From positions 1 to 56,991 of IMG/VR virus record IMGVR_UViG_3300025098_000048: a DNA stretch of 56,991 nt; one strand, written 5' to 3'. Under the pieces are notes generated by a model, which saw only the letters and a list, made by a program, of their open reading frames with translations, did not search any database and had not been told where the DNA came from. Position 1 is the first letter of the stretch, and every line of letters begins with the position of its first letter. The translations under genes and the position numbers were made by a program. Of the stretch, positions 1-56,991 are shown one piece after another. Source of the stretch: a virus (taxonomy: Duplodnaviria; Caudoviricetes).

Positions 1-31
1 GTATTAAAAAGTAAAAAAGTAATAAAAAAGC

Positions 32-60
32 TTGTATTTTATAGCATATATTCATATAAT
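32..60 (+). promoter_or_regulatory. sigma70-like promoter
   Basis: TTGTAT(32-37)-17 nt-TATAAT(55-60). Confidence 0.65.
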
Positions 61-106
61 GTATATGTATCAAACGGTGATACGTTCAACCAAAAAGGAA
101 AAAACA

Positions 107-421
107 ATGCAGATAAACATGGCATACTATGATAACAATCCGGTAGAAGAGATAATATTAACATTTAGAAACTTTGTTGAGGGGTTTGAGGGGGAGAAGC
201 GGGATAACCCATTGCTTGGTGCGCATGCTGAAATGGTATATTACGTAGATACTCGTTCATTGCATACGGTAGGGATGGATACGTTTTGTAGGTGGAAACT
301 GGGAATGAGTGAAGAACAAGCGCGGGAAACGTTTTGCTGGGAAAGAGCTTCGTTTGATAGCGACCAACATGTGGGTGCTGAATGTAAGATTGATAGTGAG
401 GGCAAGTGGTATGATGTGTAG
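107..421 (+). CDS. hypothetical early-type protein
   Basis: ATG at 107 after AAGGAAAAAAC RBS, in frame with track ORF 32..421. Confidence 0.7.
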   Translation: MQINMAYYDNNPVEEIILTFRNFVEGFEGEKRDNPLLGAHAEMVYYVDTRSLHTVGMDTFCRWKLGMSEEQARETFCWERASFDSDQHVGAECKIDSEGKWYDV

Positions 422-424
422 GCG

Positions 425-520
425 CGTGCAATAAAATCAAATTGAATATATAATATGAGTATAAGGAGGAGGGAATACACCTTCGCTCTTTAACAAACCA
501 ACCAACCAATAAGGAAAAAC
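425..520 (+). promoter_or_regulatory. repeated early promoter/leader unit, copy A
   Basis: GTGCAA-17-TATAAT, then TATAAGG, hairpin and AACCAA..AAGGAAAAAC leader; closely similar to 855-944. Confidence 0.7.
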
Positions 521-835
521 ATGAACAAAGTAAAAATCACACGTGAAGTTGTTGTATATCTAACTGAAGAAGTAGATGTTAAAGATTTCTTAACAGAATC
601 AGCACAGCTAACAAGTGTAGATCAATTAGACGAGCTTGGGCACTTCGGCTTTACTCTTTATGAGCTTGACGTTAAGTTAAACCGTGAAACAGGCTACAAC
701 AGCATCACATTCGGCGGGCAAGAACATCCGTATTGCGACTATGAAGAACGCGAAGCAGTTAAAAATAAACTAATAAAACATATGGAAACAGAACACAACA
801 CTGGCTTCTTCGATTTAGATAATCGCGAGGGGTAG
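521..835 (+). CDS. hypothetical protein
   Basis: 104-aa ORF with AAGGA RBS behind the repeated leader. Confidence 0.75.
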   Translation: MNKVKITREVVVYLTEEVDVKDFLTESAQLTSVDQLDELGHFGFTLYELDVKLNRETGYNSITFGGQEHPYCDYEEREAVKNKLIKHMETEHNTGFFDLDNREG

Positions 836-854
836 TTAAGGGGTAAATCACCCA

Positions 855-944
855 CGTGTAATATATTCAAATGTGATATATAATATTAATATAAGGCGGG
901 AGGAAACAATCCTTCACCTAAACCAACCCAAAAGGAAAAACAAC
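855..944 (+). promoter_or_regulatory. repeated early promoter/leader unit, copy B
   Basis: GTGTAA-17-TATAAT, TATAAGG, hairpin, AACCAACCCAAAAGGAAAAAC. Confidence 0.7.
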
Positions 945-1415
945 ATGGAAAACATTACCATTTCAGCTAACAACCCGGCACTCATCAACTACAACCAAGA
1001 AATGGCCGATAACATTTTGGCAGTTCAAATTCTACTCGATGCTGATGAGAAATACACCGACGAAATCAATAAACTCTTTGCACGTCGTCGTGCTATCGAA
1101 ACAAACCTAATCGAAGCAGCAACTAATACTAATAGAAACGATTGGCGCTTTACTGTTTGGATGAATAACGAACTCACAAACGAATACTCTTACTCCTTCA
1201 GTAAAGAAACTTGCTGTGATTACCTTGATGGTGTTGAATGGGCGTTTCAACCCGATTGGAATGAAGTAGTGGCCGAAGGGATTACCAAAGAACAAATCAG
1301 CAATAATAACACTCAATGGAATAAGGGCATGCTATACGCTGGCTGTGCCATCTGGGTAGATGATGTTTCTCTGGAAGAAGAAGGCTACTACATCGACGTT
1401 AGCGAAGGGCTATAA
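945..1415 (+). CDS. hypothetical protein
   Basis: ATG at 945 after AAAGGAAAAAC, in frame with track ORF 873..1415. Confidence 0.75.
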   Translation: MENITISANNPALINYNQEMADNILAVQILLDADEKYTDEINKLFARRRAIETNLIEAATNTNRNDWRFTVWMNNELTNEYSYSFSKETCCDYLDGVEWAFQPDWNEVVAEGITKEQISNNNTQWNKGMLYAGCAIWVDDVSLEEEGYYIDVSEGL

Positions 1416-1643
1416 GATTTAAAAACTCTAACAAACTACGGCAAACCTAAAAACCCAAAAATAGCTATATTTCAGGCTCCCGGCAGCGGCCAGATGAGCC
1501 AGATTTCTACTTACGCGTATCATTTAACCGGCAATACATATACCGTGTGTTTGTGCAACGGGGATTACTGTAATCTGATGATACGTATATAAACCAACCT
1601 TTAAGGAAAACGCGAAAATAAATCGCAGAAAAGATATAAGAAT

Positions 1644-2417
1644 ATGCATAAGTTAAATGTAATGGAATTGAGCGCGCTAAATACTGCAGTTCATCAAGGG
1701 CAAAAGCCTAATAAGTTTCAGTCGATGATGAAAGCGGGAACGTTTCGCATTCGTAATCCACTTTACGCCCAGTGGTTATTTGGCACAAAGAGTGCAGAAG
1801 ATTGCCTGAAAGAATATAATGAAGAAGATTTCGTTTATGATAGTGATATTACACATATTCAAGAAGATAAGTGGGGAGTGAAGCATGTTTTTGGTATGTT
1901 TAGTGGCACTCATATGAGATTGCGAAATAGTGGTAAAGAAATGTATGTGGAGGTGGATAGTTATACGAGGCGCCTTTTGCAAGAAGAATATCCTCATATT
2001 GCGTATTGGGAAGCGAGTAGAGGGTATTATCGTTTCATGGGTTTGTTTTCGTTTGAAAGCATTCGTGAATCAACGCGTGGTTATCGTCGTGTGGGCACAA
2101 AATATAATCTAAATAATGGGCATGTTTCGGGTGGGGCAAGGGAGTTTGCAAGAAAGCATTCTTTGAATAACTGGAATGATGCTTGGATTGATGATGGCAG
2201 TGAGTTTGGTGCAAATCCTTTTGTGAAACGTAAGGATGAAGAGAAGTATGAACGCCTTCGTGGAGAACATCGTGATGATGAAGCCCAGGCATTTCTCGAG
2301 CAGTGCGCGTCTCCTCAAGCAAAGCTTGAATATTGTGAAGAGTTGGCTGCGTGTTTTGATGAATTGGAGGATGATGACGTTGCATTTCCGCAATCTTTCT
2401 TTGATGAGAAGGATTAA
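1644..2417 (+). CDS. hypothetical protein with acidic C-terminus
   Basis: 257-aa ORF, no recognised motif. Confidence 0.7.
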   Translation: MHKLNVMELSALNTAVHQGQKPNKFQSMMKAGTFRIRNPLYAQWLFGTKSAEDCLKEYNEEDFVYDSDITHIQEDKWGVKHVFGMFSGTHMRLRNSGKEMYVEVDSYTRRLLQEEYPHIAYWEASRGYYRFMGLFSFESIRESTRGYRRVGTKYNLNNGHVSGGAREFARKHSLNNWNDAWIDDGSEFGANPFVKRKDEEKYERLRGEHRDDEAQAFLEQCASPQAKLEYCEELAACFDELEDDDVAFPQSFFDEKD

Positions 2418-2425
2418 TATTACCT

Positions 2426-2974
2426 ATGTTGGAAGAAGAAGAAACGTGCGTTAAACAGAGCATCACGAAGCATATGTCGTTGAGTAATGCGGAGAGAAAA
2501 GCTCACGTTGATTTAAATGCACCTTGTATTCCTGTGGTAAATATTTTAAATACTTCAGTTAAGAAAGCAGGTGAGTATTCAACAACGCAACATGGTGCTA
2601 AAGAAGCTAAAAAAGCTTTAACAGAGTATCATAACCTTGAGCCTTTTAAAGCAAGAGCAATAAAGGGATCTGTTAATACGTGCCATGTGTGCCCAAATGA
2701 TTCAGCAGCACCGAATGGGTTTTTATGTAAAAATCCTCTTCATCTGTATTTTGGCACATCATCTGAAAATATGCAAGATAAGCCAGCTAAAGTAAGAAAG
2801 AGGGCATCTATTATAGGTGCAGCAGCTGCTGTAGCTTCACCAAGAAACATGAATAAGCAAAAACGAATATGTATTCATTGTGGTTATGAAGGTAATCCTG
2901 GCGCTGTAGGCCAATGGCATAATGAAAACTGTAAATACAATCCCCTTTCAGCAAGATTTAAGCAAAGCAAATAA
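2426..2974 (+). CDS. HNH / His-Me-finger homing endonuclease-like protein with C-terminal CxxC module
   Basis: CHVCPND...CKNPLHLYFGTSSENMQDK resembles the HNH core; tail CIHCGYEGNPGAVGQWHNENCK. Confidence 0.75.
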   Translation: MLEEEETCVKQSITKHMSLSNAERKAHVDLNAPCIPVVNILNTSVKKAGEYSTTQHGAKEAKKALTEYHNLEPFKARAIKGSVNTCHVCPNDSAAPNGFLCKNPLHLYFGTSSENMQDKPAKVRKRASIIGAAAAVASPRNMNKQKRICIHCGYEGNPGAVGQWHNENCKYNPLSARFKQSK

Positions 2975-2988
2975 AAAAGGATAAACAA

Positions 2989-3402
2989 ATGATTAGTAAT
3001 GATATTAAAAAGAGTATGAAGAGTGATGCAAAGCGCAAATGTGGTAGAGCTGGAACGTGGGTCGCACTCGTCCTCTCGGGCGGGCTAACAGTTTCGCTTA
3101 TGAATAACGGAGAAAAGCCTATTGATGGGCAATCGTTGTTATTTTATTGGGGAATGTGGTTTGCTATTTTGTGGCCGTGCTTCTTCTTCTGGATGAGAAG
3201 TAATCCTGCAAAGAAGGAATATCTGAAAAATATGCAAAAACATATTATGAGTGAGTTAGCTAATGCTGATGATCCGATTTTGATTCAAAAACTGGGTGTA
3301 GCAATGAGTTATTACGGTAATAAGATGAGTGAAGTGCAGATGGCAGAAGTAAAAGCACGGGCTGGCAGCCATTATACAAGCCACCACAATCATTATCGCT
3401 AA
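2989..3402 (+). CDS. hypothetical membrane protein (two hydrophobic segments)
   Basis: AAGGAT RBS; WVALVLSGGLTVSL and LLFYWGMWFAILWPCFFFW. Confidence 0.7.
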   Translation: MISNDIKKSMKSDAKRKCGRAGTWVALVLSGGLTVSLMNNGEKPIDGQSLLFYWGMWFAILWPCFFFWMRSNPAKKEYLKNMQKHIMSELANADDPILIQKLGVAMSYYGNKMSEVQMAEVKARAGSHYTSHHNHYR

Positions 3403-3420
3403 CATAAAGTAAAAATATAT

Positions 3421-3637
3421 TTAACATTTGTGCAAAATATTCATATACTCAATATACCTGAACTTCCACTTTCCGAAACCCAACAAGTCGTTTCGTTATT
3501 GAGCCAGTTTTTGGTTCTCCTTGTTGTTTCTTAAGAAGATGGTAAGATTTAAGTATTCTTCGCTACAAAGGAATTTGTCACTCCTTTCCACAAAAACAGA
3601 AATGTTTTAGCCCTGGTCGAAAGATTGGGGTTTTTTT
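3421..3637 (+). ncRNA. candidate small RNA unit (promoter, structured body, terminator)
   Basis: TTAACA-17-TATACT (3421-3449), ORF-free body with TTCTCCTT and CTCCTTTCC, terminator 3611-3637. Confidence 0.45.
3611..3637 (+). terminator. intrinsic terminator
   Basis: CCCTGGTC-GAAA-GATTGGGG then T7. Confidence 0.8.
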
Positions 3638-3644
3638 ATGCTCG

Positions 3645-5360
3645 CTAATCGATAAGGCCAAAGCGCATAGCTACAAGCCTATCTTCTTCACTCCACTCAT
3701 CAATATCATCGTTTTTCGTAATGCCTTTTTCATTTAATACCTGCGTTACTACGTCTCCGTGCGTATTATTACCAGCAATGCGTTCTCCTTTATGATTTAA
3801 AATTACCTCACCTATTGCAATCGAGTAATCTCCGAAGCTTTTTTGTAGTTCGTTTAAGCCGTGATATAAACTATCGAGCAAATCGTCATGTTTTGCCACG
3901 GGGAATAGAGAAGCTTCGTTAATAAACTCATCCATTACGTTTCTGCTTCTTTCATCACCTATAGGAAACTTAATAAAATTGTTTTCGAATAAAACAGCAA
4001 CCTTGTGGATACCTACTTTCAGTGCATTATGCCTCGTCATAGCGATACCTTTTACAGGCATTGAAGTTCTTTGCAGTTGATTTACATATAGATTACCAAA
4101 AGAGTTCTTTTCTACTATAACACACCTAACGTAATCACTAAATTTGTTATACATAGAAGAAATAGCGTTAAGTATTTCAGTTTGTGTTAAACCTCTATCC
4201 CTGAAAACATCTATTACCCATACATTACCTTGCTCATCTCGGCATAACGTATAACCAACAGTGAAGTCGCTATCGTTCTTTGCTGCTTTTTTAGAATCAG
4301 ATTCGATAGATAAATCCCAAGATTGAACAACGGTGCATTCTGATATATCAAGGTTTGGAGGAAACGTCCCTAAGCTATAGTTTGTTTGAGCATTTCTTTT
4401 AACCCACTCTGGCTTAATAACAGCGCTTTCTAAAGCAAGGGGTTGATTCATCATCTCTCGAGCAAAAAGAGTTGCTCCCATGCTTCTTCTTTCCATAAGT
4501 AGATATTCTATAGGCCTAAATTCTGGCCATAAAACTTCGTAATCCCCTTCAACCTTAACACCTTTTAGAACTTCACGACCACGTGAATCAGCTTCTATGA
4601 TATATTCATACTTTTCAGGCCACTTTAGAATAGCAGGATCTTCTATAACTTCAAAAGTTGGGTCGTTTTTCATGTGAGAGTAAAGATCATCGTCGTGTTT
4701 TCTTGTGCCGATTACTAACATCAAACCACCTTGATTTAGAATAGGAGTTACAGTTGCACCTAACCATTCACGAGTTTTTGAGCGAACACCTGCTGATGCT
4801 GTTGTTAAATCATCTTCTAAGTCGTCAAATATAACAATATCAACATGCGCCCCAGTAATTTTACCTCCTACACCAATAGCTTCTATGGTTGGATCAACAG
4901 ATGTGCCATTTCTTTGAACATAAAGCTGTGTGCTCGTCCATTTACTATCTTTATCTCTAAACTTAGGCATATCTTCACCATTTGCCCAGTCGCCAACGAT
5001 TTTATCATCATCTAAATATTGTTTAATAAGCCTCACACGTTTCTCTGCTTGCCCTGCGCTGGCACTTATGAATAGGATAGATATGTTTCTATCCATACAG
5101 ATTTTCCTTACAGCGTATGAAATCGCAAGCAGCGATTTGCCATGTGAGCGAGGTGCAAGAACGAGTAGTTTTTTCTTATCGTTGCTTTGTTTAGCTTCGG
5201 CTTCTAATCTATCAATAGTTTTCAGCCAGTTTGTTCTATGTGGTGCTTTACGCATCTTAAGATAATGTGAATCGAAAAATACTGAAGATGCAGAACCTAA
5301 AGCTCTTCTCCCAGCTGTTGTATTTAAAAGTTGTGCTACATTAGCTTTATTATCACTCAT
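3645..5360 (-). CDS. terL: terminase large subunit
   Basis: Walker A APRSHGKS, Walker B DIVIFDDLE, coupling motif IGTRKH, nuclease motifs QSWDLS and HDDLLDSL. Confidence 0.95.
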   Translation of the reverse strand: MSDNKANVAQLLNTTAGRRALGSASSVFFDSHYLKMRKAPHRTNWLKTIDRLEAEAKQSNDKKKLLVLAPRSHGKSLLAISYAVRKICMDRNISILFISASAGQAEKRVRLIKQYLDDDKIVGDWANGEDMPKFRDKDSKWTSTQLYVQRNGTSVDPTIEAIGVGGKITGAHVDIVIFDDLEDDLTTASAGVRSKTREWLGATVTPILNQGGLMLVIGTRKHDDDLYSHMKNDPTFEVIEDPAILKWPEKYEYIIEADSRGREVLKGVKVEGDYEVLWPEFRPIEYLLMERRSMGATLFAREMMNQPLALESAVIKPEWVKRNAQTNYSLGTFPPNLDISECTVVQSWDLSIESDSKKAAKNDSDFTVGYTLCRDEQGNVWVIDVFRDRGLTQTEILNAISSMYNKFSDYVRCVIVEKNSFGNLYVNQLQRTSMPVKGIAMTRHNALKVGIHKVAVLFENNFIKFPIGDERSRNVMDEFINEASLFPVAKHDDLLDSLYHGLNELQKSFGDYSIAIGEVILNHKGERIAGNNTHGDVVTQVLNEKGITKNDDIDEWSEEDRLVAMRFGLID

Positions 5361-5634
5361 TTTCTTCCATTTCTTTGTTTGTTAATATATCATAAATAAA
5401 AAGCTGCCATTCTTCACTTTCAGCTGCAGCTTTTACTTCTTCTTTTGTATATTCTAACTCGTTAGCTTCTAAAACAGGAACTAAAAGTTTTGCCATTGCT
5501 CTAATAAAAATATTTCTTGCAGTTGCTGTATTCATTTCCATATCTTCTTCCTCACGCATAGTTTTTGCAACTTTACGCCATGGCATAACATCAACTCCAT
5601 TTAAAATTGTATATTTTCCTCTTGATTTTCGCAT
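5353..5634 (-). CDS. small HTH-like (sigma region-4-like) protein overlapping terL start
   Basis: MPWRKVAKTM...MNTATARNIFIRAMAKL; 8-nt overlap with terL. Confidence 0.55.
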   Translation of the reverse strand: MRKSRGKYTILNGVDVMPWRKVAKTMREEEDMEMNTATARNIFIRAMAKLLVPVLEANELEYTKEEVKAAAESEEWQLFIYDILTNKEMEENE

Positions 5635-5831
5635 TTTTGTTTATCCCTTTTTTTACATATTGTGTTTATTAAATATATTTATGTTTATACAAACAGAACT
5701 TTTTTTTTATTTTTTATGATAAAAGCTGAGTGAAGTGTATATGTATTAGTATAATACAGTTTCTCAATGGATAAAAGTATAATTTTTCTGTGTGAAAAAA
5801 TATCACAGAGAAAGGTAAGCTCTATTAACAT

Positions 5832-6113
5832 ATGATTGATGCAAAAGATTTCGATACGTATTACCAAACCGATCCTCAATTTCTTCCAGCTGAAGTATTA
5901 CAGCGTGAAGTTAAAAGTAGGCATATTAAATCCGTATCATACGACACATACAAGCGAAGTATGTTTATAGAGTTTATAAATGGCGACCGGCATATGTTTG
6001 CTGGTGTGCCTATTAGTGTTTTCAACGAGTTCCTTACTGCGGAAAGTAAAGGAAAATATTTCAAACGTAAGATTGAAAACGCATATCCACACTTAAAAAT
6101 ACCTAAAAACTAA
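5832..6113 (+). CDS. KTSC domain protein
   Basis: VKSRHIKSVSYD...IEFINGDRHMFAGVPISVFNEFLTAESKGKYFKRKI matches the KTSC pattern. Confidence 0.9.
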   Translation: MIDAKDFDTYYQTDPQFLPAEVLQREVKSRHIKSVSYDTYKRSMFIEFINGDRHMFAGVPISVFNEFLTAESKGKYFKRKIENAYPHLKIPKN

Positions 6114-6149
6114 TAGAGCGGATTACTCCCTCAGAAAGAATGGTTTCTA

Positions 6150-6878
6150 ATGCAGTATAAAGTAAGAACTTTTACAATTCCCAATAAAATAAATAAGGTT
6201 GCTGAAGAGGTTGATTTTGAAATCGCTGGTTTAGCATCTGACGCTATTACTATTACTATCAGTGATGTTGATGGTGATTCAAAGCAGTTTAAATTTGATA
6301 ACACAAGAGATACAGTAGGCGCAGATGGCGATGTTATTTTACTTCCATCATTGGATGCACCTTCTCAAGCTGTTAGAACTCAACGTTTATTTGATGAGTT
6401 TAATAACATTCAAGGTGCAAGTGGTTTAAATCTTCAGTTTCTTAAAGAAACAGATACAAAAATAAAGATTAAGCAACTAAAAGGTGGCGATGTTGTTTCT
6501 ATTGCTCTTTCTGCTGGTGCTGGTGGCACAATAACAGAGGTTACAGCAGGAACAGAAGGCGTTGCTAATCCTGCATATGGCGACCCACTCGTTTTAACTC
6601 CTTCAAATCTTGGATTTAATCCAGCAGCTGGAAACCTAAGCAAGGTTCAAGTTTCTTGCCTTGATTTTGGTGGAACTTTTGGCCTTAACTTCCGCCCAGT
6701 TGGAACAGGAGATTATATCACATTCACTGACCCAGTTAATGGTGTTGCTGCAGATGCAGGTGATGATTTAATCCTATTAGGTCGTGATGAAGATCCTATC
6801 TTTGACGCAATCGAAATCACATTCGCTAATCCTGATGATAGTGATATCACAGTATATTGCACTTTTATTGAGAGATAA
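6150..6878 (+). CDS. putative virion structural protein
   Basis: 242 aa, beta-rich composition, heads the fibre genes. Confidence 0.55.
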   Translation: MQYKVRTFTIPNKINKVAEEVDFEIAGLASDAITITISDVDGDSKQFKFDNTRDTVGADGDVILLPSLDAPSQAVRTQRLFDEFNNIQGASGLNLQFLKETDTKIKIKQLKGGDVVSIALSAGAGGTITEVTAGTEGVANPAYGDPLVLTPSNLGFNPAAGNLSKVQVSCLDFGGTFGLNFRPVGTGDYITFTDPVNGVAADAGDDLILLGRDEDPIFDAIEITFANPDDSDITVYCTFIER

Positions 6879-6923
6879 GGTAAAGAAACAAAAAATCATA
6901 AATTTTAGAAAGGTAAAATAAAT

Positions 6924-9900
6924 ATGGCTATTTTCAAAAGTGGGCAGGGATACGCTTCTACTACTGAAGGTGGATTACTGGCTCTTGCTACAGCTGCAGA
7001 ACATCTTGCAGGCTTAAACAGTAGTAAAGCAGCAACTCCGGCAGGTGTTAGAGCAATGCTCGACCAATTAATTGATGGAGCGCCAGGTTTGTTAGATTCG
7101 CTAAACGAGCTTGCAGCTGCTATCGGAGATGATGCAAATTTTTCAGTTACAGTAAATAATCAAATAACAAACCTACAGGATCAGATAAACTCATTATCTG
7201 GCGGTGGTGCTTCTAATCAAGCTGAAGTTGATAGAATTGAAGCCGGCGTTGGCTTAGGCTCAACAGGTTTATATGTCGCAAGAAGTGGCACAAACTATAT
7301 CGATTCAGCCAGCACAATCGCTGCAGAAATAGGATTATTAGATACACAAATTAAATCAAATGAAGATGTATCAACAGCACTTAACGTTCGTTTAACAACT
7401 GCAGAAAGCGAAGTTGATACACTTCAAACAGAAAGCACGGATTACGAAAGCCGAATATCTTCTTTAGAAGCAGGTGGAAGCCTTGGAGCATTACAAAGCG
7501 AACTTGATGCATCTCAAGCTTCTGTTGGCCTTAACGCTAACGGAACTTTAGGCACATATGCAAATACAAACTTTTACTCAGCATCTGCTACAATCAAAGA
7601 AGCTATTGAAGGTGTTGATGCACAGGCTAAACTAAACGATGACGATATTACTTCACAAGGTAATCGTATTACAGTATTAGAAGCAGGCGGAAGTATTTCT
7701 GCTCTTCAAAGTGAAGTTGATGCTTCTCAAGCAGCCGTTGGATTATCTGCATCTGGCGCTTACGTTTCACGAAGTGGTTCTAATTACTTAGATAGCGCTT
7801 CTACTATTGTTGCAGAAATAGGTTTATTAGACGCACAAGTCGATACTAATGAGCAAGATATCGCCACAATCAATACAACTATCAGCACACTTACTTCTGA
7901 AGGTGATAGTAATGGCGATGCTATTGATGCATTACAAATTGAGTTAGATGCTACTCAAGCTGGCGCTGGATTATCTAACTTAGGTTCATACTCTGCTCCT
8001 GGCGCATCTAACTATTTAACATCAGCATCTACATTAAAAGCTGCTGATTCACTGCTTGATACACAGATTAAGGTAAATGCAGACGCTATAGCATTAAAGG
8101 CTTCAACAAGCAGTGTTTCTGCGAATACTTCAAGTATCTCTACTAATACGTCTAATATATCTACCAACGCTTCAGATATTTCTGCGGCTGAAGTTGATAT
8201 TGCAGCTAATACATCAGCAATTGCAGGTAAAGCAGCAAGCTCTACAACTACAGCAATACAAACTGAAGTTGATGCTATTGAATCATCTGTGGGCTTAGGT
8301 TCTTCAGGTGGATTAAATTATTCAGGAACACCTGCATTATTTAGTGCTTCTGCTACATTAACTGCAGCAATTCAAGCATTAGATGGTGAAATAGTTACAA
8401 ATGCTGGTGATATTCTTGGTAATGCAAATCAGATTACTGCACAAATCGCATTAAACAATACACAGGAAACTGCGATAGGTTTATCATCAACAGGAACATA
8501 TGTTTCTCGCTCTGGCACAAACTATTTAGATAGTGCATCAAGCGTTGTGGGAGAAGCTACTCTACTTGATACTCAAGTTAAAGCTAACTTCGATTCATTA
8601 GCAACTAAAGCAACTGCAGTTCAATTATCAGCACTCGACATTAGGGTTACAAATAATGCAAGCGGTTTAGTTTCTAACGATACAGAGATTCAAGCTCTTG
8701 AGGATTTACAAACTGTTCAAGAAGCTGCTATCGGCCTTAATGCTAACGGAACTTATACAACTGTTGCTTCTTCTAACTACCTTGAGAGTGCAACAACCAT
8801 TAAGGCATCACTCGATGCATTAGATACACAGTTAAAATCCACACAGGATGATTTAGATACTGCTGAATCAACTATAGTTAGCCATACAAGTAGTTTATCA
8901 ACTAATGCTGCTGCAATCTCTGCTAACACTTCCAGTATCTCTTCTAATGATACAGAGATTCAAGCTCTTGAAGATTTAGCAGATACACACGAAACGAGTA
9001 TTGGTTTAGATAATGATGGTGGATATACCGCTATCAGTGGAGCAAACTATGCAACAAGTGGAGTAAGCATCAAAGCTGCTATCACTCAATTAGATACGCA
9101 GCTTAAAACTACTCAAGATGAAGTTGATGCAGAAGAAACAGCTCGAGCAAGTGCAGATAATACATTAGCAACAGCTATTAATACTGTTGAGGCATCTGTA
9201 GGTTTGGCAGCTGATGGTAGTTTAACCATTTCAGGAACAAACTTCCTTAACTCCTCATCAACAATCGTTGGCGCATTAAGCACATTAGATACTAATCAAA
9301 ATCTTTTGAGCGGCATTCGCACTAATATGATTGCTTCTCTTGGGCTTTCAACAACTGGTGAGAAAAACAGTTATGCTAATACAAACTTCATCTCAAACAG
9401 TGAAGATGTTATTGAAGCTATCGAAGCTCTCGATCGCCAAGTTAAAACTAATGAAACAGATATTTCAAGCGTTAGTGGTGGAAGTATTTCTGCACTACAA
9501 ACTGAAGTTGATGCAATTGAAACTGCAGCAGGTTTAAGTTCTTCTGGAGCATATGTTGCACACAGTGGCACTAACTTTATGGATAGTGCTTCTACAATGC
9601 CAGCTGCTCGTGAAGCATTAGATACAAAACTTAAAACTGTTGCTGATGATTTGGATACTGCAGAAGCTGCTATCGTAAGTAATGATACTGATATTACAGC
9701 ACTACAAACAAGAGCTACTTCATTGGAGCAACGTTGTGGTGGTATGTTTAAAAACGATACTTCAACAACTTCAGCAGTTATGGATAGCTCACCTATTATC
9801 AGAGGGCACGCAGGCCCATTCGCTTATAACTTAGGCCAATCATATCTTGATGGATTTGGAGCCGGAGGATTTGGTTTCGACTTTATCTTCTATGGCACAT

Positions 9901-9989
9901 CTGCTGAGAAATGTTCTGATATTCACTTTGACGTTCAATCTGATGGTGATGCAGTATTTACAGGCATAGTATCTGGATTAAATATCTAA
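6924..9989 (+). CDS. long repeat/coiled-coil fibre-like protein
   Basis: N-terminal LIDGAPGLLDSLNELAAAIGDDANF fibre motif; about ten repeats of GL..xGxY..xSGTNYLDSAST..LDTQxK. Confidence 0.8.
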   Translation: MAIFKSGQGYASTTEGGLLALATAAEHLAGLNSSKAATPAGVRAMLDQLIDGAPGLLDSLNELAAAIGDDANFSVTVNNQITNLQDQINSLSGGGASNQAEVDRIEAGVGLGSTGLYVARSGTNYIDSASTIAAEIGLLDTQIKSNEDVSTALNVRLTTAESEVDTLQTESTDYESRISSLEAGGSLGALQSELDASQASVGLNANGTLGTYANTNFYSASATIKEAIEGVDAQAKLNDDDITSQGNRITVLEAGGSISALQSEVDASQAAVGLSASGAYVSRSGSNYLDSASTIVAEIGLLDAQVDTNEQDIATINTTISTLTSEGDSNGDAIDALQIELDATQAGAGLSNLGSYSAPGASNYLTSASTLKAADSLLDTQIKVNADAIALKASTSSVSANTSSISTNTSNISTNASDISAAEVDIAANTSAIAGKAASSTTTAIQTEVDAIESSVGLGSSGGLNYSGTPALFSASATLTAAIQALDGEIVTNAGDILGNANQITAQIALNNTQETAIGLSSTGTYVSRSGTNYLDSASSVVGEATLLDTQVKANFDSLATKATAVQLSALDIRVTNNASGLVSNDTEIQALEDLQTVQEAAIGLNANGTYTTVASSNYLESATTIKASLDALDTQLKSTQDDLDTAESTIVSHTSSLSTNAAAISANTSSISSNDTEIQALEDLADTHETSIGLDNDGGYTAISGANYATSGVSIKAAITQLDTQLKTTQDEVDAEETARASADNTLATAINTVEASVGLAADGSLTISGTNFLNSSSTIVGALSTLDTNQNLLSGIRTNMIASLGLSTTGEKNSYANTNFISNSEDVIEAIEALDRQVKTNETDISSVSGGSISALQTEVDAIETAAGLSSSGAYVAHSGTNFMDSASTMPAAREALDTKLKTVADDLDTAEAAIVSNDTDITALQTRATSLEQRCGGMFKNDTSTTSAVMDSSPIIRGHAGPFAYNLGQSYLDGFGAGGFGFDFIFYGTSAEKCSDIHFDVQSDGDAVFTGIVSGLNI

Positions 9990-10397
9990 TAAGCTTTGAA
10001 GAGCTTCTGCTGCTTGTTGCTTTAGGAGCTCTTCGACTTTCTTTTCATCTTCAGATAACTCTTTAGCTTCTACACACTTTTTCATATGACGACCAACTAC
10101 GCCTGGGTTATTAGTATATCCACAGTTAGGGCAGCTTTTCTGTTGATTATTCATAAAGTTTTTAGATTTAACAGCAGCTTTAGTGCCTGCTTTTCTAACT
10201 TCTTCGTTATATAAACCTTTATTACTTTCTTTAAGTATAGGTTGTGCAGCTTTACCACCCTTAACTTTATTTTCGGCATCAAAAAAACCGCTTTCTTCTT
10301 CTCTTTGTTTCTTAAGAGATGAAGCAGCACCACGTTTTCCTAACTCTTTTTGTATTTGGGGATTTTGAAAACCATTTTCGTATTTTTTATCACTCAT
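9978..10397 (-). CDS. small basic protein with CxxC module related to the HNH C-terminus
   Basis: AAGGAT RBS; MNNQQKSCPNCGYTNNPGVVGRH. Confidence 0.7.
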   Translation of the reverse strand: MSDKKYENGFQNPQIQKELGKRGAASSLKKQREEESGFFDAENKVKGGKAAQPILKESNKGLYNEEVRKAGTKAAVKSKNFMNNQQKSCPNCGYTNNPGVVGRHMKKCVEAKELSEDEKKVEELLKQQAAEALQSLLDI

Positions 10398-10581
10398 TAT
10401 TTTATCCTTTCAGGATTTTTTCTATTATAAATATAACCAGCAATCTGCAATAATAAAAAAAATAAAATAGGGATTTTTAATAAATTAACCATTGTTTGAT
10501 ATATATAGTATTACAGCGTCATAAAATGCTCGGCATCATAAAACATAAATATTAAAATAAAAATCTGAAAGGATTTACATC

Positions 10582-13101
10582 ATGGCAGCTTTACGACCAG
10601 ATTCAAACGAGGGCCACGACCTCGGAACCTCAAGTGTTAAATGGGGAACAGTTCATGCGGCTGACGTTCAAGTCGCAACTATGACAGCTTCAGGAAATGT
10701 TGAAGTTCAAGGTAATCTTACTGTTACAGGAACAAACACTTCTCTTCAAGTATCTAACTTAGATGTTGAAGATCCACTAATCAAACTTGCTCGCGGAAAC
10801 GATGGCGATGCACTCGACATTGGTTTTTACGGATTATATAACGACGGAGCTGATAAATATGCGGCTTTAGTTCGTGATGCAAATGATAGCGGTAAATTTA
10901 AACTATTAGAAGAGATTACTACTGAGCCTTCAACCACAGTTACTGGTGGATCAGCTGCTACTCTTGTTGCTGATATTGAAGGTGCTCTTAGTGGAAACGC
11001 TACTACTGCAACAGCTCTTGCAACTGCACGTAATCTTGGTATTACAGCAGGCCCTGTAAGAGCAGCTAATGTTTCTTTTGATGGTTCAGGAAATGTTGCA
11101 TTTACCTCTACTATCGCAGACGACCAGATTACTAACGATATGTTGGCAAACCCAGGATACTCTTTCGGTGATGGAACTACTCCAGCTACTATTGAGATTG
11201 GTGGAGCTCTCGTATTTCAAGGAACTTCTAATGAGCTTGAGGTATCTCGCTCAAATGGAACATACACATTCGGCCTACCTTCAGCTGTAAGTGGCCTTTC
11301 TTCTGTTAGCGCTACTTCACTCGTTGGTGCCTTAACTGGTAATGCTTCTACAGCAACCGCTTTAGAGAGTGCAAGAACTTTTGCAATCGGCGCAGGCCCA
11401 ATCAGAGCTGCTGCAGTTTCATTTGATGGAACAGGTAATCTTTCTCTTACTTCTTCTATTGCAGACGACCAAATCACTAACGATATGCTTGCTAACCCAG
11501 GTTTAGAACTTAAACTTGCTGGCTCTTCACAAGAAACAATCGAACTCGGTGGATTTATTGATATTGCAGGAACAGCTAACGAAATCGACGTTGCTTATAG
11601 CACTGGTGATAATAAATACACCTTTAGCTTACCTTCAACCATTTCAGCAGCATTAAGTGGAAACGCTTCTACAGCTTCTGCTCTTAATGCAGCAGTTAAT
11701 ATCGGTATTACTTCTGGCCCAGTTAGAGCATCTAATATTAGTTTTGATGGTTCTGGCGCTGTTGCAATGACGAGCACAATCGCAGATGAGCAAATCACAA
11801 ACGATATGCTTGTTAGCGATTCAATTACCTTCGCAGGTGGAAGTGGCTCACAAGCTCTTCAACTTGGTGATACCTTTACTATTAATGGAACATCAAATGA
11901 GATTGTTACTGCAGTATCTGGCGATGCTATCACTATCTCACTCCCTGACGATGTTAGTGGATTAGATTCAGTTTCTGCTACAAGCCTTGTTGGTGCTCTT
12001 ACAGGTAATGCTTCAACAGCAACAACTCTTGCAAATGCAAGAAACTTCGGAATCACAAGCGGCCCGGTTCGTGCTGCTAACGTAAGTTTTGATGGTTCTG
12101 GTAATGTTGCTTTCACTTCTTCTATTGCTGATGAGCAAATCACAAATGATATGCTTGCAAATGATACACTTGTTATTTCAGTTGATGGTGTTGGCCATAA
12201 TAGAGCATTAGGTTCAACTCTTAAGTTTGCTGCTTCTGGCCTTAGTGTAAATTACAGTGCAGTTGATAATGAGCTTACTTATACTCTTCCTGCTTCAATC
12301 AGTAGCGCAACTTCTGGTAATGCAGGATCAGCTACAGTTCTTGAAACTGCAAGAAACGTTGGTATTACCTCAGGCCCAGTTACAGCTGCTAACGTATCAT
12401 TTAATGGTTCAGGCAATGTTGCTCTAACTTCAGCAATTGCTGACGATGCAATTACTAATGATATGATTGCTAACGACCACCTTACTCTTGCTGCTGGTAG
12501 CGGAACTTCTAATGATATTCTTCTTGGTGGAACTCTTACTATCGCCGGAACTACTGATGAGATTGAAACTTCTATTAGTGATGATACTATTACTATCGGT
12601 TTGCCTTCTGACGTCACCATCGCTGATGATTTAGCTGTTGGTGGTAATATAACTTCAACTGGTAATGTTGTTGTTGGTGGTAATCTTACTGCTGCAGCTG
12701 CTACCGTGACGCTTGGTGATACATTGTTAGAGCTTGGTGTAAATAATACATCAGCTAAAGATCATGGTTTCTATTCACAACGTGCCGCAAACAGCTTCTG
12801 TGGCTTCTTCTTCGACGAAACTGATGATAAATTCAAGGTATTTACCCACGATACTGAGCCTTCATCTGATGTTGTTGCTGTTTCAGGAAACTATACTAAG
12901 GGTGCAATGGATATCGGCGCTTTGGAAGTTGCTTCTATTGATTGTGCTGGCGATGTTGTTGGTAAGCTTCGTATGGAAGGTGATGAACCTGCTTCTGCTT
13001 CTGCATCAGGAACAGCTGGCGATATGAGATTTGACTCAGGCTTTATTTATGTATGTGTTTCATCTGATACTTGGAAACGAGTAGCCATAGGTTCATTCTA
13101 A
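10582..13101 (+). CDS. repeat-rich fibre-like protein
   Basis: five ~100-aa repeats GNA(S/T)TA..L..AR..GPVRAA.VSFDGSGNV..TS.IAD.QITNDML; phage structural C-terminus DSGFIYVCVSSDTWKRVAI. Confidence 0.8.
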   Translation: MAALRPDSNEGHDLGTSSVKWGTVHAADVQVATMTASGNVEVQGNLTVTGTNTSLQVSNLDVEDPLIKLARGNDGDALDIGFYGLYNDGADKYAALVRDANDSGKFKLLEEITTEPSTTVTGGSAATLVADIEGALSGNATTATALATARNLGITAGPVRAANVSFDGSGNVAFTSTIADDQITNDMLANPGYSFGDGTTPATIEIGGALVFQGTSNELEVSRSNGTYTFGLPSAVSGLSSVSATSLVGALTGNASTATALESARTFAIGAGPIRAAAVSFDGTGNLSLTSSIADDQITNDMLANPGLELKLAGSSQETIELGGFIDIAGTANEIDVAYSTGDNKYTFSLPSTISAALSGNASTASALNAAVNIGITSGPVRASNISFDGSGAVAMTSTIADEQITNDMLVSDSITFAGGSGSQALQLGDTFTINGTSNEIVTAVSGDAITISLPDDVSGLDSVSATSLVGALTGNASTATTLANARNFGITSGPVRAANVSFDGSGNVAFTSSIADEQITNDMLANDTLVISVDGVGHNRALGSTLKFAASGLSVNYSAVDNELTYTLPASISSATSGNAGSATVLETARNVGITSGPVTAANVSFNGSGNVALTSAIADDAITNDMIANDHLTLAAGSGTSNDILLGGTLTIAGTTDEIETSISDDTITIGLPSDVTIADDLAVGGNITSTGNVVVGGNLTAAAATVTLGDTLLELGVNNTSAKDHGFYSQRAANSFCGFFFDETDDKFKVFTHDTEPSSDVVAVSGNYTKGAMDIGALEVASIDCAGDVVGKLRMEGDEPASASASGTAGDMRFDSGFIYVCVSSDTWKRVAIGSF

Positions 13102-13251
13102 GAATAACGAGGATGATGTAGGTTTTTTATTCTTTCGAGGTTTATATGTTTAATCATATTTACTAAGAAAGTTTTACAGAAGTTAAATGAGATACCCTTA
13201 TTTGATATAGGGTGGCCGCAATAGCGGGAATACAGGAGGAGGAGCCTGTTT

Positions 13252-13551
13252 ATGAAAGATAACATACCCAGAAGAAAAGGCATCAAAACTATGGAGACGA
13301 ATGTAGCTGTTTCAATCGGAACAATAATTTCGGGTTTAGGTTTCTTTTTTGCTTGGCACAAAGATAGTAAAGAAACAGCAAAAAATATACAGAAACTTGA
13401 AACTGAAGTTGAACAACTTAGAGAACAAAGGCGTGATATTAGAGATTTAAAGTTAGAAACAAGCGAAATCAAAGAAGAGATGAGCAATATGAAGCAAACT
13501 TTAACTCGAATAGATACTAATATTGCGCATTTAATGCAAAGAGATAACTAA
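13252..13551 (+). CDS. single-TM coiled-coil protein, XhlA/holin-like; two possible starts (13252, 13291)
   Basis: VSIGTIISGLGFFFAW then heptad coiled coil; both ATGs have an SD-like sequence. Confidence 0.6.
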   Translation: MKDNIPRRKGIKTMETNVAVSIGTIISGLGFFFAWHKDSKETAKNIQKLETEVEQLREQRRDIRDLKLETSEIKEEMSNMKQTLTRIDTNIAHLMQRDN

Positions 13552-13617
13552 TAGTAAATCTTTTTGAGTTTTTACTTATAATAGTTATACTTATTATTAA
13601 AACAAACGGAGTTAAGC

Positions 13618-15939
13618 ATGCCTAATTGGTTTGAAAGATTTAAAGCAGCAAATGATGGAGAAGATAACGAAATAAATAAAAGCGTTATTGATGAACTTCA
13701 AAAAGAAGCAAGGTCGTATGAGTTAAACCCATACGATTCAGCTAATATTAGTATGTTAAGTGATTCGAAAGGTAAAAGTGATTATTACTATGATGTAGGT
13801 GGCCGAGGCGCTATCACTTATCATCAGTTAGAAAACTTAACAAAACACCCAATCGTATCAAGTATCTTACAAACCAGGATTAATCAGGTTGCTGAGTTTG
13901 CTCGATTTACAGATGATGATGATTTAGGTTTTTCAATAAAACTTAAAGATGCAGAAGCTGAGCCGAGTGATGATGATAAAGAAACAATGAAGATGCTTAG
14001 AGCATTTATTGAAAATTGTGGCTCAGAACCTACAGATTTTGAACTTAACTTCGAAAATTTCTTAAAGCAAATAGTTAGAGATAGTTTAGCATACGACCAG
14101 TGCAACTTTGAAATAGTAAGAAATAGATTAGGTGAGGTTGTTGCTTTTCAGCCAGTTGATGCAAAAACTGTAAGAAGAGCAAAACTTTCTGAATCTGAGA
14201 TTAAAGCTGGTAGAAGAGATAAAGATAGAGCGGCATATGTTCAAGTAATATCTAATAAAGTTGTTGCTGAATATAGCCAAAAAGATTTATGTTTTGGTAT
14301 TAGACGACCAAGAACAGATTTAAGCTCACTTAAATACGGATATCCTGAGTTAGAAGAGCTCGTAGGTGTTATACAAAACATCTATCAGGCTGAAACATAT
14401 AATGCATCAAACTTTACTAATGGTATAAACGCAAACGGTATCATTGCTGTTAAAAGCAAAATGAACCCAAACCTTTTCAGAGCATTTAGACGTGAGTTTT
14501 ATCAAATGTTAAATGGCGTTCAAAACGCTAAAAGAACTCCACTAATACAACTCGACCCAGAAGGTGATGAAGCTATATCATCTATTAATCTTAGCAACTC
14601 TAATAAAGAAATGGAATATGATAACTGGCTTAAATATTTAATAAAGCTATCATGTTCAGTATTTCAAATGGATCCTGCAGAGATTGGATTTGTTTTTGGT
14701 AATGAAGGTAGCGGAAACTCTTTTGTTACAGCTGACCCAAATGCAAGAATACTCATGGGTAAAGAAAAAGGTTTGCGACCACTTATTCGAAGTATCGAAG
14801 GGTGGATAAACAAGTATATTATTTCGCAAATTGATGATAGATTTGAGATTACATTCAACTACTTAGATAGCATTTCTTTGCTTGATAAGATGAAAGTTGA
14901 AGAGCATCGAATGAAGTATTTAACTCTTAATGAAATAAGAGCTTCACACGATTTAACAGAGTTAGAAGATGGTGATGTTGTTGCTGCATATTACGCTCAA
15001 CTAAAAGTTGCTGGTGTTAAAGCAGGTATTGCTGATATTACACAAGATATTGATAAAAGTGTTGATACAGATAACGATGGTGAATCACATCCTTCAGAAT
15101 ACTTTGAAGGTTTAGATGAAGATACAAAAAGAAAACGTGAAAAAGAAATAGAACGACGTAAAAAAGTTTATAGAGAAACTGGAAAGCCAGTATATGGGCC
15201 ACTCCCAGGTGATGAAGATATTGAAAAAGCCAAACAAAACAAAGGCACTAAATCTAAAAAGGCTGATGAAGTAAGAGAAGAGATTAAAAAGCCCGGTAAA
15301 GATGAGTTCATTAGAGCAGCAAGTAAAGTATCAGGCGTTTCTAAAAAGATTATTGAAGAAGTTTATGATAAAGGTTTAGCAGCATATGCAACATCAGGCC
15401 ATCGCCCTGGTGCAACACCTCAATCTTGGTCGAGGGCAAGAGTTTATTCCTTCTTGTTTGATTCAAAATCTGGTGCAAGAAAAGTTGATATGCACCTTTG
15501 GGAAGAACATTTAGAAAGCAAAAAATCAGTTTCTAATGATAATATACCTAACGAAGAAGAAATCAAAACAGAGATTAACGTAGATACTCTATTGAAGGCT
15601 TATACATATAAACCAACTCAAACAGTTGCAGATGTAGCACAAAGAGCTATAGACGCAAGAGAAGAACACGGTGATAAAGTAAAAGGTGGAACAAGAGTTG
15701 GTTGGACGCGAGCAAGGCAACTGGCAAATAGAGATGTAGTTTCATATGATACAGTTAGAAGAATGAAAGCTTTCTTTGATAGGCACGAAAAAAATAAAGA
15801 AGTTTCTGAAGAAGATAAAGATTTTCCATGGGCAGATGCCGGTTATACAGCTTGGCAAATTTGGGCCGGAGATGAAGGAAGAGCTTGGGCAGAAATGATT
15901 GTTGAAAGAGTTAAAAAAGAAGAGGAAGACGATGAGTAA
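13618..15939 (+). CDS. portal protein with C-terminal extensions
   Basis: FLKQIVRDSLAYDQCNFEIVRNRLGEVVAFQPVDAKTVR, YGYPELE, FQMDPAEIGF, KGLRPL, LTLNEIR as in SPO1/Twort-type portals. Confidence 0.93.
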   Translation: MPNWFERFKAANDGEDNEINKSVIDELQKEARSYELNPYDSANISMLSDSKGKSDYYYDVGGRGAITYHQLENLTKHPIVSSILQTRINQVAEFARFTDDDDLGFSIKLKDAEAEPSDDDKETMKMLRAFIENCGSEPTDFELNFENFLKQIVRDSLAYDQCNFEIVRNRLGEVVAFQPVDAKTVRRAKLSESEIKAGRRDKDRAAYVQVISNKVVAEYSQKDLCFGIRRPRTDLSSLKYGYPELEELVGVIQNIYQAETYNASNFTNGINANGIIAVKSKMNPNLFRAFRREFYQMLNGVQNAKRTPLIQLDPEGDEAISSINLSNSNKEMEYDNWLKYLIKLSCSVFQMDPAEIGFVFGNEGSGNSFVTADPNARILMGKEKGLRPLIRSIEGWINKYIISQIDDRFEITFNYLDSISLLDKMKVEEHRMKYLTLNEIRASHDLTELEDGDVVAAYYAQLKVAGVKAGIADITQDIDKSVDTDNDGESHPSEYFEGLDEDTKRKREKEIERRKKVYRETGKPVYGPLPGDEDIEKAKQNKGTKSKKADEVREEIKKPGKDEFIRAASKVSGVSKKIIEEVYDKGLAAYATSGHRPGATPQSWSRARVYSFLFDSKSGARKVDMHLWEEHLESKKSVSNDNIPNEEEIKTEINVDTLLKAYTYKPTQTVADVAQRAIDAREEHGDKVKGGTRVGWTRARQLANRDVVSYDTVRRMKAFFDRHEKNKEVSEEDKDFPWADAGYTAWQIWAGDEGRAWAEMIVERVKKEEEDDE

Positions 15940-16036
15940 GCAACAAAGAGATGAACTACAAAAACAAATAGATTACTGGACGTTAGTTTATATGAAATCT
16001 GCGGATAGATATACTAAGCCAACCTACAAACTATAA
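15932..16036 (+). CDS. possible 34-aa peptide
   Basis: MSKQQRDELQKQIDYWTLVYMKSADRYTKPTYKL; overlaps portal stop, GAGG upstream. Confidence 0.35.
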   Translation: MSKQQRDELQKQIDYWTLVYMKSADRYTKPTYKL

Positions 16037-16065
16037 TAAATAAAACTAAAGCATGAGAGGGCATA

Positions 16066-16461
16066 ATGAGTTTTACAGCGTTATTAAGAAAAGCAAGAGG
16101 TGAAGAAACAGTTGTTGAACAACCTATTATTGAAGAAACTGTTGTCGAAGAACCCAAGAAACCTATTTATATTGAACTTGGTGAAGCTATTATTAGAACA
16201 TCAATACATTCAGTTTCTAAATACAGAAAACTTAAAAGAGGCTCAAATGCTTCTTTAAGGATTGCTAAAAGTTTAGCTGCCGGAGAACTAAGGATATCAC
16301 AGTTTGAAAAAGCTTGGAATATTCAAAAGAGATATAGTTCAAAACGGCCAGATTGGCATATTGTAGGAGGAAAAGCAATGAAACTTCTTGAAACTGCAGT
16401 TAAAGAAAGAAATGTTGATTTAACTGAAGCACTAAAACTAAAAATAGAGATAAAGGAATAA
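16066..16461 (+). CDS. hypothetical head-module protein
   Basis: GAGAGGG RBS; between portal and protease. Confidence 0.7.
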   Translation: MSFTALLRKARGEETVVEQPIIEETVVEEPKKPIYIELGEAIIRTSIHSVSKYRKLKRGSNASLRIAKSLAAGELRISQFEKAWNIQKRYSSKRPDWHIVGGKAMKLLETAVKERNVDLTEALKLKIEIKE

Positions 16462-16466
16462 ATGAT

Positions 16467-17525
16467 ATGATTAAAACTGATAACAATTATTTTGTTGCTT
16501 ATCAACCCATTTCTCTTGATATTAAAAAAGCTAAAGATGATAAAGTTTTTATTGAAGGCGTAATATCCTCCGAAAAAACAGATGCATCTGGCGAAATCAT
16601 TAAACAAGATGGTTTAGATTTCAGCTATTTAATGTCGAGTGGTTATTTAAACTATGAACATAGAACTGGCGTTGAAAATATACTTGGTGAAGCTCTTAAG
16701 ATTGTGCCTTCTGAAAAGGAAGGTTTAAAAGCAACTGTTATGAAAGGTATGCTTTACAAAAAGAAGAAAATTGTTAAAGATATATTAGAAACAATCGATG
16801 CAATGAAAGATGCGGGTTCTAACCGTAAGCTTGGATTCTCTGTTGAAGGCAGAGTTATGGCACGCGACCCAAGAAATCCTAAAATAATAACTAAAGCAAA
16901 AGTATTAAACGTAAGCATTACAGCCAACCCATGTAATACAGATGCTGATTTTGAAATAGTAAAAAAGAATATACAATCAAAAGAAGAAGAAATGCAAAAA
17001 GAATATTCAGATCTATCAATGAGCTATAAACAAAGCAAAATGCTTGAAGATTACTCCATGAAACTATGTGAGCTATTAGGTTCATTACCTGAAGATGCTG
17101 ATTTACCAGAATGGGTTCAAGCTAAAATAACAAAAGCTTTAGATTACCTTCAGGCTTCTTACCACTATCTTGATGTAGAAATGAAAGAAATGGATATGAG
17201 TTATCAAGATAAAAAAGATGAAGAGATGGATAAGAATTTGCCTGAGCTTAAAGAAGAAGCTGTTTTGCCTAAGAATGATGAAGAAGAAAGCGGTGATATT
17301 AAACATGATATTGCCCCCTTTGAAGGCGCACAAGCTATAGAAGAAGCACGAATGGAGATGGATAAGAACGAAGAAATAAGAGTTCAATCCATAGATGATG
17401 AAAAAAGTTCTGAAGATTTTGGAGATGAGAAAGTACGTGAGTTAATACAAGAAATACTTTCAAAATATCCAGAATTGAAAGATGAGAAGATAATGGAACT
17501 CGTGCATGAAATGCTGCACGAATAG
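16467..17525 (+). CDS. prohead protease with acidic C-terminal extension
   Basis: IEGVISSEKTDASGEII, GYLNYEH, LGFSVEG, NVSITANPCN. Confidence 0.9.
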   Translation: MIKTDNNYFVAYQPISLDIKKAKDDKVFIEGVISSEKTDASGEIIKQDGLDFSYLMSSGYLNYEHRTGVENILGEALKIVPSEKEGLKATVMKGMLYKKKKIVKDILETIDAMKDAGSNRKLGFSVEGRVMARDPRNPKIITKAKVLNVSITANPCNTDADFEIVKKNIQSKEEEMQKEYSDLSMSYKQSKMLEDYSMKLCELLGSLPEDADLPEWVQAKITKALDYLQASYHYLDVEMKEMDMSYQDKKDEEMDKNLPELKEEAVLPKNDEEESGDIKHDIAPFEGAQAIEEARMEMDKNEEIRVQSIDDEKSSEDFGDEKVRELIQEILSKYPELKDEKIMELVHEMLHE

Positions 17526-17770
17526 CAAAACGTTAAATAAATAAAAAAAAATTAGCCTAAAACTAATAAAACATAAAAGTAAAGATATATATAATAATAT
17601 GAATGTTGGTAATATGCTCAGGAAAAGTTTTTTGCCGGCCGCTATTAAGTTAAATAAAGAATGCGCGCTATAATGCACACCATTTTTGTTACATAATACA
17701 CAATAGTTAAACAATGTTCAGTAATATTATTATAATAGCTTTCAACTCAATTCAAAAATAGGAGATACAT

Positions 17771-18427
17771 ATGAAAACCGAAAGTGATAACAATCGTATC
17801 GAAGAGCTTCTTAAAAACATTAAGGAAGCACTTGATAGCGAAGCAAAAGCTTCTGAAGTTATTGCAAAAGGTGCCGATGAATTGATTGAGGTTCAAACTG
17901 AAAAGCTGGAAACATTTTCTAAAGCGTTAGATATTCTTAATGAGAAGATTGATGCTGTGATGGAAAAGTTTGAAAGCTTAGCTATTCCTTCTGTTGAAGA
18001 TATTGAAAAAAGTATCAACGACAAAGCAGAAGAAATTGCAAAGAACCTCGACGAAAAAGTCGAACCGATTGCAAAGCGTGTCGTTGATGCCGAAGAAAAA
18101 ACTGAAGCGTTGGCCAAGAAGAATGAAGAACTAACAGCTCAAAATGATGAGTTGGTTAAAACAGTTGAAGAATCTGTTTGTGAAAACGAAGAGCTTATTA
18201 AGAAAGTTGATGAACTTGAAAAAGAGCCAATCGTTAAAACAGTTTCAGAACCTGTAGAAGTTCGTGAAGAAGTTGTAGTTGAAGAAACTACAGAACTAAC
18301 TCGTCCTGAGCTCATCAGCAAAGCTCTTGTTGAAATCAAAACCGCTGATTTACCACGCCGTAAAGAACTGTTCAAGGCAGTATCTAAGCTCGAAGCTGGC
18401 GTATCATTAACTGAAATAAAACTTTAA
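17771..18427 (+). CDS. putative scaffold protein
   Basis: E/K-rich coiled coil directly upstream of the capsid gene. Confidence 0.7.
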   Translation: MKTESDNNRIEELLKNIKEALDSEAKASEVIAKGADELIEVQTEKLETFSKALDILNEKIDAVMEKFESLAIPSVEDIEKSINDKAEEIAKNLDEKVEPIAKRVVDAEEKTEALAKKNEELTAQNDELVKTVEESVCENEELIKKVDELEKEPIVKTVSEPVEVREEVVVEETTELTRPELISKALVEIKTADLPRRKELFKAVSKLEAGVSLTEIKL

Positions 18428-18439
18428 TAGGAGATACAG

Positions 18440-19942
18440 ATGTTACCTAACATTAACGAAAACGTAGATATTAACGATCTAACCCGTCTTAACGATGCAC
18501 TTAAAAAGAACAGTGAAGTTGGTTATCAAACCCAAGCTGGCACTGCAGGCTTTAATGCTATCGTTCCACAATCAATCGAAGGAACTCTTGCTTCTGCTAC
18601 TCATAGCATGCAAGATTTGGCTCTTTGGCCGATGCTTCCTAAGGTTCAAGTTTCTAATACACTACATGAATATGCAGTAATCAAAGAGCACGGTCAAGAT
18701 CTCGACCCCTTCATTTCAGAGGGTGGCGGAGCTCAAAGTGATTTTGGTTCAACTGCTTCTGTTTATGAGCGTAAAAACGTAAAAATCAAGTATATGGCCG
18801 AAAGACGTCAGATTTCTGATGTTGCGACTCTTGTTGGTATTCTTGGAAGCAACCCAAATGGTTTAGCTGAAGAAACTGAAAGAGGAACAATGAGCCTCAT
18901 GCGCAAAGTTGAGCAACAGTTATTCTGGGGCGACGAAGAGCTTGATGCAGCAGGAAGCACTCCTTTCGACGGTATCTTAAAGCAAATTGAGCGTGCAGGT
19001 GGAGCAAGAACTGACGCAAACGGTGGGCAGGCTTTCTCTGAGAATACTGTTTCTAACGAAGGCGCTTCTCTCGACCCAACTAAACTTCACGACATTCTTG
19101 GTGAGCTTCACAGCGCACCTCGTTTTGGTCGTCCTGATACTGTTATGATGGAGCCTCGTTTATACAGCCAGCTTATCAAGCAATCAGTTCAAAACGGTCG
19201 TCATGATTCACTTCTTATGGTAGATCGTGGAGCTAACGGTGTTCAAACTCTTGGTGCTGGGCCAAAACTTCACATTATGGGACCCATGGGCCCAGTTCCT
19301 GTTGTTTCAGCTCCTTTCCTTAGCCGCCACTTCTCTGCAAGTGCTGCAGGTTCAGCCACAATCGGTGGTGCATTTACTCAGGTTCCTGTAGCTTCTGGCG
19401 CAGGCGTAGCTAAATGGGATCTTGCTGGTGGTGCAACTGATAATCATAATGGTTTCTTCCGTTATGTTGTAGTTCCAGTTAGCAAGCAAGGATACGGCGC
19501 ACCTATCGTTTCTGTAGCTTCTATCCAAGGTGATAGTGGTGCTCAAGCAGAGCCGATTAAGTTCCAAGTAAGTAATCCTAACGGAGCACATTACTATCGT
19601 ATCTATCGCCTCAAACCAGGATATAGCCAAGCAGCTGCTGACGCTCTTACTTCTGCTGAGGTTATTCGTGATAGTAAGCTTATTGCTGAGGTTCCTGCTG
19701 CAGAAATCGTTGGACGTGAGTTCGAGGATTATGGTATTGAGCGTTGGGGCCACGGACGTATCGTTTTCGCACAAATGGATCAAGGCGTTATCGAGTTTGC
19801 TCGTCTTCTCGATTTCCTTCGTCGTCCTTTGGCAGAAACCGGTTCAGCACGACAATTCCTATTGATGCTCTTCGGATCACCTGTAGTGAAAATTCCTTCT
19901 AAGTGCTTCACTCTTCGTGATGTTCCTTCAGTATTACTTTAA
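18440..19942 (+). CDS. major capsid protein
   Basis: IVPQSIEGTL, NTLHEY, FISEGG, KIKYMAERRQIS, EQQLFWGD, FDGILKQI resemble SPO1/Twort-type MCPs. Confidence 0.92.
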   Translation: MLPNINENVDINDLTRLNDALKKNSEVGYQTQAGTAGFNAIVPQSIEGTLASATHSMQDLALWPMLPKVQVSNTLHEYAVIKEHGQDLDPFISEGGGAQSDFGSTASVYERKNVKIKYMAERRQISDVATLVGILGSNPNGLAEETERGTMSLMRKVEQQLFWGDEELDAAGSTPFDGILKQIERAGGARTDANGGQAFSENTVSNEGASLDPTKLHDILGELHSAPRFGRPDTVMMEPRLYSQLIKQSVQNGRHDSLLMVDRGANGVQTLGAGPKLHIMGPMGPVPVVSAPFLSRHFSASAAGSATIGGAFTQVPVASGAGVAKWDLAGGATDNHNGFFRYVVVPVSKQGYGAPIVSVASIQGDSGAQAEPIKFQVSNPNGAHYYRIYRLKPGYSQAAADALTSAEVIRDSKLIAEVPAAEIVGREFEDYGIERWGHGRIVFAQMDQGVIEFARLLDFLRRPLAETGSARQFLLMLFGSPVVKIPSKCFTLRDVPSVLL

Positions 19943-20021
19943 GCCTTAGCTTTTAGTTTATTGAAATACTTCTGAGGGGAGTATTTATATACAGTTCATT
20001 TTTTCGAGTTTTAAACTCGCT

Positions 20022-20070
20022 GAAGCCTTTAGTTTGCCCTCTCTCAATAGCTTGCTAAAGGCTTCTTTTT
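20022..20070 (+). terminator. intrinsic terminator after capsid gene
   Basis: GAAGCCTTTAG...CTAAAGGCTTC then T5. Confidence 0.75.
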
Positions 20071-20181
20071 AGGCATCAAATAAAACACGAGGTTAAACAC
20101 AGTTAAAATAAAACTTTATACTTGTTTAAACCTAAATAAAACTTACAAAAGTTCAAACAGATTAAAACAGGAGATACAAAG

Positions 20182-21186
20182 ATGGCAGCATTTGGTATTC
20201 GCGACATCATAACACCACAATATCTGAAAGATACATTACTGTTTGGCATTGATTTAACAGATGATTCAGGTAATGATTATCCAGACGATTTGTTTGAAGC
20301 CTGTATCGACCAATCTGTTTCTGTTATTGAGAATGAGTTAGGTATCACTATTGATGAATATTCAAATAAGGGTGAGCGACACGATGGTTATAGTGGAAAC
20401 AAATATAGTTTTTGGGGCTCACAATTAGATTATAGGCCTGTTAAAAGCGTTGATAAAGTAGAAATAACATATGGAAACTATCCATCAACATCAATACCTT
20501 TAGCTTGGGTGAATATATCTTCACCAGAAGCAGGTTCAATTCATTTAATACCCACTTCAGAAACATTAGGCACATTTACTTTCAGTAATAGCTTACCACT
20601 TTTAACAGATCCGATTACAGCTTTTAGAGCATATGAAAGAGTTCCTGCATATTTCAACTATGATTATACAGCAGGATTTAACTTTATAGAACAAACAATA
20701 ACTATACCTCAAAACTCAACTGAAGTATTGGATATAGCAATAGGTGAAAACTTAATAGCTAAACCTAACTTTGTTTTTGAAATAGTTGATGATGGAAATG
20801 GAAACATTGCGGGTGCAGCTGTTCCTAAAATAAAATCTTTCAATGCACACGAAGATAAATACTCAATAAAAATATCTATTACTCCTACAGTTGGAGATGC
20901 AGTTATTAAAGTTAAACTACATACAGTTCCTCAAGCAATGGTTAAAGCAATATCCTATATGGCTGCAATGCTTCCTCTTGATACTGCAGGTGATTTAGCT
21001 CTTTCTGCAGGTGTTGGAGCTTTTGCATTAGAGGTTGATGGATTAAAACAAAACATACAATCTACAGCATCAGCAACATCAGCAGCTTACGGTGCAAGAA
21101 TGTTAAGTTATAGAAGGCAGTTAAAAGATGCAGTTTCTATAATCAAAGCAAGATATAAAATCGCTGGCTTAGCTATAGGATTTTAA
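20182..21186 (+). CDS. head-tail adaptor / neck protein
   Basis: position after MCP; VSVIENELGITI, YDYTAGF, VDGLKQNIQSTASATSAAYGAR. Confidence 0.75.
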   Translation: MAAFGIRDIITPQYLKDTLLFGIDLTDDSGNDYPDDLFEACIDQSVSVIENELGITIDEYSNKGERHDGYSGNKYSFWGSQLDYRPVKSVDKVEITYGNYPSTSIPLAWVNISSPEAGSIHLIPTSETLGTFTFSNSLPLLTDPITAFRAYERVPAYFNYDYTAGFNFIEQTITIPQNSTEVLDIAIGENLIAKPNFVFEIVDDGNGNIAGAAVPKIKSFNAHEDKYSIKISITPTVGDAVIKVKLHTVPQAMVKAISYMAAMLPLDTAGDLALSAGVGAFALEVDGLKQNIQSTASATSAAYGARMLSYRRQLKDAVSIIKARYKIAGLAIGF

Positions 21187-21188
21187 AA

Positions 21189-22037
21189 ATGGCTATACTT
21201 ACACCAAAATCACAAAGCCTTACTAAAGCACGTTCTGATTTTATGTCGGAAGAGTTTAGAAGGTTTCACGCACAAAAAGGTATTGATGTGGAGTGGGAGC
21301 AAACTGCTAAATGCCCATCACGCGTAAATACTAATGATTATGGTTTAGATTTGAAAATGACGACAGGTTTATCTGATGATTTTTCTGATGAAGGAAACAT
21401 TTCAGATTCACATCCCTCAACTTGCCCAGTATGTGGTGGTAGCGGTATTATTCGTCATTCAAAACAATCGATTAAAGCTATAGTTACAAATGCTGCAGGT
21501 GAAGAAAAAACAGATATTAAAGGCACAACAAGATATGATGAAGTTAAACTATCATTATTACCAGAGCATTTACCTGCATACGGTGATAGATTTAGATTAA
21601 AAAACTCTCATATAGTGCAAAACGAAATATTAAAACGAGGCTCAACAACTTCAACAGTTGCTGGGTTAGATAAAACATCACATATACTTTCACAAAGAAC
21701 ATTAAAGCTTGCTGCAGGTGATATACAAAGAGGAACTTTATACCTTCATAAAACAGATGCATCAGGATTAGCTGTTGTAAATGGTAGTTTAGAAGAAGGT
21801 GTAGATTACGAAATAACACTTAACGGTGATGATTTATATATTGATTTTACTTTAGGTGATGCATTAGCATCTGCACCTTTAGATGGCCAATATTATACAA
21901 TAGTTTATTACGCAAACCCAATCTATGTTGTTTCTTCGTATCCACACTCACTGCGTGATACTGTTATTAGAGAAAAAGGTGTAGAAACACCAACTCCAAT
22001 GATAGTTCAAGCGTATGCAAAACTGGAGATACTATAA
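21189..22037 (+). CDS. neck / head-closure protein
   Basis: VEWEQTAKCP...CPVCGGSG as in Twort-like neck genes. Confidence 0.7.
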   Translation: MAILTPKSQSLTKARSDFMSEEFRRFHAQKGIDVEWEQTAKCPSRVNTNDYGLDLKMTTGLSDDFSDEGNISDSHPSTCPVCGGSGIIRHSKQSIKAIVTNAAGEEKTDIKGTTRYDEVKLSLLPEHLPAYGDRFRLKNSHIVQNEILKRGSTTSTVAGLDKTSHILSQRTLKLAAGDIQRGTLYLHKTDASGLAVVNGSLEEGVDYEITLNGDDLYIDFTLGDALASAPLDGQYYTIVYYANPIYVVSSYPHSLRDTVIREKGVETPTPMIVQAYAKLEIL

Positions 22038-22657
22038 TGATTGATTTACATATTCTGCATGCTATTTCTAATGGCATTAAAGCTTATCAAGGTAATCAAG
22101 CAGCATTTGAAGGTTTGTTTCCTGAGTTAGGGCAAAATCTTCGAACTAAATACTGGAACAAGTTTTCTGTATCCGATGTTTCTTTTACAAAAGGCTTTTC
22201 AAGAAAGATAGAAAAAACTCCAGCCATTTCAGTTGCTTACGAAGAAGCTTCTTCTATGAATGAGCAATTATTATCAAATGGCGGAAGAAATAAACAACTG
22301 TTTTTATCCCTTGAAAGCAGAATAAAAATATGTGATAAAGATTATGATTTAACCAGAATATTACATAGAGTTATTCAGAGTGTTTTATTACTTTTTAAAA
22401 ATGGCTTCTTACAAAATGGTTATCTTAACTTTGATTTTGTATCATCAGAAGCTTTAGAAAACGATGAAGGTTATACAAGCTCAGATGAGATATATTATGC
22501 TCGTGAGCTATCTTATAACGCACAGAGAATCTTAGAAGTTCAGCCTTTCAGCGACGAAGTTGAAGTATTCTGGCAACTCAACTTAAATATACCTTTTGAT
22601 TATAATGATGCTGATAGTATTGTTGAAAATGTTTTAGCTGTTCCTTCAACAGAATAG
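22037..22657 (+). CDS. putative tail completion protein
   Basis: coupled to previous gene, immediately before sheath. Confidence 0.55.
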   Translation: MIDLHILHAISNGIKAYQGNQAAFEGLFPELGQNLRTKYWNKFSVSDVSFTKGFSRKIEKTPAISVAYEEASSMNEQLLSNGGRNKQLFLSLESRIKICDKDYDLTRILHRVIQSVLLLFKNGFLQNGYLNFDFVSSEALENDEGYTSSDEIYYARELSYNAQRILEVQPFSDEVEVFWQLNLNIPFDYNDADSIVENVLAVPSTE

Positions 22658-22739
22658 TTAAACAAAAGTTAAATATTAATGCTGTTAGTGATATATAATA
22701 AAGGATAAACATCCAATTTCGAAATAGGAGATAACAATT

Positions 22740-24725
22740 ATGCCAAGTTCAATAAGTTTTAGAGGGAGAAATCTTTACCTTCCCTCTGTTGTTGTCGATA
22801 TAAACAATCAGCTTTTAGCATCAGAAAGTTTAGATGCTAAGAATATGTGCGTTATCGGCCACTTTCCAAAGCTCAAACCAAAAACCGCAAATGTTTTTAG
22901 AAACGGTAGCGGCCCAACGGTTCCTGAGCTTTACCCCACAGATTATGAAATGCTTTTACTTAATAAAATGTTTCAATCACCAATCGTGGATAGCTCAGCA
23001 GCTGCAGCGTCTTTAACATATGTAAATGCAGGAAGTGAAACTATTGCTTCAAATTACATTAACGGACGACACCTTGATGGTGTAAATGCAATCGTTGGAG
23101 AAACTATCGTTGGTGCAAACCCAGGTGCTAATGAATCAGTAATGAATGCAATCAAACTTGAATCACTAACATATGGTGCTGAAGGTAATAATATTCGTTT
23201 TAAATCTTCAGTTGATTCAACAGATTTAGATGCATTTTATAAACTAAATACCCTTTATGGAGCAGATGCCGCAGAAGAAGCAACAGGTGCTCAAGAACAA
23301 TTTAACATCACACCCAAAGCAAATAAAAAATTCAAGATGTGGATTACTGGTGGTGAGCGATATAATAGAGGTGCAGGCGCAGCTCAAGTTGATGAAGGAA
23401 CAGAAAATGCTCGTTATTTAAACATTGAGCTTTATGCTGATGGATATGATGATAGTGGTAATGGAAGTGCTATCTTTGCAACACAAAGCGTTGATCTATC
23501 AGGTGATTTTGCTGCAGACGTTGTTGCAATAAATACTGATAAAGCTACAGATACAGCTGCTGCTCTGGCAACAGTTCAATACGAGCTAACAGATTATGCA
23601 TCATACGACGCTTTAGCACAAGGATTAACAAACGCAGTTATTTCAAATAGTGGCGTTGATTATCCTCTTAACACATATTTTGATATTCAAGCTATTAACT
23701 ATGATGCAGGTGCTGCACCTAAAAACTTAGATGCTGTGTATCTTGAACAAGATGCTTCAGGCGATGCTAAAATGTATTTTACTGCTCACGTTGCTGAGTT
23801 TGAAAGATATATCAAAGTTTTAGCATCTGCAAACTTCTATCCTGTTGATGCTAAAATAGTTGGTTGGCCTATCGTTTTAGAAAACATGGCTGAGTTTAGA
23901 GATTTAACAGGCGGAGCAACTGTTGCTCCTACAGATTCAGATTTTGAAGCTGCTTTAGATGCTATGAGAACAAAAGATATTCAGCTCATCACTTGTTTAA
24001 CAACTGATACTGATACGACTAAAGCATTGAGCTTACACTTAGACGAAGTATTAGCTTACAGCCGTGATAGGCAAGGTTATGCTGGAGCTCCTGCAGGAAG
24101 CACAATCGACCAAGCATATGGAACTGTTGTTTCACAGTTTGCTAATAAGCATATGGCAGTTTGCAACCAAAGTATGAGCGTTCAAAATCATAACGGTGAT
24201 GTTGTTGATTTAGGGCCTGAGTATTTTGCATTCCTTATGATGTGTATGCAAGGCGCAATTCCTTACTCACAACCTCTAACAGGTTTGAAACCTAACCTTA
24301 TCAGCACAGAAGAAAACTTCAATAGAGAGCTTGATGTAGATAAACTAATCAGAAAATGCCAGTTAGGTGTTTATTTAGCTTTTGATAATGCATTGAAAGT
24401 TGCAAGAGGAGTTTCTTCTTATAATAAAGATAACGAAACTATTAACTGTGAAATGAGTGCTCGTGAGAGTATCTTAGGTGCAGCACGTTTCTTAAGAAGC
24501 ATCTTAACAAAAGAACTTGGCTCAAAAGTTTTGGCAGGTTCAACTGGTAGAATCATTAACTTGGTTAATACAAGATGCAAAAGATTAAAAGATGAAGGTA
24601 TTATTAAAAACTTCAGAAACATTAAGGTTAATATTGTAGATGATACAGCTTTTATAACCTTAGATTTAGCTGTTGTTAAACCTTTAAACTTTGTTGAATT
24701 TACAATGAACATTAGTGATTTTTAA
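22740..24725 (+). CDS. tail sheath protein
   Basis: N-terminal ISFRGRNLYLPSV; C-terminal EGIIKNFRNIKVNIVDD..LAVVKPLNFV. Confidence 0.9.
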   Translation: MPSSISFRGRNLYLPSVVVDINNQLLASESLDAKNMCVIGHFPKLKPKTANVFRNGSGPTVPELYPTDYEMLLLNKMFQSPIVDSSAAAASLTYVNAGSETIASNYINGRHLDGVNAIVGETIVGANPGANESVMNAIKLESLTYGAEGNNIRFKSSVDSTDLDAFYKLNTLYGADAAEEATGAQEQFNITPKANKKFKMWITGGERYNRGAGAAQVDEGTENARYLNIELYADGYDDSGNGSAIFATQSVDLSGDFAADVVAINTDKATDTAAALATVQYELTDYASYDALAQGLTNAVISNSGVDYPLNTYFDIQAINYDAGAAPKNLDAVYLEQDASGDAKMYFTAHVAEFERYIKVLASANFYPVDAKIVGWPIVLENMAEFRDLTGGATVAPTDSDFEAALDAMRTKDIQLITCLTTDTDTTKALSLHLDEVLAYSRDRQGYAGAPAGSTIDQAYGTVVSQFANKHMAVCNQSMSVQNHNGDVVDLGPEYFAFLMMCMQGAIPYSQPLTGLKPNLISTEENFNRELDVDKLIRKCQLGVYLAFDNALKVARGVSSYNKDNETINCEMSARESILGAARFLRSILTKELGSKVLAGSTGRIINLVNTRCKRLKDEGIIKNFRNIKVNIVDDTAFITLDLAVVKPLNFVEFTMNISDF

Positions 24726-24741
24726 GAAAGGATAAAATAAA

Positions 24742-25332
24742 ATGGCTAACAATCCAAAAAATATAATAACGGGTGCCAAAGCTATCGTTAAAATCGACGG
24801 CAAAGTCGCTGGTTATGCTACCGGTGTTTCTATTTCTGAAAACACTTTAAATGGTCGCGTTGAGAGTTTAGGCTTTATTGATACAAGAGAGCTTACACCA
24901 ATATCACGCCAAGTATCTGCTTCAATAAACCTTATCAGAATATTCCAAAGCACAACTGCTAATGGATTAAATGATGAGGAAGTTGATGAAGCAGGTGATG
25001 CTTTGGGGCAAAGAACTTACGGCAAAGGTATGATAAATACTGAGATATCTTCAGATGGATCTACAGAGATAGGTGAAGACGATAGAACTGATAATATGTT
25101 TAGAGGTGGTGGTATTTCTTTTGATTTAGAAATATGGGATAGCGCTCCTGGAACTGCTCCAGCTGGCAATACTTCTTCTGAAAATAGAATATATACTCTC
25201 AAAGGATGCAAAGTTGCTTCACACAATATTGTTGTTGATAGAACTTCTCTAATGGGCGTTCAGATATTCGTTGAAGGTTTATATCTAATACGACATTTCC
25301 CAGCAGCACTCGTTTCTGTTGCAGATGATTGA
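24742..25332 (+). CDS. tail tube protein
   Basis: follows sheath; ITGAKAIVKIDGKVAGYATGVS...VESLGFIDTRELTP. Confidence 0.85.
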   Translation: MANNPKNIITGAKAIVKIDGKVAGYATGVSISENTLNGRVESLGFIDTRELTPISRQVSASINLIRIFQSTTANGLNDEEVDEAGDALGQRTYGKGMINTEISSDGSTEIGEDDRTDNMFRGGGISFDLEIWDSAPGTAPAGNTSSENRIYTLKGCKVASHNIVVDRTSLMGVQIFVEGLYLIRHFPAALVSVADD

Positions 25333-25472
25333 TACGTATATCCAGTTTTAACTCTGTTAAATCTGCTGGGTTTATTTGAATATATACCTATTTAACAAAA
25401 AAAAGTTTATCCTACTTAAACGTCATTAATGTTTAGTTTATCAAGATACTAATCTTTAATAATGTTATGAAA

Positions 25473-25507
25473 GTGCCGTTGTTGTAAAAACTTCGGCATT
25501 TTTTTTT
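25473..25507 (+). terminator. intrinsic terminator
   Basis: GTGCCG...CGGCAT then T tract. Confidence 0.6.
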
Positions 25508-25580
25508 ATTTAAAGAATAAACTTGCTATAATGGTTGATATATACTATTAATAGAACAAAAAATACGAGAGAGGTATTGT

Positions 25581-26087
25581 ATGAGTAATTTAAACTTGGT
25601 TGATTTAAAAAAGAAGGCAGAAGACGCTTCAGTTGTTGATGTTAGAGATGTTGGCAAAGAGAAAGAAGCTGCTAAAGAAGTTGCACAAAAGATTAAGAAA
25701 GAGTATGTTGATAGAGAACTTAAGTTTGAAATATCATACGAAACTGAAAAGGGTTTGAAGAAAGCCACATTGTGCTCTGCCATTTTAGATAGCGAAGGAA
25801 GATTACGACAAGATAAAATTCTTATGCGACTATGTGATGGTTATGCATATGATGATTATCCTGTTGATACAAAAACACGTTATCAGTGTGTAGCAAGAAT
25901 TGTTTCACAGTTAAAAGATCCACCTGAGTGGGTTTTAGAAGTTGTAGGTTCTGATTTAGAGTTTTGTTATCATTTGGCCACGAGGTTAGTTGAGCACGAA
26001 ACCCGATACTTTCGAAACAGCAGTGATGAGAGTAGCGGAGAGAAGAAACCACAACGCTTTTCCATTGATTTTCCAGCGCTTAGCTAA
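25581..26087 (+). CDS. tail assembly chaperone (G-like)
   Basis: between tube and tape-measure position; DPPEW...HETRYFR. Confidence 0.75.
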   Translation: MSNLNLVDLKKKAEDASVVDVRDVGKEKEAAKEVAQKIKKEYVDRELKFEISYETEKGLKKATLCSAILDSEGRLRQDKILMRLCDGYAYDDYPVDTKTRYQCVARIVSQLKDPPEWVLEVVGSDLEFCYHLATRLVEHETRYFRNSSDESSGEKKPQRFSIDFPALS

Positions 26088-26337
26088 ATTACAGCTTCCA
26101 AACATAAATATCTTTAATGATGATGATTTATATTGCTGGGAGAATGTTGAGTTTTCATTGATGGCAATGCCTGATGATATATTTCAAGAGATGTATCAGC
26201 GACACTGGGAAGATCAGAACAACAAAAAGTTTGTTGAATCAATCGGCGACCCAATAATAGATGAAATAGAACAAGCATTCGTTAATGGTGGAAATCCAGA
26301 AGAAGCAATGCAACAATTCTTCTCAAAATATACTTAA
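26011..26337 (+). CDS. tail assembly chaperone T-like segment, probably reached by +1 frameshift
   Basis: overlapping +1 frame ORF 25990..26337; in-frame TTT CGA at 26010-26015. Confidence 0.6.
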   Translation, partial: FETAVMRVAERRNHNAFPLIFQRLAKLQLPNINIFNDDDLYCWENVEFSLMAMPDDIFQEMYQRHWEDQNNKKFVESIGDPIIDEIEQAFVNGGNPEEAMQQFFSKYT

Positions 26338-26355
26338 ACAAATAGGAGATATTTT

Positions 26356-28563
26356 ATGCGACCAATACAAGGCACACCTTTCAGCGGAGGCTCCCCGATG
26401 GCTTCATCACCCGGAGCAAGAGCAATGGGTAAAGGTTTCGGAACATCAGCAATGAGTGGTGGTATGGGAGGTTTTTCAATGCCTCCTTTTGCTGCTGCAG
26501 GTATGATGGGTAAAAGTAGCCCTTTCGGTGGCGGTGGTTCTTCACCTTTTGGTGGTGGAGGCAAAGCCTTAGGTGATGGTATTAAAAAGCTTGTTTCAAG
26601 CAATAAAGATTTAATAGCAGCAATAAAAGATTTAACAAAGAGTATTCGAAGCTTAGAAAAAGGTGGAGGAATGGGCGGCGGTGCCGGTGGTGGTGCTGGT
26701 CGTATAGGCTTAGGTGGAGGAGGCTCTGATAACTTGAGCTCTCGTCTTCTCCAAAGAGCTGGCGGCGACACATCCCGGGTGAGCCAGGGCCTTGCTCAAG
26801 ATCGCTTGGCTGCTCTTCGTCAGCAAGGTGAGAATGCTGGACGAGGATTAAGCGGGCTACCCCAACAAGTATCAGGCGCAGCGCACGACCCTGCAAACAT
26901 AAATATGGGTGGAGGTGGAGGATTTGGAAACTTTGCAAGAGGTATTTTCGGTAGGGGTGCTTTATCTCCAACTGCTGGCATGCCATCAACCGTTCCTACA
27001 AGTGCTACTGGTTTGCCAGATGCGCCGTTTGATCCAAAAAATCCAGTGCATAGAAAATACGGCAGGGCTCAACAAGGTGTTCAGCAGGGAATAAATGATA
27101 GAAACTCAGCTGCTGCAAATTCACGTGGCGCACAGGCCGGCAGAATAGCACAAGCTGGATTTGGGCACTTATCAAATATGGGTTCAGGAACGAATATGGC
27201 TGAGATTGTTTCTCAGATACCATACGTTGGTGGTTTGCTTGCTGCTCCATTACAAGCATTAGCAGGACGTCAAAATATGGCTGCACAGATTGAAATGCCT
27301 TCTATGGTTTATTCAGGTGCTTCAACAGGTATGGCACAAGCTGGAAGCCCTATGGCGGCTAATGGAACGCTAATAAGCAATGCTGCTTCTAACTTAGGTA
27401 TGCAAGCTGGTGAAGCTTTAAATGCAGCAACACAAATAGTTCAGAGTGGTGGAACAAGAAGAAGAGTTTCAGCTGATGAACTAAGCAAAGCCGTTTCAAG
27501 CGGTTTAGGTTTTGGTTTGTATGGCCAAGCAGATGCTGGTATGCTAAGAGGTAGTGGCGTAAATGGATTAAGAGGATTTAGTGGGGATGATTTAAGAGGG
27601 CAAATGAATGCTCGAGGTTTAACAGGTGCAGGAGCAGCTAAGTATTTAGGATCAAGATTAGCTGTTGGTGAGCAATTCACAGCAATGGGTATAAGTTTAG
27701 GCAATGGAACTGATGCTCAGATAAACGGCCTTGAAAGTAGGGGTGGTCGAAGTTTCCAAGGTGATGCAGCAGCAAGTGCATATTCAAGAATAAGAATGAA
27801 AGGTGGCGTTCAAGCAGGCCAACAGTTAGGCAATACATTTTCAGGATTAGGTAATAACATACTAATGAGTGATGCTTTAGCTCAAACTGGCGGTGATTTT
27901 AAGAAGGCAAGAAGATTATTAGAAAGAATGGAGCCTTCTGTTATGAAAAACAAACTTCGTGAGCTATTAGGCGACGATGTTGGTGATATGGCAATGATGG
28001 GTATGGGATATACAACTGAAGAGATTGATGCTATCGGAACGGGAGGCGGGAAAACAACACCTCTAACAGGCGGTAAAAATGCAGGTGCTATTATAACTAA
28101 GGCAGATGCAGAAGCTAACTCAAGAAAACTAAAAGATACATACGATAATCAAGTAGAAAACATTAAGGCACTCATTAAAACAAATGAGAGAATCGAACAG
28201 AAACTACTTGATGGTTTAGATGTAAAAGATATGGAGGCTTTAATAGATACTATGTTAGGCCTTTCTGGCGTCATGAGAACAATAGCAACGGCAATACCTT
28301 TAGCGATTAAGAAATTTGCAGATATCTTTAGCGACGAAAGATTAAAAGAAAACATTAAACACATTGGCTATTCACCTTCAGGCTTAAAGGTATATACTTG
28401 GAAATATAAACATAATCCTTGTGCAACTTTTAGTGGTGTAATGGCGCAAGATTTATTAAAAACTAAACCTGAAGTATTATGTAAAGACGAGAGAGGTTTC
28501 TATATGGTAGATTACAGATTATTAGATGTTGAATGTAAAAACATAACGTTAGGAGCTTTCTAA
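26356..28563 (+). CDS. tape-measure-position protein with C-terminal Peptidase_S74-like autocleavage domain
   Basis: G/A/M-rich, follows chaperones; ends FSDERLKENIKHIG...YTWKY...GVMAQDL...VDY. Confidence 0.75.
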   Translation: MRPIQGTPFSGGSPMASSPGARAMGKGFGTSAMSGGMGGFSMPPFAAAGMMGKSSPFGGGGSSPFGGGGKALGDGIKKLVSSNKDLIAAIKDLTKSIRSLEKGGGMGGGAGGGAGRIGLGGGGSDNLSSRLLQRAGGDTSRVSQGLAQDRLAALRQQGENAGRGLSGLPQQVSGAAHDPANINMGGGGGFGNFARGIFGRGALSPTAGMPSTVPTSATGLPDAPFDPKNPVHRKYGRAQQGVQQGINDRNSAAANSRGAQAGRIAQAGFGHLSNMGSGTNMAEIVSQIPYVGGLLAAPLQALAGRQNMAAQIEMPSMVYSGASTGMAQAGSPMAANGTLISNAASNLGMQAGEALNAATQIVQSGGTRRRVSADELSKAVSSGLGFGLYGQADAGMLRGSGVNGLRGFSGDDLRGQMNARGLTGAGAAKYLGSRLAVGEQFTAMGISLGNGTDAQINGLESRGGRSFQGDAAASAYSRIRMKGGVQAGQQLGNTFSGLGNNILMSDALAQTGGDFKKARRLLERMEPSVMKNKLRELLGDDVGDMAMMGMGYTTEEIDAIGTGGGKTTPLTGGKNAGAIITKADAEANSRKLKDTYDNQVENIKALIKTNERIEQKLLDGLDVKDMEALIDTMLGLSGVMRTIATAIPLAIKKFADIFSDERLKENIKHIGYSPSGLKVYTWKYKHNPCATFSGVMAQDLLKTKPEVLCKDERGFYMVDYRLLDVECKNITLGAF

Positions 28564-31127
28564 TGGCAACAGGTGGTTCAACAGCAGGAACTCCTATTAA
28601 AGCATCAGGAGCAGCACCTGCATCTCAAAGTTATGAGTTTAATGATATGACGATATCTGCAAGGTTAAAAACAAACACTATACCTAATAGAGAGAATATG
28701 CGTAATGTTATATCACGTTCATTAAAGGAAGTTTATAACGAAACTAAAAATTCAAAAAACGATTTTTATCTATTACATACGTGGAGCTCTCCTATACCTA
28801 TTTCTTTAACAAGTTATATTACTGCAGTTTCAAGAAATGAAGGTTTAAAAGGCGGAAATCTTAGCTTAACCTTGAAAATGCCTTTTGCATTAATGAGAAC
28901 AGTATTTTCAGATGAAGTTGATACTATAACAACAGGCCAGTTTATAACAGTTAGGCATTATGCATCATTAGATATGAAAACAGAAACAGCTTCTGTTTAT
29001 GAAAAGTTAGATAATGGTTCTTTAAAGATAACAAAATCTAAAGTTAAACCGAGAACTACTTCTTTTTTTGGTATGATAACAAGCATACAGCAAACATTTT
29101 CAAATGTTGATGGAATAGATAACTATGCACAGGTTCAAATTGAAGCAAGAGATTTTATTGAGCCTATAAGAAACTGCAACTATGTTGTTATGCCAGGAAA
29201 CTTGCAAAAATCTGAAGATGGTGGAACTGAATCTGTTGCTAATAATAGTGAAATGAAGTTTTTATCAAACTTTATTATGTCGAGCAAAGAATGGGCAAAA
29301 CACATTAAAGAGATGGCTGATTTTGCTTCTGCAGAACATGATTTTCAAGAAGTAATACAAAACTTCATAACAAACTTTGGTTATATGTTAGTGCCACCTT
29401 CAGTAGGAATGAGTGTGTTAGAGTTTGTAAAAATATCAAAAGCATATCATCTCACGATCAGCAAAGGTGTTGCAGCACAAGTAGGTGTAGGTAATCAACA
29501 AACAAATACATCAGCTGGTAGCACTTGGACGACTTCTGGTGATATGCAATTCACAGCATTTCTAATGAGTATGCAAAGCCAATATCAATATTTTAAATCA
29601 ATGGATATGCTTTCATCAATGGCAGGAAGAGAGCTTGGGTTTTTATCACGTAAAGAAATCATTGCAAGAGCAAAAGCCAGAGCTAAAGCAGGTGGAAGTG
29701 CAGCTGGTGCAAGAGGAAAAGCAGATGCATCTGTAGAGAATGCAACAACTGGCCCATCTCCACGTTCATCAAGAACTGGTGGTATGAATAATACTTTACT
29801 TGGTGATAGAATAGGTGATATAATCGTAGTTGCAACAAAAAAATCAGATGTGCCAAAGAGCTCAATATGGTATCAGATGTTGCCAGAAAAACCTCCATAT
29901 CAAAGATTTATAACAAAGTTTCAGGGTGCTTTAAACACAAGAGGATCTGCTTGGAATAGAGTAATAGGCACATTTGTTTCTGATGATAGAATGATAGAGA
30001 TGATACCCACGTTAATACCTTTTTATAAAGAAGATTTACAAAGTGATGTTACAGGTGAGATTAGAAAAGTTGAAGGAAAAGATACATTAGTTTCAGAAGG
30101 AACCACAGCATTTAAACCTCGTGGGCGCATAACAAAAGCATTAGGTGCTCAACCAACGCTAATATATAGAATAAAACCTCGGCACTGGAATACACAGCTA
30201 AACAAAGATTTTTTAAATAAACAGTATTCATCTTTTGTTGAAAGCTATGATGCAGAAGCTATATACCCAATCCAATATCCTTTATCAGCTGAAGATGATT
30301 CAGTAAAAAGCAATGTTTCAATTAAAACAGATGAGTTATTACAAAACTCTTTATTACCTTTGAGTGGTGATAATGTTTTTGATTTTAATGCAACTTGGGT
30401 AGAAGCTAATAGAATAAACGGAACGTATATTGAAAGTTCTCTTTTAACAAACAGATCAGGTTTTGAAACAGGTGTTTTATCATCACCTATTATTGATATA
30501 TACGATGCATATAAATATGGCTTACGTTTATTCGAAGGCACATATCCGTATTTTAATGTTAGAAAGAAAAACGGTGATAAACTGCCAACAGCAGCAGCAG
30601 CTTCTAAAGGTGGTAAAAATTCAGCAGCAAGATTACTACATAAAAAAATAAATACTGCTTTTGCTGAAGAAATGTATTTAACATATGGTAATGGTAATAG
30701 ATATGCACAAGGAAGTTTAACATGCAACTTTCAGGGAAGCGCAGATTGGGGCCCAGGTAAATGGGGTTATATGTTTTTACGACCATTCGGCGAAGGCTCA
30801 GATGAAGTTATTTCACAGATAGGTTCAGATAGATATCAAGAAGTTGCAGGTCGAGGTGCTTCAAAAAATGGAAGAGTTCCAGGTGGCAGCAATGATTATT
30901 CAGATCCAACTCAAGCTGCTTATAAGTTTGGCAACTATAATACATTAGGAGGCACAGAAAATGTTTTCTTCTTTTACATCGACAGCATATCACATAATCA
31001 ATCTGTTGATTTTAGAGGCCATAAGATGGAAAGAACAACCATAAACTTCAGTAGAGGGAGTTGGCATAAACTCCCACCGATTATGCCAGAAGTTAGATTC
31101 GTTGAAAAAGCAGTAGGGAATAAATAA
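28563..31127 (+). CDS. baseplate hub-like tail protein
   Basis: 854 aa after tape measure; YKYGLRLF, GSLTCN, FFYIDSISHN..TINFSRG. Confidence 0.6.
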   Translation: MATGGSTAGTPIKASGAAPASQSYEFNDMTISARLKTNTIPNRENMRNVISRSLKEVYNETKNSKNDFYLLHTWSSPIPISLTSYITAVSRNEGLKGGNLSLTLKMPFALMRTVFSDEVDTITTGQFITVRHYASLDMKTETASVYEKLDNGSLKITKSKVKPRTTSFFGMITSIQQTFSNVDGIDNYAQVQIEARDFIEPIRNCNYVVMPGNLQKSEDGGTESVANNSEMKFLSNFIMSSKEWAKHIKEMADFASAEHDFQEVIQNFITNFGYMLVPPSVGMSVLEFVKISKAYHLTISKGVAAQVGVGNQQTNTSAGSTWTTSGDMQFTAFLMSMQSQYQYFKSMDMLSSMAGRELGFLSRKEIIARAKARAKAGGSAAGARGKADASVENATTGPSPRSSRTGGMNNTLLGDRIGDIIVVATKKSDVPKSSIWYQMLPEKPPYQRFITKFQGALNTRGSAWNRVIGTFVSDDRMIEMIPTLIPFYKEDLQSDVTGEIRKVEGKDTLVSEGTTAFKPRGRITKALGAQPTLIYRIKPRHWNTQLNKDFLNKQYSSFVESYDAEAIYPIQYPLSAEDDSVKSNVSIKTDELLQNSLLPLSGDNVFDFNATWVEANRINGTYIESSLLTNRSGFETGVLSSPIIDIYDAYKYGLRLFEGTYPYFNVRKKNGDKLPTAAAASKGGKNSAARLLHKKINTAFAEEMYLTYGNGNRYAQGSLTCNFQGSADWGPGKWGYMFLRPFGEGSDEVISQIGSDRYQEVAGRGASKNGRVPGGSNDYSDPTQAAYKFGNYNTLGGTENVFFFYIDSISHNQSVDFRGHKMERTTINFSRGSWHKLPPIMPEVRFVEKAVGNK

Positions 31128-31969
31128 TGTTTAATATTAGTGATAAGCCTTTTGTTTTTGCTGGTAAAAAAGCTTCATTTATAAATGCACAGATAACTGA
31201 TGTTTCAATAGATGAAGATACAAATAAAGTTTTTGTTGATTGCGTTGATGATAGAGGTGAAGTTTATATAGAAGTTTTTGTTTTATTGCCGGTTGGTGGA
31301 GGAATGAATACTTGGGGTAATTTGCCTGTTGAGGTAGATAATCAAGTAGTTATATTTACTCCAGCAGAAGGTGAGCCTATGGTTATAGGAAGCCAGTTTA
31401 AACCAAACGACGTTGATGTTATTTCAGAGCAAACAGTTGCAACAGATGCAGATAGTGATGTTATTGAGTATTCAACAAGTGATTACGTCGTATCAAACTA
31501 TAACTCAGAAATGACGTTAGCAAAACTTAATGGGCTTATCCTTAATACCAATCAAGATGCAAGATTACAACTAAACGGGGATAACTCTGTGTTTCGTATT
31601 TCAAAAGGCGGAGCAACTATAGATAATCCTCTGAATGGCCAACAGTTTATAGATACTCTATTTTCATACCTTGCACTATTAGAAGCTAAAGTAAATGCAA
31701 ACAGCGCAGCAATAGGAGCACAAGCACCTTATTCAAGTGCAGCAGCAACGGCAGCAGCAGGCGTTCATACCGCAGCAGCAGCAACAGCAACCGGAGCAGG
31801 CAATGCAGTATTAGCAGCATCAGAAACAGCAGCTGCCGAACAAGATGCTGCAGCAGCAGCAAACATAACATCAACTGCTTCAACTGCTGCAACAGCTTTA
31901 ACAACAACTTCAGCTCAAACTAAAACTCAAGCTGAAGGTAATTTAAATCTAAATATAAAGATACCATAG
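31127..31969 (+). CDS. baseplate spike (gpV-like) protein
   Basis: OB-fold-like N-terminus, LPVEVDNQVVIFTPAEGEPMVIGS. Confidence 0.6.
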   Translation: MFNISDKPFVFAGKKASFINAQITDVSIDEDTNKVFVDCVDDRGEVYIEVFVLLPVGGGMNTWGNLPVEVDNQVVIFTPAEGEPMVIGSQFKPNDVDVISEQTVATDADSDVIEYSTSDYVVSNYNSEMTLAKLNGLILNTNQDARLQLNGDNSVFRISKGGATIDNPLNGQQFIDTLFSYLALLEAKVNANSAAIGAQAPYSSAAATAAAGVHTAAAATATGAGNAVLAASETAAAEQDAAAAANITSTASTAATALTTTSAQTKTQAEGNLNLNIKIP

Positions 31970-31977
31970 GAGAAATA

Positions 31978-33912
31978 ATGTCGAACTATAACCCTGCGAA
32001 AGGTTTTTTAGATGCAATAAAAGGTTTTTCGTCAAGATACTCAAGAGCTTATGTTGCTGGTATAACACCACCTTTTGGAATGGGTGGAGCGTATGGTTTA
32101 TTACGAATCCCTGCTAAATATTACTTAGAAGTTAGAGACGCAACTGGTATAATCTTTACAACAGCTTTTCCGATTGATCCATCAAACGTTCAAATAGGTA
32201 GAGCAAACCCAATACGTTTAACACATACTTTAACTGGAACATTTAGAGAGATATCACAACATAAAGAACATCAAATAACTATTTCAGGTAGAACAGGATT
32301 AGATAGCAGAGGAGGATATAATAGAGATGGTGGAGTAATGTTTCAAGACGCAATCACAATCTTTAAAGAGTTTGATGAAATGCTTAAACATTATGTTGAA
32401 ACTGCAGCATTAGAATTTGGCCAAACATCTAATCTAAGAACAAGAGATGCTTACAGAGTAGTTGATGGTTCAATGAATATAACCGGCGGCACAGGCCCTG
32501 GTGGATTACATATGGTTTTAAGATGTATTGATGAAGATGCACATTTTATAGTTGAGCCGATGGCATTTAACTATGGTCGTGATGCAAATACAAATAGATT
32601 TGATTTTCAATACTCTATTCAATTCAAAGCATATGATTTTGCTTACTTAACGAAAGATTACCCAGCTATTCTTGGAGTTTTAGATGGTGTAGATAGCACA
32701 GTAGGAGCCGCATTAGGATACGTTCAGTTGCTTGATAACGCTGTTAATAATGTAAGTAATGATTACGTTGATGGATTTAGAGATTCAATATCACAGATAA
32801 AAGATGTTTCTAAAGTTATTGCTAATCTAATGAACTCAACTGGTGGATTACTAACAAATATCGGTGGCATAGTTTCAGATTTTAATGAAGTTATTGATAC
32901 CTTTAGAAGTGGTGGGCCGATAAATAGCTCTATTGAAAATCTTCAAGCATCTGCAGGTTTATTAGGTGCAAGCCTTGGTTTAACAGCTGAAGAAGTGGCA
33001 GCAGAAGATGCTAATGCATATCCACAAAATCAAGCTATTTTAGAAATACAGAAACAAGCAATAGTTACACACAAAGAAGCAGATATTGAACCTCCTGAGC
33101 CTGAATCTGAGCAAGAGTTTCATGAGTTTGCAAACTTTACTGCTATTTCAAACATAATAAAAAATACTTCACAAATAGCAAGAAAAAGTGTTGATAGAAA
33201 CTATTTTGAAAACAGAAGAAGAAATAAAGCTGGCAATAAATATGTATTAGGAGAATACTTGAGTAATGAGAGTAATCTTTCAGCATTAACAAAAGGTGCC
33301 GGTATTTCTGCAGCAGGAACTGGATTTTCAAAAAATGTTCCAAGATATGTTCATACTCTGCAAAAAGATGATGATTTAAGAAGAATATCTTTAAAATATT
33401 TTCAAACAGATACAGTTGCTGAAGAAATAAAAGATTTAAATGGTTGGAGAGATTTTAGGCGAATGGCTAACGGAAACTTCCCAGAAATAGGTGATAAGAT
33501 TTATATTCCACTCGAAGGAATGCAAAAAAGAATGAACCCGTTTGCACCATTAGGTGATTACCATTCAACTGATATACAGTGTGAAATAGATGATTTAGAG
33601 TTTAACAACATTTCAGGTGATATTGAGTTAGTGGGTGGAAGAGAAAATATTAAACAAACTATAAAAAATATTTTATTTACTAATGAAGGTGATGTATGTT
33701 TATACCCTTCTTTTGGTGTTAAAAACGTTACAATTGATGATCCAGTTTATGCAGCTGCTGTTATTCGAGAAGCTGTTATTGCAAACCCTCGTATTGTTGA
33801 TGTAAATAATATAGTTATTGAGCAAGTAGATGATAGGCTTGTTATAACAATGAACGTTAAACTTGTTGATAATGATACTATGCAAGTTACAGCGCCTATA
33901 CCTGGCGCATAA
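31978..33912 (+). CDS. baseplate protein: tube-initiator-like region, LysM-like and gp25-like domains
   Basis: HTLQKDDDLRRISLKYF..EIKDLNG; GDIELVGGRENIKQTIKNILFTNEG..YPSFG..NPRIVDV. Confidence 0.7.
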   Translation: MSNYNPAKGFLDAIKGFSSRYSRAYVAGITPPFGMGGAYGLLRIPAKYYLEVRDATGIIFTTAFPIDPSNVQIGRANPIRLTHTLTGTFREISQHKEHQITISGRTGLDSRGGYNRDGGVMFQDAITIFKEFDEMLKHYVETAALEFGQTSNLRTRDAYRVVDGSMNITGGTGPGGLHMVLRCIDEDAHFIVEPMAFNYGRDANTNRFDFQYSIQFKAYDFAYLTKDYPAILGVLDGVDSTVGAALGYVQLLDNAVNNVSNDYVDGFRDSISQIKDVSKVIANLMNSTGGLLTNIGGIVSDFNEVIDTFRSGGPINSSIENLQASAGLLGASLGLTAEEVAAEDANAYPQNQAILEIQKQAIVTHKEADIEPPEPESEQEFHEFANFTAISNIIKNTSQIARKSVDRNYFENRRRNKAGNKYVLGEYLSNESNLSALTKGAGISAAGTGFSKNVPRYVHTLQKDDDLRRISLKYFQTDTVAEEIKDLNGWRDFRRMANGNFPEIGDKIYIPLEGMQKRMNPFAPLGDYHSTDIQCEIDDLEFNNISGDIELVGGRENIKQTIKNILFTNEGDVCLYPSFGVKNVTIDDPVYAAAVIREAVIANPRIVDVNNIVIEQVDDRLVITMNVKLVDNDTMQVTAPIPGA

Positions 33913-33981
33913 AAATGTTAAAATAACTTCAAAATGAGGTTAAAAATAATATATACTAATATATGAGGAGATTAAAAACAA

Positions 33982-35388
33982 ATGGCATTTACACCGAGAA
34001 CAAACGGCCAAATTCTTAGAGAGCTAACTTCTAAGGTAGTTGCCCGAACTGATTTAAATGATGTGCAAGTTGGTAGCACATTACATATTATACTTCAAGC
34101 TTTAGCAACAGAAATCGGCAATACAGAAGCTCGTATGTATAATGTTAGAGAAAGCTTCAATATCAATAGTGCAACCGGCATTGATTTAGATGAAAGAGTT
34201 GCTGATTTACCACCCGTTGGTATATCAAGAAAGAAATCTGCAAGAGCTGCTGGTGCTGTATTAAAAATAACTATTCTGGCTCAAGCACAAGATTTATTAA
34301 TCCCAGCTGGCTCTCGAGTTAGTAGAAGTTCAGATGGAACAACGTATGAAACAGCATTAGATTATATTATCCCAGCAGGTGATGATGATATTGATGGAGT
34401 TTATATTGTTGCAACAACTGGTGGATTAATAGGCAATGCAGATGCAGGTAATATAGATACAATAGCAACAATGCCTTCTGAAGTTATTAAAGTTGAGAAT
34501 CTTCAGCCACTTACAAATGGTATTGATGAAGAAGAAGATAATAGTTTAAGAGATAGAGCACTAAGATACATTAGAAGTTTAGGTCGCTCACAAAAAGAAG
34601 CTATAGAGTTTTTAGGTTTAAACTTCATTGATAGTAATGGAACCTCGTTTAAGTTTGCAAAGGTATGGGAAAATCCTGAAAAACTGGGTTATTCTGAGCT
34701 TATTGTTGATGATGGTAGTGGATTATCAAACATGGCTGTGCCGGGAACAACATATACAGATACAGTTCCTGCTGGTGGCTGTGATATGATACAACACGAA
34801 CGTCCTGCAACTGATGTTATCAAAGCATCAGAAGGCCAACTAACTATATCACGAGGCGGAGTTCCTGTGCTTATAGGAGAAAGCTCTTATACATCAATAC
34901 CAGAACGAGGTTTAATATTTTTTAACGACCCAACGTTTTTACAAGAAGGTGATGTTTGGAGCATACAAAATTACGATGTTTATAGAGGTGCTATTGCAGA
35001 ACTTCAAAGTGAAATAGAAGGTAATCCAAATAGAGCAAGTATTCTCACAGGATTTAGAGCTGCTGGAACACGTGTTAAAGTTGAAGCGCCAGATGTTAAA
35101 TACATTGGTTTATCAATAGGTATATACGTTGCTACAGATGCAAATTATCCTGCTGTTAAAACTGCAGTTGAGAAAACAACTCTAAACTTTATAAATAATC
35201 TTGGAATAGGTGTTGCGCTTTATCCTTCACAGCTTGCTCGAGCAATACAAGATGCTTCTCCAGTTAGAGGCGTTGAACTATATGTGAAAAATACAACAAA
35301 CAAACTTGGTATAATATACCCAGGCTCAAACAGAAGAGTTCTTAGAGCAAGAGCTGTAGATATTATAACATCAAATCAGTCGTCATAA
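33982..35388 (+). CDS. baseplate J-like wedge protein
   Basis: VGSTLHIILQALATEI, ATGIDLD, IPAGSRV, GGLIGNADAGNI, NGIDEEEDNSLRDRA, RAAGTRV. Confidence 0.9.
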   Translation: MAFTPRTNGQILRELTSKVVARTDLNDVQVGSTLHIILQALATEIGNTEARMYNVRESFNINSATGIDLDERVADLPPVGISRKKSARAAGAVLKITILAQAQDLLIPAGSRVSRSSDGTTYETALDYIIPAGDDDIDGVYIVATTGGLIGNADAGNIDTIATMPSEVIKVENLQPLTNGIDEEEDNSLRDRALRYIRSLGRSQKEAIEFLGLNFIDSNGTSFKFAKVWENPEKLGYSELIVDDGSGLSNMAVPGTTYTDTVPAGGCDMIQHERPATDVIKASEGQLTISRGGVPVLIGESSYTSIPERGLIFFNDPTFLQEGDVWSIQNYDVYRGAIAELQSEIEGNPNRASILTGFRAAGTRVKVEAPDVKYIGLSIGIYVATDANYPAVKTAVEKTTLNFINNLGIGVALYPSQLARAIQDASPVRGVELYVKNTTNKLGIIYPGSNRRVLRARAVDIITSNQSS

Positions 35389-35405
35389 CATTAACGGAGT
35401 TTTAA

Positions 35406-36881
35406 ATGATAAACAAAATAAATTTTTATTCACTTGAACAGTTTATATTATCAGATGCGCAAAATCTTCAGTCGCATTTGTTTGATTATAACGAACAAGT
35501 AATCTCAAGCCTTTTAGGTGCAGAAAATAACGGTGCGCTATCAAGAATAACGAGGAAATCATATTCATCATCTACTGAAACGTTGGTGTTGAATGATTTT
35601 AGATGTGTTCTTCAGGGAAAGATTTTAAGGCAAACATCTGATATTGCAATAGATTTTTCATCAATGGATACGTTAGCAAACTTATATTACACAGCTAATC
35701 AAAATGCAATGACGGATTTTCAGGATGTTAATCTTTATGCAAGAGTTGCTGATGAATCGACTGCAAATGAAACAAGAAACTTTTGGAGCCCAATAAATCA
35801 AGCCTCAATACAACAAGATGTTGATACTCGAACAGTGCAAACTATGGATATTAAAGCTGCTCTTTCAACACCTTCAGCAGTTGGATCTTATGAATACAAG
35901 AAAATAGGTTCAATAAAAGCAGATGGTTGGTTGGTTTCTGTGGATATAAACACAGGGCAGAATAGAGTTACACCACAAACTATTACAACAAACTATTTGT
36001 TTAATAACTACTTTGCAAGCATTAGAATCGCTGATTTAATATCAAATGGTTTAAGAGGCCCATTCTTTGCTTTGGAAAGTGCGCTTGATAACATTCTTAA
36101 AAATGGCCTAAACGACCCAGCTGCTACAGATAACTCACCATTAGTTGGAGGGCAACCAACCCTTTCACTTCAGGGATTAGCAGCATTCGTCGGTAATAAT
36201 ATCCATAAAGTTAGAGCGCGTATTCACTTAAGCGCAACAGCTAATAATAACTGGCCTGCAAATACTGAGGTTGATTTTGATAATCTAACAACAGTTGCTC
36301 CATATACAGAATTGTTTCCTATTGCTATAGGTGGAGCTCAACCTAATAGTTTTGGGTTTAATGGAACTGTAGTAAATCACAGCTTTGATTCTGCGCTTTG
36401 GGCATTACCTTTTGATAAATCAGAAGTTTTGGATGCCACAGGAGGTGCAGGATTAGCAGCTGATACTAATATGTTATTGATTGTTCAAGATCTTGATAAC
36501 CCTATCGATGGGCCAGATGGTGAAGATATAAACGTTAATACGACTTTTGGATATCACTTAAAACAAGGATTTAATAATCTATGGGGCTTTACAGGAACTA
36601 TGGCATTAGGTGGCCCAGTTGATTATCTAAACGTAGGTGGTGGTTTAGCATGGAATACATCAGCTAACTCACAAACAGCTATTACTTTTTGGACGAATCT
36701 AACTCAAAACAAAGCAGAAAATAATAGATATGAAGAAATGATTAAATCACACTTTATTAATTATAACGGCTCAGTTATTGATGGTTATACATCAGATTCT
36801 CCACCACAGCCTATTATCAGAAATACACCAACATACATAAACTTACCTACTATTAAGTTTATATGCACAATAAAGAACTAA
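35406..36881 (+). CDS. putative baseplate / fibre-attachment protein
   Basis: 491 aa after baseplate J. Confidence 0.55.
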   Translation: MINKINFYSLEQFILSDAQNLQSHLFDYNEQVISSLLGAENNGALSRITRKSYSSSTETLVLNDFRCVLQGKILRQTSDIAIDFSSMDTLANLYYTANQNAMTDFQDVNLYARVADESTANETRNFWSPINQASIQQDVDTRTVQTMDIKAALSTPSAVGSYEYKKIGSIKADGWLVSVDINTGQNRVTPQTITTNYLFNNYFASIRIADLISNGLRGPFFALESALDNILKNGLNDPAATDNSPLVGGQPTLSLQGLAAFVGNNIHKVRARIHLSATANNNWPANTEVDFDNLTTVAPYTELFPIAIGGAQPNSFGFNGTVVNHSFDSALWALPFDKSEVLDATGGAGLAADTNMLLIVQDLDNPIDGPDGEDINVNTTFGYHLKQGFNNLWGFTGTMALGGPVDYLNVGGGLAWNTSANSQTAITFWTNLTQNKAENNRYEEMIKSHFINYNGSVIDGYTSDSPPQPIIRNTPTYINLPTIKFICTIKN

Positions 36882-36897
36882 GGAGAGGAAATAAAAA

Positions 36898-38904
36898 ATG
36901 GCAATTACTTTAGCTTTAACGGCGTCAAACGCAACGCCTAATCAAGAAGATTTACCAGAAAGTATCACAGTTAGTGCAGTCGCTACAGATAGCGATGATA
37001 GCTCAGCAGTTTTCGCATTTAGCTGGCACTTTTTAGGAAAACCTCCTTCAACTACGGCTGCGCTTCTTAATCCAAGAGCAGCTTCAACAACTTTCAGTGC
37101 AGATTTATGGGGTAGTTATAGATTATTCTGTATAGCACAAAATACATCATCAGGTGCTACAAGCATAGTTGATCCACTTGCTGCACCTTCATCTTCTTTC
37201 TTAGATATTGAAGTATTATCAACAAATCACGACTTAGTTAAACCTGCTAAAACTCAAAGAGAATGGCAAGGAAGATATTGGGAGTTAGTTGATGTTGTTG
37301 AAAACCTTACAGTAAATGGAGATAATGCAAGCACAACAGTTAAAGGTGTTGTGGAGTTAGCTAATGAGGTTGAAGCAGCAACAGCAGCTGGCTCAGCTGA
37401 TAGTTCAACAGGTGCAGATTTTTGTATTTCACCTGAAGTATTAGTTACAGTTTTAGGAAGCAACGATGCTAACGGAAACTTACCTTCTTCAACAGTTAAT
37501 GTTTTAAGAAATACAGTTAAAACAGCTGCACTCGAAAAGATGAATGAGGTATCAATAACAGAATTAGCAGATGTTGATACAACTACAAATGCTCCATCTG
37601 CTGGCCAAGTTTTAGTTTGGGATGCAACAGCTTCTGATGATAGTGGTGATAATGATACAGGTGCTTGGGTGCCGGGCAGCATGCTTACTGGTGATATTAC
37701 TTCTGTTATAGCAGGATTAGGCCTAACTGGTGGTGGAACAAGTGGAGATGTTACTCTTAACGTTGCAAACTTAGATACAACACATATTAATGCATCAGCT
37801 TTATTAGTAAGTGGTGAAGCCTTTGTTGATAATGATGCATCACTAATGAGTGCTGCTGCTATTAAAGATTTAATCGATGCAAATGTTGGTGGTGGCTCAG
37901 CTTCTGTTGGTGATGCAAGAGATATACAACTTTCAGATGGCTCAGGTGCATTCTTAGAATCAAACTGGCAGATATCTGCAGGTGATGATTTTATCCCAGT
38001 TACAGATAATGCTTTTGATATAGGTTCAACAACAAAACGCGTCCAAAAAATATATGCATACGATGCTAAGTTTTATGATGATGTTGTGATTGATGATAAT
38101 CTAACAGTTTCAGGAACAGCAACGGTTATAGAAGATGTAGTTCTTCAGGATTTCGCAACTTTAGGTGATAATGGAAGTGCTGGAACTTTACTATTTACTG
38201 CAGGAGATAATGGTTCTTTAGCAGGTAGTATTACTAACAGTGCAGATGAAACTATTATAAAAGCAGAAACAAGTGGAACAGAAGCTAAGTTATCATTGCA
38301 AAATAGTGCAGCATCTAAGGTTACATTAACTACTCAAGGAAAACAAGGAACAGCACATACTATTGAACTACCTTCAGCAAGTGGAGAGCAAGGTGATGTT
38401 TTATACGTTACTGATCACGCAACTAACGAAACTGAGGTAGAGTTTAGAACTCCTAAGCAGAGAGTAGCTTATACAGGATTTACTGAAATTGATGGAGTTG
38501 CATCTTCTTTCTCTGGTAGTAATATGGCATCTTATGCAACAGACGAACAAGCTTGCGTATATTGGGTTAAGAATAACTCAGGGAAAACTATTACTTGGAA
38601 AGCTGCACATATTCACGTTGGGCATATGATGAATGCAACTCTTAAATTTGCACTATGCACAGCAGCATCTGATTCTGCAGCATTAGCAAACACTTGGACG
38701 TTAGTTGGAACCGCATTTACTATCACTAACTCAAGTGGATCAGATAATACTTTAGGCCAAGCACAAAACTCTGTTTATATTAATCAGGATATTGCTGCTG
38801 GTGAATATTTCGGTATTACTTGCACTAATATACCTCAGGCATCTCGAGATGATAAAAAGATAAGCATTTCATTCGAAGGCGAAAAAGAGTTAGATTACGC
38901 TTAA
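36898..38904 (+). CDS. tail fibre / receptor-binding protein candidate
   Basis: PKD/Ig-like N-terminus, ASTTVKGVVELA, GDITSVIAGLGLTGGGTSGDVTLNV fibre motifs. Confidence 0.75.
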   Translation: MAITLALTASNATPNQEDLPESITVSAVATDSDDSSAVFAFSWHFLGKPPSTTAALLNPRAASTTFSADLWGSYRLFCIAQNTSSGATSIVDPLAAPSSSFLDIEVLSTNHDLVKPAKTQREWQGRYWELVDVVENLTVNGDNASTTVKGVVELANEVEAATAAGSADSSTGADFCISPEVLVTVLGSNDANGNLPSSTVNVLRNTVKTAALEKMNEVSITELADVDTTTNAPSAGQVLVWDATASDDSGDNDTGAWVPGSMLTGDITSVIAGLGLTGGGTSGDVTLNVANLDTTHINASALLVSGEAFVDNDASLMSAAAIKDLIDANVGGGSASVGDARDIQLSDGSGAFLESNWQISAGDDFIPVTDNAFDIGSTTKRVQKIYAYDAKFYDDVVIDDNLTVSGTATVIEDVVLQDFATLGDNGSAGTLLFTAGDNGSLAGSITNSADETIIKAETSGTEAKLSLQNSAASKVTLTTQGKQGTAHTIELPSASGEQGDVLYVTDHATNETEVEFRTPKQRVAYTGFTEIDGVASSFSGSNMASYATDEQACVYWVKNNSGKTITWKAAHIHVGHMMNATLKFALCTAASDSAALANTWTLVGTAFTITNSSGSDNTLGQAQNSVYINQDIAAGEYFGITCTNIPQASRDDKKISISFEGEKELDYA

Positions 38905-38999
38905 AATGAATAACGACGTTTAATCCTGGTTAAACTTTTATAAACGCTCTATGGTAAAACATAGGGTGAGGCATCAAATAAAACAGAGAGGAAACAGAT

Positions 39000-40643
39000 A
39001 TGGGTATTACTAATATCGTTCATACAAATTACGAAATTGGGTTCGGAACTCCAAACTCAGTGCCAGATCCAACGTATTACGACATGGGTTTTGGCGCAAC
39101 AGAAAGTATAACAATCAATAATCCGTTCGATGAAGTTGAAGATTATGTTTATAAAAATACATCCGAAAGAAACTTTGGCGACCCACACGGAAATATTGGA
39201 GCGTATGTTGATGGTGATGATGTTAGATTTAGTGATAACGGTGGCCAAATAGCTGTTATCAGAGCTAAGTTTAAAGATACTTATGAAAACAATTTTCCAC
39301 AAAATAAAAGCTTAGGCCCATATCGTGTCGTTTTTGAAAGCATTACAAACGATGGCGTTATATTTCCTTCTTATAGTGGAGTTGCAGGAAGAGGAAAAAA
39401 TCTATATACAACAATAAATCAAGATAAACTTTATGCTTGTTTGCCGGTTATGCCTAAAGGCCAGTATAATGCAAGGATTTATTGGGGTGATGGATTTTTA
39501 AACAGAATAGATATTTTTAATGCACTTACTGTTGTTCATCGTAATAGATATGATGCTGCAATATCAATAAAAAGCAAAATGCCAGCTTGGCTTAAACGTG
39601 GTAAAGTTTCTGATAACTATTTGCCTTCTCAAAATTATAAAAAAGGTGAAGATAGTAAAATCGCAGTATTAACAGAGAGTTTTGCTGAAGTATTGGATTA
39701 TACAGTTTCAAGTTCTTACACGGTTACCACTGCAATAGTTAAAAAAGGTGCTACAAGCATTCCTGTTGAAACGACGTTAAGCTTTCCAGATAAAGGGTAT
39801 ATTTATATTGGTCGTCAAAAACTTTATTACAAGAGTAAAACAGATGTTTCATTTGATGGTATAGAAACTTCTCTTACACACATTATTAGAAAAAACGCAA
39901 GAGTGGAGCCTGATGTTAGTGAATTTGCTCAGCTTTATAACTTTTTCGATAGAAATCACTTAGATATTTTAAAACCTAAATGGCAAATGCGTGATGAAGA
40001 TTGGATGAAAGCTTTTAAAGTTATAAAGTTTGGTGAAAAGCAAAACACACCCGTAATATTTCAGTATTTGTATCATCTATTAGCTTCATCAATAACACCA
40101 GTTCCTTGCACAGTTTCTTCAAGTGGAGAAGTTTTAGTTCCAACTACAGCAGCAACATTTGTTGAAGCTTATAGAAATAAGTTTGTTGTTTTAGAAAAAG
40201 ATTTAGGCAATGAAGAATATGAGTATCGCTGGTTTAAGTTAAATACAACTTCAGCAGGCGTTGGTTATATGGCTAAGTATGGATGCTCATATCATATGGG
40301 CACATTCTTTGGTGAAAACGCAGATTGGCTTAATGAAACAGTTACAGCAAGAGTTTTACCTTTCTGGATTGAAAAAGATTCAGGCTGCCAGTTTAAAATA
40401 GTTTTAGATGAAGCTGTTTTACCTATAAACCCAGGATTTATTGATAAAGATTTTATTGATTTTAACGTATATTTAGGTGCTGATGATATTGGTAGAGGCA
40501 CGAACATCTTTAAGTTTTTAGTTGCAGGAGTAAAAGGAGAATTTACAACAAGAGATTGGGGCCACGATGCTGATTGGCCTCGCTCTTTAATACAAGATTT
40601 CAGGCCTCAATCTTTGGTGCTTGAACCTTCACGTCAGTTTTAG
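39000..40643 (+). CDS. putative structural protein
   Basis: GATSIPVETTLSFPDKGYIYIG..YKSKT motif common in phage virion proteins. Confidence 0.55.
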   Translation: MGITNIVHTNYEIGFGTPNSVPDPTYYDMGFGATESITINNPFDEVEDYVYKNTSERNFGDPHGNIGAYVDGDDVRFSDNGGQIAVIRAKFKDTYENNFPQNKSLGPYRVVFESITNDGVIFPSYSGVAGRGKNLYTTINQDKLYACLPVMPKGQYNARIYWGDGFLNRIDIFNALTVVHRNRYDAAISIKSKMPAWLKRGKVSDNYLPSQNYKKGEDSKIAVLTESFAEVLDYTVSSSYTVTTAIVKKGATSIPVETTLSFPDKGYIYIGRQKLYYKSKTDVSFDGIETSLTHIIRKNARVEPDVSEFAQLYNFFDRNHLDILKPKWQMRDEDWMKAFKVIKFGEKQNTPVIFQYLYHLLASSITPVPCTVSSSGEVLVPTTAATFVEAYRNKFVVLEKDLGNEEYEYRWFKLNTTSAGVGYMAKYGCSYHMGTFFGENADWLNETVTARVLPFWIEKDSGCQFKIVLDEAVLPINPGFIDKDFIDFNVYLGADDIGRGTNIFKFLVAGVKGEFTTRDWGHDADWPRSLIQDFRPQSLVLEPSRQF

Positions 40644-40655
40644 AAAGAGCTAATA

Positions 40656-41024
40656 ATGTTTCCTGTATTTTTTGAAAACAGTAAAGTTCCTAAGGTTTTG
40701 AGCAAGGTTGCACCAATAGAAATAAATGCAATAACGCTTGGGCCTTTAGTTTTTAGTCGTGGTGAGTTATCTGATAAGGTTAAAAGGCACGAAACAATTC
40801 ACTGGATGCAATACAAAGAGCTTTTGATTATAGGCTTCTTGATTGTATATCTATATGATTATCTGTTTGCTGCTGTTTTAAAGAAAAAGGGCTTTAATAG
40901 GCAATCCTATTTAGCAATAAGATTTGAACAAGAAGCATACGATAATGATACTAACGAAAATTATTTAAAAGAAAGAAAACCATATAAGTGGTTAGATTAT
41001 CCACTCGGAGGAAACAATGAATAA
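40656..41024 (+). CDS. HEXXH zincin-like small protein
   Basis: AITLGP...RHETIHWMQ...IRFEQEAY. Confidence 0.7.
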   Translation: MFPVFFENSKVPKVLSKVAPIEINAITLGPLVFSRGELSDKVKRHETIHWMQYKELLIIGFLIVYLYDYLFAAVLKKKGFNRQSYLAIRFEQEAYDNDTNENYLKERKPYKWLDYPLGGNNE

Positions 41025-41295
41025 AGATAAAAAAACACTTTCACCAATGCAAAGCAAAAAGTTTTTAGCATATTTGTTTGCAGATATCGGATGGAAAGCT
41101 ATTATCCTATATCAGTTAATGCACCTTAAAGGAAAACTGGAGCTAAATGAGCTAACTTTTTTAATAACAACAGTAATAACAGCTGGTGTAATACAGATTG
41201 GTTATATATTAGGGCAAAATTCACTTGATAAATACTTGAGTTCAGCCGTAGAGATATTTGATAGAGACGATAAACCCCCAAAAAAAGAGGGGTAA
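41017..41295 (+). CDS. two-TM membrane protein, holin-like
   Basis: SKKFLAYLF...ITAGVIQIGYILGQ; charged C-terminus. Confidence 0.55.
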   Translation: MNKDKKTLSPMQSKKFLAYLFADIGWKAIILYQLMHLKGKLELNELTFLITTVITAGVIQIGYILGQNSLDKYLSSAVEIFDRDDKPPKKEG

Positions 41296-41296
41296 T

Positions 41297-41488
41297 ATGA
41301 TTTTTGATGAAAAAACAGTGTGTGCTCTCTGTAAAAAGATAGAGTGCCAATGCACATATTACAAATGCCCTTGTGGAAAGTTAGAAATAAACTGTAAATG
41401 GCCAGAAGATAGCTTTTGCCCTTGTAGAATATGTGATGAGTTAGCTCATAACTGCTCATGCCATAAACCTTTGGAGAAGAAAGAATGA
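41297..41488 (+). CDS. 63-aa Cys-rich peptide
   Basis: 12 Cys and 2 His in CxxC/CxC patterns; GAGGGG RBS; overlaps next start. Confidence 0.65.
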
Positions 41489-42186
41489 AAAAAGTTTTAT
41501 TATTCATATCTATTGTTTTTATTTACTGCTATATAAATCTGATTCAAATATTTCCAAGTTGGGCTCAAAGCTATGAATGTGATAACAACTTTGAAGATTG
41601 TGGAACACCTGAACAGAGTGGTGGTGGAGGCGGAGGAAAAGGCAGCGTTTTAATAGCAAATACAGATTTAGGTGATAGTTATCAACATGCAGATGATTAT
41701 GATGATGATGGCATTGAAGATCCATCTGATAACTGTATGAGAATGCCTAATCCACAACAACTTGATAGAGATGGAGATGGTGTAGGTGATGCTTGTGATA
41801 ACTGCCTATCAATACATAACCCCTATCAGCAAGATATGGATGGTGATATTTTAGGAGATTACTGTGATGATGATATTGATGGTGATACGTTATTAAACAG
41901 TGATGACGAATGCCCGTTTATGTATGGAAATAGTTATTGCTTTGAAGAGTTAAGCAGAGAGCATCCTCGTGATTCACAGCAAGCTATATGGATATCAGAT
42001 GAACAACCTTATAGCATAACAAGTAGGAATAAAAATCATACTAATGAGTTAGATGATAAAGAAGGCTGTAATCAAAGTTATAAAAAAGGAAGTGGGAATT
42101 GGTTATGGTGGGGTTTCTTTTTTTGGTTTATTTATTTATTCTTAAACTGGGAGAAGCCTAACAAAAACAACAAGAAAGATGATTAA
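41485..42186 (+). CDS. secreted thrombospondin type-3 repeat protein, myxobacterial MtsC-like, with C-terminal membrane anchor
   Basis: signal peptide; [34 protein letters not shown]; [22 protein letters not shown]; [17 protein letters not shown]. Confidence 0.8.
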
Positions 42187-42191
42187 ACATT

Positions 42192-43037
42192 ATGGAAGAA
42201 AACAACGTTGTTGAAGCTGAAATAGCTATTGTAATAACAGATATTATTGCGAGCACTCGTTTCGTTCAAAAGAACGGTAAATATGCTGCTGCACGTTGGT
42301 TTTCCACACACGATAAGCTCGTTATGAGTTTAATAACGAAACATAATGGGCAATGGTTAGATAACAGCGATGGCACTTTGATGTATTTTGGTAATGTGCC
42401 AGATGCTATTGCTTTTGCATTTGCTTATAAAAAGTTTTTAAGAGTTAAGAAGTTTCCTTTTAGGAGCAGGATTGGCATTCACTGGGAAAGTATGCTGATT
42501 GTTAAAACAGAACAAAGTATGATATCAGGAGGAGCTAAACGATTAGCTATCGAAGGTATAGGTAAAAACATAGCAGCAAGAACAATGAGTTTATGCGGAT
42601 CTGAGCAAATACTTTTATCACATTCAGCTTATACAATATTTAAAAGATACGGGCACAAAAACCCATTCATACCTAAAAATGCATTATCAGCACTTGTAGG
42701 ATTATACAAGTTTAAAGGTGTTTCTGAACCTGAGCGTATTTATGCTGTTGGCTTGATTACGGAACAAATGCAACCTCCACCCGATTCAGAGAAAGCAAAG
42801 AGGATTGGTGGTGCAAAGAAAATAAAAACAAGAATGAAACATAAACGATGGAGTGAAATATTTTTTTACTTTTTATATCGCATCGGCTTTATAATGTTTT
42901 GTTATTTGATATATACTTTCTGGCCTTTACTTTCAAATGGGCAAGCTAAAGCAAGTTGGAATATTGATTACCTCGTTTTACGACCATTTGAATATATAGA
43001 TTTACTAATATGTTTTATCAAGGATTTAATAAAATGA
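42192..43037 (+). CDS. class III nucleotide (adenylate/guanylate-type) cyclase with C-terminal TM
   Basis: IVITDIIASTRF, SDGTLMYF, RIGIH, GKNIAARTMSL..EQILLS, YKFKGVSEP. Confidence 0.88.
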   Translation: MEENNVVEAEIAIVITDIIASTRFVQKNGKYAAARWFSTHDKLVMSLITKHNGQWLDNSDGTLMYFGNVPDAIAFAFAYKKFLRVKKFPFRSRIGIHWESMLIVKTEQSMISGGAKRLAIEGIGKNIAARTMSLCGSEQILLSHSAYTIFKRYGHKNPFIPKNALSALVGLYKFKGVSEPERIYAVGLITEQMQPPPDSEKAKRIGGAKKIKTRMKHKRWSEIFFYFLYRIGFIMFCYLIYTFWPLLSNGQAKASWNIDYLVLRPFEYIDLLICFIKDLIK

Positions 43038-43165
43038 AAAACAGCAGCATTCTGGAATACATCTGGATTGGTTTTCTAATAAGTGTTATCTTAACACAGT
43101 TATATATTACAAGAATTGAAATGGATAAACCTTATGGGATTGAAAAAGCAGCCAGAAGGCGCTGA
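43034..43165 (+). CDS. 43-aa single-TM peptide coupled to the cyclase
   Basis: ATGA overlap with cyclase stop; MKNSSILEYIWIGFLISVILTQLYITRIEMDKPYGIEKAARRR. Confidence 0.45.
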   Translation: MKNSSILEYIWIGFLISVILTQLYITRIEMDKPYGIEKAARRR

Positions 43166-43601
43166 TAAAGAAGTCGTTCAACAGAAAAGAGAAACAAGAG
43201 GCTGGTTATTTAGCGTTGTTTTCTTATTTACAATAATAATGCTGATTATTTTTTTAGCGTTATTTGATTTTAAAGAGAGTAATCGTGAAGTTTTAATCGG
43301 GTTGTTTGGTATTTTATTTGGTAATATACCTTCGATGATTATCATTGCGAGTGGAAGAAGCCCTGAAGAAATAGATGAATTGAAATCTAAACTTTCAAAA
43401 AGTGATGGTGATAGGCAAGCTTTGATTGCAAGGCTTAGAGATTCACAAATACAACTTCAGTTAGCGCGTCAGCAAATGTTTGAGTTGCAAGATAGTGTTA
43501 TTAATGAACTTTCTATACTTAGAGGAAAAAATCCTATTAAGAGTAGAAACGAATCAGATGTAATACTGCCTGAAATAGTTGATGAATGGACGTTAAAATA
43601 A
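43134..43601 (+). CDS. two-TM plus coiled-coil membrane protein
   Basis: WLFSVVFLFTIIMLIIFLALF, VLIGLFGILFG; track start 43116 is TTG, ATG at 43134. Confidence 0.75.
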   Translation: MGLKKQPEGADKEVVQQKRETRGWLFSVVFLFTIIMLIIFLALFDFKESNREVLIGLFGILFGNIPSMIIIASGRSPEEIDELKSKLSKSDGDRQALIARLRDSQIQLQLARQQMFELQDSVINELSILRGKNPIKSRNESDVILPEIVDEWTLK

Positions 43602-43656
43602 ACATGTATATCTTAAGTTTTATAATAAAATAAAGAAATCTTGAAAGGATTTTAAA

Positions 43657-44070
43657 ATGAAAAAACTAATATTAACAGCACTAATGCTAATTTTGCCACT
43701 TGTTGGTTGTGAAAAAGATGAAGAAAAGAAATGTGATTGCGATGAATGCCCATGTGAGCAAATTCGTGATGCAGAGCCAGAAATGGAAGATGGTGATATG
43801 GGCCTGGAGGGTGGTGCAGAACAAGAAGATTTGCCGGCTGGAGGCCAAGATGCATCTGGTGGAATGGAGCAGGACGAAGAAGAAGAAGGTGGTGAGCAAA
43901 TGGAAGAGCCTGTATTGCCTGTTGCAGGTGAGATGATGCCAGAAGAGGATTGCGGAGAAATGCCTGAGGATGAAGAAATGTGTGTTCCTGAGATGATGCC
44001 TGAGGAAGATCCTGAAGAAGATGAAGTTGTTGATTGTGAATGTGAGAGCTCAGAAGATTGTGAGTGTTAA
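43657..44070 (+). CDS. acidic low-complexity lipoprotein
   Basis: MKKLILTALMLILPLVG-C lipobox; E/D-rich with Cys clusters. Confidence 0.75.
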   Translation: MKKLILTALMLILPLVGCEKDEEKKCDCDECPCEQIRDAEPEMEDGDMGLEGGAEQEDLPAGGQDASGGMEQDEEEEGGEQMEEPVLPVAGEMMPEEDCGEMPEDEEMCVPEMMPEEDPEEDEVVDCECESSEDCEC

Positions 44071-44239
44071 AACAGCATCAATAAACGAAGAAATAGAAAA
44101 GCTTATTTCTTTAATCTTAGATAGTGATTTATCTAATAAAATAAAAGATGAATCAATAGCTTTGTTAAGATATAACATCATAAAAGAACATCAAGTAAGA
44201 AGTTATAATGAAGGTGTTAGGCCAGATGGTTTAAACTAA
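44060..44239 (+). CDS. small hypothetical protein
   Basis: GTG start overlapping previous stop, in frame with track ORF 44021..44239. Confidence 0.45.
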   Translation: MSVKTASINEEIEKLISLILDSDLSNKIKDESIALLRYNIIKEHQVRSYNEGVRPDGLN

Positions 44240-44263
44240 CATAAACTTCGAAGCAGATACAAG

Positions 44264-44289
44264 AAAACCAGCGATAAGCTGGTTTTTTT
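44264..44289 (+). terminator. intrinsic terminator closing the accessory cassette
   Basis: AAAACCAGC-GATAA-GCTGGTTTT plus T tract. Confidence 0.8.
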
Positions 44290-44348
44290 ATGTTTGATGA
44301 TTTATAATGCGCACGTTTTACATATATATAAGTATATAAGGAAAAAAA

Positions 44349-44636
44349 ATGAATGCGTCATATAACATCACAGATATCAACGTTAGGTATTTACCAGAAG
44401 ATACATTTTTTGGCAGGTGTTTGAGTATTCAAAATTGTGGTAAAGGCAATATGTTTGTTTTAAAAATAGAACACATAATAGCTAAACGAAACTACAACAA
44501 GTATGAAAAGATAAAAGTTAAGTTAAACGACCCAGATAGTATTGTTTATTTTTTTAGCAATAACATCTTTAAAGAAAGCCATTTTTTTTATTTCAAATTA
44601 AATGAAATGGGTATTCATTCTATAACAAGAATATAA
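44349..44636 (+). CDS. hypothetical protein
   Basis: TATATAAGGAAAAAAA leader. Confidence 0.6.
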   Translation: MNASYNITDINVRYLPEDTFFGRCLSIQNCGKGNMFVLKIEHIIAKRNYNKYEKIKVKLNDPDSIVYFFSNNIFKESHFFYFKLNEMGIHSITRI

Positions 44637-45173
44637 CTATTTACTTAGCTTAATACCTGCTTTGCAAACAACATAAGCATCAGCCATATCATTTACCCAT
44701 TTTTCATAAACAACATTACCTTTGTTTTTACCTCTTGATAACACTTTTGTTTCAAATTTGTATCCACGTAAATCTTTTACAACCCATTTAATAACTTGTT
44801 CCTTTTTATCCTCTGTTTTAACTATTTTGATATTTAATGTTTTCCTACAAGTATTAACGTTTAAATAAACAGGCGTTAAACCTGTATGGTTATATGCTAT
44901 GAATGAAACAATGCCGTTAAATCTTGCAAGCTGTGATATTGTTTTAGCTGAAGATAAGCCTCTTGAAAAGCTTTGAAATATATCTTCGATGTATAGTTCA
45001 GTTATATCGTAATCTTCACATAGTTTTTTGATGTAGCTATTAACTCTATCAGCTTTATGAAAAAACTCTTTATCTTTACCTGTTTCTATTTTATCCATCA
45101 TAAAAAACTTATGATTTTTAAACAAGCAAACACCTATCATTGAAGTAGATACATCTAAACCAAGCTGAAACAT
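44637..45173 (-). CDS. ruvC: RuvC-like Holliday junction resolvase
   Basis: LGLDVSTSMIGV, YIED, DMADAYVV. Confidence 0.85.
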   Translation of the reverse strand: MFQLGLDVSTSMIGVCLFKNHKFFMMDKIETGKDKEFFHKADRVNSYIKKLCEDYDITELYIEDIFQSFSRGLSSAKTISQLARFNGIVSFIAYNHTGLTPVYLNVNTCRKTLNIKIVKTEDKKEQVIKWVVKDLRGYKFETKVLSRGKNKGNVVYEKWVNDMADAYVVCKAGIKLSK

Positions 45174-45175
45174 TG

Positions 45176-45406
45176 TTATGAGGCTTCTTTTTCTTCAGAA
45201 ACTTCTTCTTGTGGCACTTCAGTTCTAAAACAAGCTAATGTTTCATAAATATGTGCGCTATCCTTAAGTGAAAATGCGCCTGCTTTTTGTGCAACAGTAA
45301 TAGCTGCAATCATAACATTAACTGCCTTAGCTTGCTCAGTTGTAATAAAAATTCCCTCTGCGGGTTGTGCTTTCATATTAATCTGTTGGCTATCTTCGAA
45401 ACTCAT
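45176..45406 (-). CDS. hypothetical protein
   Basis: VAQKAGAFSLKDSA helical motif; GAAGG RBS. Confidence 0.65.
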   Translation of the reverse strand: MSFEDSQQINMKAQPAEGIFITTEQAKAVNVMIAAITVAQKAGAFSLKDSAHIYETLACFRTEVPQEEVSEEKEAS

Positions 45407-45447
45407 GTTGTTTTACCTTTCAAGTAAATGTTTATTTTATTTTATTT

Positions 45448-46068
45448 CTATTTATTTTTTTGTTTAATGTTTTCTATTACAGAAACTAAATCTTTCTGCA
45501 AGTATTTTTCTTCTAATGAATATCCCGGTTTGCGCAATGTTAAATCATAATTTGCAGCAACATCTTCAAACCCTGTAATACCTTTGATGCAGTATCTTTT
45601 TTCATCTATCATACATATAAGGATTAACAGATCTGGCTTTTTATCTTTCTTAGCTTGATGAGCAGGTAAAATAAGTTTAGCTTTCATAGGCTTAGTTGTT
45701 GATTTTATTTCAACGCTGTAAGAATCGCCATTAAAAACAATATCAGTATCAAACCCATCTTCTTCAGCATCAGCTGAAACAGTTAAGAAAGCTTTTTTTG
45801 AAGGTTCATATCCATTTTCTTTTAGCCATTTTATAGTTGCTAACTCTGATAAGGCACCATCAATATCTCTTTGAGGATTAGCTTTTTTATTGCCCCAGTT
45901 AGATTTATAAGTTTTTAGTTTTCTATTATTTTGAAAACGTTTATGGCCTATTTTAGTAGCAAGTGCAACTTCAGTATCATCAAGCTCTATAATAAATTCA
46001 GCATAACGTTCAGATGCTATCCATTTTGAATATAGATTTTCTTTTATTTCTTGATGACGTCGATTCAT
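45448..46068 (-). CDS. PD-(D/E)xK nuclease-like protein
   Basis: GALSELA...DTDIVFNGDSYSVEIKST; likely start 46068. Confidence 0.65.
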   Translation of the reverse strand: MNRRHQEIKENLYSKWIASERYAEFIIELDDTEVALATKIGHKRFQNNRKLKTYKSNWGNKKANPQRDIDGALSELATIKWLKENGYEPSKKAFLTVSADAEEDGFDTDIVFNGDSYSVEIKSTTKPMKAKLILPAHQAKKDKKPDLLILICMIDEKRYCIKGITGFEDVAANYDLTLRKPGYSLEEKYLQKDLVSVIENIKQKNK

Positions 46069-46069
46069 T

Positions 46070-46846
46070 TTAGCAGCTGCTTTCTTTACCCCACAAATCA
46101 CCTAACCAAGGTGCAACATCATATTTTTGTTTGCTTAAGTTATGATGGCCAACAACAGAATAGTTTGTTGCTTCTTTAATACCTAAAACTTCATCAGAAT
46201 CTAACATAGGTTTTTCTTCTAAATCCATAATCATTCGTAAATCATTAATAAACTCATTAGTAATATCAGCTATTTCTGGGCATAACGAAACAACTTGTCG
46301 AGGCCCTCTTGAAGAAGGGTTAGGAACCATTTCTGCTGAAGGATGAAATACTCTTGTTTTAGCAATATGCTTTTCTACAGGGCTTTGGCAAATATCTAAC
46401 CCGATTGAATAACCATTAAACTTACCAGCGTGATACGAAACTAAACCTGTATCTAACCATTGGCTTACCTCAAAACGTTTTTCATTCGGATCATAACCAA
46501 TACCAAAATGGCTTGATACGTGCCGTGATTTAGTATTGTAAAAAATCATATAGCAATGTTTTACGTTTAAACCACCCCAATGAGCACAAATAGTATCAGC
46601 TTTACCTTTTCGCATCCTCCAGTTTTTTGTGCCATCAGGAAGTTGAAAAAGCGAATCTTTATGATCCACAACATAGCTTGCGCCAGGGATAGGAACAATT
46701 TCACCCATATGAGCAATAACTGGGCCACCAAAGTATTTTTCTGCTGCTGCTAATGAGTTTTTACCAAATACACCATCAGATGCAACACCTATTTCTTTTT
46801 GTAGGTTTTTTACATAAATCTTGTTTCTATTTACCAGTTCAAACAT
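46070..46846 (-). CDS. endolysin: peptidoglycan-binding domain plus N-acetylmuramoyl-L-alanine amidase
   Basis: LQKEIGVASDGVFGKNS; ICAHW, VSSHFGI, SYHAGKFNGYSIGLDI, VVGHHNL..KYD. Confidence 0.85.
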   Translation of the reverse strand: MFELVNRNKIYVKNLQKEIGVASDGVFGKNSLAAAEKYFGGPVIAHMGEIVPIPGASYVVDHKDSLFQLPDGTKNWRMRKGKADTICAHWGGLNVKHCYMIFYNTKSRHVSSHFGIGYDPNEKRFEVSQWLDTGLVSYHAGKFNGYSIGLDICQSPVEKHIAKTRVFHPSAEMVPNPSSRGPRQVVSLCPEIADITNEFINDLRMIMDLEEKPMLDSDEVLGIKEATNYSVVGHHNLSKQKYDVAPWLGDLWGKESSC

Positions 46847-47782
46847 TGTTTATCTTTCATTTTATCTTATATAGTATATATATCTTTCATTGTAGCAATT
46901 ATATAAAAAAAGTTAATATAATACAAAAAAAAAGTTAATATAATGTGTTTAGTTATGTTTTGAGCATATTAAAAACTTAAAAACTTAAATAAACACGACG
47001 TTAAATCAGATTTAATCTTTGCCCTTTAGTGAATATGTTTTAATGTATTTTAAGTAAAAATAAAACAGACGTTAATCTGCATATCTGAAATGTTATTGTT
47101 TTGTTATTCTGATAGGTGTAATAAATAACTGGTTATTATTTGCCTGAAAATGTATTGTTGTTTCTTTGAGTTTAGTAATCTTCTTAGAGTTTTTAGATTG
47201 CTTTTTTATTGAAAATGATTTAGCAGATTTTATTTACAACTTTTTAAAAATATTTTTTTTATTTTTTTTGTATGCTGAAAGTGTATGTATAATCATACTT
47301 TATTTAGTTTTAGAACTTTAGTAGAAAAAATAAATTGTAGTTTTTTGATTTTTTAGATATAGTTATCTTTGCCTACCTACCTACCACCACCCAAACAAAA
47401 ACAGATAAACAGTTCATTTAAATTCCATTCGTTACACTCATTACATTTAAATAAACATATTATTATTACTTTTACTCCACTCACTTCGTTCGTTACATAA
47501 AAGATAATATAATATATCAGGGTTCATCAACTAATAAAAAAAGCTCTGCGAGGGTTCCCCCGCTAGTTCATACAGTTATACAGATCTTCTAATATACTAA
47601 TCTACTATAGATACTAATATACTTTCAGTTAGTTATAACTATAACTTTAGTAATCTGAAATATATAATTTGTAATTTTTAATATAATATCTTAAAATAGT
47701 TTTACTAAAACAAGTTTATTACTAAGTTAGAGAATACTTATACTAAACTAATCTATAATATTTCAGAAAGTTATATACAAAG
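46847..47782. other. long AT-rich non-coding region, origin-like
   Basis: ~930 bp without a credible ORF between divergent genes; short direct repeats and two tandem inverted repeats at 47416-47517. Confidence 0.45.
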
Positions 47783-48166
47783 ATGGAACTTGATTTTAAT
47801 AAAATACTAAGCACTAAAGAAACTACAGAAACAGTAAATTTAGAAGATAACAAAGTATCATATTTAGATTTACTTGATACTTTATTTGAAAAATATGAGT
47901 GGTTCAAAAACAGATTTCATAATATGGATCCTCAGCATCAGAATGGTTTTAAGTTATCTTTAGATAATACAAACTCTATAGCACATCACTTAGATTTAAT
48001 TTTCAGTAAGAACTTATCTAAAGATGGTAAAACATTACCTTTAAATACTTGGCGACTAAAGAAACTTGAATACAGATTATTTATGATGCTTGGTGTGCCT
48101 GATGAAGGTGATTGTATCGAACCTGTAAATGATTTGATTTTGCCAGCAGGTATGGAACTCAAATAA
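47783..48166 (+). CDS. hypothetical protein
   Basis: 127-aa ORF. Confidence 0.65.
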   Translation: MELDFNKILSTKETTETVNLEDNKVSYLDLLDTLFEKYEWFKNRFHNMDPQHQNGFKLSLDNTNSIAHHLDLIFSKNLSKDGKTLPLNTWRLKKLEYRLFMMLGVPDEGDCIEPVNDLILPAGMELK

Positions 48167-48352
48167 CTATAAATCTATTTCAAAGTTATTATCATCAGAG
48201 TTTAAATCTATGATTATTACTCTTTTAGGTTCTTTAGTAATTTTAGGTTCCACAGGCTCTCTAACTTCAGGTAAAGGCAACTCTAAATAGGGTCGTTCTT
48301 CACATTCAGATTGTTTTTTTTGAATATCTTGAATAATTAGCTCATCATACAT
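48167..48352 (-). CDS. small acidic hypothetical protein
   Basis: AAGGAG RBS; ERPYLELPLP...KRVIIIDL. Confidence 0.65.
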   Translation of the reverse strand: MYDELIIQDIQKKQSECEERPYLELPLPEVREPVEPKITKEPKRVIIIDLNSDDNNFEIDL

Positions 48353-48427
48353 TTTAAAACTCCTTTATTAATAACTATAAAAGAAAAAGCTTTATAATAT
48401 ATAATAAAACAAAGAAGGAGAAAATGT

Positions 48428-49723
48428 ATGAATGAAATTGAATCTAATCTTAAACAAAAATGCGTAATCATTGATACGTCAGTATTACTATACGATGCAC
48501 AATCAATATACAACTTTGGTTCTAACGATATTTACCTCCCTTTCGCAGTTTTAGAGGAGCTTGATAAGAAGAAAACTGAAGCAGGTTCTATTGGTGAAAA
48601 CGCAAGATTTATAAACCGTTTATTAGATAAGCTAAGAGCAGAAGGCCCTCTTCACGAAGGTGTTCCGTTTAACGACGTTAAGCTCACAGTTCTTACTAAT
48701 ATAAAACTATGTGATGAGTTAGAAGAGGAAAACAACGATAACGTCATATTATCTGCTGCTTTATTTGTAAGCGAGCAATATGATTATAACAAAGTTAAGC
48801 TGATAACTAAAGATATTAACCTAAGAGTTAAATCAGATGTATTAGGCATTATTTCAGCAGATTACTATGCTAATTACGAAGGTTTAGATACACAGTGGAG
48901 TGGTTGGAGAAAAGTAGATACAGTTTCTAAAGAGCAGATTGATGAGCTATATAAAAAAGGTTCATTACAAACAAAAGAAAAATATTATCAAAATGAGTTT
49001 CTTGTTTTAGAAAGTGAATCAAATACAGCTTTAGGGCAATACAAAGGTGGTAAGATTATTCTTGTATCATCAAAAGATGCTTGCCATAAAGAAACTGGTT
49101 GCACTCCTAAAAATAAAGAACAACAGTTTGCCTTACATACATTAACTGATGATGATATACCTATGATTACTTTAACAGGTTTGCCCGGAAGTGGTAAAAC
49201 ATTCTTATCATTTATGGCTGGTATTAAACTTGTTTCTGATGGAGCTTATGCTCGTATTATTTATACAAGGCCTATTACAACAGTTGGTAAATCATTAGGA
49301 TTTCTACCCGGTGATATCGAAGAGAAATGGGCACCTTACTTAGCACCTATTGAAGATAACTTTAGAAATGCATTTGGTGATCTAACATATTTCAGTTTAA
49401 TGCGTGAAAAAGGGCAGATTGATATCTCTCCGATTAGTTATATGCGAGGTAGAAGTTTTAAAAACTGCTATATCATTGTTGATGAAGCACAAAACTGCAC
49501 ACCACACGAACTGAAAACTATTATTACTCGTATGGCAGAAAATTCGAAGCTCATACTTTGCGGTGATACCAAACAAATAGATGATGTTTATATGAATGAA
49601 AGCTCTAATGGCTTATCAATCATACAAGGTAAGTTTCAAAACTCCAATCTATCAGCCCACGTTAAATTTACAAAGGGTTATAGAAGTAGGTTGGCAACAG
49701 AAGCTGATAGAATATTAGAATAG
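48428..49723 (+). CDS. phoH: PhoH-family ATPase with N-terminal PIN domain
   Basis: IIDTSVLLYD, VLEELD, ITKDINLRVK (PIN); GLPGSGKT, GFLPGD, YMRGRSF, VDEAQN, GDTKQID. Confidence 0.93.
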   Translation: MNEIESNLKQKCVIIDTSVLLYDAQSIYNFGSNDIYLPFAVLEELDKKKTEAGSIGENARFINRLLDKLRAEGPLHEGVPFNDVKLTVLTNIKLCDELEEENNDNVILSAALFVSEQYDYNKVKLITKDINLRVKSDVLGIISADYYANYEGLDTQWSGWRKVDTVSKEQIDELYKKGSLQTKEKYYQNEFLVLESESNTALGQYKGGKIILVSSKDACHKETGCTPKNKEQQFALHTLTDDDIPMITLTGLPGSGKTFLSFMAGIKLVSDGAYARIIYTRPITTVGKSLGFLPGDIEEKWAPYLAPIEDNFRNAFGDLTYFSLMREKGQIDISPISYMRGRSFKNCYIIVDEAQNCTPHELKTIITRMAENSKLILCGDTKQIDDVYMNESSNGLSIIQGKFQNSNLSAHVKFTKGYRSRLATEADRILE

Positions 49724-50021
49724 ATAACGACGTTGATTCACGTTAAAACAACAAAGCTTATATGATAAAACATATTAGAGGAAAAAACAATGAAAACAGA
49801 AGATAAAATAGTATTAAGAGTTTCACTAACATATTTTTTATGTTTTTTAACTCCCGCGTTAATAAATTCACTTTCTTGTGTATAGTTATAATATATCAAA
49901 CTGCTAAAGGTAAAGCTTTCTAAAACATCACGCTTTTTCAATGGTTCAAACTCTTCGTAAGCCACCTGAAAACAATTATTTTAGTATTAGTTTAAAAAAG
50001 TTTTATCTTTGGTAGTTTTTT

Positions 50022-50122
50022 TGTTATAATGTATATGGATTTAAAGGCGCTCACCTTTAAGTTCTCCTAAGATAATTTTGTTATTTGAAAGGCGCTGGTT
50101 AATCACTGGCGCCTTTTTTTTT
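50022..50122 (+). ncRNA. candidate ~85-nt small RNA unit
   Basis: TGTTATAAT extended -10; hairpin, single-stranded GTTCTCCT, terminator AAAGGCGC..GCGCCTTT plus T tract. Confidence 0.45.
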
Positions 50123-50247
50123 GCTTATTTCTAAACTTTTTTAACTTTTTAAGCATTTATTTTGTATTTATTTAACAAAAGTAATATAATTCATAATGTA
50201 AGTAATACTTATAAAAGAAAAACAAAAATCATTTAAAAGGAGAACAA

Positions 50248-50787
50248 ATGAGCGTTGATTTAAACCAAATGTTAAACACATACAAAAAAGAAAACGAAAC
50301 CCCACGACTAACATATATTCGTTCGGGTAAATACATTGCAGAGATTGAAAGTTTTACAACTACACCTGATAAAAACAATAAGCCTTGCTTTTTGGTTGGG
50401 TTTAAGATCTGCGCATTGCATTCAAAAGCATCTTCACACGATGTTGGTGATATTGTTTATTGGAAGAGAAGCATTAACAAGTTCAATATTAGAAGCCTTG
50501 ATGAAATAACTAAAGCTTTAAATATTGATACAGATACAACAGATTTAAATAATCTGTTTGACGATGAAAAATCTGGTGAAAAAGGCATTGGCTACGGAAA
50601 GAAACTAATCGTTGAGCTATTTAGGCCTGAAGGTAAGCAGTTTGATGAAACTAAGTTTTTGGAATATGATTTATCATCACAATCCTTCAGTAAGAACTTA
50701 GATTTGGCAAAAAAGTTAGCAGATATAAAAAAAAAGCAAGTTAAAAAAGAGTTTAGCATAGGCGACGAAGAAGTGGTTCCATTTTAG
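50248..50787 (+). CDS. putative ssDNA-binding (OB-fold-like) protein
   Basis: SGKYIAEIESF..LVGFKI; SSB-like tail GDEEVVPF. Confidence 0.55.
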   Translation: MSVDLNQMLNTYKKENETPRLTYIRSGKYIAEIESFTTTPDKNNKPCFLVGFKICALHSKASSHDVGDIVYWKRSINKFNIRSLDEITKALNIDTDTTDLNNLFDDEKSGEKGIGYGKKLIVELFRPEGKQFDETKFLEYDLSSQSFSKNLDLAKKLADIKKKQVKKEFSIGDEEVVPF

Positions 50788-50798
50788 AAAGGATATAA

Positions 50799-51392
50799 AT
50801 GATAAACGCTAATAAAATATATATTGAAAATAATAAAAAAGGCAAAAGCCCAGGCCAGTGGTTAATGCTGAAAGATACTAAAAAGCTTCTAAAGCTACAT
50901 GATTTTCAGCATACTAAAGAAGAAGAGGGTGATTACTTATTTGATGAGCAGTTAGCGTTTCATTATGAATATCATTTAAACCCTTTGATAGCTCATAACA
51001 TTAAAACAGAAGTTAAATCAGATATACCAGAAGTTAAACCTGATGTTGATTATTCTGATTTATTTAAAACGCTTTTCGTTGAAATAAGTGATGCAACAAT
51101 CAGAACAAACTTTATTCAACAGTTAGAATCGATTTCTAATATGAGTATCGATGCAATGATAAGAAATGCAACCGGGCCAATGCAACACATTATCAGTTTA
51201 TCAAAAGCTTTTGATTCAACCCTACAACTAAGATTAGCAGGAATGAATCAGCTTAAGAATAAAGCAAGAGCTGCTGCACAACACATACCTATACTACTAT
51301 TTAGTTCAGGTGAAACAATTTTTGAAGATAGCAAATTTGAATATTACATCAATAAAGCTAACGTTTTATCTAAAAGAGGAAAACAGATATGA
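50799..51392 (+). CDS. hypothetical protein
   Basis: AAGGAT RBS, 197 aa. Confidence 0.7.
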   Translation: MINANKIYIENNKKGKSPGQWLMLKDTKKLLKLHDFQHTKEEEGDYLFDEQLAFHYEYHLNPLIAHNIKTEVKSDIPEVKPDVDYSDLFKTLFVEISDATIRTNFIQQLESISNMSIDAMIRNATGPMQHIISLSKAFDSTLQLRLAGMNQLKNKARAAAQHIPILLFSSGETIFEDSKFEYYINKANVLSKRGKQI

Positions 51393-51613
51393 GTGAAATA
51401 CAAAATAAAGATAAACTATTTTTAGCATATGCTGATTTACAAAGAAACCTTAACGAAAGTTCTGTAGATTTAGAAAAGCTTTGCATTAAAGGTAATATTA
51501 CAAGTGCAAGAGATTTGCGACGTTTTCTAAGAGAAATGAAACAGATTACAACTAAAGCTATTGATATTACAAAAAAAATCGAAGCTGAAAACAGAGAGAT
51601 AAAGAAAGGTTAA
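51389..51613 (+). CDS. small helical protein, loosely like the histone-H1-like (GNKxAxxRxRK) family
   Basis: KGNITSARDLRRFLREMK. Confidence 0.5.
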   Translation: MSEIQNKDKLFLAYADLQRNLNESSVDLEKLCIKGNITSARDLRRFLREMKQITTKAIDITKKIEAENREIKKG

Positions 51614-51616
51614 GTT

Positions 51617-51982
51617 ATGAGCCCATTGATTTCAGAAGTTGCATTAAGTTTTTTAAAAGATGCAAAAAATCAAAGAACAATTATTCTTGTGCTGAGCGGA
51701 ATACTCGCTTTTGGTTTTGGCTATTGGTCGAAACATTGCCCACCTAAATCAGTTGTATGCAAAGCAGAAGAAAAACTAATATTAGGATTAACTGCTGAGG
51801 TAGCAGGAAAAGATGCAACAAGAATAGAACAACTAAGAAAACAAAAAGATGCAGATAGATTAGTTTGTGATGAACGAGTTGAAACTGCAAAAGATTCGCA
51901 AAGAGCATCAAACGATTTTCTCGAATGCTCTGATATCTGCGTTATGTATTCTCAATGTGAAGAACAAGGAAGATGTAGGTAA
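51617..51982 (+). CDS. N-terminal TM plus coiled-coil protein (spanin-like candidate)
   Basis: IILVLSGILAFGFGYW, coiled coil, Cys-rich end. Confidence 0.55.
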   Translation: MSPLISEVALSFLKDAKNQRTIILVLSGILAFGFGYWSKHCPPKSVVCKAEEKLILGLTAEVAGKDATRIEQLRKQKDADRLVCDERVETAKDSQRASNDFLECSDICVMYSQCEEQGRCR

Positions 51983-51983
51983 T

Positions 51984-52493
51984 ATGTTTAAGAGAATAAT
52001 CTCTGCTTTTCTTTCTTTAAGTTTATGTATAAACACAGTATTTGCGCAAGAACTTAAAACAGAAAACAACTTCGACTTATCTGAAGCACCAATGGTTTGG
52101 TCGCCGCAAAAGAAGAAGATTAAGGTAGGAAGTTTAGAACTTACTGTTTGGATTATGCCGAAACCTAATCTTTTAGCACCAAATGCCGGTTATTTACTTT
52201 TTAGATCTGATTTCGGTCAAATCAAACAAAGAATGGATAATATGGCAGCTGAAATAGCAAGATTAATTGCAGAAGAGAGAACTGCATGTGATTTACAGCT
52301 AAAAGAAAAAGATGCAAGCTGTATCAGGCAACAATCAGAACTAAGAGCTTCGTTTGATGCACAAGTAATACAGATAAAAGGTTTGAATACATCAATAGAT
52401 GATAAAGATGATTTGATTTTTTATTGGCAGTTAGGCGCAGGGGGTGCCGCAGTATTAGCTCTTTCATTAGGTTTGTTTGCTATTTCAAAATAG
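51984..52493 (+). CDS. exported coiled-coil protein with C-terminal TM
   Basis: ATG at 51984; signal peptide MFKRIISAFLSLSLCINTVFA; WQLGAGGAAVLALSLGLFAI. Confidence 0.65.
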   Translation: MFKRIISAFLSLSLCINTVFAQELKTENNFDLSEAPMVWSPQKKKIKVGSLELTVWIMPKPNLLAPNAGYLLFRSDFGQIKQRMDNMAAEIARLIAEERTACDLQLKEKDASCIRQQSELRASFDAQVIQIKGLNTSIDDKDDLIFYWQLGAGGAAVLALSLGLFAISK

Positions 52494-52567
52494 TTTTACA
52501 GTTTTCTGATTTAACATATATATAGTAGTAATAGCTAAATTTATGCGGTTATTATTATTGCTTTAAG

Positions 52568-52602
52568 AAATGCACTTCTATTATTAGTTGTGCATTTTTT
52601 TT
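52568..52602 (+). terminator. intrinsic terminator
   Basis: AAATGCAC...GTGCATTT plus T tract. Confidence 0.6.
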
Positions 52603-52769
52603 ACAAAATGTTAAGTTGTGATATACTTATACTATAGATTAGAACTTTTGGTTTGTTTGTGTGTTCAAGTTTGCTACTCCTTTAGCTGTTGTTGATTCTT
52701 TTTAAGTGTTAAAAAAGGTTCTAATCTTAACTAAAAGCTCAAGTATTTATTTACTTGGGCTTTTTTTTT
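52600..52769 (+). ncRNA. candidate ~135-nt small RNA unit with large single-stranded loop
   Basis: TTTACA..TGATATACT promoter; 14-bp stem 52636-52649/52714-52727; loop with CTCCTTT; terminator 52733-52769. Confidence 0.5.
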
Positions 52770-52982
52770 ATTTTTTTTAAACTCAAAATAATTTAAGAAA
52801 AACCTATAAAAAGATACCATAATGTAAGCTTTTGCTCATTGCTATCACAACTAAATAGAAAAAAGTGATGTTTTTTTTAACAAAATCTCCAGGTTTTCTA
52901 AGATAGCGTATAGTTAGTAATGTAAAACAAAAAAACAGTTTTACGAAGCAATAAAAAAAACAGCTAAAGAAAGGCTATCAAA

Positions 52983-53738
52983 ATGCTTACAAAAACATTT
53001 AATAACATCAAACTTACAAATACAGAACTACAATATGTTTGGATGAAGAACGTGCAAGAAGATGGTAAATGCTATATGCTTTACCGTATAATCGATTTAA
53101 CAAATGGTTTTGAATATACAGGAAGAAAAACAGCATCATCATTTAATGAGCTAAACAACTACACAGGGAGTGGTTCTCTTATTTCAGATACACAAGAGAG
53201 AAAACCTGAAGGATATTTTGAGATGCAAGTTATTGCTTTCTTTGAAAACTCTAAAGATTTAGGTGCGGCTGAAGAATTTGTTGTTACAGATGAATACTGC
53301 TTAAGAGATGATACATATAACGTTCAACCTGCTCGAAAAGGTGGAATGGGATTTTGCGATACTTGGTATCACGACCCAATCGTTGGCACACATGTTAGAG
53401 CAAACTCAAAAGCTATAGCAAAAATGAAAAGATTAGGTTTTGTTAAAGGCCGTTCTCATGCTGCTATTAAAAAGGCTTCTTACAGCTCACGTGGTATGAA
53501 AATGTGGTTTAATAATACTGTTGTTAAACTTTCAGATTCAAATGATATCGATATTGCACTTTCAAACGGCGCAGAGTTTATAAACAAAAGAGTATGGATG
53601 CATAAGCCTGGGCAACGAACACAAAGTTTCCTAAAAGGTAGCAATAAAAACTTATTACGACCACAAGCTTCAAACATTAAAAACATCCTAAAGTATCGAA
53701 GCGAAGGATGGGAGTTTGGTTTAGAAAAAGCCGTTTAA
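52983..53738 (+). CDS. GIY-YIG (Seg-like) homing endonuclease
   Basis: YMLYRIIDLTNGFEYTGRK...YTGSG...EEFVV..DTYN. Confidence 0.8.
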   Translation: MLTKTFNNIKLTNTELQYVWMKNVQEDGKCYMLYRIIDLTNGFEYTGRKTASSFNELNNYTGSGSLISDTQERKPEGYFEMQVIAFFENSKDLGAAEEFVVTDEYCLRDDTYNVQPARKGGMGFCDTWYHDPIVGTHVRANSKAIAKMKRLGFVKGRSHAAIKKASYSSRGMKMWFNNTVVKLSDSNDIDIALSNGAEFINKRVWMHKPGQRTQSFLKGSNKNLLRPQASNIKNILKYRSEGWEFGLEKAV

Positions 53739-53793
53739 AATACTAATCCTTATTTACAAATAAAAATAAGATAATACAATACTACTATCGTTC

Positions 53794-53820
53794 AAAACCC
53801 TATTTATTTAGGGTTTTTTT
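53794..53820 (+). terminator. intrinsic terminator
   Basis: AAAACCCTA...TAGGGTTTT plus T tract. Confidence 0.65.
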
Positions 53821-53886
53821 GTATTATTTGCATATATTTTATATAATGTTAGAGTTAGTGTATATTTAGTTATATAAGGAAAAAAC

Positions 53887-54567
53887 ATGAAAACAATAAA
53901 GCTAAAAGATAAAGTATTAACAGATAAAAAGCTTGTTAAAGAAACAGAAGCTTTAACAGGTGAGATTATTGAAGCTGATGAGTATGTTTCACCTTCTCAA
54001 ACTAACTTACCAGAAATTGCAAGAGGTTTAGATTTACCAAGCCAAGTTAAAGGCCCGTGGTCGCATTCTGATAAACAAAGATGGTTATCAGCAACAGAAC
54101 AACTTTTAACAAGAGGCGTAAAAAGCGGTAGAGAACTGGGCAGAATAACTGGCTTAAATGCAATGGCATCATCAAAGTTTATAAAAGATATTAAGGAAAG
54201 CTGGTCGCAAAACTTAACAGTTAGCAGAGTAAATATTGAAAGAGAAAAACTTTATTCTGAAAATGAACGTATTGCAGATTTTGCGTGGAACTTAATCGGT
54301 ATAGATCCAACAGATAATAAAGTTCCATCACTCCTAAAGATTATAGGTGAAACAAATACAAGAAGAAGCAGATTAGTAGGTGCAGAACAAATAAATCTTC
54401 AGGTTACAGCGAATGTTGAAGAACGACATTTAACTATTGAAGAAACACAAAGAACGGCAGCAGCACGTTTAGGTGTTAAAATAGAAGCCTTAGAAGATTT
54501 AGGCGATAGCATTGCTGATATATTGATACCCTATGAATTTGAAAAAGATGACGAAGAAAGCGAGTAA
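53887..54567 (+). CDS. HTH protein, terminase small subunit candidate
   Basis: QLLTRGVKSGRELGRITGL...IKDIKESW, RRSRLVG. Confidence 0.5.
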   Translation: MKTIKLKDKVLTDKKLVKETEALTGEIIEADEYVSPSQTNLPEIARGLDLPSQVKGPWSHSDKQRWLSATEQLLTRGVKSGRELGRITGLNAMASSKFIKDIKESWSQNLTVSRVNIEREKLYSENERIADFAWNLIGIDPTDNKVPSLLKIIGETNTRRSRLVGAEQINLQVTANVEERHLTIEETQRTAAARLGVKIEALEDLGDSIADILIPYEFEKDDEESE

Positions 54568-54572
54568 TAAAA

Positions 54573-54752
54573 ATGGCACAACAGAATCACATTAAAAAAG
54601 AAAGAGATATGAACAAAACATATTTCAGCATAATGAAAACCTTAGGCTCTATTGAGCAGTTGGTAAAATCTATTGAAGAAAAAGTAGATAGGCTTACAGA
54701 AGATACACAAAACAGCAAGAAGGTTAAAAACGATGAACGAAACACCATCTGA
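54573..54752 (+). CDS. small coiled-coil hypothetical protein (59 aa)
   Basis: MAQQNHIKKERDMNKTYFSIMKTLGSIEQLVKSIEEKVDRL...; fills the gap between neighbours. Confidence 0.5.
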   Translation: MAQQNHIKKERDMNKTYFSIMKTLGSIEQLVKSIEEKVDRLTEDTQNSKKVKNDERNTI

Positions 54753-55107
54753 GGATTTTCTAAATGAAAATACTGTATATTCTATCGAAACTTGGCAAAA
54801 CATTAAAACAGATGCATTCTATGCACTTGCTTTGATTAAGCAGCCACATAAAGATAATAAAGATGCTTTAATAGTCGCAGGCTCAGATACGTTTGTATTA
54901 GATACATATAAACAAATTGATAACCCAGAGATTGTTAAAACAGATGTTATTGCTGAATGGAAAGGCGTTGAGAATATGCCTATCTGGAGAGATTTTTTTA
55001 CACATTTCGTTACAGAAATCAAAGCAACATATTTTAACGAGCAAGCTTTTGAAGCCTTAGGCTTAGGGCTTTTTACTGAAGATAAACAAGAAGAAAGCGA
55101 GCAGTAA
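54733..55107 (+). CDS. hypothetical protein
   Basis: 124-aa ORF. Confidence 0.65.
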   Translation: MNETPSEDFLNENTVYSIETWQNIKTDAFYALALIKQPHKDNKDALIVAGSDTFVLDTYKQIDNPEIVKTDVIAEWKGVENMPIWRDFFTHFVTEIKATYFNEQAFEALGLGLFTEDKQEESEQ

Positions 55108-55175
55108 ATGTTTTACGAAGATCTAAGTTTAGAAACCTGGGTTGCAATACTCATTTAACACGAAAGGATTTAACA

Positions 55176-55433
55176 ATGGCAACATATCAATATCAATGTA
55201 AAAATGAAGAATGTAATCTGGAAGGATTTACCTTTTCTCGACCAATGGCTGAGTATCTTGAACCTAAAGAATGCCCTGAATGTAATACTATGTGCAAAAG
55301 AGCACAAGGTGATTGGTGCAGAAACTTTAGATTAAAAGGCAATTATTGGTATAGAGATGGATATTCTGGAAACAACTACAAAGATGAGTTAAGAAAAGCA
55401 GGTAAAGATGCCAGCAAGTGGGATGGAATATGA
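55176..55433 (+). CDS. FmdB-family zinc-ribbon protein
   Basis: MATYQYQCxxxxC...CPEC...FRLKGNYWYRDGY. Confidence 0.85.
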   Translation: MATYQYQCKNEECNLEGFTFSRPMAEYLEPKECPECNTMCKRAQGDWCRNFRLKGNYWYRDGYSGNNYKDELRKAGKDASKWDGI

Positions 55434-55792
55434 ATGAAATTAATCTTCAAACTGCATTCGAAGAAGAATACGTTTCAGAACTTCACGAGAATGCATCAAA
55501 AACGAGCCTAATGTTTTTCGATATCGTTTTATCAAATATGGAATGGTATCACAAAGATGTTGATGGTGAGATACCTGCTGATGAAGGAAACGGTTTCTAT
55601 GTAGATGATATGTTTCAGTTTTATATCTATATTGATGCTCTTGATAACGTTTGCAAAGCATATCCAAGCTTAAAATATCACGATATCATAACATCTATAG
55701 CGTTTGATACATACTTACAGAATTTTCCTGAAGGTTATGATATTGCTGCAAACATAACAGTTAGAGATTTATGGGTAGAAGAAGTTCATTAA
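55430..55792 (+). CDS. hypothetical acidic protein
   Basis: ATGA overlap with the FmdB-like gene. Confidence 0.65.
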   Translation: MNEINLQTAFEEEYVSELHENASKTSLMFFDIVLSNMEWYHKDVDGEIPADEGNGFYVDDMFQFYIYIDALDNVCKAYPSLKYHDIITSIAFDTYLQNFPEGYDIAANITVRDLWVEEVH

Positions 55793-55821
55793 ACAAATAA
55801 CAAAAGTAAAGGAAAAAATAA

Positions 55822-56067
55822 ATGATGATACGTGATAAATTTGATAGAGCAATAGCTATGCGACAACTTGAAGAGTTAGTTAGCAAGATAGAAGAGTTTG
55901 ATAAGCAGAATAACACAGATGATGCAGAAAGATACCATTCGTTTTTTACATATGAAAACACATTGGTAGATAAAGTTTTACTGAATGAAAAACTGCGCAA
56001 AGCTAATAATCCAAGCTGTAATGATCCTCGCGGCGTTCTTTTCTTTAATGTTGTAAGAAAGAAATAA
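55822..56067 (+). CDS. hypothetical protein
   Basis: AAAGGA RBS, 81 aa. Confidence 0.6.
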   Translation: MMIRDKFDRAIAMRQLEELVSKIEEFDKQNNTDDAERYHSFFTYENTLVDKVLLNEKLRKANNPSCNDPRGVLFFNVVRKK

Positions 56068-56200
56068 TTTGATACGTGCAACTTTTTGTAATGCTTAGTA
56101 TGATATAACATCAAACAAAAAATAAAAAAACTTTTTTTTAAAAAAACTTAACATTTTCGGACTTTGTGATATAATTACTTATAACAAATAGGAGCAGATT

Positions 56201-56563
56201 ATGAATGATATTGAACAAGATTTTTTAGTTACACAGTTTGAAGATTTAGATACTTCTAAGCTAATACACTTATCTTCAATCGAAGAAGGCCACAAGCTTT
56301 TACTGATGAAGGGTTTGAAAAACGAATACTACAGTGAAGATTACCATTATTTTGTAATATCACAAGATGCTTATTTAAAAGCAATGAAAGAATATCTACA
56401 ACTTAAAGGTGATTACGTTTCACGCTACGACGGATTTCAAAAAGTTGGGGTTGGTTATGTTAGTTTTTCTCCTTCAAATACTTTTATAAAAGTTAAGATT
56501 AATGATGACGTAATTGAGTTAAACTTAGCAAGCTTCGACTATGTTGAAATGGAAAGAGGCTAA
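56201..56563 (+). CDS. hypothetical protein
   Basis: AGGAG RBS, 120 aa. Confidence 0.7.
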   Translation: MNDIEQDFLVTQFEDLDTSKLIHLSSIEEGHKLLLMKGLKNEYYSEDYHYFVISQDAYLKAMKEYLQLKGDYVSRYDGFQKVGVGYVSFSPSNTFIKVKINDDVIELNLASFDYVEMERG

Positions 56564-56991
56564 ATGCTTAAAACTATTCTACTTATTTCATCAATCATAA
56601 CTTCAGGGCTTTTAATGAGTTTAAAAAACAATAGAACTAATGCTGATTGCAGCCAGAAATATTCAACTGTAGCATTAGTAAATACAGAAATGCATCCTAA
56701 TGTTATAGGTGTATGGCGAAACTCAATGTATGGAAATACAAGAGTTATTACAGAATATGATTATTTAAATGAGTATCACATTATTGAGCTCAGAGCTAAA
56801 GGTGCAGAATCAAGCAGTAAAGATGTAGAAGAAAAAGTTTATATCTTCGCAGATGATTTTGATGAAAGCATTATTAAAGATACTTGCGAATATCCTATTA
56901 CAAAAATACTAACATTCAGCAGGAACATCCCAAACAACTTATTTGATTTAGCAACTGATACAGCTATCATTAAGGATATTACAGATGAGCA
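56564..56991 (+). CDS. exported hypothetical protein, truncated by window end
   Basis: ATG right after previous stop; MLKTILLISSIITSGLLM; open to the end. Confidence 0.65.
   Translation, partial: MLKTILLISSIITSGLLMSLKNNRTNADCSQKYSTVALVNTEMHPNVIGVWRNSMYGNTRVITEYDYLNEYHIIELRAKGAESSSKDVEEKVYIFADDFDESIIKDTCEYPITKILTFSRNIPNNLFDLATDTAIIKDITDE

Follow-up and report, generated by a model that had tools for sequence, protein, structure and literature searches.

Three non-coding promoter-to-terminator cassettes in an uncultured marine phage, one of them from a conserved RNA family, as probable sources of small RNAs

Little is known about the small RNAs that lytic phages make, and the annotation of uncultured marine viruses almost never includes any. 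The CiaR-dependent csRNAs of streptococci are stand-alone promoter/terminator units of about 90-150 nt that fold into two stem-loops and expose, unpaired, a stretch complementary to Shine-Dalgarno sequences, through which a block of translation initiation has been proposed; 53 of 61 also carry an anti-start codon, CAU (PMC3091779). Among phages, the c4 RNA of P1 and P7 blocks translation of a neighbouring phage gene by pairing around its ribosome-binding site, and the virulent phage PAK_P4 encodes small or antisense RNAs (PMC12197685). Small or antisense RNAs have also been mapped in the lytic phages phiKZ, PA5oct and the kayviruses; as with PAK_P4, they are mostly antisense or UTR-derived and come from RNA-seq in cultured systems, whereas the loci described here are intergenic stand-alone cassettes of an uncultured marine phage, known from sequence alone.

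The window is the whole 56,991-nt stretch of phage DNA analysed. An objective scan for orphan units running from promoter to terminator (own script, looser promoter criteria), run blind on the whole window, returned loci 1, 2 and 3 on the plus strand and one weak unit on the minus strand. These are given below, together with a fourth locus named in a preliminary description of this DNA.

3456-3640, plus strand: locus 1 RNA, about 185 nt, belonging to a family of conserved, structured phage RNAs (homologue comparison)
50036-50122, plus strand: locus 2 RNA, about 87 nt (predicted from promoter and terminator)
52634-52773, plus strand: locus 3 RNA, about 140 nt (predicted from promoter and terminator)
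17757-17652, minus strand: weak orphan unit (blind scan)
20022-20070, plus strand: terminator hairpin just 3' of the major-capsid gene, the fourth locus (folding)

The layout first read in the three loci, a host-type promoter, no ORF and an intrinsic terminator, was recovered by this blind scan, the sigma-70-type promoters and terminators being predicted from consensus matches. A search for ORFs of at least 20 aa found no credible one in loci 1-3; the few present start with TTG or GTG, or upstream of the predicted transcription start. The view that standard annotation had overlooked discrete ORF-free transcription units is supported for these three loci, which probably make small RNAs of 85-185 nt. 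Host RNA polymerase would most likely transcribe each cassette early in infection; we infer transcription, timing, targets and any repression. The fourth locus was rejected as an independent unit: it lacks a promoter and amounts to an ordinary terminator at the 3' end of a gene. Its segment 20033-20054 is indeed the loop of a hairpin (stem 20022-20032 with 20055-20065) followed by a T-run, but the 9-mer match of this loop to the ribosome-binding site at 16066 has p = 0.18.

The idea that the loci form a common set was not borne out. Pairwise similarity among loci 1-3 lies at shuffle level and the covariance model described below matches locus 1 copies only, and they were rejected as one family. 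No Rfam 15 family matched the window at its gathering threshold, the best sub-threshold scores being 17-27 bits against family thresholds of 40-111.

Locus 1, which is faced by a convergent gene, comprises the following features.

3421-3449, plus strand: promoter, TTAACA-17-TATACT, 10/12 consensus matches (promoter scan)
3501-3517, plus strand: hairpin H1, GAGCCA / TGGTTC (covariation among five sequences)
3517-3521, plus strand: first CTCCT, at the junction of H1 and the outer helix (folding, homologue alignment)
3548-3559, plus strand: block TTTAAGTATTCT, mostly unpaired (kept in all five homologues, one A/G change)
3567-3587, plus strand: hairpin H3, 5' arm AAAGGA, 9-nt loop, 3' arm TCCTTT (folding, covariation)
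3581-3585, plus strand: second CTCCT, inside H3 (folding)
3609-3639, plus strand: intrinsic terminator (10 pairs, 3609-3632) and T-run (kept in all homologues)

Five distinct locus 1 sequences from three clades were found in related marine phage contigs, with nhmmer E-values of 1e-27 to 1e-48. The covariance model scored all copies at 96-109 bits and gave no other match below E 0.89. The copy in the relative G001 is 79% identical over 230 nt, rising to about 97% across the last 93 nt at the 3' end. The flanking proteins agree far less: for the upstream gene 2989-3402 tblastn finds no match in G001, and the terminase is 60% identical. The promoter keeps its position in the homologues, as TAAACA-16-TATAAT in G001 and TATACA-16-TATAAT in G003, and the same hexamers were read by eye in G002. 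Indels of 5, 2, 1, 3, 3 and 5 nt among homologues break every frame, which excludes coding.

The 5' domain is closed through pairing of the conserved 5' end, and the body folds no better than shuffles (z about 0). Each of the six H1 pairs has both of its bases changed in one or more of the five sequences, and none is broken; in the hairpins equivalent to H3, G003 and G002 differ on both sides at 4/6 pairs, again with none broken. Judged from these comparisons, locus 1 is a conserved structured non-coding RNA whose family is shared by a group of uncultured marine phages; selection on it as RNA is supported, and the family is new, with no Rfam family at threshold.

In the window, locus 1 follows a gene of 137 aa; in G001 and G002 the gene before it encodes 146-148 aa, and in G003 it is lipoprotein-like, the position after that gene being the locus 3 slot of the window. 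Because these neighbourhoods differ between phages, locus 1 behaves as an independent module, and it shows non-coding cassettes moving between genome slots like protein-coding 'morons'. Part of its identity could reflect recent transfer, since mosaic exchange occurs among these phages (block 41017-43601, 74-97% aa identity). With a defined promoter and terminator, covarying helices and a nearly invariant unpaired block, it offers a concrete family that can enter RNA family libraries and be sought in metatranscriptomes. Its 3' hairpin-plus-terminator (window, G003, G002) weakly matches RF02278 (Betaproteobacteria toxic sRNA) and RF02344 (ar14), reaching 12-21 bits where the gathering scores are 50 and 58.8. 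Those families carry C/U-rich loops with anti-Shine-Dalgarno-like motifs, whereas the pyrimidine tract of locus 1 is a helix arm.

That CTCCT, the complement of a strong Shine-Dalgarno core, occurs in each of the three loci was confirmed (positions 3517, 3581, 50064 and 52677). The plus strand holds five copies in 6175 intergenic bases, four of them inside the three units; the fifth, at 48360, belongs to gene 48167-48352 on the minus strand, as its Shine-Dalgarno. In 5000 dinucleotide shuffles the probability of at least one copy was 0.16, 0.068 and 0.063 for loci 1, 2 and 3, and about 7e-4 jointly. The accompanying claim that the tracts lie in or near unpaired segments held for locus 3 only (P(unpaired) 0.88), and not for locus 2 (0.018) or locus 1 (0.000 and 0.14). 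In locus 1, the locus with homologues, the tracts are not conserved as sequence. The first reads CTCCC in G003 and ATCCC in G002, and the second is the 3' arm of the conserved GGA/TCC hairpin H3, covaries with its partner arm and offers no free seed. On the folds and alignments, both tracts are structural, one at a helix junction and the other in a helix arm. The block TTTAAGTATTCT is the best seed candidate of locus 1, likelier than CTCCT; unpaired and conserved, it would act on a target that is probably in the host.

Locus 2 and the gene that follows it, 50248-50787, show this arrangement.

50002-50030, plus strand: promoter, TTTATC-17-TATAAT, extended -10 TG (own looser scan)
50037-50064, plus strand: 5' hairpin (folding)
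50061-50082, plus strand: stretch with complementarity to the gene 50248 start region (duplex prediction, inverted repeats I10 and I4)
50064-50068, plus strand: CTCCT, in the linker (sequence)
50070-50086, plus strand: weak hairpin (folding)
50087-50117, plus strand: terminator, 13 pairs (terminator scan)
50162-50190, plus strand: own promoter of gene 50248, TTGTAT-17-TATAAT (read by eye)
50221-50245, plus strand: proposed target, 5' leader and Shine-Dalgarno of gene 50248-50787 (duplex prediction)

The extended -10 reads TGT TATAAT (50022-50030), and the promoter is not listed in the standard promoter scan because its -35 matches at only 3/6. The RNA is more structured than shuffled sequence (z -5.1 whole, -2.5 without the terminator; body matched by 2/200 shuffles), and it has no homologues in the sequences searched. 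In layout it resembles the csRNAs, the low P(unpaired) of its CTCCT (0.018) apart. The csRNAs, however, are similar to each other and host-encoded, whereas loci 1-3 are mutually unrelated and phage-encoded, gave no Rfam match at threshold and, as read from their sequences, carry no anti-start CAU at the matching distance of 5-10 nt upstream of a CTCCT.

The linker GTTCTCCT and the bases after it would pair with the leader and the Shine-Dalgarno of gene 50248 (AGGAGAAC, 50238-50245), in a predicted duplex of three helices at -16.5 kcal/mol. This pairing, already proposed for 50238-50245, stands out from controls: gene 50248 ranks 1/54 among start regions, and 4/1000 shuffles do as well (p about 0.004, for a statistic picked post hoc). 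It could act in trans, or else in cis within a transcript that has read through the terminator. The same 'neighbour gene' pairing, tested independently on a G001 orphan unit, failed (p = 0.18). The proposal resembles the action of c4 RNA. c4 RNA is cut from a longer transcript in the immunity region of a temperate phage, and it has no sequence or structure relation to the window loci and no Rfam match in the window.

Natural variants of locus 2 in two DNA runs keep CTCCT, and with one of them, 50069 A>T, the pairing extends to 9 nt. In run X9, however, the 5' hairpin is weaker, with no compensating change, and the proposed duplex loses one pair. Variant density within the locus (runs X9 and X10) is at least as high as in the flanks. 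A 12-nt direct repeat (50040-50051 and 50085-50096) allows an alternative pairing of the antiterminator type, in which 50043-50050 replaces 50088-50095 opposite the terminator 3' arm 50109-50116, and a perfect 12-nt inverted repeat (I1) brackets the locus. In G001 the same slot, after PhoH and a small ORF, is occupied by a different orphan unit, so the architecture recurs. Two non-homologous orphan units of G001 contain no CTCCT.

Locus 3 lies upstream of a homing-endonuclease-like gene, 52983-53738.

52600-52627, plus strand: promoter, TTTACA-16-TATACT with TG (promoter scan)
52636-52649 with 52714-52727, plus strand: closing stem, 14 pairs (folding)
52673-52686, plus strand: inner hairpin GCTA-CTCCTT-TAGC (folding)
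52733-52764, plus strand: terminator, 13 pairs (terminator scan)
52877-52904, plus strand: own promoter of the homing-endonuclease-like gene (promoter scan)
52959-52969, plus strand: part of that gene's leader, complementary over 11 nt to 52681-52691 (sequence match)

Its folding z is -5.3 for the whole RNA and -2.6 for the body, which 1/200 shuffles matched. The CTCCT loop ranks 3/136 in P(unpaired), and the exposed CTCCTT would be the likely contact. The 11-mer has p = 0.012-0.016 when only the -30..+3 window of the homing-endonuclease-like gene is considered, 0.10 for the complete leader of that gene and 0.23 when all 54 windows count; locus 3 ranks its neighbour gene 4th of 54. Locus 3 has no homologues in the sequences searched, and the syntenic site in G001 holds neither it nor the homing-endonuclease-like gene; on the preferred reading given below, locus 3 would be a lineage-specific cassette that shares an insertion hot spot with that gene.

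The five complementarities to ribosome-binding regions quoted in the preliminary description all exist exactly as written. Against 300 shuffles, though, the number of ribosome-binding windows with matches of at least 7, 8 or 9 nt is at chance level (p = 0.31-1.0), as is the 11-mer (p = 0.23). Mean duplex energy to the 54 windows is slightly better than in shuffles (locus 1, p 0.017; locus 3, p 0.09). A caution follows for A-rich phages with purine-rich leaders: chance is expected to produce 8-11-nt matches of their ribosome-binding regions to T-rich intergenic RNA.

With a probability of about 0.5, our preferred reading is that the window carries three unrelated self-contained cassettes, locus 1 from a conserved family and loci 2 and 3 lineage-specific, which would control translation initiation by base pairing. 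The original proposal, an anti-Shine-Dalgarno RNA set whose CTCCT would time shut-off by pairing broadly to early phage genes or host mRNAs at their ribosome-binding sites, draws on the joint presence of the motif in 3/3 plus-strand orphan units, the strong AGGAG or AAGGA Shine-Dalgarno sequences of the phage, the open loop of locus 3, the slight energy advantage of loci 1 and 3 and the sub-threshold matches to RF02278 (17-19 bits) and ar14 (14-21 bits). It is nonetheless unlikely, given chance-level match counts, mutually unrelated loci, the state of both locus 1 tracts, two G001 units lacking the motif and the lack of specificity of a 5-mer seed; joint silencing of ribosome-binding sites is weakly supported, and an anti-Shine-Dalgarno role, as read from sequence, unproven. 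Loci 2 and 3 might instead be cis-acting leaders, not free RNAs: transcripts from the upstream promoter would stop at the terminator, read-through would mask the next start, and only transcripts from the proximal promoter would be translated. The antiterminator-type pairing of locus 2, the complementarity of both loci to the leader immediately downstream and the separate promoters of the downstream genes are consistent with such attenuators. We consider them doubtful: with 13 pairs and long T-runs, both terminators are strong; the second promoters remove any need for read-through; no motif that would bind a ligand or a protein was recognised; locus 1, which faces a convergent gene, cannot be a leader; and the G001 unit has no such complementarity.

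Equally improbable, loci 2 and 3 could be functionless leftovers of small-gene loss or punctuation from mobile DNA with a coincidental CTCCT, a view that fits their lack of homologues, the G001 site free of locus 3 and its neighbour gene, the variant density of locus 2 and its flanking inverted repeat; bodies more structured than shuffles, the different unit in the same G001 slot and the joint motif probability speak against it. That the tracts are simply the opposite strand of ribosome-binding sites belonging to small genes on the minus strand is barely credible. In locus 2 an AGGAG is followed after about 8 nt by a GTG opening a 20-aa frame (49992-50054, minus strand), but a promoter for this frame was not found, and the frame is antisense to both a promoter and a terminator. 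Only a 9-codon frame, read from the sequence, follows in locus 3, and in locus 1 the AGGAGs have no start at a proper distance and the homologue indels rule such genes out.

A more speculative and quite unlikely reading concerns H3, which could be a built-in mimic of the Shine-Dalgarno/anti-Shine-Dalgarno helix in a mobile, self-expressed RNA module whose point of action would be the translation-initiation machinery and not individual mRNAs; the G001 unit, locus 2 and locus 3 would then be additional 'RNA morons' in insertion hot spots. Such a helix would serve as a decoy for that machinery, or would open to present a strand resembling the 16S tail. The arm pairs among homologues are AAAGGA/TCCTTT, AGGAGT/ACTCCT and GAGGAT/ATCCTC, the 5' arm staying a GGA-containing purine tract and the 3' arm a TCC-containing pyrimidine tract through four compensatory double changes.

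The units under study, each predicted to yield an RNA, and the genes used as landmarks are listed below.

3456-3640, plus strand: locus 1, predicted RNA
3645-5360, minus strand: large terminase (phrog_38)
18440-19942: SPO1-type major head protein
48428-49723: PhoH-like protein
50036-50122, plus strand: locus 2, predicted RNA
52634-52773, plus strand: locus 3, predicted RNA
52983-53738: homing-endonuclease-like protein (phrog_314; no match in Pfam)

The design ascribed to these loci in the preliminary description, consisting of a promoter, no ORF and a terminator, was found at all three. A scan of the plus strand placed its best promoter-like sites at 3421-3449 and 52600-52627 and its strongest terminators at 3609-3632, 50087-50117 and 52733-52764. 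The locus 2 promoter, which combines a weak -35 (TTTATC) with an extended -10, was detected only by a looser script, and a blind run of that script on the window returned exactly the three loci and one weak minus-strand unit. Terminator-like sites were enriched in 40000-56991 (14 versus 6.0 ± 2.3 in shuffles), and promoter-like sites showed no excess over shuffles. ORFs of at least 20 aa in the loci were fragments starting with TTG or GTG, and the predicted RNAs of loci 2 and 3, as read from the sequence, lack an ATG. The loci are real and most likely correspond to three independent small-RNA genes, as predicted from these signals. The pairwise similarity among them is at shuffle level. The supposed fourth locus is the loop of the terminator following the capsid gene, lacks a promoter and is not an independent unit. 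No Rfam family fits the three loci: the whole window gave 0 matches at the gathering level, and the loci and their homologues gave nothing near threshold at the E-value level.

The window, an entire IMG/VR virus record of 56,991 bases, is estimated to be about 40% complete, and its terminase and capsid are just 24–25% identical to those of named phages. Terminase relatives are common in metagenomes, where 193 proteins had E <= 1e-20 (best non-self identity 78%); 27 aligned relatives among the 120 listed led to 10 loci, of which 8 were IMG/VR terminase loci at 57–61% identity. Single-protein searches for related loci found nothing. Outside the mosaic block 41017-43601, proteins shared with the related contig G001, one of these 8 loci, are mostly 30–55% identical, with 60% for the terminase. 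Phage DNA was found in marine and viral metagenomes, and the runs listed as containing it included no RNA run.

The proposed search for the same architecture in related contigs succeeded for locus 1. The G001 copy is 79% identical across 230 nt, with about 3 positions differing in the last 93 nt, while the gene upstream of locus 1 had no tblastn match in G001. Other copies were found in L027 (whose RNA sequence matches that of G001 exactly), L038, G003 and G002, which gives, with the window, five distinct sequences. The -35 and -10 hexamers vary in the homologues yet remain promoter-like, and the terminator is kept. A coding function is excluded by indels of 5, 2, 1, 3, 3 and 5 nt. With a covariance model built on the 5' domain, all copies scored 96–109 bits and nothing else fell below E 0.89. 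This model and nhmmer identified no locus 1 paralogue in the window or in the contigs G001-G005, and neither loci 2 and 3 nor an orphan unit of G001 matched them. As to cultured relatives, a blastn search of locus 1 against a phage collection gave no match. Pattern scans for locus 1 yielded 1 real homologue among 3 stretches, 2 among 20, 1 among 8, 3 among 26 (none beyond known copies) and 2 among 7 (both known, the other 5 lying in coding DNA); prokaryote genomes gave at least 120 stretches, with 0 real among those listed. From its conservation, we regard locus 1 as a new phage RNA family.

Several locus 1 candidates were discarded. The many Pelagibacteraceae pattern matches apparently represent one conserved protein-coding gene, judging by third-codon-position spacing of the variation (by eye), and they gave no nhmmer match. 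A locus 1-like 20-mer in G004 was rejected as part of a coding region. Also dismissed was a small ORF that would be conserved across the locus (the shared 'VRFKYSS' reading), with stops just upstream and no start in G001 and G003 and a 5-nt deletion in L038 (by eye).

Base-pair changes in hairpins H1 and H3 of locus 1 accord with conserved structure. In H1 (3501-3517), both sides changed at all 6 pairs. In H3, both sides changed at 4 of 6 pairs between G003 and G002 with 0 broken, a tool count restricted to these two copies because MAFFT did not align H3 between subgroups; the window group carries a third version (3567-3587). The sequence preceding the invariant block TTTAAGTATTCT is the pairing partner of the conserved 5' end. 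The locus 1 body folds no better than shuffles (z about 0), and loci 2 and 3 without their terminators fold better (z -2.5 and -2.6, respectively). The unpaired stretch with the highest conservation, 3548-3559, is not rich in pyrimidines, and a search of phage contigs for targets of the conserved blocks, including this one, returned self matches only.

The CTCCT motif occurs 27 times on the plus strand of the window, and 4 of the 5 intergenic copies lie inside the three units. The chance of all three units having it is about 7e-4 by dinucleotide shuffles, a value calling for a modest discount as the motif was chosen afterwards. The preliminary description placed these copies in or near unpaired segments, which is true of locus 3, whose CTCCTT forms a loop of 6 nt (P(unpaired) 0.88), but not of locus 1. 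There, the first copy is paired (P(unpaired) 0.000) and reads CTCCC or ATCCC in G003 and G002, and the second forms the 3' arm of H3. As the partner arm always carries GGA, the second copy looks like part of an internal Shine-Dalgarno/anti-Shine-Dalgarno helix; it is no free seed.

Complementarity to ribosome-binding sites was assessed by comparing each RNA body with 54 start windows and 300 dinucleotide shuffles. Every complementarity originally quoted exists, but their numbers are at chance: windows with matches of at least 6, 7, 8 or 9 nt occurred in ordinary numbers (p = 0.16–1.0), the 11-mer of locus 3 gave p = 0.23 across all windows and the 9-mer in the loop of the capsid terminator p = 0.18. 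Such matches arise freely between a T-rich RNA and A-rich leaders. Loci 1 and 3 slightly outperformed shuffles in mean duplex energy (p 0.017 and 0.09, respectively); locus 2 did not (p 0.54). The one exception to chance complementarity is in locus 2, whose linker and weak hairpin (50061-50082) pair through three helices (-16.5 kcal/mol) with 50221-50245, the leader and Shine-Dalgarno of the next gene, 50248. This pairing, also seen as inverted repeats I10 and I4, is the best among 54 start regions and is equalled by 4 of 1000 shuffles. The neighbour gene of locus 3 ranks 4th of 54, and the same test failed for the G001 orphan unit (p = 0.18). An anti-Shine-Dalgarno role is plausible for locus 2, through its neighbour gene, and for locus 3, through its open loop, and unsupported for locus 1.

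For locus 2, variants were read in phage DNA contigs of 4 runs. Among the variants listed, two runs carried 4–5 each in this locus, sparing CTCCT; 50069 A>T lengthens the pairing with the 50248 site, and in run X9 the 5' hairpin is weakened with no compensation. The locus also contains a 12-nt direct repeat offering an antiterminator-type alternative to the terminator, so that it could possibly act in cis as a leader of the downstream gene rather than as a separate RNA. No locus 2 homologue was found in the sequences searched, the pattern scans having covered loci 1 and 3. The corresponding G001 slot, which there too follows PhoH and a hydrophobic small ORF, holds a different unit, the orphan one mentioned above; it is devoid of CTCCT and folds well (z -3.7 whole, -4.1 body).

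A perfect 12-nt inverted repeat (49992-50003, 50133-50144) flanks the entire locus 2 cassette, with a rough chance estimate of a few percent, and may be a trace of mobility. Between PhoH and this cassette, 49790-49885 encodes a hydrophobic 31-aa ORF with a good ribosome-binding site, whose G001 counterpart (25 aa; L048:14364-14441) opens with the same MKT.D residues. This ORF, which probably encodes a genuine small membrane protein, is preferable to the 75-aa minus-strand ORF 49738-49965.

Locus 3 lies directly upstream of the homing-endonuclease-like gene. Its pattern scan gave 2 stretches, 0 real, and no homologue was found in the sequences searched. At this slot, the flanking genes of G001 abut, with neither locus 3 nor the endonuclease-like gene, and the G003 slot is occupied by an RNA of the locus 1 family together with a homologous endonuclease-like gene and two or three small genes. 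The empty slot in one contig and the different contents in the other mark an insertion hot spot, and by this comparison the RNA cassettes act like modules that can move.

Relative to G001, 52494-53886 is a 1.4-kb insertion comprising locus 3, a second promoter (52877-52904), the endonuclease-like gene and a terminator. At 53753-53817, a promoter-like TTTACA-16-TACAAT is followed just 13 nt on by a 9-pair terminator, either a mini-unit or the endonuclease-like gene terminator overlapped by a chance promoter match.

Stand-alone anti-Shine-Dalgarno small RNAs are already known as a kind: streptococcal csRNAs are described as two stem-loops with unpaired anti-Shine-Dalgarno and anti-start sequences (PMC3091779). 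The c4 RNA of P1/P7 blocks a phage ribosome-binding site (PMC12197685), and small RNAs are reported to have been mapped in several virulent phages. A narrow literature search uniting 'phage-encoded', 'small RNA' and 'anti-Shine-Dalgarno' matched a Caulobacter study, which does not imply absence from print.

Clear Shine-Dalgarno sequences precede the genes of this phage. The sequence is AAGGAAAAA or AAAGGA in early-type genes, and an extended motif, ATAGGAGATA, is common to several structural genes instead (17757-17767, 18426-18436, 22723-22733, 26341-26351 and others), which we interpret as a leader signal specific to gene class.

Other features of the genome were noted. In relatives (L038:1-1125, minus strand; L027:1-140), the locus 1 homologue is followed downstream by about 550 nt of non-coding sequence with C/A-rich tracts, then early-type genes. 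The G001 and L027 contigs stop within 50–140 nt of the locus 1 RNA, which could mark the boundary of a repeat or the end of the genome. In the window, the terminase gene (3645-5634) and the structural module have opposite orientations; in G001 (2143-3834) they are co-directional. The four-gene block 41017-43601 shows 73–97% protein identity to G001 among neighbours at 30–55%, which suggests a recent mosaic exchange. No tRNA or tmRNA was found in the window. The AT-rich 936 nt of 46847-47782, without an ORF of at least 60 aa, lie between divergent gene blocks, contain repeats such as CCTACCTACCTACC and could be an origin or control region. Finally, the leaders of two early-type genes (455-485, 890-915) start with AAGG...CCTT hairpins that directly follow promoter-like TATAAT boxes. 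In the loops of these hairpins are strong runs resembling a Shine-Dalgarno sequence (GGAGGAGGG, GGCGGGAGG), at a long distance upstream from the true ribosome-binding site; the hairpins may serve as 5' stabilisers or ribosome decoys.
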